64,000 nt of DNA from Euglena gracilis (GCA_039621445.1 CP154954.1:9240634-9304633), one strand, 5' to 3'. Shown: positions 1 through 64,000, numbered from the stretch's first letter. The notes: generated by a model from the sequence alone, not told the origin. A program made the numbers and translations.

Positions 1-3000
1 CCTCCTGAGGGAGATGCAATCTCAGAGACCGAATCCCCTACATCTAAGGCTGAACAGCCAGCGGTACCTCTGGTACCACCCCTCTCCTTACCTGGAATGC
101 CAACGGCACCAACCACGACAGAATTTGTCGCATCACCGACAGTACCGACAGGTGTTTTAGGTGGTGTGCTACAGGGTCTGACCGCGGCAATGTCCGCAGT
201 ATCAGCAGTGCTGACTCATCGCGGCTCACCTGCCGCAACCCCTCCAGAAGCTCAACGGGTTCCTGCTGCTCGTAGCAGCTCAACAGCCGTACAGTCGTAC
301 AGCCGTACGGTCACAACTCCAATGGAGTTGGATGTCCCAGCAGCCAAACCAGCTGCTCAAGCACCGCCAACGGCGGAAATGCAACCACCTCCTGCCAAAC
401 CGGCAGCTCCGGCACCGCCAACGGCGGAAAGACGAGTGCCTCCGGCAGACCCTAGGTAAGAACGCCGATATGGCAAACAGAAAAAGCCTAAGGATAAACC
501 CTCAACCGAAGACACCTGCAAGCCCGCTGAAAAGCGGCGGGACGATGAGCCACCACCTGCTGGTGGAGATGGCTCTGGAGCAGGCCAAAGGCCTACCATC
601 CCTTTGCAAAGCTTTTCGGCTGCCGTTTCCTCAGGCGCTAAGCGCAATCCTCCCATCAGACCGATTCGGTGAAATGTCCCTCATGACGCCAATGAGCCAC
701 TTTGGACTGATGACGTATTGTCCAGAGTAGACCCCCTCCAGACTCGCCAGTCTAGGGCCAATATGATCCGTAACAGCAGTGACCCCTGGCTGAATAAGTG
801 GATCAAGCCCTTGTTACACCGGGTCAACCTGGTATTTTCACGACCAGCCACACCTGGCGTTTTTGGAATGCGAAAACTCCAAGGGTATTCGCCCAATATT
901 TTGGGGGAAATTTCGTCCTGGATTTCCAGGAAAATGATCCACTATTGTGGTTATGTACAGCGTGCCATAGGCTTCGAAACGGCATGCCCGCAGTGCAAAT
1001 CTGCACACGCAACCAGGACTGCATAAGCTTCCACCACGACGCATATGTGCGAAATTGCGCAGCATTGGTTTGTGATGAATGCCTATTGGCATGTCCAATA
1101 TGAACAATTTCCGCTGGACGGAAAGCGATCATGATAAGGACATACCAGTCCGTTGCATCAACTGCCTATAGGCAGATTTCTGGTTTCCTGCCGGTGGCAG
1201 TATGACTAGAGTCATACCAGAAAATGAAGACCATTTGGTCAAATTGGAACAGGACTATAGGTCCCAGATCAATTCTTACCAGTTCAAGAAATTAAAAGCT
1301 GTGCACAGCTACCGCACAGGCGGAATCGCCAAAGATTTTCATCTTGACAGCGCAGCTGTCCGACTCGCAGTCGAGTCAGCAGGCAAGGCAAAAGTGCCAT
1401 GTCTTTTTTACGACTCCGACTGGGATGGGGTGATATACCCACTTTTTCAGCACAAACCTGCCAAACCGATCAGGTTATACATTTTTGTTGCCTGAATACC
1501 CCCCTGAGGCCTATAAAATGGAATTTACCGGTTGGGTAAGAGAAATCTTAAGGCCATTCACAATACGAGCGCGAGTCGCAGGCTAGCATTGCAAGGAGGA
1601 TCCTGCCGTTTACCCGGGGAGACCCCCACATGTTCAATGCAACCACCCCCGCCTGAATTTTCGGATCTAGCCGGCAATGTTGCCACTTTTCTTTTGGGAT
1701 AGCCTCCAGAATTTTCTTCATCGAGAAGCCAACAGGCTCGGAGTACGATTACCCGATGGGTATACACAAGCATGGGAATCGCCCGACTATGATGTCGAGG
1801 AGCCTGAAAGGCAACTTGTAATTTTTGAACCTCCGATGCTGGAGATAGTGGAAACTCCTGAAGGAGATTACGTTCGGGAGATAAGACCACCAACTCCCAC
1901 AAAATGGCCATCTGTGTCATAGATACCCCAGACCTACAGGCCACAGGTCCATGCATCCTGCTCTGACGTTTTCATCGGTCCTACAGTCCCTGTATTCGGT
2001 ATCCAGCCCAGGCACATCTGCCAATATGTATTTATACTTGCATATGGAACCCCTCCCTTTTGGGCTACCTCCCGTCTGTCGAGGTATAAGCCTCTGGGGA
2101 TACCCCATCAATAACATCGTGTCCGCGCCGCGCTGTGAAGCCTTCACCCAGGGGTATATGCCGCCAGAAAGGAGACGCACAGCGCACAGCGCGCACACCG
2201 TAATAAAAGTTCCCAACTTGTCACTTTTCGGCGATGAGGCCCCATAAGACTGCCAGACAGCAAAACTTCTACTTAAGGTCTTTTGACCAGTCCCCACTCC
2301 TCTCTCCTTTACCCCCCTGGGCAAAATATCGCTGTCGCCGGCAGTTGGTTTTGTAAATAGGTCTTTCTCCCAGGTCAGATATGACTGGCCAGGTGCCCAA
2401 TCCTTCCACACCCTACCATTCAATCTTTTGTGATTACGGAATTAGACCTCCCCGCGTGCCATAGGCATACCCCAAACTGGGTGGATGGGACTTTCTGGAA
2501 TGGAAATCTTCCAACCCCATTTTCAAATGGGCTCTTCCACTTCCACCCCTTTGCCGCAATAAGCAGGCACCGAATAAGCGGTTAACCTCTTTTGCGCGTT
2601 TTTGCATTATTTCGCATTTTCCTTCCCACACCCCTGGTGACAGGAGAACCAAAAGCCGCATACGGCTCTGTGACAGGTCCCCGTCCCTAGGACTGTGTCC
2701 GGCATTCCGACTGGCCTGGTCCAGTAAGGAAATCGGGCATCGCCAGGGGAGGGGGATGTGTACCAAGCAGCCTTAAGGCCACGGTACTGTGTATGTAGGT
2801 ATAAGCCTACGGCCAGATATAGCTCTGGGTCCCATACACAGTACTATGCTAGGTGGTATTCCTAAATATGGCCAACGGCATGAATTAGGAATACCCAGCT
2901 CTACAGATCAAAACCTTATTCTGATTCTACTCTCCGCAGGCGGTATTCTATTTTGGTATTTGTTTTATCATTTACAAGACTTGATTTCCAGTTGGATTTG

Positions 3001-3050
3001 TTCTTCTGATGTCCGAAATGGACAGCCAAGTCACTTGGCATTTCTTTGCG
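1..3050. mobile_element. Probable decayed TE-derived coding sequence upstream of pol
   Basis: Intron-free stretch lacking the homopolymer-rich texture of the rest of the window. It carries broken ORFs: Pro/Ala-rich 97-459 with an internal duplication, Cys-rich 950-1100, and 1200-1920. No domain recognised. Confidence 0.4.
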
Positions 3051-4560
3051 TAGCCCATAGGGCTCCCTCGCCTGCTTTGTGCTCTGCCTCTTAATTGGGG
3101 AAAAGGGCTTTACAACTTTTCGACGCTACATTTATTTCATTTTTTTTCTGTTACTCCAACTTTTTACCTTTTCGCACCAAAGGGCGAAAGCAAGGAAAGG
3201 TTGGACGTACACTAAAAAACAAAAAGGGAGGCAGATTTTGAAGGATTTGGAGTGTGCGAGAAATTCACCACACAAGACTGGCTCGAAAAAATATACACGA
3301 GCCAGCCACAGCCAAAAATTCTGAATGGCTGTCCCAGACTTTTCCAGTTGCAAAAAAATTCAACGATTTTCCTTGGAGGGGGGTGGTAGACGTCAGGGGC
3401 TCAAACAGCCAAACAAGGCGATGCAACTACACCCTGACAAAAATTGAAAACATTTTGGTCAAAAGTGGTGCAAACTAAATGTTATCGATTAGCGATTTGA
3501 AGGAAGCTTTTCACCAACAACTTCTACACCCAGAAAGACCACCCATAGCGTGTTGTTTCACCCCCAAAGGCATTTTTGAGTGGAGAGTGAATGTAATGGG
3601 TTTGACAAATCCCCCCAACAGTTTCGGCAAAAGATCGATGACCGTTTAACACCAGTAAGGGATGTCGCCACAGGGTACATAGACGACATGCTGGTGGGGA
3701 CAACGTTCGGGGAAGGGGAGGGCCTGGTGGGGGCAAATGAAATTGGTTTGAGGAGGGTGTTGGAGGTGCTCAAAACAGAACTTTTGGTGGCCGATGAGTT
3801 CAAATCCAAACTTTTTGTTCAGGAGGTTTAAATTGGTGGCAGATTTTCGGAAACGGGACTTGGAGGCCAGCACCAGGTAAGTTACGAGCGATCGAAAAAT
3901 GGGAGGTTCCAAAAAAAATACGGCTTTGAGAGCCTTTTTGGCATTCATAAATTCCTAAATGCATACATTCACATGTGTGCCGAAGTGGCTACCCGGTTGC
4001 AAGACAAATTGAAAGTCCCCAGGGATGTTGGAAAAAAAGGGAGTCGAAAGCCTGTGGAACTTTATGAGGAAGATTTAAAAGCTTTTGAGGAGCTGAAAAA
4101 AAGGTTGTGTTCGGGCCTAATGTTGCAACGGGTAGACCCAGATAAACCCTTTGTGCTAAGGTTAGATGCCAGTGCGTACCCCTTAGAGCAGATGAAGGAG
4201 GGGGGAGGAAGACACACAGCCCAGGATGTTATTGAGAAAAAAACTGTGAAAGTGGCTTTTCTGTCTCGAAAATTGACCGAGCGGCAAAGAAAATTGACCC
4301 CCAGGGAATTGGAGACGTACGCCATAATTTTGACACTACATAATTGGGACATTTGGATTGGATTGCAACCTGTTTTGGTTTTAACCGACCACCAAAGTTT
4401 GGAGTCTTGGACAAGGGAAGTCTTAGACACCCCCAGTGGTCCGGTTGGGAGGAGGGCGAGATGGCACCAAATTTTCTCTAAGTATGATTTGACGGTGGGA
4501 TGTGTCCCGGGTAAAGAAAATACCATAGCGGATATCCTTAGTCGGTGGTCATACCTGACT
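3050..4560 (+). mobile_element. Degenerate Ty3/gypsy LTR-retrotransposon pol fragment (RT plus RNase H)
   Basis: Across stops and frameshifts it reads WLSQTFPVAKK, RGVVDVR, DLKEAFHQ, MGLTN, the YIDD RT motif at 3676-3687, then RNase H motifs PFVLRLDAS, AFLSRKL, RELETYAI, TDHQSL and GKENTIADILSR. No integrase or LTR was seen. Confidence 0.9.
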
Positions 4561-5271
4561 GCTTCGCGCCCGATGGCACCACCAAAGACCTTTTGGGAAA
4601 AAGACAGCTTTGCAAACCGCATTCACTTCAATCCAGCTTTAATCAAGCTCCGTGTACAATTGCCTATCCGGGTGGGTTGAAAGGGGTTGACAGCGGGAAA
4701 TGGGCTCCCCAGTCATTTTTTTATTCTGTGCTCTCAAATTGAGTTTTCTTGGACTGCTAAGTGGATGGGTTACCAGTTTCACCAAAACTTTGTCTGTGAG
4801 AAGTCCATTGAGATTCACCAAAGGCGATCCATTTCGATGTCCTCGTTTTGTTTGTGCAAACCTGTGCAACGGCAAATTTTACATCAAAACTCTTGGTGCC
4901 AAATTGTATTTCTGCTGTTCTGCAATACCATCAAGCTCTAAGCAGTCTCAATCACCTGTCAAAGCATTCCTCCACCAGTGCTCTCAACTCTGGGAGGCGA
5001 TTGAGGATGGTTTTGAGGAGTGTGGGGGGGCATCATTTTTTCGATTTTTTTCAAGGTCTGAAAATTTACTTGGCACACTGTATACGTATGTGTATAAATA
5101 CTCAAATATATGTGTATAAATATACCATACTGTGTATAAACACACCATACCGAGAATGAGTATTGAATGAGCATCGAATGAGTATTGAACATTGCCCAAC
5201 AAATCAACGAACCTTCAAAACGCTTCCAATACCCACGCTCTCTACAGGGATTCGCGGTCTGCGGGGCGGCC

Positions 5272-5466
5272 CAGCCAAACGCCCGGAACAGGAGCAGGGC
5301 GACGCGTTCGCCGAGGAGGTACGAGATGGGGTCCGTGAACTCCTTCTCGCTGAGCACGCCGTCCCCGTTGTGGTCCAGTGCCTTGAACTGGGCCTGGAGG
5401 GATGCCTGCTCCTCCGCGGTGAGGCCGCCGCCACGGCCACACTTGTGTGCGCCGGTGGAGGGTTGG
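5272..5466 (-). CDS. EF-hand calcium-binding protein exon
   Basis: LTAEEQASLQAQFKALDHNGDGVLSEKEFTD contains a canonical EF-hand loop (D-x-N-x-D-G-x-L-x-x-x-E) with strongly GC3-biased codons. Possible neighbouring exons are ~4960-5015 (TILNRLPELRALVEECFD) and ~6310-6370. Gene limits are unknown. Confidence 0.75.
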
Positions 5467-5923
5467 GAGGCAGGCGGGAGGACGCAGGCGAAGCACACTC
5501 CAGAATGTCCGGAAAACGTACCTCTCACCCCCTCCAAGGAACACTCGGGAGACAATCTAGACGGTCCGAACAGGCGGCGTTCGTTGGGCATGGGGGTACT
5601 CTTTCTGTGGAGATAAGGTATGTGGTGTCAATCTGGATGGTCCGAAATCCCCCTGTTCATTAGGCAAAGGCGTTTATTGGCATGGGGGGGGGAGGTAACA
5701 GAACACCAAAAACAAAACAAAAAAAGAAGGGAAATGACACAGGAAATCCGGGGCAAAAAAGGAAGAAAATTCAAATTAGAAAAACCTTTGGCAGATTCAT
5801 ATTTGGGTGAATTTCTGGTTTATAAAATGGTTTATAAAAAGGTTTACAAAATGGTTTATTAAAAGGTTTTTAAAAAAAAGTCTGCAAAAGACAAATCAAC
5901 AAATAAACGAAAATGGTTGAAAC

Positions 5924-6249
5924 CAGGGCGGTCCTTAAGGAAATAAAAAAAAAAAAACTCCGCTGTCCCAGCACGCTCAGTGAAAAATATACTGGAAAAT
6001 GGGCAAGAAATTTTGGCGTTTTTCAGCGAGAACAGGTCGACATCAGAAAAAAAAAATTGATTCCTGGCACCCTTGGACCATCGTCCATCCACCCAAGTCA
6101 TCAAAAACTGTGTTTTTCGACTGTTAAATTTTTGCACCCGTTCAAGTCCCAGTCTGACCCTTAGCCGGCCCTTTGGCCGAAAGGAGGGGGGGGGGGCGGT
6201 CCTTAAGGAAACCAAAAAAAAACTTTCCTGTCCCTTAAGGACCGCCCTG
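5924..6249. mobile_element. hAT-like MITE
   Basis: 17-bp TIR CAGGGCGGTCCTTAAGG. 8-bp TSD GTTGAAAC/GTCGAAAC (7/8). The interior recurs reverse-complemented at about 10080-10230. Confidence 0.85.
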
Positions 6250-8139
6250 GTCGAAACTTGTCAACAGTGGCTGCCTTCCATCACAACACACCTCCGAAGA
6301 AGGGCCCTGGGAGGCAGAGCGGGAGATGGTCAGCCCCTCCTCTGTCTGTGTCGCTGCAGGGCTGCAGGGCAGGCTCGAACGCCACCCGACAAATCAGAAA
6401 TCATGACAGAGATGGGACAGACATCACAAAGGCGGAACCCTCAGGTGGTCATTTTCCAGTACGCCCCCCCCCGCCCACCGACCAGGTTCCTGCAACCCCT
6501 GGTCATATAACCCCCCCCTAATAAGTGCGCAGTGCCCTAATAAGTGCGCAGTGCCCTAATAAGTGTGCACCCCCCAAGGGTCCGAAACTACCTCCCTAAA
6601 AAGTGCGCACCCCCCAACGGAGAAATCACTGTCATATCTCAGGTCGGAAAGCACACACAATTCTCAGAACTGTCCTTCTCAGACCAAATATTTCTATCGT
6701 CCAAGCCCAAATTTGACACATTTGTCACATAATCACTTGACCCATAGCTTGAAATCACAAAATTAGGGGGGAAATTGAAAAAGAGTGGGGGTAATGTCAG
6801 TATTATTGGTTTTGCCCTAAAAAGTGCACACTGCCCTAATAAGTGCGCATCCCTTGGGGTCCGAAACTACGTCCTTAAAATGCGCGCACCCGTGCACTTT
6901 TTGGGGGGGTTACATCCCATGAGGGGTCATACACACCCCCTGCCAGGATGAGGGTGGGGATGGTCGACCCCAGCCACCCACCAGCCACAGGTATCCGGAT
7001 TGCAACCCTGAACACAATCAAGGCCCTTAAGTGAATTAAAGCATGTGCTGGGACGCTGTTGTTCCAGCACATTCAATGGATAATCCACCAGAAAATGGGG
7101 ACCAACTCGAAGTTTCTCAGCGAAAAAAATGGCATGCTTGGAAATGAATTGTGCCCAGCCTGAAAATGAAGTGCAGAAAAACGCATTTTTTGATGGTTTG
7201 GCGATCTTGCTGTGTGTGCAGTGGGTTTGGCCTCATTTTTGTGTTCCTCTATCAGAATTCTTTTCTGGCGAATGAGACCAAACTTTTCATCAATTTTTTT
7301 TATTTTTGAATTTGGCTGACCGGTGAATTCCCAAATATAAAAAAAATTAAATAGAGGCTCCACACCAATGTTGCATAATGCAAACACGGACTTTTTTGGT
7401 CCAGATTCGCCGAACCGACCCCAAGTGAAAAAAGCGACCTCTCCATGGGGGACCTCCAGCTTTGGAAATGCTCGGCCATCAACAGTGCCAGAAATTTCAC
7501 AAAAAAAAAGACATAAATGAGTGCCTTCAGTGAGTTTGACTTTCATTGCAGTTATAAAATGACCTCCTCAAAGGCAATTAAATAGAAATGCAAACTGTTT
7601 TGAAAAAAAGGTTGGAAACCTTTGCTCATAATCCACGGTGAAGGCACCATTGGTCAGTCATGTGCTCCAGATATGGAATTTTCAGCATGGCCACTTCTCT
7701 TTCAGAAAGCAATGAAAGACAAAACCCCCTGCTGCCACAAACTGCAGTCACAATTCCCACAGAAGAATAAGGCCGAGGGATTCGGTGGCACCTCAATTCG
7801 AACCCACAGCGGCTGACATCGGCTGCCTCCCTGGTCGATATCACACCCGAGCCCCAAACATAACGGGATGAGGATGTATATAAAAGAAGGTGGCACAATT
7901 TTTTTCATTCATGGAACCTTCAAACGTGATCAGTTTATCTTTGTGAAGTATGGAACGTTGATTTGGGACTGACTAGGCATTTCTTCTGCAAAATACACAT
8001 TTTAAATGGGCAGCAGTTTCTGATGGGTCAAAATGGAAAACGCATATGCAAACAAATTATTTGTTTTTGCACCCTGGTTACCATGGCCTGTTTTTACCGT
8101 GGTGGGTTCGGAGTGGAGGTCTGCTGGGGGCAAATTCGA

Positions 8140-9950
8140 TATAGACAAAGCCGCTTCTGCACCCGCTCCACAGCCCCCCCCCCGCTGACCAACCCCCCCC
8201 CCAAAGCAAGAGGCCACCAACATTCCCAGGCCGCATCAAGGGGGTCGGCGATGGGGTCTTGTGACATGGCAGGTACCTCCCACCCGCAAGCAGGGCCCCC
8301 CCCCAGGTGGTTTTGGGGCCCCAATTGCCGGACCAAGAAACTCGTGGGGGCGTCAGTGCTTTTAAAGATGGGGGCGGTAGTCTTAACCGCCCACACCCCC
8401 CCACAGGTCCAATGCCAAGGCATAAACTCAATAACCCGCCACAAAAGATCGAACTTCTTGTAAACCAGCGAGTCAGAGCCGCCTGCCGAGACCGCAACCC
8501 GTCTCCCGGGGAGCGCCGCCCCACAGGAAAAAGAAAGACAGCACCCCCAGGGAGCTACACGAAACGAGTCTGAAGTGGGGTCCCAGGATCCAGTGCAGGT
8601 ACATTTGTGGGGCCGCAGTGCCGTAACCACGCCCCACCCCGCGGCGGAAGGGGGACGAGGGAGGATTGGGGCAAAAGGCTTTGCAAGAAGGGAGGGGAAA
8701 AAGGGTTGGCCCGTGTATTGAGTGGGGCTGACTCCCCCACAGCCCAGAGGGGAAAGCTGGGAACGCACGGTAAGCGGGAGAGGAGTAGTGAGAGTAAAGG
8801 CCATGGGTCGACAACGGAGGGGTACCGGGTTATTTGCAGGACTTGAAATGAGGTTGAGATGTGTCAACAAGCTCCGAGGGGGGGGGGGGGGGGGCGGGGG
8901 GGCGCCGGGGCCGCAAGGTTTCAAAAGAATTATGGTTCGTTTGAAATTTGTCCTTTCGCAATGGGCCTGCCCGGTACCCCACCTTCCTCGTTTGACAATA
9001 AAATAGAATCTTGGGGTTTGTTTATGGTCAAGGGAATTTGACGCTAGACTGGGGATGAGTGGGGGTCGAACTGTGGGGTGCCTGTGTTTTTAGGCTCCCC
9101 CGGCCACGGCACATATGAATTCTTCCACTCTGATTCGCAACCTGGAGATACATCTGGGTGCCCCCCCCCCCACATTCCTCACTTCCAAAATCCTTGGATT
9201 TTCCTTTGCTGTCCCCACCAGGCTTCTTTTTACCAACTCCGGGGGGGCGGGGAGGGGGTCTTGTGCAATGGGGTACCTCCCACAGCAGGCACCCCCCCCC
9301 CCGGTCGGTTTTGGGCCCCATTGCCTGCCGACCAAAGTGGTGGCCAATATTCGCTTAAAAATGAAATCTTCGGGCCCCGGCATCTTCGGCACCGGGGGTA
9401 GTACCACCCGCCCAAAATCCGCCCACCCCCCCCCTCATAATGCCAACCCAAGGCACCAACCTCTCTGGGGGGGGAGCGAACTTCTTGTAAAAGAAGTGGT
9501 CACCTCCCAGGGTTTGGTGCTCGGCCACCAGCCACCCGTCTCCCGGGCCGCCGCCCCACAGACCGCCGGCACAGGGGACGGGGCTGCCGTGCCGCCGCCC
9601 CCGCCGGAAACGGAGAGACCGACCCTGGGGGAGACGGAGGCGGCTTGCTGCTGGACGGGCACAGTGTTGTTGGCCCGTGTATTTGTGGGCGCCGCAGTCC
9701 TCCCCCCCCCCCTCAGCCCAGGGGGAGGAAGCTTGGGGCCAATTTCGCACGGTAAGAATCCCGCCGAGCGATGAGCAAAATGTGCTGAAAGGCCGAAAAA
9801 TGGGTCGGAAGTAAAGGCCAGAGACAACTGTATAGGGCAAATTTGCATGTGAGGAGGAGTGTGTCCAAGCTCGGGGGGGGGGGGGGGATGCCGCGAGGGC
9901 ATCTTTGAAAAATTGAGAATATGGTTCGTTTCAAAAATATTTTAGAAGAT
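8140..9950. repeat. Diverged tandem copies of a roughly 1-kb repeat
   Basis: 8140-8525 resembles 9150-9560, and 8706-8950 resembles 9669-9940 (shared GTTGGCCCGTGTATT, GCACGGTAAG, TATGGTTCGTTT, GAACTTCTTGTAAA). Confidence 0.65.
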
Positions 9951-10439
9951 GTTTCGAGTTTTGATATTGATATTCTCCTTCACACGGGTGCACATACAAA
10001 AGACAAAAACAGTGGCCTTGAATCTTTCCTGTTTTGCTGGTGAAGGTGAATTTGAATCCTTTGGGGAGAAAAAATATTTCGGCCAAAGGGCCGGCTAAGG
10101 GTCAGACTGGGACTTGAACGGGTGCAAAAATTAAACAGTCGAAAAACACAGTTTTTGATGATTTGGGTGGATGGACGATGGTCCAAGGGTGCCAGGCATC
10201 ATTTTTTTTTCTGATGTCGACCTGTTCTCACTAAAATGTAGTGTATGCTGCCCACAGCTAAACCCAACATTCCTGCGGCCAGAGACAAGCCAAAATTGTC
10301 TTCCACACACCATGCCGATCCCCGACCCGGGGAAAGAACTTCCTTTCAAAGAAGTCTGCCGACGTGTCAAATGTCAAATTTGCAATTCGGCCACTTTGCA
10401 GAATGGCCGTGGGGGGGGGGGCGTGCACCAACCCACCAC

Positions 10440-13400
10440 TAGGCTGGAGGCAAAGCCACCTGGGCCGTGCACGGCGCACCGCCAACGACCCGTTACCGTT
10501 CCGACTTCGCCTCGTACTCCATTGGCCCGGCTACGCTGCCGGGGCATCTGAAAAGGGGGGTTCTGGGGGTTGGGGATTTCGGACAGGCTTCTGTTGGGCC
10601 CCTTTGTCTGTTCTGAGTCCCCCTCCAACTTAGGCAGTCTCCTTCAAACACAGCTCAGAAGAGTGGAATTGCCTTGCGCAACCGCTCAATCCAAAAGATT
10701 TCCGGATTTATCACCCGTTTCGGGTGTTTTCGGGTCCCGTTTTTGGATAAACACACGTAACCCACCCCCCCCAATAGAAGCACGGCTTGCAGCGGGCAGC
10801 CGCCTCCAGCCTATTAGGGAGGGGAGGGCTATCTCATATCTTCAAAAAAAAATCCACAACTATTAAATTCGAAGGTTCCAATTTAGAACTAAATTAAGTA
10901 AAAATCGCGAAAGCAGCATTGGACAGCCTTTCAGTCTGCGGATATACTGGGCCTCACATTCTGCTCCCTGGGAACTGGTCGAACAAGATCACAGTATCCA
11001 CCTTACTGCCAGAACAGCCGCTTTTTGAGAACGAATTAAAACGTCAATCACTTGCGAAATTGCAAAAGTCAGGTTTCCATTCTTTGCTTCCATGGTCCCT
11101 GGGATAATAAAAAAGGTCTTTGCTTATAAAAAAAAAAGGTCTTTGCGTTATGTGCCCCAAACCTCGGTTCAAAGCAAGGGATGTGCACTTTTTTAATTGT
11201 TGCCCACCAATTTTGCCTTTTCGTCCACATCCACTGGTTTGAGGGTTCTTGTGGGGGGAAGGCAAAAAAGGCTGTTTCAGAAACCCCAAGGGGTTTTCTG
11301 AAACCCCTAGTTTTTGCCAGTTTGAAAAATAAAAAATGGGGGAAGGTTTTGGGCACGCTCCGAGGTTGCAAGCATCCCCCAAAAAGTCCCAGGAACTGAC
11401 TATTGGCATATTTTCGTGTTTTCCTTCCACACGTTTGTTTGTGATACTTGGGCTGCAAAACATCGTCTCGACCCCCCCCCCGGGGGGTCGTTAAAGAACA
11501 CCCTGATAGGAAGAAAAATTTTCAATGGGGGGGAGGAGGTTGTTAAAAGCGGCAGTGGCCGATTTAAAAAAAACTGAAACAATCCTCTGAAAGAAGTCCA
11601 AAAATGCAAAGGAAAAATTGCAATATGAAATGAGGATCCTGTTTTATGTTCTACCACAAATGTATGCCCTTTGACTTTGGACTTCGGGGGTGTCGCCTAG
11701 AGGATAGGGGAGGTGATGCTTTTTTCCCCGTATTTTTTTCCTTGCCCTATTCCATTTTTTCTTTCCAATCCCCGCTCCTTGCTTGCATTTGCAGTCAGCC
11801 GTCCTTGTCTGATGCCGATGGCGGCTTCTCAACACAAGAACACATCGATACGATCCGGGGTCCAGGGGCCAAAAAAAAGAAGCCTGCTTCAGGGACACCG
11901 TCTCTCAGGGGAGGGGAGGGGGGAGGGGAGGCCAGGGAAGCCAGCGTAGATACCAATGCCTGCGGGCAAGGGGGTTGGGGAAGGCGGCTTGCAGCCGGGG
12001 TGCACCTGGCTTGCTCCGCAGCCCCTGTCATCGGCTGAGGTGGCGGTGCCCCTGAACGCCCCACCTCCGAAAACATAAAAATAAATGGCACCGAGCCATG
12101 AGTTGACCTCCAACCCATAATAAACCGCCTCTCGGAGGGGGATACATGCGGAGTTTCGAGAAAAAAAATGCATAATTTCACAAAAAGCGGAAAGAAGGCG
12201 GCACAAAAAAATTGACGAAAACATTTGGATCACTTTCTTCGTTCTCTGGAGGCCAAATTGGCACACAATGGTGCCCTGGGCAGCCCCCATAAAAGGTTCC
12301 AAGGTGTTGCTGAATGGGTCCACAGCAGCAGGGCCGCTCGATTGACAAATGCAATGCCCGGTCCTGGTGACATGGCAGTGTGACTGGGAAACACTGTCTG
12401 TAGCATGTGCCGATGGCAACAACAATGCCCCCCCCCCCACCGAAAGGAAGTTGGTGCACCACCAGACAATCTGGGGCACATCAGAGTTTGCCTTCTTAAC
12501 AAAAAAAAATCTGAAAACACACCATGCAAAATGTTTGTCCACTCCAACGCCCCCCAACATTCAGCTGCAGCGCAAGGAGTAATGTGGCATTCGCAATGCC
12601 ATCTGCCTCTGATCTCTTTCACCCGATGTAGATGTTGGTTGGAGGGGACAGGTTCAGCTGCACCTGGAAGGGAGAATACCTCAAAAGCAGAAGCATTACA
12701 AATAAGAAAATCATCGATGCGGCAGACGAGGTTTTTGCTGGGAACTGTTCATACCACACTCAAGCCAGCGTGCCAGCCACTCATTCGCCCAGGGTCCCAC
12801 GGCAAGCCGCCAGAGTGGAGCGTGCTGCTGGAAGCATAGGGCTCCCGCGAAGGGGTCAGGTGGTTTGGCGCCCGGAGGGCGAAGTGGAAAAGGGAACGGG
12901 CGTGCCTCTTGGGCGGGTGACCGGTGCCGGCCAACGTGCACACGGCCCATACGGAACGCCACTCACCGGTGCCCGGGGGCCCGAGAAAAGCTTGCTGGCA
13001 CGCTCTCTCCCCCACCGAATAATGTGAATGCGGTAGAATGCCACATAACTCATGAAAAATTGGGCTCTCTTGGCTCTGCTGGCCTTCAACTCCCAATCGG
13101 TTAAGGCACCCTTTGGGGATTTTCCGGCTGACACCCAAATATAAGACACCCCTGGGCTGGCACCTACTTCCTCACATATAAGACACCCCCCCCATGAAAG
13201 ACCTTCCGGAATGAGTGTGGAGCAGCAAGTCTCAAGGCGCGATGAAAATAACCAATGCACGTCCAGTCTACTGCTTTTGGGTGAAGCAGGAGGTCAGAAG
13301 CAACTGCTTTTTGGGTGTAGCAGAACAAGGACGAGAATCTATTATTTTGAACAATAAGAAAGCGACCAATCTGCAAGTGGTGACGAATGCCATTCAGACA

Positions 13401-16400
13401 AATGTGCCGGTATTCCTATTTTCCAATTTCTAGAAAACGAGGTAGTTGGAACATGCTGAAAAAAGATCTTTTCATTCCTTCCCTTTCCTGGTCTCCCTGT
13501 ATTTACCATGCTTGAGACAACAACAAAAACAACTGAAGCTTCTGGACACTGCAGCGGGCTGCTGACAAGGCACCCAACCCACTTGGGGACACCATGACTC
13601 AAAAAAAAAGAAATATCTGCAACCTCCTAGCCCAACCTCACCCCCGGCAGAACGAGCCATGCAGCTGAGAGGTCACACCGCCCACCTGAGAGGGACTAAA
13701 AGCGACCACAACTGCTTCTTGGGGACAGGCATCCGGGGGGGGGGGACTTGGGGCACCAAATGAAGGTCAAGCAACACTGTGAAGAACAGTGCTTATGAGA
13801 AAAATATAATTCACTGCTAATTTGTCCATGTCATCATAATTTCTGCTGCTGTGCTGCTGGTGGTGGTGGTGGTAATGTTGGCGGCAGGTGTTGGCGGTTG
13901 GCGGCGGACATCGGTGGAAGGTGCCCCCCCAACTCATTCTCACGAGTCATTTTAAAACAAACCATAGCGGGTGAATGCCTGGAAACAATCCGCAAAACGG
14001 TTGAGATGCCACAGGACATTGGCTTGACGGTGTGTACATAGGTATATACAGGCGATGGTGTCGCGGCCGGTGTGCCGGCAGCCCATTTGGACAGAGGGGA
14101 GAGGCAGGCCATTACCACGTCCACTATTGAGCTGACAGGCATTGGGATGGAAAAGTCAACCATATGTCACCAAATCAGGCTTCGGAAGTTTCCAAAATAT
14201 CAAAAATTCAAAACACACATAAGATAATTCCAACTTGAGCCACCTTTAAAAAAGATGTGTGAGGACCGGGGGGGGTGGCTCTTGGACAAAGGGGGGAGGT
14301 AAGAACTCCATGATATGAAGCAAACAAGATTAACACAAATGGCCACTTTCCATACCATTATTCTTCGCCTCGCTTCGCGTTGGTATTCTGCCCATTCAGC
14401 TGAAAGAATCAAATCTTTGTACCTTTTTTTTGCACAAAATCCCATCAAACATTTCTCCTCCTTGCTTCCCACACTTCTTTCGGTGCAACTGTTTCTTCAA
14501 AACTTGAGCTCCTTTTGCACCTCCTTCCAGCACCTGCGTTCATTCTTTTGCATTTCATTTCTTGTGTGGAACCCTTTCAAGGAATGCCGGTTGGAATCAC
14601 TGCTGACTTTCCAGTGGACTCTCTTCCACCTGCCAATCGGGAATTCGGTCAGATCTTGGCTACCTTGCCTGGTTTCCAGCTGGTGGGTTCCACGAACAAA
14701 CAGCAAAACGAAAGGGAAAAAAAGGCCCGTGCTTGTGGTGTGCGCTCCTGCTGGCAAAGGAGCCACCGCCCGGCCCACGAAAAGGCACACGGGGCCATTT
14801 CCCCCCGCGGCCATCGCGCAGTCCGCCGTCACACACGGCCCCAGGGCTGAACGGGAACGCCAGGGGGGGGGATTGTCGACGCCCCACAAGGTGGATGGGG
14901 GGGACCCTTGTGAGCAGAAAAGTGGCTGCGTGCCAAGCTGGGCAAGGGAAGGGCGGCAAGGTTGTACGGGGGGGGGGGACCAAAATTTTCCTCCCTGGCA
15001 CTTCTTGCTGCAGGACATATGGACTTTTCCCCCCGAGCCCTTCAAAGATAGCCGTCGAATTCACGAGTTCAAAGCCCCCAAAATTTTCAAACGATTTTGT
15101 GCTGGCGGTGGCCTTGGCTGAGCCCCCCCCCCAGGAGTTCCCCCTCAGTTGCACTCACGCTTCTTGTCTGTTCATGGCCGGCGCTAAATTCGCTTCTGGC
15201 CCAGTTTGCTGTGTCGTGTGGTCCCTTCAATTGCCCCCCCCCCCCCGGGCCACCTTCAATTGTGGTCTGGGGGGTGCCCTGACGGGGGTGCAGGCGCCAA
15301 AGGACAATTTTGATTTTAGGTAAAAAGAAATGGGGGGACAGGATGGGAAGGTGGGGAGTGTCAGGCCGCCCCGCACCCACACCTGTCTCCTCCCCGGGTT
15401 GTCGACTCCGACGTGACAGGTCCGCCGGCGCCATCCGGGTTGGCCACCGCCCGGCCAGCCCCGGTCGGCCCCGCCGTTGCTATGTACGGGCCGGGGTGTA
15501 CGCGGGGGGCGCTACCCTGCGGCAGCGCCGTCGACGTCCCAGTCGGCTGGCCCAGCAGGGGCGGCGGTGGGGCCCCGGGCGGGTTGGGGGGAGGGGGCAG
15601 GCAGACCAGGTACCCCCCCCTTGTCGTACGACCGGGTTCCTGCAACCTGTGACCGGGGGGGGGGGGTCATAACACCCCCATAACCTGCAACCTGTGACCG
15701 GGGGGTGGTCGTAAATGAGGGGTGGTCGTACGACTAGGGGGGGGGGGTACCTCCCGCACACCCCCCCCCTGTTGCACTGGGGCTTCTTGTCCGTTCATGG
15801 CCGGCGCCAACTTGGCTTCCGGCCCAGTTTGCGGTGTGCCCTGAAATGGGCACAAATTGGCCGAAAAATGGCCGTAACTCGGGCTAAACGAAGAGTTGGG
15901 GGAAAAGGAAACCATGGTTGGATAGGGCATTCCAAGGGCTTCATTTTTGCTTTCCGGACATTTTCTTTGATTTTGCTTCACTGTCAAGACATTTTGGAAA
16001 AACTGATTTTTTTGACCCAAAAACGGCCCAAAAAACGGTGAGTGGCCAGGCCTTACACCAGTGCTCTTGTGTTGCTCCCCCTGGCCGGGGGAGCAACTCA
16101 GGTGGAATTCCAGCGCTGTGGGGACATGCACTCACCTTGCGTGGTTGGTGTGGTTCCCGTGGGTGGGTCAACACCCTTGCCTTCGCCCCCCCCCCCCCAG
16201 CGCTGGACCCGGGGGCTGAAGGTAATGATTGGCATGACTGAAAGGAAAGGCCGAGGGGACCACTTTAGGGGGCCAAGTGTGTGTGCATGGTAAGATTAAA
16301 TAAAGATAAAATAAAAATTATAAAATATAAAATGAAGATAAGTAAAAAATTCTTGACATGCGCACTTGGAGGGCCGTGCGCAAAACAAGCCAGAAACCTT

Positions 16401-19400
16401 AAAATGGGGATCAAGATCGCGAGTGAAGGCTGGAGGCCAACTTTAGGGGGACCAAGTTTACATGTAAGGAGGGGGCAAGTCCGGGGGGGAGGGGCCTCAA
16501 ATGGGGGAGCAGGGAATGCTGGACTTGTCCAACCAATGAAAAAAAGACGGCAAAATTAGCGGGAAAATCCGGACACAAAAAAGGGTGCTGTTTAGCGACG
16601 CAGGGAGGTCCAGCTCAGGGGCTGGGAAAAGGCAGCTGAGTGAGTGACTGGGTGGGCTGAATCCCCCTGTCCCTTCTGTGGGGGTCCACAGCTGAAACTA
16701 GGCCCGACCAAGGGGTCGAACTATATGGAAAAAAAGTAACAAACTGCGAAAACCCTGGGGAAAAAACTGCCTGTGATGCAAAAAAAAAGTTCTTCCACCA
16801 AAAATTTAAGCTTCTGGGACAAATTTTCGCCTATTTTAACCCGTTTTTTTAATCATTTGTAGACTCATCAGCAGACACGTTGCTATTTTTTAAAAAAGCA
16901 AGTTGTAATGTGAACAAAACCAAAATTTCCACATTTAATTCTGAATGTGCGTTCAAGGGATGCTGGGGCAGGATGGAGCACGAACTTTGAACGCCTTCTG
17001 TCCCAAAGCCTGCTGCTTGTAAGGGAAAAACCACCCGAGGGTAACAGTGGGGCGGGGCAGAAAAGGGGGTCAGAAGGGAAGACAGCTGGCATCGAGGCGA
17101 GGTCAGAAAGCCGCCCACAACGGTGCGATGGGTGTGCTGGTCGGGGTGGGGTGAGAGGAGGAGGAGGCTGGCTGGGGGGAAGGGGGGCTTGAAATGATGG
17201 CCCATTGGAGGGAGGCCTGCCATGTACCCCCCGGAGGGGGCTTAAAATTCAGCCTGGGCGCAATCTGAAGGAAATGAGATGGGAGCACAAAAGTGCCAAA
17301 AAAAATAGGACACCCAAAATCAAACTCATATACTTCAGCAATTTGAAAGTTTATTTTCATTTGCTGATTTGATATTTAGTAATCTTAAAACAAAGAAATC
17401 AAAAATTATGAATTGAAATATGAAATAAACAAAAGATAAATAACTCATCTTACAAAATATGTCAACGAGCAAAACAAGGCACACCCATCAATGCAGAGGC
17501 AGAGGATAAAAAAGGTTAACAATAAGGTCAGCAATAACCAAAGATGGCACGCTGGGAGGGCGTTGGAAACTTGGCAACCGGTGCAATCCGAGAATCCTCT
17601 GTTTCATTGACATACACACAGAAAGAGAAATATTCCAATCCTGGGAAATTGTTGCAATGCACGACGCAGATGATAATCACTTCAGTAGGGTCAATGGACC
17701 AGGGAAAGGAAACAATTTGTAGGTTGAGTGGCGAAAGACATATTCCCGGTAGGATTTCAGGAGCCAGCCACACCCCTTGTATGAACCAGGTCCCAAAAAA
17801 CCCACCGACCAGCAGTCCACCCTTTCCAACCTGTGGGACCAACCTGGAACAGGAAAATGACGTGGGAGGTGGCAAAAGTAAGCAGGCAAATTTAAAAACA
17901 AAGTTTTAGTCTTGCAACCCCATGAGCCGGCACTTGACCATTTCGGCAGCCCACATCCGCCCTGCAGAATCCCGAAACTACTCCAAAACTCAGAAAACAA
18001 TTGTTCAGAATTTTCGGCTCAAATAATAGCGGCCGCGCTGTACCCTTTGCATCGTCGGAACAAACGCCGACCGTCGTCACGTAGCCATCGAATTAGGCAT
18101 CAACAATGAGGAAGCAGGTCAGTCCGGGAGAAGGCGGGGTCAGCAGGGGCTGAGGCGCACCGTTGCTGACTGGTCGTTTCCCCACTTCCAAAGCAAAGTC
18201 AGTCACTTCTCGCACCAGTCACTCACTTCAAACTCTTTTGGGGGAAGTCCCAGTCACTCAGACCACTCAGACGCCAGCGCCTTTCATTTCCGACTATTGG
18301 CGAGCCATGCCTGATTGCATTTTCGCGAATGACTGATTGGTTGTTTTTTTTGGCTCCAGCCCCCCCCCCCGGGATGGGGAGCATATTTAGGCATTGGAGT
18401 CAGACACACACACACACAAAAGCAGGGTTGATGAGAAGGCCACACTGGTGGGGCTGATGAAACCCCCATCCACAATGGAAACACCCAAGGAATTTTTGAC
18501 CTCAAAATCAACGAGGGTGGTGCGGGGGGGGGGTCCTCCACCCACCAAAAAACACCATTTGGTTCTGGCACAGAGCAATGGACGGGCTGAGGGAAAGCCA
18601 AGACCGGCGTGGGGGCACCCCTGGGGCACTCCGGGAAGTATGAAAAGGGAGAGGGGGGCCCCTCTGGCTCGGCTTTGCTCCAGCCGGGGGTCAGGGGGCT
18701 ATTTAATGGCATAACGGCGGCTGGGCTGCGGCCTCTGGTAACATGGTGAGAAATCTTGAAGCAGCTGTGTGGGCCTAAAGTGCGTAAGCACACACACACA
18801 CACACACACACACACATGCACACACACACACATGCACGCACATACACACACGACGTGCACACCACACGCGCACACACACACGCACACGCACACGCACACG
18901 CACACGCACACGCACACGCACACGCACACGCACACGCACATGCACACACCAGCACGCACGCAGACACGCATACACACACCCACACGCACGCAGACACACA
19001 TGCACGCACGCACGCACGCACACGCGCGCATGCACACACACAAAGTGAAGGTGCCATGCCCGTGTATGCATATGAGAGCACGCATGTACATAAAAGGACC
19101 AAAACCATTCCCACCAGCAGTGGCATCACACCCTTTGTGCATTCACCCAGGCGCCGTTAAAGAACTGCTCTAACGCAGTCACGATGATGGTAGTCACCAT
19201 ACCTCCTCCGGCGAAAGTTTCTTACCTGCCAAATACGACCCGACTGCTTTCTTTCGTAATACTTCATCCAACCACAAAAAGGTGGAAGCAAAAAAGGAGA
19301 AAAACTGAACAAGGTTGGACAAATTCAAAAAAAAAATTGGGAAACAAAAAGGAAAACTACATGCGGTCGACATAAACATCTGTCATTCAGTCTGGTCATA

Positions 19401-22400
19401 TCAGCAGCTTTGAAACTGTGTACTGAGAATTTTGGTTGTGGATAGACAACTAACTTGGATGAAGCCAGCCCAATAATTTGAAAAATTTTGAACACAACCA
19501 GCAATATAAACAACAAACAGGTTTCATTTACCCCCCACCCAAAAAACTTGATTAACAAATGTTTCTCTTGCACCAACACAAAAGGAGTGGCCGGCTACCA
19601 AAGGCCGCATGGAAAGGGTCTTTCCCACCAACCAGGGACGTGTTCAACACGTGGTGGACGTGTGACCCAGGCTGAGGAACGCTCCGAACAAGGAATAGCC
19701 CTATTTAATGAGTTCACGTGTGTTTTTCCAGAAAAAAAAACCAACGCCAGAGAATTGGGTGAGATGATGAATGGGAGAAACAAGATAAGCAATCCAATAG
19801 ATGATGACAATGACGATGATGATGTCTGGGTATCCTGTCGATGCAGATGAAAATGCTGTCCTGGATCTCGGAGTGGATGTCGGGTGATCTTTTGCGGGTA
19901 TTGCCCAGCGTGGGATCAACGGCAGATGGACCGCGGGCTAACGCTGTTGAGATGTGAGCGCACAAGTTCTTACCAACCCGGGGGGGTCACTTCCACACTT
20001 CCAAAACCCAGTCATTCATGCTGGGGGAAAAAACAAAATCAGGCCCCCGGGGGGGTCAGGCAGTAGTGACAGAGGGTTTGCATGGACGTGCGACAGCCGG
20101 GGCCACGGCGGGTGGGGGGGGGGGAGGGGGTCGTCGCCGTCGAGGCCCGGGCAGGGCCGTGGGGCGGTGGGCGCTGACGGATCGCCCGGCACGCCGCACC
20201 GGAGACCTTCCCCCCGGAGGGCAGTGTGGCTGGGGAGGCCGGATGGGGTCGGAGGGGTGGGGAGGGGGCTGGTTGGGCCGGGGGCTGGGGGGGGGGGGGA
20301 GGGGCAGAATGGGAACCGGAGCGAGGGGATTGGGGTTTGGGGACATTGTTGCGGCTTGCAAAGCGATCCGGGACCCGGCGCTCTCAAGCACCGGCAACAT
20401 AGCCTGACAGAATTGACAAAAACACTGCCCCGGAAATGGGCGCCAGCGGGAGGCAAACAGCCATAACCCTCCATATTAGCCGTGCACATTAGCCGTAAAG
20501 TTAGGCCTAAGGTTTCAGCCGCATTCCATCAATAAGGCCCTGCCTACCCCCCCCCCCGGGAAACTGTCACCTGACAGGTTGGCCAGTACCGGGGACCCTG
20601 ACAACTTCCTATCATGACAGGTTGGCCGGTACCAGGGACCCCGACAATTTCCCGGGTAGGGCATTTCAAGGGAAAGTCAATAAAAAAAATGACCCTGACA
20701 GGTTGGCCGGTACCGGGGACCCTGACAGTTTCCCGGGCGGGAGCCTGACAGGTTCTCGGGCATGACAGTTTCCCGGGGGGGGGGTACCCTATTCCATCCA
20801 AAACACAAAATACATCCTTATGCCAGGTTCATTATTCGCTAGCCTGCCATCTTCCTATCTATCCAATCTATCCTATCTATCCAATCTATCCACCAATCTA
20901 TCGACCTACCTAGCGATCCGTCGGCCTATTTCTCTACACGCAATTTGTTTCCCCCAGCCCAAGACTCCGAAGTCCATGAAAAACCACAACACCAGTCCAA
21001 CCTTCTTGCTTGGTGAATTGCCGAGTTGGTGCCAGTGGGTCGGGGTGATCCTTCTGACATTCCCATTCTGGCCGGAAGGGTGGGGGGGGATTGTAGGTGA
21101 TGCTGATAGGTGGCGACACCAGCAATGGGCTTGGGGTATAGTTTTTTCGGTGACTGTTTTAAAATTGCTGAAAAACATTGTACCCAGGAAATGATTAGGA
21201 GTGGGCATGGGAATAAGAAGGTGGATGTGGATAGAGGTTTGGGCAGGGCAAGGAGCTCCATATCCATATCCAACAGTGAACATTCTAAGGAAGGCAGGGG
21301 GACTACAACGTACAACACGGACTCTCGAAAAATCTATGCAGAAAAATGCAGAAAAATGTCAAAAAAACCCAATTAAATCAAAAAAAGTTGCATGCAAACT
21401 TTTTTAGGAGTTCCCCGGGGATGTAAACCCCCCCACCTATAAATCCCCCACGTATAAACCCCCCCCCCTCGGGCTGACCAACCAAACCGGGACCTATAAC
21501 CCCCCCGGGAAGAAAAATGAAAACCGCCGGGGACTTTTTTCGGCCGCAAACCACCCAAAAACGGATTTTTTGGCAATTTTTTGAGACCGACCATCATCGA
21601 AAATGCCTTTTTTGAACTTGGAAATTTTGCATCTCATGGGGGATTTTTTCGTCAGGCAACATCATATTGATATGCATTTGATTCACTTTTGGGAACATAC
21701 TGATTTTGAAAAGAATTTTGTTGGCCAAAACATCCAAAATGAAAAAACTTGACACAACGTTTGGTTTCAGAGAAAAAAAAGGGCTGAAATGTGGAATTTT
21801 TAAGTCTGGAAAAAAAAAGATTAAAATCATTTCTTCCACGTCTGAAAAAAAAATTTCAAGCAAACATTGCAAACTCGCCAGGAAAGAGAACAAAAAAACC
21901 ACAAAAATACACAAAAAGAAACCACAAAACCAATTTTGCCGAAATAAAAAAAATAACAAAACCGCGACCCCCCAGAAAGGTCGGGGTCACTCCCTGCTGC
22001 AGAACAAAGTTCTCAACGCTCACAAAATGCAGGCTTCTGATACATATTAAGCGCCGATGTGGGCATTATGGCAGTATGACTGATGTTTCCTGGCCGCACC
22101 ATACCTTGCTTGCGGGGTTTGGGGGGGGGCACTGACACACCGCATTATGCAATTAGAGTTTCCAGATGTGCACATGTGTGCATGCATCCTCAGCAGGGCG
22201 TTGGTTAAGGAACCCCCCGGGGTCCAGCTCAGAGGCTGGAAAATTTGGGCTGGCTGGAAAAAGGCTGCTGGCTGACCCCCCTCCCTCCCCATAGAGGGGT
22301 CTCGGGCTGGAGCTGGCCCAACCCAGGTCGAACGGAGTGCCAAAAAAAATGAAATTACAAAAATGCCAAAAAAAACTACTAATTGGAATTGGATTGCGTG

Positions 22401-24170
22401 CCTGAGTCCACAGGCCTGGGGCAGTCCATAACAGGTGGTCTTCGCTGAAAAGAAAAGGCAAACATCCCCCTTGGACTGCTCTGGTTTGCACGGGTGGCAA
22501 CCACCAATCCTGGACTCACAGGAAGGGTTTCCATTCGCCCCCCCAACCTCAGGGCTAACCAACAGACACGTCGGGAAGCCCACCGCCAGGACGTGTCACC
22601 GCCTGTTGTTCGGGGGACCAGGACGGAGAGGTGTAGGCCCGACCTAGGGCGGGGGGAACAGCGAGGGGTCCGCCGCACCCCCATCGCTGAGGTCCCCACG
22701 AAGTGGAGCGCGGGCAGAACCCCCCGGGGGGGGGGGGGACGCCATTCTTAATTACCAAACGTGAAGTAGTGGTCATACCAATTGTAGTAATGCCAAGAAA
22801 TAGCACCAATGAGCCAGAGCGGGATAGCAGGCACTATGACAGTGCTGTGTCTCAAGTTGCAAAGTAGCCACCAACCATTCCCCCACTTAGAATCCCCCTT
22901 CGCACCCTTCGTCTGACCAACCCAGAGCCTATGTGTCCGTTCCCACACGCATCTACAGAAGAAAATAGCGGGTTGCAGCTGGGGGTGAAATAAAAGAGGT
23001 GAACACCAGGATGATATTGATATCTGATATCAATCTAATATTGGGGGTCCACTGTCAAACTTGTAGGCATACACATGAAGAAAAAAAACACAGCAATCTC
23101 TCACCAAATCAGGCTCAAGAGCTCCTACCAGGCTTCTTTTTAAGACCCCCGGGGGGGGGTCCCCCCCCACCCACCCAGGGTGGCGCGAGACCCCCCCCCC
23201 GGGGGGGACCCCCCAAAATCGGGCCCGTTAAAGGCAATTTTCAAAAAATTTCGGCGCTTAGCCGAAAATATACCCAGCGCCTCCGGCGTGGGACCCCCCC
23301 CCCGGGGGGGTCCGGCCCGGACCCACCCACCCACCCCCCCCCCGGGGGGGTCTCCTGACTTGAAAAGAAGCCTGGCTCCGACGTTGTCTGAATTTTCGAC
23401 ACATATCACGAAAGCACACACATACACACACAAAAGGCTCTCCGAGAAGATGACCTTTAAAAGAAAAACGGTAGGGGGGAGTTGTGTGGACCGGGGGGGA
23501 GACTAATCGGAGGGGTCAAAACTCTGCAGCCCCTCCCCAGCGCAACCTTACGACCTCAGCGCGCTCAGCAATGGCGGGGCCAAAGTTGCAGTGGGGGAGG
23601 GTGGGGGAGCCCCGTCTCAGGGACTCCGTGTCGAGGGGGGGGGTCGCCTGCGCTGCATGCTGCCGCAGCCAGGGCGCCGCTGACGAGGACCCACTCCAGA
23701 AGCTGGGCCGGCGGAAAGGCAACTGGCGGGGGTTTGCTGTTCTCCGGTTTGAATCTGGGTGGGAGCTCCCCGGTCAGCCATTCACCTGCGACGCCTCATC
23801 TTTCTTTTTTGAAAGCTGTCCCGCGTCTTCATTTGGCTTTAGCGTTTTAACATTCCGGGCTGCTGGCAATTCCGTTTCCCGTGGGTTTCAGCATTTGCCG
23901 AGTGAAACCCTGAATGAAAACAACGAGCTGTGAAGAGACTCGTCGTCTCAAATGATGTCGGGGCATAATGTCCTTGAGATTTAATTCTATAATTTGATTT
24001 GATTCAATTCGGTAAATTCGGCCCCAAAGGAACGGTGTGCTTTGGTGCTCTGGCGGCCGGATGAAGCCGCCGATGCTCAGGCGCCGCCCTGGCCCCGGAC
24101 GGAGGGGGTGGAGGTGGTGGTTGTCAGGGGACTCCAGCCTCGCCGCGGTTATAACGGAAGGGAATAGCGC
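10440..24170 (-). CDS. Scattered candidate low-complexity exons (possibly the C-terminal part of the hydrolase gene or the N-terminal part of the EF-hand gene)
   Basis: GC-rich islands such as 23640-23720 (PFRRPSFWSGSSSAAPWLRQH), 20130-20260, 15400-15560, 14050-14160 (FSIPMPVSSIVDVVMACLSPLSKW), 13840-13930, 12800-13000 and 10460-10550. No homology recognised and junctions not verified. Confidence 0.3.
15611..15749. mobile_element. TA-flanked MITE (Tc1/mariner-like)
   Basis: TA-CCCCCCCCTTGTCGTACGACC ... GGTCGTACGACTAGGGGGG-TA. Partial copies at about 56808-56915 and 6460-6520. Confidence 0.7.
18788..19042. repeat. (CA)n/(CACACG)n microsatellite
   Basis: Direct inspection. Confidence 0.95.
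20545..20786. mobile_element. TA-flanked MITE with internal tandem repeats
   Basis: TA-C(n)GGGAAACTGTCA ... TGACAGTTTCCCG(n)-TA with repeated CTGACAGGTTGGCCGGTACCGGGGACC units. Another copy at 38182-38351 and a partial one at about 63910-64000. Confidence 0.75.
23129..23374. mobile_element. hAT-like MITE
   Basis: TIR CAGGCTTCTTTT/AAAAGAAGCCTG. TSD GCTCCTAC/GCTCCGAC (7/8). Confidence 0.8.
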
Positions 24171-25543
24171 GTCTGGCGGAGAGAGAGTTGTCGGGGGAAT
24201 GAAGAGGTCACAAAGTTACAAAATGCAAAAAAAAATGCAAAAAAATCCATAAATATGGCAACCAACAACAAAATGTTTTTCCAGGGCAAAATATTTTATG
24301 TAGAAAATGCAAAAACATGCAAAACAATTCAAAACATATGGCAACCAACTACAAAAATTTTTCCGGGGAAAATATTTTTATGCAAAAAAACGCAAATTAT
24401 GCAAGTTGCATTTCCCCCCCCTGCACAAACCCTTTCTATCGTCAGGGAGCGACCTGAGGTCAAAATTCAATTGTGTATGTGGGCAGCACGAAACCGATTT
24501 ACGCAATGTATTTCCCCACCAAGCCTGCACACTGGCCGTTCAGAGTGGGCCCCCAAGACACCGTAACACATCAGAGGGACTCCCATAAGCTCTGGGGCTT
24601 CTGTTATACATTGCGCTTAAGCGCAAATGTTTTAACTTGCGCTCAAGCGCAAGGTAAAACTATTGTGCTTAAGCCCAATGTCCATAAACATTGCCTTCTG
24701 TTCCCGGCAGTGTGGGGCCTGGCGTTGCTCACGTTGGGACAGGTCCCTGGGCTTGCCCTCAATCCCCCCAACCCCCCCCCCACGTGGGTGGCTCCAGCTG
24801 TACCGCTCTTCGCACTTCAAGCACCCGGGGATCACAACTGTGTGCCATGCCGTTCTTTTCAAACTTTTCACAACGTGTATGTAGAGTCCACCCTCTGGAT
24901 GCCTCAGCAGGCAACCCTTCACGGACACATCGCAGAGCCCAAAAAAAGCAACAAAAAGCCAAGTTTCTCCCACCTGTGTAGCACCACCTGGGGAACACAG
25001 TCAAGGCTTCAAAAACGAGGGACTCGCAACGGGGGTTTTGGCCCATTTTTGGGAAAATTCACGTGTTCCGGTATTTAAACCCAGGGTTTTGAACCTTTTT
25101 CAAAATGGTGCACAGGCTGAAAAACACCAAAATTGGGCCTGTTCCCCAGGTCTCAACATTGGCAAATGATGCACACGCCACCGTGGAGGGTCTCCGCGGA
25201 ACCAGAGGGTCAAAAGGGTGGGTTTCACCGCTGGGTTTCAAAAAGTTTGGAAATTTGTGCCAAAGCGCAAGCTAAACATCAAAAACCTTAAATGCGAGTT
25301 TGGCCGCCTAAGTATTTGGACCTGTGGGTAATATTGGTGCGACCACCCGGGTCGCAAACCACCTGCAACGAAACCCAAGCCCCCCCCATGCTGGTGTAGA
25401 CGCCGCCACAACAACCTGAAGCTGTTTGTCTGGGGAAAAAAATCCTACTGGCGGTAGTGCTCAAAACTCGTACGTTTGGGGGAGGCCGCACACCGTAATT
25501 CCATCGGCTTACACCCGCGCGCTGGGGGCGGCGGTCCACTGCA

Positions 25544-28500
25544 GGACGAGGGGGTTCCCCGGCTCCTGTACGCTGTCGCTGGCCCCGTGCGCGAAGGTCA
25601 GCACGAGGTCCACCAAGTGGGCAAGCCGGGGGCAGCAGGGGCGACTGCCAACTCCCCCAGGGACCCTGATAGGTTCGCCAGACCTGGCGACACTGACAGC
25701 ATCCCTGGCACCAAGCACCTATGACAGACTCCAAATTTTAGCCCGCGGTCGGCTGCGGTCGGCTGCGGTCGGCTGCGGTCGGCAAAATAGTCGGCCGTAG
25801 GTGGGGGGCAAAAATGGTTAAAATGGCCAAAAGTGGGCAAAAGAGGCCAAAGAAAAGCTGTTTTGGCCACTGTTTTTGCGACTCCAGAAGCTGCACCTGG
25901 CGCAAAATAGTCAAAAATGATCAAAATGGACCAAAAAGTTACCAAAAGCAGGCAAAAATAACAAAAAAAAATTCCCAAAGTGGTCCAAAAAAAGCCAAAA
26001 ATGTCCCAAAATGGCCCTGCTTTTGGCCAATTTTGGTCACTTTAGCAGCTTTTTTTTTGTTCACTTTTGGCAACAAACTGGCATAAAATGCTCAAAAATG
26101 GTCAAATTGGACCAAAAAGAGACCAAAAAAATGGGCAAAAAAAAACACAAAAAAAGGTCGAAAATGGCTTTAAATGGTCAAAAATAGCCCAAAATGGCCC
26201 AAGAGCAGGACAAAACAAAAGCAAAAAAAAAAAAAAAACAAAAAAGAAAACAAAATGAAAAAAAAAAAAAAAAACAGAAAAAAAAAAAAAAGAACCTAAT
26301 CACTGACAAGCCAATGCGGTGGCAACCCATCCAGTCCTGATCAGGATACACAAAAAAAAAACAAAAAAAAATCCAAAAGATCGAAAAATGTAAAAAAAAA
26401 AAAAAAAAAAAAAGCAAACAACCCTATCACAAAAAGTGCAATCAATTAAAAAACCCCACAAAAGTTACAACACTTCTGTTCGTCACTGCGGGATTGGGCC
26501 ACCAACTCAAAAATCCCCTCGGTCCCAAAAACTTGACACCCCCACACCCCATCACATCCCCCCCCAGCTCATTAAATGTAAAACAAAAAAAAAAAACAAA
26601 AAAATGATAAGTGGCCAAAAAAGTGGAAAAATGTCAAAATAGGCAAAACGATGTTATGGTGACAATGGGCCAAAGTGGGACAAAAGCGACCTACAATTGG
26701 CCAAAGGGCCTGCCAAAAGTACACATGATCAGATTGCAGCCAGAAAAAATTCAAAATCTGGGATAAAAATGAGCCTAATTCCTCATTCTCACTGAAAAAG
26801 TGGCATCAATTAAAAAAAAGTAGCGCGGTCGGCTGCAGTCGGCTGCGGTCGGCTGTGGTCGGCAACCCACCTATGACAGTCCTGAAACCTGCGGTCGGCC
26901 GCGGTCGGCTGCGGTCGGTTGCGGTCGGCATAGGTGCTTGCCTGGCACCCCCACCAGATGGCCATTTCAACATACGTTCATCCTCCGGGAGGGTAAACAC
27001 GCAAAACAAAAAAAATGCTGATTTTTGCACTAAATATGCGAAGTATGCAGAAAAAGGTGTAGTCAAAACGGCCAGTGTCCCTCCTCTCCCGAGGACACAG
27101 GGGGGGGGATGTGCGGAGCGCATATTCCTCCAACCAACGTTTCCAACCTGCCCTCACTGAAAGTTGTCAGGATCCGCAACAAGGCCAAGGTGCCGACGAT
27201 GGCAGCAGGCAGTTTCTGTTCGTCACTCAAGGGGATTAATGGCCACTCAGCCGCTCACGAAATCCGTTGTTTGAATGCCCCAAATGACACCAGCACTTTC
27301 ACTGAATCGTTCGGTCAAAGGGCCCGGCTTACCGACCACTGGAAAAACTGGGCTGGCAGGAAAAATATTGCTGGCTGACCCCCCCCCATCTCCCCATTGG
27401 GGTTCCCCGGCTGGAACTAGACCCGACTTGGGGTCGAACCGGATACCAAGGTTTGGAAACTGCAAATGCTCTAAAAAACTGCCAATTGTGTAAAAATCTT
27501 TTTTTGACCCAAAATTTGCTAACATAAGCCCTTTACACCCATTTTCTCAGATTTTCTTCAGATTTGGCCTACTTTTGCCCCCCGAAAGCCAAAATTCCGT
27601 TACCCAAAATAAATAAAGCTCGTTGATGCGGGGGGAGGGGGTCCGAGGCTGGCAAAAGGCTGCAAACTGGATGGACCCCCCCAACTAAACTTCCTTTAGC
27701 ACACCCTAATCCAGTCTAAATATATATCAAAATAAGGAGCAGAAGACGTCCAGTACATTGCTTGAATTGTCTTGAATGAAACAAGAAGTAGAGTAATCAC
27801 AGGAAAGCTATCAAATATTTCTCTCATTTCAAATTTCAATTTTCTCTGGATCATTATTTATTTACACAAATGTGGCTTTTCCCTTTGAATCAAGGTGTTG
27901 AAAGAGCAACCCGTGCGCACCCCGCCCCTCCACCCATGACACGGCACCCAGAACACCGAGGCGGCCCACGCTGGCCGCGGATGGGCGAAGATGTCACCCC
28001 CGCAGCCGTCCAACACGCACGTCTGGGCGTTGGGGATGGCTTGGGCTACCCGCAGGCCCATGTTGTGGGCGGCGCCGCGGCACAGGCGGGAGGGGGTGAT
28101 GGCCTCCCGAGCGACATTGGGCGGCAACCATCACCGGCGCTGTACAGGAAGACCTGGAGGGGGGTGGGACCCCCCCCCTAGAATATCGGGATTCCCATAC
28201 CGCCCTGACCATGACAGCCCCCGACGGTGGCTGTCATGGGTGTCACGCGTGGGGGTGGATGGAGGTGGGGGGGTGGGGGGGGTGTCAGGTGGGGATAGGG
28301 TCCAGACCGTCCCATTGCTTACCGACCCCCCCCCGACGGGGGGGGAAGGAGGGGATCGCTTACACTTTCAAAAAGTTTCACTTTCAGGAAAAAAAATCAG
28401 AAAATCTGTCACTTTTCAAAAACCTGTGACCCATTCCTATCATTCCCATCATTCCCCCCCCCACTCCCCCCCGAACCTACCCCCCCCCCGGGTGCCTGAT

Positions 28501-31500
28501 AGGTTTTGTTGGAGTGACTGACTGGGTTTTGGCTCCGGAACCCCCTCCCTGTGGGGGGAATCGCCGAAAGTGTCCATCTGGCACCAGATTTTTTTTGTGC
28601 TCTTTGCCGAAATCTCTCTGCGCGAGCAAAAAGGTTGGTGTGTTCTCTCTGTCCCAAGACCTTTGGTTGGCCTGCTAATGAGTTGGACTCTCCCGCCAAC
28701 CTGGTCGTTTCCAAACTCAAACGGGAAGGGGTGTGAACATATACTTGGGTCTGATTTTGCGTCCATATGCCCATGCAAGATATAATGAATGAACAAATAA
28801 ATAGCTGTGCACGTGCACAGCAATGATTAATGTGCAGTTTTATTCTTACGCATGTATTTTTAGTAGGAAGTTGAATTCATTTTTCAGAAGCTGGCGTTTT
28901 GAACTGTCAACGCCTTTAAACAGCGGCAGGTTCCGGGGGGGGGGGGGGTGATAGAAATTGACCACCGCGGTGATAAAAAGGTTGAGTGGGTTCGCGGAGG
29001 TGAAGGAAACAAAAGATCACTGCCGGCTGTGTCAGGATCCACGGTAAATGTCGGCGTGTGTCGGTGAGTTGGGATGGAGGCAACAAAAATTATCATCAAA
29101 GTTTGGATGGCTATATCTGACACCTGGTCCTTGGCCACTCCTCATTCCAAACGAATGGCATCGGCAACCGAGGCTCCGGGTGACAGGCACCTGAACGTCC
29201 GACTTGCTGTGGATGACACAAGTCGGGATGGTGACCCAGGGGCAGGGGCACATCAGTCTCTCCAGCTGACGGGTTCAGATTAGGCCGGTAGTGGGCACTT
29301 TTAAAGTCTTGATACTCCAAAATGTGCTGTATGCGGTTATACATTTATATGAGCATATTACTTACACATTTATGTATTTATATTCTTTTAATGTTATCCA
29401 AAATCATTATTGCATTTCATTTGATGGGTCCATCTAAGGGCGATGAGTTAAAACACTTCAAGGGGCAAATAAAGCGCCACAAATCAATAATATACAACAT
29501 GAAAAATCGAAAATAGACACATATGGACAATACACACAGACTCAGATGGACAATACATTAAAATGATAAATCGAAGGCTGTGGCATCAGCGACAAAAATC
29601 AAATAACGTGCCAGGAAGTGAAACCATAATGCAGCCTTTGGATTAAAGATTCCACTCCAGGGTGCGTGCACATGGCATCCGCCACTTCAAACACCGGTTG
29701 GATGATCAACCACACGCGACTGCCACATGCACGAAAGCCAACATGAAGAACCCGATAAGAGTCCCCCGCCTTTGTGCTGGGCGACATGGACGTCTGTCAT
29801 GTTTGTGTGGCTCCTGGGCGGCTGGCCTTGTGCAGGTTGTCGAACTTGTCGGTGCAGAGCATGGACAGGGGGAGGAGGAGGGACAGGGGCCACAGCTTGA
29901 GGCGCAGCATGTCCAGCACGGACGTGAATGGCGAGATCAGCACCTGCGGATGAGGCGGCGGGTTGCCACCCGGGTGTGGGGGAGTGGGAGTTGTGTGTTG
30001 TCTGTGTGTGCACAGGTGTGGGTGTGTGTGTGGGTGCAGGGGTGGGTGGGCGGCGGGCGGGGGGGGGGGGGGCGCGTGTATGTGTGTTGTAGTAACAGCA
30101 ATGACGGCAAATGACAATAATGAAGACACAGAAAAAAAATGCCGGTTAAAGTTTGAAATTATGTGAGATATTGTTTCCCAAGATTTGAGGCAACGCAACC
30201 GTCTTCTCCGGGGGTCCCTTTCCAAATGGGCAGAACTGGAGGGGGAACGACACCATGCGGCCGCCGAAGCCCTGCAGGGACATCTCCAGCGCCACGCCGC
30301 ACCCGAGGGAGTGGCCCACGAGGATGACGGTGTGCTTCGGCACGCCGAGGCCGTACGGCTGCGGCGCGACGAGGTGGTCCAGCGCCGCGCGCGCGACGCG
30401 GTAGCAGTTCGCCTCCGACGGGGTGCCCTCCTTGGCCGGGGGCAGGCCCGCTGTGCCAGTTTGAAGTGCTCGCCCACCGGCAGGGATTTTCTTAAAGACC
30501 CCTCCCCGGGGGGGGGGGTCCAGCCTCCGGCTGGCAAAAAGGCTGCTGGCTGGAAATGAGCTGCTGGCTGGACCCCCCAGGGGGATAGGAGGGGGGGGGG
30601 TCTGGGGCTGGAGGGGGCTGGGCTGGGCTGGGTCGATGAAAAACAAAATTTTCTATTTCCATTTTGAAAAAAAACATTTTTGCTATTTTCGACATTTTGA
30701 TGGATGGAGCTAGATCAAGGCTGGGGCTGTGATGGAGGAAGCTTTGATGAGGGGGAGAAAATGCTGGGATAGGTGAGCTGGGCAGTCCAGTTGGCTGGAC
30801 CCGACTTTCCACTCTTCCAAAATACACAGTTCAACTTGTCCAAAAGCTAGCCAAGCGCGTTGGGTTGCGGGACCCTGGAGTGCCGAGGCAGGCAGGCACT
30901 TCAGAGGTCGCTGCCTGCCTGGTCGCGGGCCAAAACCGTCCAAGTTTGGCTTTTTCTGAGCTTTGTGTGCCTTGGTCGCCAAGTTTGGAGGCACTGTTGG
31001 CCAAGTGTCCCCCAGGCATCGGATCTGGGTGCCTGCCCAGGTAAGCAACCCCCCCCCCCCACCCTGACAAAGCGTGCAAGCCTGGGCAATCCGTAGCCGG
31101 GGAACTCCACCGCCAGGAAGCCGCAGCCGCGCCGCCAGGCGTCCCCGGAAACCTCGTGGAAACCCCATCAGGATACTTCCGCACAGGGGGCGGGCGCTAT
31201 TTTTGCGCGGGGCCCGGAATAGTTGCAGGGGGGAGCTCAGCATGAACCTTCAGCATACATCAGTCCATCTCTTTAAGGACCCGGTGGGATTGCTGGGCTG
31301 GGGCTGGAAATTTGGGCTGGTTAGAAATTTGGGCTGGCTGGCCGGGGGGGTGGAGCGGGGGGGGGGGGGACCCAGCTGGAACTGAGCTGAGCCGGTCAAG
31401 GCCAAAATCGAACAATTGCCTAAAAAGTGTCCTGCAAGGCACTGACAACCCCATCTTTCAAAAAAAAAGGCCCAAAACACCCCAAAATTACCTTTTTTTG

Positions 31501-34500
31501 GCCTTTTTTGAACACTGCTTTCAAAATTTTCGGCTGCACCCAGAAAAAAAGGGGCTGGTCAACAGGGCTAGCAGCATCCCCCGGAGGGTGCTGCTGCGGC
31601 TGGGCTGGGCTAAAATTGGGGCTGGCTGGTGCAGCCCCCCCCCCCCTGGGGGGTCTGCAAAACCTTGAAGAGATGCATGACCCTCTGAAAATAGAGAGGC
31701 AAATAAACATAAAACAAAAAAACACACAAACAAACTCAAATTTCGCCAAAAATCGAAAAACATTATAAAAAAAAAAGCAAAAATTACGTTCATTTTGCCC
31801 GCGCTCCAACACGGCAGAGACAGTCTTCCACATGTGAAGACTGTGGCATGTGAAGTGTTGGTAACAGCAAACCCGAGCTGCAGGGCCCGGCACCCGTGAC
31901 GCAGTAATCACCCTGGCAGTGGCCACCGTGGGCCTGCCCCCCCCCCTACCTCCATTCCTAATTGGGGTGGGCATTCCTAATCAGGACCTACCTCCCCCCC
32001 CCCTTGTCGTTGACACGCCAATGTTCCAGGAAAGTGTCGTTGACACGGGGGGTGTGTCAACGACACGCCGTGTCAACGACAAGGGGGGGGGGGGGAGGTA
32101 ACAATACACACACACACAAAAATAAAGCTTGTCCAAAAATAAAAACTGCCCAAAAATAGCTTTTAAGGAAAATATTCAGCTTTGACGCAGTTGAATGTGG
32201 CCATCCCTCGCAACTCTTCGGGGAAAAATTCACCAATTCCGGCGGGTTTCCGTGAAATTCATTACACCTTTGGACAATTCTGCAATTTTCTGCCCGGGCA
32301 GGGGAAGGGGCTGCCTGCCCGCCGCACAAAGTGCTCTGCGATGTGCACCGGGGTCCAGCCCAGCTGTTCGCCGTCGCCGTGGAAGTACACGACGGTCGGG
32401 GGCCAGGGGGCCACGGACGGTGGGGCAGGGTGTGGACACCTCCACACACACACACACACACACACACATGGACGCCCCACATTTCGTATTCTTGTGTTTG
32501 TGGGCCAATATTTCTGGCAGGTTTCAGGGGGCTTGCCAGGATGGCCAGGCACCTGGGTTATCCCGAAGGCATATCATGGCTTTAAAAAAGCCTGCCTTTT
32601 TTGTGCAAGCAAGTCAGTGATTGCAAGCCCTCGCAGTGTGACAAGTCAGCGGGTGCTGGTGGTGTTGCTTGAGTCTGAAATCCAAACAGCGCGGTCTGTT
32701 CTGTGTATGCCTTTCGGCAAACTCCAGCTACACTTTTCTAATTTTTAATTTCAAGCTCCTTTTTGAAAAAATGGGCCAGCATTCATCCGGTGCACTTCCA
32801 TCCGGGACCTCTGTGGGTTTTTCCTCTGAGCAACAGGGGTAAGAAGCCTATGTAGGGGTAAGAAGCCCATGTTCTTCCAGACGCGCAAACACACATCTCG
32901 TTAAGATTTGCCCCTCCTTACCGAACAACACGTATGTACGCTCTAAACTTCCCAGAAACCCTGACTTGAGTATCCAGAGCCGTCTGTATACCATGTGTAC
33001 ATTTGCTGGACATCCCCTTTGTAGGCTCACTTTGCACTGTACAATTCTCTCACCTTCACAGAAACTTCGGCTCGGAGTGATCCTCCTAGGCCGCTTTTCT
33101 TGTCTCTCTCGTTCAGAATGACAAAACTTGCTGCCAAAGCAACTGAAGAACGGTTCCTCGCATTGAAGGTTCCATATCCACTGGTGGCAATACCTTTGGC
33201 AAAAAACTGTCCCGGAAAGGGTGATCACTCAAGAAACGTCATTTCCCCAACAAAAGCAAAAAAAAAATCGTTCAGCGCTTCGCACCATCGCAAGTGGCTT
33301 CTCGTTGAAAACCCCAGAAAACAGAGTCGTCATTTTTCATCGCCCGGCGACGTGCTCGGAAACCACGACCTCCGCTTCTTTTTGGAGTTGGGGTCGCGCA
33401 ACGGCCGTTGCCCAGGGGCCTGCTGAGCGGCGCAGAGGGGGACCGGGCAGGGGCGTAGAGCGCCATGGCGGGACCGGCGGAGGGGTCATCCGTGTTGCGG
33501 CCACGGATTCGCTTAGGGCGGTTTTCCCCAGGCCCAGGCCCACCCACCCACGCTCGTTTTTCGACACCCCCCCCCCTGAGTTGCTTGTCTGATAACGACC
33601 GGCGCCAACTTCGCTTCCGGCCCAGTTTGCTGTGTGGTGAGTGGCCAGGGGCCCCAAACACTAGTGTTCTTTTGTTGCTCCGCCTGGCCGGGGGAGCAAC
33701 TCGGGTGTAATTCCAAGACTCCCCCAAGGGGGGGGGGGGGCGTCAACCCATCCACCCATCCACTCAAGACCCACCTGAAATCGGTGAAAACTGCGAGAGA
33801 GAAAAAAATCCCCACCTGGCCGTTTGTCGGGCTGGACTGACCCAGGGGGGCGGGGGTCGAGCTGCCCCATCCCACCCACCCATCCACTCTCGCCCCCCCC
33901 CCCGCCCCGGGTTGGGGTCACGCAGGGGTTAAGCAAACCGGTGGGGGAGGCGCAGCAGCTGCATATTGAACAGGCTGAAGGGGCACGCCCGCGGCGGGGG
34001 GGCGAAGATCAGCCGCCGCTGGAACCGCCACAGCGGCGCCTGGCCTTGGGGCCGGGGCCGCCGGCGCGGGGCGAGGCGACCACCGCACGCCGTTCGAACT
34101 GCGAAACAGAGGTGTGCAACCCATAACAAAATATAGCATAACGTTAAATAAAATGCAGAATAGAATACTGTGTGATGGTGACCGAACCCGGCCGAAAATG
34201 GCCTAAAATGGCCCAAAATGGCCGAAAATGGCCCAAAATGGCCAAAAATCACCCGATGGGGTCACCTTGACCCACCACCTCCACAGGGCAGCACCTCCAC
34301 AGGGCAGCACTGACAGGGGTTGCAATCATGTGTTGTCCAAAGCTGGAACCATACGCCACCCACCCCAGTGTTGACCACCTTGCCCCCTTGCCTGGGCTCT
34401 GATTTGAGTGGCAAACAAAAAAAGGTCGCAAATTATACAATTTTGCTCTCACACAACTGGCCGCAGATTTGCACACAGCCTTGTGGCACAGCTGGCTGGG

Positions 34501-34573
34501 GTGTGGGGCAGGTCGTGCTAGTGTGCACACACTATCACCGCAGCCCATGAGCTAACATGGGCTTTGGGGCTAT

Positions 34574-34614
<41 letters not shown>

Positions 34615-34711
34615 TATATATATATATACATATATATAGTATATATATATATATATATATATTATATAATAAATATATATATATATAGATATATAACATA
34701 TATATATAGAT

Positions 34712-34745
<34 letters not shown>

Positions 34746-35500
34746 AATATATATATATATATATAATATATAGGGTATGTATTATATATTATAATTTATC
34801 CTATTATATATATTATATATATTATATATTATATATAATATATAATATATACAAAAACCTTTTTGGAACACCATGCATAATGATTATATAATAATATGTC
34901 ATATAATTATACAATAATATATATAATAACATACATCACCAGGTGGTGAGGGGTGTTTTCCGCACAAGTGCTTTCCCGAGGCCAGCCCAGCGCAGAGACG
35001 ACGCTGAGGGGCATGAACACGTGCGTGATCATGCTGGGGAGCTGCCGGTGTGCAGCGGGCAGTGAAGCTGGAAGTCCCCGAGGGGCAAATGCAACGTTGA
35101 AAACTGGTGGGAGAACACATCCGCCAGGGGGGACAAAAAACAACAAAAATGGAGAAAAAAACCGAGGACGCACAGTAAGCGAATAATCAAGGGAAACCGG
35201 GGGAAATGAAAACAGAAAACCACGTGTGTGCCTATCCCCCCCCACCGTAACACACATCTCACCCCCCAGACCCCCGGCGGCCCTCTGGCCAACCCTGGAG
35301 CAGGTGGCGCAGTAGGAGGTGAGGGTTGAGCGCGCCCTTCAGTGGCTGGAGAAGCGCTCTCTGGCACAGGGTGGGGAGGTCGATGCTTGGCATGGGTCTT
35401 GGGTCTGCGGCGGCAGGGAAGGCGAGAATGGGCAAATAATAATATGCATTTGTTTGGTCGGTCCTGGTCGTCTGTCGAGCTCTTCCTGAGCATCGCAGGC
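25544..35500 (-). CDS. Alpha/beta hydrolase, ABHD13/ABHD17/BEM46-like, multi-exon
   Basis: Exons: ~34040-33945 (LWRFQRRLIFAPPP), ~33497-33440, ~32412-32355 (PTVVYFHGDGEQLGW), 31920-31900 (TARVITA), 31140-31088 (AWRRGCGFLAVEFPGYG), 30437-30254 (GTPSEANCY...VILVGHSLGCGVA), 29943-29820 (VLISPFTS...DKFDN), 29237-~29185 (PTCVIHSKSDVQVP), ~28070-27977 (HNMGLRVAQAIPNA), 25627-~25544. These give the family motifs FHG, EYPGYG-like, GxSLG (30302-30316), SPFTS and the IHxxxDxxVP acid motif. The start (possible exons at 34980-35090 and 35300-35500) and the end are uncertain. Confidence 0.85.
25712..26940. mobile_element. hAT-like non-autonomous element, same TIR family as 56515-56669
   Basis: TIR CAAGCACCTATG/CATAGGTGCTTG. 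Perfect 8-bp TSD CCTGGCAC at 25704-25711 and 26941-26948. Subterminal (GCGGTCGGCT)n repeats and an A-rich interior. Nested in a hydrolase intron. Confidence 0.9.
31989..32100. mobile_element. TA-flanked MITE
   Basis: Inverted ends of about 30 bp: TACCTC(n)TTGTCGTTGACACG / CGTGTCAACGACAAG(n)AGGTA. Confidence 0.7.
34571..34930. repeat. (TA)n AT-rich microsatellite
   Basis: Direct inspection. Confidence 0.95.
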
Positions 35501-36478
35501 TTCCATGGCAGTTATGCCAAAGAGGCGTACGTTCGAAGTTGGCTGAAAGGCCAAAGAGCGAATTCTTCAAACTTGGGGGAACCAATTTTTTGGTCCAGCG
35601 CATCAGGCATCGCTTGTCGCCAGGTGAGAGCAAATGGGTCAGTGGATCCCACCAGGGTTTTGTTTTCCTTCCCTCCCCCTTCTCCTTAGCGCGCCAAAAT
35701 ACAGGAAAAAGGCAGTTGGGGGGGGGTCAACGTGTCACCGTACTGTGGGATAAGAAACATTTTGGGCACAGGGAAAGTGTGGTTGACACGGGGGGGGGGG
35801 TGACATGGAAAAGCGGCATCAAAGGCAAGGTGGGGAGGTAGACCCATCCACTCAGGGAAAGAGGGAGTATCCCCTCCCCCTCTGGGGGGGGGGGGGGCGG
35901 GGACCACTATTTGGGGATCAAATTGGGTCAAAGACAGCTTCTGGCGCTTCGCGCCGAAAAGGCCAAAATGGCCAAACCCCCGTGTCCGGCAGGGGGCCTT
36001 GGGGGTGGGAGGATGGGTGTCCCGGGTGAGGGGGGACCACCCGCCCTAACTTCCCCTCCACCCCTGGGGGTCCAACCTTTAAATAAAAAAAAATACCCTG
36101 GGCCCTGAATCCCTGGACCTGACTCACAGGCAAGGGATGTCTCAAACAGGGTGTAGGGCCAAAATGACTAATTTTTGGCCCAGAACGAAGAGCCAAATCT
36201 AAAAACTGCTTGCGGACCAGAGTCCACCCAAAATGGGGCTTTTGGAACCGAAAGCAGGTTCTCTGTGAGAATTCTAAAACAATACCGGAAGCGTGGAAGC
36301 AACATTATGCCCCTCAGGAAACACCTGCGATTGGAACCCCCTCCACCCCTGGCAGGTGGGCACTGGGCGAGGATGAGGCCCAGCTGGGCACCAGACCAGG
36401 CTTCGCGTTAACAAGGGGGGTGCCGACCACAGCTACAGGGTGTCTACGGGCTACAGGGTGTGTGTGTGAGTGTGTCTA

Positions 36479-36524
<46 letters not shown>

Positions 36525-36758
36525 ATACACAGAGACACACACGCGACACGCACACACACACACACACACATGATTGAGAAATTTGGAATTGTGTGTGAAT
36601 TGAAAATTGTGTGTGTGTGAATAAAGAGTTTTTGGTGTCTTTTTATATTTACTCAGCCTTCGGCCTTGCCCCCCCCCCACAGGTTCCCTTTCATGCAACT
36701 GGTCGAATGTGATCCCCAAGGGTCGCACACGCGCACACGCAAATCTCCCCACACCCAT

Positions 36759-36824
<66 letters not shown>

Positions 36825-37939
36825 GCCACAAACACCTCAACACACCCCAACCCCCCCATTCTTGAAGGATGGCTGCTTGGGAAAGCTGAGATATTCTCGG
36901 CCAACGTTTTTTTTTTAAATTTTGGATGGCGGTGCTTCTTTCACATCGCGGTCTGCACTGATTAGAAATGGCCACCTCAATCAGGAATGGGAGTCTGGGG
37001 GGGTTATAACATGGAGGAACACAAACGAGTTTGTTTGTGATTTCCCCCGTTTTTAAATTTTGCCAAAATTTGTGTTGGTTATGTTTTTTGGTTGTTTTGT
37101 GTTTATTTGCATCGTGTTTTTTTGAGGGTCCGTGTTAACCCCCCCCCCCCGCCGTGGTGGTCGGGAGCTTTTTAGGGCCCTCAGTCGATTTACACTGCTG
37201 GCATGCGCCAGGGAACTGGTCCAGGCAAAACTTTGGCGGCGGGTGGGTCCAGCCCATACTCATCGGGTCCATGCGTGCATCCGCCCTTCAGATCCCTCCA
37301 GCGATTTCTTTGCAACTCCATTCTGAGGACCCATGACATACCGTCCTCCCCAACGTCTTACAATCACCTGCGTCTGTGTCGCCAGGGAGGGAACGCCACC
37401 GCCACAATACTGCCACCACTGGAGGGGGAAAGGATGAAGGTGTGGTGGCAGGTCGATGGAGGCTTCTGTTTCAGGAAGGTCGGCTGGGGGAATACTATGG
37501 GCAGGCGGGGAGGGGGGGGGCATTTTCGACCCCTCGCGGCTGTCGGGTTTCTGGTCCCCCCCCCACCCCAGTGTCTTCGGCTCCGAGGGGCCGAAAATGG
37601 TCATTTTAAAGGAAACTTGCGCCGGGGCCTGAGTCGACCCCAGCCAAGACCCAAAAATGACATCGGGTGTGTGTGTTGTGTGCGTGTGTCTGTGTGTGTC
37701 GGTGTGCACAGTTTGCGTCCCGTCGCACGAAGTGCTCCGCAATGTGCACAGGGACCACCGACCCAATCCTCGAAAAACCAACCAGCGCCGCGACAGTTTC
37801 ATGAATGCGTGGGAAAGGGACCAAAATCTCACATCAAACACAGCAGAAAAATGGCGGGGTGTTTGGAATAACGGGGGAAGTGCAGGTCAGGCATAATGCG
37901 CCAGTTCGCTCGGCAGCCAAGTGCACGGGGGGAGGGCGG

Positions 37940-40900
37940 TCAGCGCTTCTTCTTGTTCTTGGTCGGCTTCCCCTGGGGCCGCTTCTTCTTCCCCCGCAGC
38001 TTCAGCATCCGCAGCACCTCCCGCTCCTCGTCGCGCTCGTCGAGGGACCCATCCATGTTGCCAACCTGCCGGGGTACGTTGGGAGGGGGGCTTCGCGCTA
38101 ATACCCCAACTACTCACCCGGCAAAATTTAACCCTTCTCGGGGGGGGGGGGGCTGATAGGTCCACGGCAGGATTTGCCCACTACCCCCCCCCCCCGGGAA
38201 ACTGTCAGCTTACAGGTTGGCCAGTACCGGGGACCCTGACAACTTCCTATACTGACAGGTTGGCCGGTACCGGGGACCCGGACAGTTTCCCGGGCGGGAC
38301 CCTGACAGGTTCTCGGGCATGACAGTTTCCCGGGGGGGGGGGGGGGAGGTAAGCTTGTTCAGGTGACATTTTATCCGGGAGCTGGCTGGCAATGAAATGT
38401 TTGGGAGCCTGGTCTTGGCTTACGTGGCGGATGACAATGTTCCTGCCAGGCTGAATTCTGTGGCAAGGCCGCCTTCCCCCTTCCCAGGGGGTCAGGCCTG
38501 CCTGATCGTGGGCCAAAAAGTGCCCAAATGGCTTTTGGGGGGTTTCCGGCACCTTTTTGGGGTTTCGACGTGGAAGTGTCTTGGCCGAGTGCCCAGGTAC
38601 TTTTGGCCATATGCCCAACCCCCCCCCCCCGCGGTGGGAGTCAGATCTGGGCTCCTTGGACCGCCTTTCCCAGCCGGCAAACAAAAAAGCTCACATAGGC
38701 CAAGGCGACAACTGTGATGACTTCCGGGGTCGGTGACAAACTGAAAGAACCCTCGAAGCTCGACGAAACTGGCCAGAAAACCACACCAAAAAAAAGGATG
38801 AAACAACAATTCCCCATCCCCCAAAATAATATCCCGTTAGGTTCATATGAATACCCCCTGTTTTGCACAGAGATCACCAGCTGGTGGGTGCATGGGGAGC
38901 AGGGGTTTTCTTAAGCCGGAGGGGACCCTATCCCCCGGGGGGGTCCAGCCAGCCAGCAGCTCAAATCCAGCCAGCAGCCCAAATTCAGGCTGGGAGCCCC
39001 CCCCCCAGGGGGGATCGAGTGAAATAAAGTTGGGTCCAGCCTGGCCAGAGGCCAGGCTAGCCGGCCGAAGGCCGGGCCAGCCGGCTGGCCAGCCAAATGG
39101 GCTGCCCAGCTCACCTATCCCTGCATTTTTTTCAGTAATTAGGCTGTTCCTCCAGTCCCGATCCAGCCTTGATCTAGCTCCATCCAGCAAAATGTCGAGA
39201 ATGGAAAAAATGTGTTAGAAAAAATTGTTTTTTGTCGACCCAGCCCAGCCCAGCCCCGGAGCCCCCCCCCCCATACCCCCGGGGGGGGGAGGTCCAGCTA
39301 GCAGCTCATTTCCAGCCAGCAGCCTTTTTGCCAAGCCGGAGGCTGGACTCCCGGGGGGGGGGGGTCCTTAAGAAAACCTCTGATAGGGAGGGCCAACGCT
39401 GTATGAGACCAGCTTGGCGCAGAATATGGGCGGACCCTGTGGCTGCATTGGGAGAGACAACAAACAGCGCCAGAAATTATCAGAATCAGAATTACGCTGT
39501 TCAAAAATAAATTGGGGAGGTTGGGTCCAAGGTTGTTCTTGCGACGTGCAAGAATTGGATACCTCACATGGATTCATTCACCGTCCAAAAAAAAAAAATG
39601 CAAACGGGGCTGTCGAACACACCTTCGACATCCGCGTCATGTCCGTCCTCACAATACAGTCGCACTTACTGTGCAGCATGCAAACCCGGTTGTGCGTGTC
39701 AGCGATGACCTGTGGGGAGCGGGGGGCCTCGCCAAGGGGGAATGCACGCGCCAGTGGCTCACTCCCGAAACTGAGGGAACAGAATCAACCTCCCCCCAAA
39801 TAACGTGGCGGGGGGCCGGGTGATTGGAGCCAACTTTTGGCCCTGCCCCCCAGCCAGGTGATTTGGACCCTGTTTTCAGTGTCGTGAAGGGACTTTGCCT
39901 TAAAAAGGGGGTGCCAAGTAACTGGAACCATTTTTTTGCCCCCCCCCTCCCCCGCCAATTTATTCGGCCACTGCCAGGAACAAGGGCCCCGCCAGGTTTT
40001 TGGGGGGGTTGTTAGTGCCTTTGGTTGTGCCAACGTTCTTCATTGACACACAGACCATCCATCGCAATTACCACCCCCAGCATGCCATTAATACTTCCAT
40101 TGCGCTGTGGTCAGCCACCGCGGAGGAGACATGGGGTCCCTTTGCAATTCCCTGAATCTCCCTGCTTTGGAACGTGCATTTGCTCATGTCAACTGCGGCA
40201 TTCAAAGTATGACGGTGCCTTTTAAGAAAAAAAGGAGGGAAGACAGGTCGCGTGCACTGGAAACCTTCACCTCTTGGCAAATGGGTTGAACTGCTGGTGG
40301 GCTTTTTTCCCCCCGTTTTAGCTCAAAGCATTATCATCTGCAGCCTGGGACACGAGAAACCAGAAGATAAATGCTGACCGTTTGCCAAAGAAGAAGAGGC
40401 TTCTTTTAAATGAAGGCAGCCTCATACTACTGGGCCCACGGTTCCAGTATGAGGAATGGTCCGGTCCCTGTTGTATGACACACCATTACCCCAATTTCAG
40501 GGGTCCTGGAAACCCACCCAACTCACTGCTTTTCCCACTGGTTTTTCGGATGCAGGGTCAAAAAAAAACTGGGTTTGTGGTGGGGATAGGGTTACGGTCA
40601 TGGATTAAGGCCTCAATCTCGGCCGAAATTTGGCAACATTCCGCCTGCAGGTTGGGCCTAATTTTGGGCATATTCTCAGGATTGCGGCCTAACTTCGGCA
40701 GAAAAATACTAACCCTACCCCTTTTCCTACCCCTGACCATGATCCTTTTTCCCAAGGTTCTCCAAAGCTCGCCCCTGTGCAGTGGAAACGGCTGCAATTT
40801 CCCCAGCGGACCAACAGAGTTGGAGGGAAAATAGGCCACAAGCACTCGTCAGTCCCACTTCAATGATGCAGGCTGGGTAGACGTAGCCTCGGCATACAAC

Positions 40901-40948
40901 TGGGATTGTGGGCTGAGGAGTAAGAGGCTGCCAATTGAAATAAATAGA

Positions 40949-40991
<43 letters not shown>

Positions 40992-43900
40992 ATACAGAGA
41001 TACATAAATAAATACATAAATAAATAAATAAATAAATAAATAAACAAACAAATAAAAAATGAGAAAATGAATGAATGAATGAATGAATGAATGAATGAAT
41101 GAATGAATGAATGAATGAATGAATGAATGAATGAATGAATGAATGAATGAATAAAAATTAATAAAAACAATTGAAATAAAATACATAAATAAATAAATAA
41201 ATAAAAAAATAAGAATAAAAAAAAAATAATAAATAAATAATAAAAAAATAAAAATAATAAATAATAATAAATAAATAAAAATAAACAAATAAACAAATAA
41301 ATAAATAAATAAATAAATAATAAATACATACATACATACATAAATAAAATCTTGATTTTCACTAACAGGTCTAAAAGAAAAGGGGGCACCTTGCCGCCTT
41401 TTCGCTGGCCCATCACCGTGGCCCGCACCGTGTAGTCCCGCCAGATGGGGCAGGCATTGGCAGGGGAACGCCACCCCACAGTGGGACACTGTCGGGCATA
41501 TGTGGAAACGATGCGGCTGGATACACGCACACACACGCACACGCACATACACACACGCGCGCGCGTGCACACACACATAACAGTTCATCTCCATTTGGTA
41601 CCTGACCAAATTTTTCTGAGTTTGCAGATGGCACTCCAACATGAATTCTGGGTCAGCTTGGGACGTTTTTGGCATTTTGGTCCTGTGTTCGACCAAATTG
41701 CAAGTCTCCATCTTGCAACAATGCCAACAACAGTTGCTTCGTGCACTTTTACTCCACATTTTCTCACACAATCCTGCATAATTACAGCATAACCCAGCAT
41801 AACTTCGAAGAAGAAAAAAAAACTGAATCCCCCCGGAAAAGAACTGAAGTCTTCTCTTTTTTCTCCTATCGCGGCATTCTTGCCCACACGAAATCATTGC
41901 CATGCTTTCAAATTTATTTCGGTCCTCCTTCGAAACGGCATTGCAGTTTGTGACGCGCATGGAAAACGCCGCAGCCGAACTAAATGGATGTCAACTTGGT
42001 TTGCGGTGACACCCTTCCTGGCAGGACATCAGGGAACCGCAACACTGCTGATATGATATTTTAGGATTATTTTTGCACAATGGATGCTGCTTTTGATTGT
42101 TACTCTCAGCAAATTTCATGGATTTTTGTGATTTTCCCAAAGTTTCCTGGTGAATTCTCTTCTTGGTTTTCTTTGGCCCCCTGTGTTGCCATCTGGGTTG
42201 TCAAAGTTGGTCCTCGGAGGCATTCATTATGGGCAGGTTATTGTTATTGTTTGTGGGGTGCTTATCCCAACACTTCATCGGAGGCAAACACATGTCCCTT
42301 CAACCTGGGATCGTCCCCCCCCCCAAAATTAGACCGTCCAAAATACTAATTTTTTAACAAAAAAGCCAAAAAAAACGGACTTACCAGGTAGGGTTTATCT
42401 TTGTAGCCCCCTGGGGTCCCACTAGTAAAACCAGGGGTCCCTCTTCTGAAAATGCCCAAAACTGGTCCGTTTCGTCATTTTGGGAAATTTTTTTTAGACC
42501 AATTTCATTCGTATTTGATCAAGTCATTTTGGGACGATAAAAATAGGGCCCCGGTGAAAGCACTTTTGGGGTCAATTTGAGTCTGAAAATTATGCAGGAT
42601 TGTGCGGGATTATGCAATCCGAATTTTTCACCATATGATGCCAAATTATAACTGGTGAGAAAAATATTTAAATTTTCACAAACCGTCTTCTGAAATGGAA
42701 AACAACTGTCTCAAATGCGTATAGGCATAGGCATTCTTCTTGTTGCATTTTCCGCCAAAAAAGCAAAATATGCCTAGAAAAGGAAAGGGATTTTGCCGTC
42801 CGCATTCTTCGTGCCCCGTTCATTTTCATAAAACCTCCTTATTCTATCCAGTTCAAAGCACTGCATGGAAAAAAAAACACAAACAATAAGTATGGGAGAG
42901 TGGTTCGGAAATCCCTTCTACTGTGATAAGCGACTGATAAGGTACTATTATCCGGGGTCCCAGACAAGTTTTGTGCAAATTACCAGTGGCACCTCCACAA
43001 ACACGTGCATTTGGTTGAGGTGGGGGACCATCGGCACAGGAATCAGGGTTCCCTGTTGTGAATGACGGACAAATCAAACGACAGATTCAGGCGCAGCCAT
43101 GCAGTCCAAAGCCTGAATAGACTTCACGTCACCCTTGCGGCGCCGGACGTTGCCGCTCGTATCGACCTTCCGGGCCCGAAGCTGCTTCGGAACTTTCTTC
43201 TTCGAGCCTCCACCAGGGCCCAGTGCTTGGAACCCAATCACTCAACATGGCCGTGGGCCAACACACAGGCACACCATGACATTTAGACCAACCAACTGGA
43301 GTGAAAGGAAGGAGGTGCATCCCGCCGAGGGGTGTCAGGCCAGATGTCACCCCCCAGAGGGTCAACCTCGACTGTTCAAAAAAAAATCAAACATCGGTGC
43401 GCTGACCTCCACCTGCCCCAGTGCAAATATATGTGCGTGTGCACGCACCACGCAGGCATGCAGGCACACGCGCGTGCGAACACACACATTGGGCCTTGGC
43501 TGTGGGTCTTACGGGCCCTCTTGGTGCTCTTTCCCATGGTGTGATGGGATATGCAGTAGGGGACGGGGGCGACGGCGACAGCTGTGGAACGGAAGACAGT
43601 TTGGCTTGAGAATTCTGCTTTCACTTCACCCCCCTCCCTATGTCCAACGACCAGTAACCTGTGGCTGTGGGGGTGGTCGTTGGACATAGGGTTGTGGCCA
43701 AAAAGATTTCCTCTGACCGGGCGGTGGTCGTTGGACAAGGAGTCAAAAAAAAGTTTGAGGATCCCTGGGACCCTCCCCCCCCCAAAAGGTCAAATTTTCC
43801 TTCCGGTACTTTGCGCCCCGAAAAAATTGGGCAATTTTGGCAATCTCTTGCCCAAAAGTGCCAAAAATGGCATTTTGGCCAATTTTTTTTGCCATTTTTG

Positions 43901-46440
43901 GGTGCAAAGCTAGCGACAAAAAAATCCAGAAAACGATTTTTTTTTCACAAGTTTGTAACCAGATGCCTGGAAAAAAAATTTAAACCCTGGAAATTGCCTT
44001 TTTTGAAACAAAAATAAATATATAAAAAATTCAAGAAAGTTCAATCAAGAGGAAACTCCTGACGGGATTCCTGCCTGCCGGTAGCCTTCATTTTCAAGCC
44101 CCATCAACGAACTTTAATTCCTGCCCAATGGGCAAAGGGCGGATGGATAGCAGCAGATTTTTTTTGTTTTGCTGGGTGCTACATGGATTGAAGTTGGGCA
44201 CCAGGGAATGGGTTGCCCAACTTAAATTGTTGGCCAAAAAAACAACCTTTTTTTCATAATTTTCTATGAATGCAATTTACTGTGACATAATGAGGCAACT
44301 GACACGCCACACGTTAACAAGTGCCCGCCTTGCCACTCCTGGCGGATGAGAATTTTTGTCTCCCCGGCGCAAAATGCGGAGTCAAGAGTCAAACCCAGGA
44401 AGGGTCCTGGGACTCCTCGCAGGAGTCTGGACTTCCTTGAGCAATGGCCCACACCTTGTGCGGTAGCATCCCTGGGCAGTTCGCCCCCGCGTGCGGCTCG
44501 ATTTGTCACACTGCAACCAATCAATCAGGCAGGTAATCAAGAGCCTATGTCCAATGACCGGTAACCACTGTCCTCTGACCGGGGGGGGGGGTGGTCGTTG
44601 GACATAGGGTAGTGACCAAAAAGGTGGCCTCTGACCGGGGGGGGGGGGGGGGGGGTCGTTGGACATGGGGTCAAAAGAAAGTTGGTGGGTACCCGGGTTC
44701 CTACCCACCCAAAAATGCCCATATTTCCCCTTCCGGGCTTCGCGCCGAAAATTTTGGGCAATTTTGACAATTTTTTGTCCAAAAAGTGTCAAAAATGGCA
44801 TTTTGGCCAAATTTTTGGGCAAATTTTTCGTCCCGGCGCTTCAGGCCGGGACCAAAATTTGGTCAAACCTCCGAAAAGGTGTCCTCTGACCGGGGGGTGG
44901 TCATTGGACATAGGGGGGTTGTTGGACATAGGGGGGGGTACTGATGGACCTTACTCCCCCCCCCTAGGGGTCGAAAACGAAAAGTTTTGTACTGTGGTCC
45001 AGACCACCTGGAAAACTGTCCTCTACCCTCTGTACCCACTGACCTGTCCTTGGGATATTGGGGTGGGCAACATATCAGGTTTTTTGGGGAACCCCCCCTC
45101 AAACCCAATATCAATATCCATCCTTTCTGGGGCGGGAACCACTTGAATTGGGTCAGCGAGTTCAAGGGCAGGAGAAGGTAAGTGGGTACAGGGGGTGGAG
45201 GACAGTTGCCAGGGGGGGGGGGGAGGGGTGGACAGGAGGTCGGATGAAAAAAGGTGGCTCTGTGAACTGCTGTCGGATGGGTGGTGAAAAAGAAAACAGA
45301 AAAAGGAAAAGAGGGGCCTGTTTCTTTGAGGAGAGAATGCAACGTGCCGCTGAGAACACCCCGAGGATGAATGTGATCGTCAGCAATAAGAGTCAGGCCA
45401 TGGTGAGTGTGCAGTCAGTATTTAAGAACATAGGGAGAGCAGTTGATAGATAGGGGGAGATGCCAAAGTGCACCAGCCACCCAGGGGAGGGGTGATACGA
45501 GGGCGGGAAGGAGCACATTGTTGAGCGAGGCACGGCGGGGTTCTACCGTCCGGACCTTGATCCCCGGCTGAGTGAGGTGGGCAGGCCGGTCAAGTGAGGT
45601 CAGGTTCCTCAGACCCAGACTGTGATTTGCCCACAATCAGCAACTCTACAAGGACTTTCCACAGAAGACTTGAGAAAGGTATTCCCAAAAGATCGAACTG
45701 CAGAGAATATAATCCGCGGTTTTCACGGTCGACCCAGAGGGGGGGGGGGCTGGGGGCCCTTTTCCCCTGTGGTAAGCTTCGCTCTTACCCATAAAGGGAT
45801 AAGAGCTCAGCGACCCCAACCATAACGCTAACCCCAACCCGAACCCTAACCCTAACACCAACCCTAACCAACATAAACACAACCGTAAACCTGACTATAA
45901 ATGGGAATGTCGCCATCCCAAACAATCCTGCCACCCATCCCCCACTACACAAACCCAGGTTTGTGCCATGCGCACCAACCTGGGCGACCTTTCTTCGAGA
46001 GGGGCAAGAAGCAAGTTTCATTTAGTGACCCCTGCGGGACCACTTTATCCCACCCGTGTATGCCCCCCAGGGGCGGGGTCGGCCCATCAACCAGCCCACC
46101 CACCCACCCACCCAAAACCCACCCAAAATCAGCTGAAAACCCTTCCGGCACAGCCTTCAGCTGTGTCAGACTAACCCAACCTGGGGGTGGGAGGGGGTCC
46201 AGTGGTCCCAACACACCCATGGCACTCTCCAATCCCAATGTCCAATCCAATCCAATCCCAAGGGGGGGGAAAACTGCACACACAAAAAACTGTGTGAGGA
46301 GGGGTCACCCAGCTATTAAGTGACTCTATGGTGGGGACGGGAACTGCACAAAACAGCACAGTCTGTTTGTCACTGTCGCCGGATCGGTCGGAGGTGTCGG
46401 AGGACACGGAGGCCGATGCGACGGGGGCAGCATTCAATAT
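37940..46440 (-). CDS. Multi-exon gene of unknown function with one predicted transmembrane segment and a basic C-terminus
   Basis: Candidate exons: ~46440-46378, ~45596-45510 (LDRPAHLTQPGIKVRTVEPRRASLNNVL), ~45390-45350 (LLLTITFILGV, hydrophobic), ~44472-44432 (MLPHKVWAIAQG), ~43213-43135, ~41446-41411 (WRDYTVRATVM), ~39650-39615, and last exon ~38063-37940 (MDGSLDERDEEREVLRMLKLRGKKKRPQGKPTKNKKKR-stop). Several junctions show CTG at -8..-6, but the frame was not fully resolved. Confidence 0.5.
38182..38351. mobile_element. TA-flanked MITE, copy of the 20545-20786 family
   Basis: Same termini and internal repeats as 20545-20786. Confidence 0.75.
38900..39382. mobile_element. hAT-like MITE
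   Basis: TIR CAGGGGTTTTCTTAAG/CTTAAGAAAACCTCTG. TSD ATGGGGAG/ATAGGGAG (7/8). An inverted partial relative lies at about 30481-30800. Confidence 0.8.
40938..41348. repeat. (TAAA)n/(TGAA)n microsatellite
   Basis: Direct inspection. Confidence 0.95.
43630..44940. repeat. Two related copies of a CCTATGTCCAACGACC / GGTCGTTGGACATAGG repeat family (about 43630-43990 and 44545-44940)
   Basis: Shared subterminal motifs and interior (AAAAATGGCATTTTGGCCAA). Confidence 0.6.
45814..45895. repeat. Degenerate interstitial (CCCTAA)n telomere-like repeat
   Basis: ...CCCAACCCGAACCCTAACCCTAACACCAACCCTAACC..., preceded by a short hairpin GCTCTTACCC...GGGATAAGAGC. Confidence 0.55.
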
Positions 46441-46821
46441 GAGGTGGGGGGGGGGGTCGGACTCCCGTCCACTGGTCCAGGGGGTGACAACCTTCCTCCT
46501 AAACAAGGTGAGCGATTTCTGGCACGGCACGGGAAAAAAAATGCCTCCCAAAATTGGTGAAGAATTCCTTTTGGGCGCTTTTTTGGGCAAATCCTTGTCA
46601 AAAATGCAAAGAAATTCTCGATTCAAAGGGAAATTTTGACCCTTTTGGGGGCTTTGGGTATCCCGGAAATCAGTTCGGGGACCCCCTCTTACTGTACACC
46701 CTTCTTATATCGAAGCCTGGGCAGGGGGCTCGGCAGGGGCGGGGGGGCCCGGGGACGGCTGCCTTGGCGGGGTGGGGGGTTCGGCAGGGGCCGGCACAGC
46801 GAGGGCAGAGGCCAGCACAAA

Positions 46822-47492
<671 letters not shown>

Positions 47493-47819
47493 CTCTGCTG
47501 TGTTTTGTATTGTGTGTTGCGTTGTGGCTTGTGTGGTGGGCACGTGGGTGAAAACGTGCATGTAGACCAACGCTGCACACGGTTGGCTGCAGGTTGGTGG
47601 GTTGAGAATCCAACAAACAGCCTCATTTTTTCTGTTTTTGTGCAGACTGTTTTCTGTTCTGCGCAGGCAGATGGACAGATGGAAAGCATGGGGAAAAATA
47701 CTACCGACGTGGTGAAAAGGCAAGACAATTCATCCAGGAGCCTTGACCAAAACCACAGATGAACCTCAAGCTTTGCCAGTTATGTTGCTACCATGAGCCA
47801 CAATGTTTGGGGTCCCGCC

Positions 47820-50800
47820 CTCACGTTGCCCAGAATGGGAGGCCCCTGGAGGGCAGCAGCGGAGCTTGGCTCCGGAGAGGGCGCTGGCTTGGCTGGGGTG
47901 GAAGCAGCTGAAGCGGCCGCCGGCACAGGGCTGCGACGCGCCACGACTGACGCCAGCGAAGACGGTGCCAAATTGAACCTTCTTTGAACTTTGTTCTTGT
48001 GCAAATTAAAAAGGTTAGTTTTTTAAGTAATTTAAATTGAGCAAAAAAAAGTGGATTAAAGAGTGTTGGTTTGCCAAATTTGGTCCTTTGGGTCCAGTTG
48101 CACTCCCCAAATCCGGCTGCCTGCAGCTGCCAGGGGGAGTCATCCTGCCTGTCTACGTTTGCCAGCCGGCGTTTCCAGCCAGCCGGCAACGTCTCAGTGG
48201 GCTTTCCTTGCTGAATGTGTCAAGTGCTTTGCCGGACGATTTTCTCAGGCAAACTCTGGGGCAGGTGGCTTGTGAGGGCAAATGCTGCCCCCACCAGGAA
48301 GAAAGGTGGCTTCGAAATCCTGACTGATCATCCATTTCGTGCGAGACGAAGAAGCCCGGTGTGTGTTTGTTTTGTATTATGTTTTGGATCGGGCCGAATG
48401 ACTCCATTTTTATTCTCATTTGTACCTCTTCGATGAAAAAAAAAAGCTGGAGAAAAGGCATCCCTGTGGCTGAAGCGTGGTTGGGGGCCTGGCTGGACCC
48501 TTCGTCGGAGCTCCCGCGGGAGGCGGGCGCCGCATCGTCGGAAGGCCCGGGAGCAGCATGCGGGAGGTCCGCAGTGACTGGCACCACGGCGGCCGCAACT
48601 GTCGCCACAGACTGGGGGGAGGGGGCCACAGCGGCTGGGGTGGGCTGCGGTGGTGCTGGCGCCACCGGCAGGTTGGTTCCCGTGGCATGCATGGCAGTGC
48701 ATGACACGCATGACCCACGAACCTGAGGCAACACTCCCCACAGTAGGCAAGGTAGGAAAGGTCCCAGCGAAGGAACGTTCGAGTGCTTTGGGCCCCGCAG
48801 CACCGAAAGAGAATGTCTGTCAGAATATTTAGTGGTTGGCGCCAAAGGTATGAGCAAAGAGGTATCTGGGCGTGACCGTCACACAGTGGAGCGAGGGCGG
48901 TCCTCTCGCTGCTGCTAATGATGCCAGCAGCAATAACACGTCGCACAAAACTCATTGGAGTGTGATGGGCTTCATTTGGCATCAATAAAATTTCACCATT
49001 TGTCAAGATTGTCCTCTAGGTTTTTTTGACGTCCTATTTCACCACACACCATCCTCCAGAAGCGCCCAAGTTGATGAGGAAAATGGTCCAAAGCGTAGTT
49101 TCAGGGACAATTTTTAGACACTTGGGCGGAAATAATTTATGTCCTCCCTCCCCAATCATCCAGTTCCTCCATGACTCATCCTGCACAAGCACCCACAGCC
49201 ATTCAGTGGGTGGTTGGCAAACCTTCGGTGCCAACCACGGACCACTGTGGCGACAATTGTTCCTTTTCCGCGCTGCGAAGCCCAAATCTGGCGAACATGC
49301 CTTCGCTTTTCCATGGTGCTGAGGTCTGGCCCAAATGTGCCATGTGCCTCCCCAAACCCACACACAAACACCCCACCCCAACCCCCACAGCGCACAGAAC
49401 CGACCCGGTCGGGTGAGACATTGGGGCTTCGTGCGGCGGGGGCGCCGGCGGGTCGGGGGGCGGTGTGGGGGCCCGGGGTTGGGCCACCGCGGTGTTGGCC
49501 TGTGGGGCGGAGGCGGGCTGGAGCTGGGGCTGGGGCTGGGGCTGGGGCTGGGCCAGCGGCAGGTGGGACGGCGGCGGCGCAGAGGGGGGTTTCGGGCAGA
49601 CATATATACCATATATATATATGTACCATATAAGCGTATATACATATGTATACATAATGACCATTATAACAATGAAAAAAAATTGGTGTTCACTTTTCGG
49701 GCCAGGGCCATTGCTTCGGACGAAAAAAAAGACATTTTTGGGGATAAATGAATTCTTCAGAAGAACAGAACCTCCGAAACCAACTGGAACTCCACCTGAG
49801 GGGAGTTCTGATCAGGAGTGCTCCGGCACTTTTGGCCGTCTCAACCGGGGGGGGGGGTTGATCTGGGTGCCTGCAGTGCCTTCCCAGGCAGGCACCCTCC
49901 CATCCCCACCCGGGTTGGGGTAAAATTCTCGCCGTGGAACTCAGCCTGGATGGGGGAGGGCGGTGGGCGGCAGTGCTGTCCGATGCGGCCCGAAGCGGGG
50001 CAACACCTAAACCCGCCCCCCCCCCCCAAATAACCTTGGGCCCTTGCTCCTGGCGGGGGCCGAATAACTTGGCGGGGGGAGGGGCAAAAAAGATGGTTCC
50101 AGTAACCTGGCACCCCCCTTTTTAGGCAAAATTCCTTTATGGTGCTGAAAAAAGGGCCCAAATAACCTGGCGGGGGGCAGGGCCAAAAGTTGGTTCAAAT
50201 AACCTGGCACCCCACCAGGTTATTTGGGGTGGTTTAAGCCCCTTTGTAGTGCTTCTCACTTCCAGTGAAAACTGAAGGGGGGGCAAAACCCCACCTACGG
50301 TCGACATGGGGATGGGTGAGAGTAGTGGGGGGGTCACTGTGTTTTCCATTCTGGTGAAATGAATGATATGGTTCCGCTGGCATCTTTGGTCGAAGAAATC
50401 ACAGTGCAAAATGCCCGGCAAACTTTTGCATGACTCAAAGCGGAAGAAAGCACCCCATTTTTGGGGGGGTTTCCGACATCGGTGCATACTGCAAAGAGGG
50501 GCGAATGGACTTGGAGTTTACCGTTGCAGCGATGAGCTGCGGGTCTGGAGATGGTGGACAGGCATCCAATTTTTTGATACAGCCGCGTTAATGCACTCCC
50601 TCGCGTCAACATTTGCCAACTTTGCCACAAAGAACTGGAAAATTACTGATTAGTTACTAGTTCGTCAATGCCGATGTAGTTACCAGTTCGTCAATATGTG
50701 CGATGGTCTTGCCCCCCAGGGTGGAGTCCCGGGGGACCCATCCAATTTTGTCCAAAAAAAGGCCAAAAAAGCTAAAAATAGCACCTTTTTCAAAAGTTTC

Positions 50801-52105
50801 GGCGCCTTCGGCCCCGAAAAAGACATACCCCCCAGCCCCTACCCCCACCCCCCCAGGGGGAGGGGGTCCAAGCAGGGACTTTTAAGACCAGGGGGAGAGA
50901 GGGTCGGCACCCACCCACCCACCCCCCTGGGGTGCCCTCAGGGGAGGGGGGGGGGTCCCGGGGGACCCACCCACTTTTGCCCGAAAATGCTAAAAGTAGC
51001 ACATTTTTCAAAATTTTCGGCGCCTTCGGCGCCAAAAAAGATATACCCACCAGCCCCTACCCCCACCCCCCCCGGGGGGCAGGGGGGTCCAAGGGACCCA
51101 CCCCAGGGGGGGGGGATGCGCTGGGCGGCCCTCGGAAAAAATGCGCAAAAAATGCGCAAAAAAATGCGCAAAAAATGCGCTGAGTTTGTACATTCCTAAG
51201 GGAAAAAGTACTTAGAAAAATTTCCAACAATGAGCCCAAAATTAAACCAAAATCACCAAAAACAGCTGAAATGAAGGCATTTTTGGCCAAAAAAAATGCA
51301 TGAGCAAGGCGTCACTCTCTGTTCACCATAACCAACAATGTCAGCCATGGTGGTGCCTCTTACTTGTGACCAGGGGAGTAGGATTCGATGCGGGGTCTCT
51401 GAAAACCCTAGTGTCCTCATCATCATTGGATGAATACCACACCTCATCACCCAAAGCTTTTTTCTTGAATATGGACAAAATGCCTCCAAAAGGTGTAAAA
51501 AAAGGTGGGAAAATGGAAAAAAATGCGCAAAAAATTTCTTTCAAAAAGGGGCAGAACAGAGCACAAATCAAACAACATAACTCAGCGTCAATGCAACATT
51601 GGTCAAGGAGCAATTTGATAATATATAATCAAAATAAAAAAAAACCAAAATGAAACTGCAACATGTAAAAAAAAGCCGGAAATTCTTAAGATGCAAAAAA
51701 ATGCGCGAAAAAATCGAAAAAATGCGCGAAAAAATGCGAAAAAAATGCGCAAAAAATGCGCATTTTCCCAAAAATCTGGAAAATGCGCAAAAAATGCGCA
51801 AAAATGCGAAAAAAAAATGCGAAACGCATTCCCCCCCCCTGCCCACCCACCCTACCCCCCTCCCCCCCCCCCGGGGGGAGGGGGTCCAAGACTAAAAAAA
51901 CCCCTGGGTCCAAGCCTGAAAAAACCCCTGGTGCCATGTGACTGATGCGTGGGTGCGAGCCGCGACAGCCCACAAACACGTATGGGGCCAAAGCAACCAC
52001 CGCCGTGCCCAGGGATGCCACAGCTTGGGGCCGATCGGGGGCTGCGGACCGGGGGGCGGTGGCGCCTGCGGTGCAGCGGGGGTGGGGGCGGGGGCACGAC
52101 GCAGC
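47820..52105 (-). CDS. Probable further low-complexity Pro/Ala-rich exons of the EHD-like gene (junctions not resolved)
   Basis: GC-rich open islands at about 52020-52100 (APAPTPAAPQAPPPPGPQPPIGP), 49420-49580 (PLAQPQPQPQPQLQPASAPQ), 48850-49000, 48460-48720 (PVAPAPPQPTPAAVAPSP) and 47820-47980. Composition resembles the resolved tail exons. Confidence 0.45.
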
Positions 52106-52207
52106 CCGAGAATAACAGGGGGGAAGGTCACATAAATTGTACAAAAAATTATTGAGCACACACAGACACACGTATGTTCATGTATATGTGCACACACATG
52201 TGTGTAT

Positions 52208-52495
52208 CATGCTTGTGCTTACCAACCGGGGGGGGGAGGGGGGGTGGGTGCCTGCCCCTAGCAGGCACACCCCCCAGGGGGGGATAGGGGTCCAGGGGGG
52301 ACCCAGAAAATTTTCATTGAGAATGGCCTTTTCCGGGCCCCCGGCGCCTTCGGCGCCGGGGTCGGAGGGGGGTGCCTGCTAGGGGCAGGCACCCCCCAAA
52401 ACCCTACCCCCCAGGGGGGGGGAGCGGATCGGGTGCTATGGGGTGCCTGCCCCTAGCACCCCCGTGGGGTAGGCACCCGACTAAGCACAAGCCTG
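52208..52495. mobile_element. hAT-like MITE
   Basis: TIR CATGCTTGTGCTTA/TAAGCACAAGCCTG. Perfect TSD GTGTGTAT at 52200-52207 and 52496-52503. Confidence 0.85.
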
Positions 52496-53130
52496 GTGTG
52501 TATATTGATGTATTACCAACAAACTGCCTGCGGCATCTTAAATGAACAGTTTGTGTTCTTGCTCACACACACACACACAAACAAATATATGTGTGTGTGT
52601 ATATATACATATATATGTATGTATATGTGTGTGTACATATCCATATACATATGCATGCACATATATACATATATATAGATAGATACATATATACATATAT
52701 ATACATATATATACATATATATATATGTATTGCATGAAACCAAAGTTCAATAGATGCATTGGGTACGCCCGTGGAAGCTCCAAGCATGTCAGGGTGGGCA
52801 TCAAAGAATCATCAAGCACTTTTCAGACCCTAACGCGAAAGTCCCAAATTCAAATGTTGGAGAAGCTAATCCCAAAAGTATTTTTATTCAATTATTTATC
52901 CTTTTATTTTTACTATTTATTTTTATCCCAGAATCATACATCTTTAAAGAAGTAGTTTTCAATAAGAATAGTTTTCAATAAGAAGACTTTCAAATTTGGG
53001 TGAATTATAGTCAGCATTGGATACAGGTGGGATATTACTTTTCGGAGGACACGTTAGAGAGTACACGGTCGGAGGAAGATTTACCCGGAGGACAGTATGA
53101 CAAAATACCTTCCAAGGAAACTGCTGTTTT

Positions 53131-53423
53131 GAGCGCGCGAGCGCACACAGCACACAGCACACACACACACACACACACACTCATTCACGCACGCACGCGC
53201 ACACACACACACACACACACGCACGCACGCACACACACACACACACAGCACACACACACACACACGCACGCACGCACACACACACACACACAGCACACAC
53301 AGCACACACACACACACACACACAGCACGCACACACCCGCACGCGCGCACACGCACGCACGCACGCACGCATGCACACACGCTAGCATGCACATACACAC
53401 GCACACACACACACACACACACA
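53131..53423. repeat. (CA)n/(CACG)n microsatellite
   Basis: Direct inspection. Confidence 0.95.
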
Positions 53424-53530
53424 CCAATACAACCCAGAACCGCCAAAACTCGTTGGAAGACAGAGAGCCAGAACAGAGAACACAAGGTGCAAGGCAATTT
53501 CCCAAGGAGGGCAGAGGCAATGTCCTGGTG

Positions 53531-63415
<9,885 letters not shown>

Positions 63416-63511
63416 GGGAACAGGCCCGACAGTTCCCGAAACACAGCTTCCCACCAGACCCCTCCGCTTCGCTGATCTCCAGAACTTCTGAAATACCGAC
63501 AGGGTCTGGCA

Positions 63512-63691
63512 AATACCATTGATCACCGACCTGTCACTTTCCACCAGCAAGTGGCTTTTCAAAAACCAGTCACCCACTTCCTCCCCCCCCCAGGAGGGTT
63601 GGTTGCTTTGAACACTCAGGAGGGGGGTTCAGAGCCAAAGCCAGACAGTCACCCCTCGGGTGGGCTCGGGCATACCTTAAGAAATGGTATG
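63512..63691. mobile_element. hAT-like MITE, same family as 61037-61383
   Basis: Ends AATACCATT/AATGGTATG. Perfect TSD GTCTGGCA at 63504-63511 and 63692-63699. Confidence 0.8.
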
Positions 63692-64000
63692 GTCTGGCAG
63701 GGTTCAACATGGGGCACTAACTTGCTTATTTGAAATGCAACCTCCCACAAAAGCCTCCCTGGCCAAGATCTACCCACTCCCCCTGTGACAAGTTGGCATC
63801 CAAGATTGCGCCTGCCAACATGGGTGACAAACTGGCATACAAAGTGGTAAAGTGTTGAGGGCCGAAACAATTGTGGATGAGAGAGCATGGATGAACAGGC
63901 GAACCGATGTAAACTGTCCCACTGACAGGTTGGCTGGTACTGGGAACCCGGACGACTTCCTATCATGACAGGTTGGCCAGTGCCAAGGACCCTGAAAGTT

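Follow-up and report, generated by a model that had tools for sequence, protein, structure and literature searches.

The window analysed here is a 64,000-nucleotide stretch of Euglena gracilis nuclear DNA (GCA_039621445.1, CP154954.1:9240634-9304633), and 29 introns were defined in five minus-strand genes within it, using RNA contigs and transcript-derived proteins (Table 1). Three of the 29 have GT-AG borders and the other 26 are nonconventional, with non-GT-AG borders. The spacers between splice sites and stem are 3 nt and 5 nt (positions +4 to +6 pairing with −8 to −6) in 23 of the 26 nonconventional introns, and in all 23 introns of this register the downstream exon starts with a purine. 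Spacers sum to 8 in these 23 introns, to 9 in two others and to 7 in one, and the latter three speak against a class-wide rule.

Eight elements in the window have CA..TG-type ends, TIRs of 12-19 bp and 8-bp TSDs, five of them perfect and three matching at 7/8. In a scan of 1710 inverted-repeat pairs, most of which are chance pairs, perfect flanking repeats numbered three at a length of 8, one at 7 and none at 9 or 10. The TIR of M3 is common to M6, and an alignment showed CA-N8-CTTAAG with a C-run/G-run behind it at the termini of six elements, of a partial copy and of intron C3. Non-autonomous DNA transposons (MITEs) of at least two families are present in the window, with CA..TG termini, short TIRs and an 8-bp TSD. 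Seven of the eight MITEs are not themselves introns, and at least four of these and the partial copy are nested within introns. By eye, short repeated subterminal motifs can also be seen in M3 and M6. An earlier note on this DNA had reported at least eight elements with such ends and 8-bp TSDs, and the eight it listed were all recovered with TSDs of 8/8 or 7/8. The borders it gave for four introns were confirmed, those of A1, A3 and B7 by RNA-contig joints and those of C10 by a transcript-derived protein, and the spacers of its 3 nt, CAG...CTG, 5 nt geometry held in 23 of 26 introns; the exact CAG/CTG pair occurs in 13 of those 23.

Table 1. MITEs and introns of the window. Introns are nonconventional unless marked GT-AG; the fifth column gives TSD sequences and identity for MITEs and identity of the predicted 8-mers for introns.
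Feature	Position	Strand	Length and ends	TSD or 8-mers	Context and evidence
M1	5924-6249	.	326 bp; CTTAAG-type TIR CAGGGCGGTCCTTAAGG	5916-5923/6250-6257, GTTGAAAC/GTCGAAAC, 7/8	inside D1
M2	23129-23374	.	246 bp; TIR CAGGCTTCTTTT(T/C)AAG	GCTCCTAC/GCTCCGAC, 7/8	
M3	25712-26940	.	1229 bp; TIR CAAGCACCTATG	CCTGGCAC, 8/8	inside C10
M4	38900-39382	.	483 bp; TIR CAG(G/A)GGTTTTCTTAAG	ATGGGGAG/ATAGGGAG, 7/8	inside conventional intron E4
Partial M4-like copy	30481-30798	.	left end CAGGGATTTTCTTAAAG		76% identity over 325 nt; inside C6
M5	52208-52495	.	288 bp; TIR CA(T/G)GCTTGTGCTTA	GTGTGTAT, 8/8	
M6	56515-56669	.	155 bp; 12-bp TIR CAAGCACCTATG	TCCGGCGG, 8/8	within coding exon of gene B
M7	61037-61383	.	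347 bp; TIR CATA(T/C)C(G/A)TTGCTTAA	GGGCGAAC, 8/8	inside B7
M8	63512-63691	.	180 bp; right TIR CATACCATTTCTTAAG; left end decayed (AAT, not CAT)	GTCTGGCA, 8/8	
M6 intron	56510-56672	-	163 nt (M6 + 8); GGA|CAAG..CTTG|CCGCC, next exon G		3+5 register; junction slides over 12 nt
A1	53577-53892	-	CAG..CTG	5/8	joint in RNA contigs
A2	53966-54313	-	CAG..CTG	3/8	
A3	54365-55019	-	CAG..CTG	6/8	joint in RNA contigs
B2	56742-57281	-	CAG..CTG	3/8	
B3	57336-57873	-	GAG..CTC	4/8	
B4	58003-58406	-	GGG..CCC	2/8	
B5	58451-59075	-	CGC..GCG	2/8	
B6	59137-60925	-	CAG..CTG	4/8	
B7	60999-61712	-	CAG..CTG	5/8	holds M7; joint in RNA contigs
B8	61747-62058	-	CCG..CGG; TIR 13/14	3/8	
B9	62134-62730	-	CAG..CTG	1/8	
B10	62809-63053	-	CAG..CTG	3/8	
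B11	63105-63372	-	CAG..CTG	2/8	
C1	35047-35290	-	CAG..CTG; spacers 3+6, sum 9		
C2	34035-34988	-	CTG..CAG	5/8	
C3	33497-33946	-	450 nt; CACCGGTTTGCTTAAC../..TAAGCGAATCCGTG; C-run/G-run palindromes	5/8	
C4	32398-33428	-	CAG..CTG; spacers 3+6, sum 9		
C5	31131-32320	-	CAG..CTG	7/8	
C6	30438-31087	-	CAG..CTG	2/8	holds partial M4-like copy
GT-AG intron	29944-30253	-			
C8	29238-29819	-	CAG..CTG	3/8	
C9	28065-29181	-	CGG..CCG	4/8	
C10	25628-27976	-	CAG..CTG	6/8	holds M3; mapped with transcript-derived protein
D1	5427-6312	-	CAG..GTG	3/8	holds M1; borders from paralogous protein, 85% identity
E1	43209-43501	-	CAA..CTG	2/8	
E2	41447-43118	-	CAGGCTTTGG..CCAATGCCTG; spacer sum 7		
GT-AG intron	39710-41389	-			
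GT-AG intron E4	38066-39622	-			holds M4

The remaining element, M6, lies in a coding exon. RNA skips 163 nt at 56502>56666, corresponding to the 155 bp of M6 plus 8, and this joint is carried by contigs of three runs, each from a different study (depth 100, 113 and 39), as well as by one raw RNA-seq read. The skip falls inside a 268-codon open frame joined across 11 junctions. At least one exonic MITE with an intact TSD is thus absent from the mRNA, and a single copy of its 8 duplicated bases is absent with it, a case that supports MITE beginnings of nonconventional introns. The 12-bp TIR stem of M6 is present in the minimum-free-energy fold. The stem starts with CAA..TTG, which lies outside the published nonconventional-intron code CDG..CH'G (PMC12501133) and counts against M6 fitting that code. 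No GT-AG placement exists for the M6 and C3 introns, unlike spliceosomal introners, whose element or TSD creates GT-AG or other spliceosomal borders.

Intron C3 shares its terminal layout with the CTTAAG elements, and in a small search 38 nt at its 5′ end aligned with the right end of M7 at 79% identity (E 7e-5). From this resemblance to the CTTAAG family, C3 looks like a decayed MITE.

We compared the predicted 8-mers of the 5+3 junction register in the 22 older (non-MITE) introns, with permuted pairing as the background. Identical letters occupy 80 of the 176 positions in these 22 introns, where permuted pairs give 67.3±5.3 (p=0.012), and 7 of the 22 match at 5/8 or better where 13.6% would be expected (p=0.023). 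The subset of introns defined by RNA only (n=13) gave p=0.034. Four neighbouring 8-nt windows had no excess (p=0.98, 0.34, 0.30 and 0.82), and sliding the register by ±1 to 8 in 20 introns left 30-63 matches compared to 75 at shift 0. Raw identity is 45% with a permuted expectation that is already 38%, as most of the raw identity arises because both junctions share a consensus, and the excess comes to about 13 matches over 22 introns. The pair-specific excess, confined to the predicted 8-nt window, is real but modest. TIR quality and TSD identity were not correlated (rho 0.05, p 0.82); a simple decay model predicts such a correlation, so its absence argues against reading these introns as fossil MITEs.

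We lean towards a model where MITEs with 8-bp TSDs become nonconventional introns via 3+5 excision and then decay. A MITE would insert into a transcribed exon, and its two TIRs would pair in the pre-mRNA to form a terminal stem seen by the nonconventional-intron machinery, which is non-spliceosomal according to the literature. This machinery would cut 3 nt upstream and 5 nt downstream of the stem, before a purine, and since 3+5 equals the TSD length, the cut would take out the element with exactly one TSD equivalent and bring back the pre-insertion reading frame. Decay would then affect the interior of the element and the TSD halves left in the intron, while selection preserves the stem's first pairs and the length of the spacers, giving an ordinary CAG..CTG intron. 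We infer both the direction of causation between machinery geometry and TSD length and the extension of a MITE origin to the whole intron class. The earlier note had proposed that the whole class consists of fossil hAT MITEs. What stands of this is the occurrence of MITE families with 8-bp TSDs alongside introns whose spacers add up to 8, M6 skipped as element plus 8, intron C3 and the modest 8-mer excess, and the expected excess identity in the 5+3 register was indeed found, as were the identities of 6/8, 6/8, 5/8 and 5/8 quoted for four introns. The correlation with stem perfection that the note proposed to look for was absent, overlap of intron termini with MITE TIR families was seen for M6 and C3, and neither the whole class (about 13 extra matches in 22 introns) nor hAT (YARNG in 4/16 ends) was borne out.

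The M6 joint could instead reflect an empty allele or strain rather than splicing, with M6 being a recent insertion in one allele or strain only and the RNA contigs coming from the empty one. The perfect TSD and TIR do point to a recent insertion, the CAA..TTG start falls outside the published code, and retention of M6 would shorten the protein at its C-terminal end only. Additionally, among the reads and contigs listed no unspliced RNA piece crosses the exon/M6 border, and rare variants are dropped by Logan contigs. With that said, we consider an unspliced M6 very unlikely given that the joint recurs in three studies and in a raw read, and that 0 other letters occur in the exon pieces listed for the contigs with the joint (56416-56502, X1; 56426-56502, X2; 56666-56740, X3). 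M6 also has a stem of 12 bp and can be placed in the 3+5 register, with a purine opening the downstream exon, and the same kind of element is fixed as intron C3 with diverged TSD copies. Somewhat unlikely, in our view, is that 3+5=8 reflects a filter or chance, where the machinery has a structural ruler of its own and MITEs with 8-bp TSDs are merely cleanly removable, few of them becoming introns. Most nonconventional introns could then have other sources, such as the repair of double-strand breaks, reverse splicing of circular intron RNA and conversion from conventional introns, and the 8-nt repeat of the young gapC intron was ascribed by its authors to double-strand-break repair (excerpt of PMC4770533). 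Splicing in experiments tolerates a 3′ spacer of 6 nt (PMC12501133), and the small pair-specific excess (80 against 67 of 176), the lack of correlation with stem quality, the spacer sums of 7 or 9 in 3/26 introns and the seven of eight MITEs that are not introns all fit a filter. Against it, M6 and C3 are members of repeated TIR/TSD families serving as introns, the excess is found in the predicted 8-nt window only, and a repeat of constant 8-nt length directly next to inverted repeats is not what double-strand-break repair would predict.

The structural marks of the MITEs (CA..TG termini, short TIRs, 8-bp TSD) appear hAT-like, and the hAT superfamily itself would be an unproven assignment, one we did not find published in the literature searched. 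Typical hAT elements are described with an 8-bp TSD and the terminal motif YARNG (excerpt of PMC3014272); 15 of the 16 MITE ends start with YA and 11/16 with YAR, though the full YARNG is found in only 4/16. In this small sample, a T at TSD position 2 or an A at TSD position 7 occurs in 10/16 cases (binomial p=0.0016 vs 0.25), matching the Hermes target preference nTnnnnAn (excerpt of PMC10368747) and fitting hAT. The repeated subterminal motifs of M3 and M6 are a further likeness to hAT MITEs, and the CTTAAG at TIR positions 11-16 is a difference. To our knowledge, a CTTAAG conserved at these positions is not familiar from described hAT families. Of 10 long ORFs tested in the window, none had a hAT transposase or other transposase domain. 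It is a tentative possibility that the MITEs were mobilised by another superfamily with 8-bp TSDs, such as P or Merlin, and the scarcity of full YARNG ends and the lack of a transposase in those ORFs would agree with this, as would the CAT starts of several ends (M5, M7, M8), which may be P-like. The YA starts and the T2/A7 bias argue the other way. E. gracilis is reported to have Merlin families that make 8-bp TSDs, with a conserved terminal 5′-GG in their TIRs (excerpt of PMC8101967), whereas the elements here start with 5′-CA and 0/16 ends start with GG. On this terminal 5′-GG, the elements do not fit Merlin.

The literature already contains a MITE origin for these introns, junction repeats that resemble TSDs, and a young intron with an 8-nt repeat. 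The MITE origin is in print in PMC3935182 and repeated in PMC11282704 and PMC12501133 (excerpts of both), and the gapC intron, a recent gain, shows direct repeats of 8 nt (excerpt of PMC4770533). Nonconventional introns make up ~70% of introns in E. agilis, and their 3-nt and 5-nt spacers are required by experiment (PMC12501133); in euglenids they are removed independently of the spliceosome and released as circular RNA (excerpt of PMC11282704). The introns of this window resemble those of Milanowski et al. (2014, 2016) and the code N3-CDG..CH'G-N5-6|R of Nomura et al. (2025) in their non-GT-AG borders (26/29), stems from +4 to −6 (23/26), downstream purine (23/23) and junction direct repeats. 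They differ in that specific MITE families from the same stretch can be linked to them, and one of them is an intact MITE with its 8-bp TSD and a CAA..TTG outside the published code. As with the introners of Micromonas, Amoebophrya, Polarella and Fritillaria, a DNA transposon enters a gene and is cut out at the RNA level, with the TSD helping exact exon restoration. However, Fritillaria introns are removed by the spliceosome, whereas a stem-measured 3+5 rule without GT-AG operates here, and Amoebophrya TSDs are 3-5 nt as opposed to 8 bp (excerpt of PMC11282704).

The broadest reading, which we regard as doubtful, is that all euglenid nonconventional introns are fossil hAT-like MITEs. Their excision would be an RNA-level "precise excision" with its 3-nt/5-nt ruler fixed by the 8-bp hAT stagger, maybe carried out by a domesticated transposase-derived nuclease, or another that measures stem ends, and followed by ligation. 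If this were true, one transposon superfamily would have left its mark on gene structure and on a second splicing system alike.

Since exon translations match the transcript-derived proteins EG_transcript_20395, EG_transcript_7280 and EG_transcript_28770 at 98%, 85% and 98% identity, respectively, the window is nuclear DNA from Euglena gracilis or one of its very close relatives; its G+C content is 44-56% (4-kb windows) and no prokaryote-style gene structure was found in it. Protein mapping placed P0001 on 11 exons running from 35393 to 25569 (gene C, whose product is an alpha/beta hydrolase by precomputed Pfam hits), P0003 on 5 exons from 43537 to 37943, and the paralog P0002 on two exons only. 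Just the first two exons of the 85%-identity paralog fall within the window at gene D, and intron D1 is therefore less certain. For 53430-64000 the evidence is RNA contigs of three runs (low-share, marked "RNA?") plus the raw reads from a further RNA-seq run, which together gave at least 14 joints building two minus-strand genes. One of these, gene B, has a 268-codon frame that is open through 11 junctions, and its product, from its appearance, is presumably EHD-like. Reads or contigs of all four runs depart from the window sequence at the same position in gene B with an identical continuation, so this gene has a further upstream intron running beyond the window end, and the MITE M8 lies inside it. 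At the other end of the window, a 282-aa open frame with RT_RNaseH (E 8e-16) and RT_RNaseH_2 (E 1e-14) matches is an LTR-type retroelement fragment, located downstream of the two exons of the EF-hand/PIP5K-like paralog.

At protein-defined junctions all protein-compatible placements were enumerated, and the choice among them was made by stem pairing alone, never by repeat identity. The resulting set holds 29 introns, 26 nonconventional and 3 GT-AG. An earlier note on this DNA had described a 3+5 geometry for the nonconventional introns, and this was confirmed: the stem runs from +4 to -6, leaving spacers of 3 and 5 nt, in 23 of the 26, with 3+6 spacers in two of the exceptions and a spacer sum of 7 in the third. 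Exact CAG/CTG pairs are found in 13 of these 23, the rest having CTG/CAG, CGG/CCG, CAC/GTG, GAG/CTC, GGG/CCC, CGC/GCG, CCG/CGG, CAA/TTG or one mismatch, and the first nucleotide of the downstream exon is a purine in all 23. According to passages of PMC12501133, spacers of 3 nt and 5 (or 6) nt are experimentally required, a purine rule applies, and 84.4% of introns are "slidable".

All eight MITEs with 8-bp target-site duplications (TSDs) that the earlier note had described (M1-M8) were found where it had placed them. Every element has CA..TG-type ends and terminal inverted repeats (TIRs) of 12-19 bp, and an 8-bp direct repeat abuts the TIRs in each, perfect in five and matching at 7/8 positions in three. 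A scan of 1710 inverted-repeat pairs, the majority of which pair by chance, asked whether k=8 stands out; it gave 3 perfect flanking repeats for k=8, 1 for k=7 and none for k=9 or k=10. Alignment of the ends showed one layout common to M1, M2, M4, M5, M7, M8 and a partial copy, consisting of CA, eight variable bases, CTTAAG at positions 11-16 and then a C-run/G-run palindrome. M3 and M6 make up a second family; their TIR is CAAGCACCTATG, and their interiors hold short repeated motifs that contain GGTC.

Features of the window discussed in the text
Feature	Position	Strand	Remarks
M1	5924-6249		CTTAAG family
M2	23129-23374		CTTAAG family
M3	25712-26940		second family
M4	38900-39382		CTTAAG family; inside conventional intron 38066-39622
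M5	52208-52495		CTTAAG family
M6	56515-56669		second family; 155 bp; TSD TCCGGCGG
M7	61037-61383		CTTAAG family
M8	63512-63691		CTTAAG family; left end decayed to AAT
Partial copy, M4-like end	30481		CTTAAG family
Copy of M1 interior	10077-10236		M1 positions 98-259, 95.7% identity
Lone CA-N8-YTTAA ends	11505, 13115, 17256, 25302, 62263		no partner end with TSD found
Rejected element	50037-50160		"perfect TSD"
Intron C3	33497-33946		
Nonconventional intron	35047-35290	-	spacer sum 9; clear CAG..CTG stem
Nonconventional intron	32398-33428	-	spacer sum 9; clear CAG..CTG stem
Nonconventional intron	41447-43118	-	spacer sum 7; clear CAG..CTG stem
Upstream intron of gene B	63414-64000	-	crosses window end
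Retroelement fragment	3832-4677	+	
C-run...G-run repeat	56810-56865		in intron B2
Related copy of that repeat	15611-15708		89% identical
High-depth RNA bins	58725-59077, 61196-61548		second bin at M7
Tandem repeat	59550-59605		17-nt unit
Skip in RNA contigs	59774-59823		50 nt, inside intron B6
Long microsatellites	34571-34851, 40938-41348, 46832-47283, 47369-47526, 53144-53424		

Several other candidates were set aside. The rejected element with a "perfect TSD" is out since AATAACCTGG is a locally repeated motif, M4 is not an exonic MITE given its place inside a conventional intron, and the M4-like end is not the terminus of intron C6, as the protein-defined border is 44 nt off. Seeding a generic inverted-repeat scan with 9-mers returned mostly microsatellites and stems and was not informative. 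The copy of the M1 interior is without the M1 TIRs and shows no visible TSD. The long microsatellites have (TA)n, (AAAT)n, (GT)n, (TGTGT)n and (CA)n units, and by coordinates (TA)n lies within nonconventional intron C2 and (AAAT)n within conventional intron E3.

M6 sits within gene B's coding frame, and we consider it a candidate for an intron caught "in the act". In RNA contigs (depth 100, 113 and 39, from three runs of three studies) and in one raw read, 56502 is joined directly to 56666, so that the RNA skips 163 nt, which is the 155-bp element plus 8. The last 4 bases of the element happen to be the same as the 4 that precede the TSD, and for this reason the junction slides over 12 nt with 13 equivalent placements, among them the 3+5 register (GGA/CAAG...CTTG/CCGCC, then G), and the 12-bp TIR stem is present in the minimum-free-energy fold. 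M3, which has the same TIR, is located elsewhere with its own perfect TSD, and M6 is therefore a transposed copy rather than a local duplication. No contig or read among the pieces listed for 53430-64000 crosses the exon/M6 border unspliced, so that an empty allele or strain polymorphism, as opposed to splicing, would give the same joint. As an intron, M6 would also differ from the published code CDG..CH'G (PMC12501133), which does not include its stem start CAA..TTG.

Two other RNA signals were seen in gene B. The bin holding the short C-run...G-run repeat of intron B2 has an RNA contig depth of 1590-2591 versus about 100 for neighbouring exons, and many loose contig ends begin at the borders of the repeat; two further high-depth bins are in the table. 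The skip inside intron B6 occurs in low-depth contigs of three runs, lies downstream of a 17-nt tandem repeat and may reflect a length difference instead of splicing.

If the introns descend from such insertions, halves of a former TSD are predicted at their junctions, and we compared two 8-mers per intron, the last 5 exon plus first 3 intron nucleotides against the last 5 intron plus first 3 exon nucleotides. The four introns quoted in the earlier note were reproduced with their 8-mer identities. Intron C3 is an older MITE-like case: its 5′ start is CACCGGTTTGCTTAAC, then GAC and a C-run/G-run, and its 3′ end is the inverted counterpart. Aligned, these ends conform to the CTTAAG-family layout, and a C3 end shares 79% identity with the right end of M7 across 38 nt. 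Its 8-mers are 5/8 identical, as expected of an old insertion.

Permuting the pairing of 8-mers among introns keeps position-specific composition, so the shared pyrimidine/purine junction consensus is already allowed for. The 13 RNA-defined introns (M6 excluded) gave 43/104 identities against 35.4±3.8 when permuted (p=0.034), 20 introns gave 75/160 against 59.8±5.0 (p=0.002), and 22 introns, with D1 and E1 added, gave 80/176 against 67.3±5.3 (p=0.012). Identity of at least 5/8 was seen in 7/22 introns versus 13.6% of mismatched pairs (p=0.023). The excess is confined to the predicted register, because four neighbouring 8-nt windows give none in the same test (p=0.98, 0.34, 0.30 and 0.82) and sliding one 8-mer by ±1 to 8 against the other leaves 30-63 matches versus 75 at shift 0 (20 introns). 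The effect is small, amounting to about 0.6 nt per intron, and the raw identity of 45% comes mostly from the consensus that the junctions share. The correlation between TSD identity and TIR quality that the earlier note had proposed to look for is absent (rho 0.05). This speaks against simple decay, an argument qualified by the stems being under selection for splicing. Unexpectedly, longer introns have higher 8-mer identity (rho 0.50, p 0.019; 22 nonconventional introns).

The 8-bp TSDs, the YA that begins 15/16 MITE ends and the T2/A7 target bias of the TSDs (10/16, p=0.0016) count for hAT, and this bias matches the preference nTnnnnAn reported for Hermes in passages of PMC10368747. YARNG, given as a typical hAT terminal motif in PMC3014272, fits only 4/16 MITE ends, and a Pfam search of 10 long window ORFs found no transposase, only the retroelement RNase H domain. 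The Merlin elements of E. gracilis, as described in PMC8101967, have 8-bp TSDs and TIRs with terminal GG, whereas 0/16 MITE ends here do. The mobilising transposase was probably hAT-like. From resemblance, these MITEs may instead be a P-like family. An origin of the introns from hAT MITEs, as the earlier note had interpreted them, is partly supported: the TSDs, YA ends, M6, C3 and the 8-mer excess speak for it, and the poor YARNG fit and the 10 ORFs without a transposase make the hAT part less certain.

The general idea of a MITE origin of these introns is already known. A 2014 paper put forward MITE-like insertion as their source, a proposal that predates any known euglenid transposon (passages of PMC3935182), and a 2024 review uses "TIR" for the CAG/CTG pair at +4-6/-8 to -6 and "TSD-like" for the junction repeats (passages of PMC11282704). 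In 2016, other authors reported a strain-specific gapC intron bearing 8-nt direct repeats and named double-strand-break repair as the cause (passages of PMC4770533). Neither hAT nor an 8-bp TSD equal to 3+5 was found tied to these introns in the literature searched, which was main texts of papers largely outside the subscription journals; across the papers searched on Euglena introns and genomes, the word hAT has 0 occurrences, and a lone word-start match in a diplonemid paper (PMC12621601) comes from the name of an author. Relative to that literature, both the exonic MITE and the hAT/8-bp reading are new details.

We propose that a hAT-like transposase would insert a MITE through an 8-bp staggered target cut, as the TSDs suggest, and that the TIRs would pair in the transcript to give a terminal stem, as in the folding of M6. 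The nonconventional machinery would cut 3 nt ahead of the stem and 5 nt past it, before a purine, which is the rule of published experiments and is followed by 23/26 introns here. The element plus 8 nt would be lost, as the M6 skip indicates, with 5 nt of one TSD copy joining 3 nt of the other to restore the target; since the spacers add up to the TSD length, excision would be scarless. Later decay would lead to ordinary nonconventional introns, which C3 and the 8-mer excess point to. The machinery's 3+5 ruler may have evolved to match the TSD length, or the TSD may simply happen to suit a ruler of other origin.

Since the 1990s it has been an open question how euglenid nonconventional introns arose and how they are removed. 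To the question of origin the window adds concrete MITE families and one candidate intron "in the act", and the sum 3+5 gives an arithmetic reason for the two experimentally required spacer lengths. With the exonic MITE and the hAT/8-bp reading, intron origin becomes directly testable.
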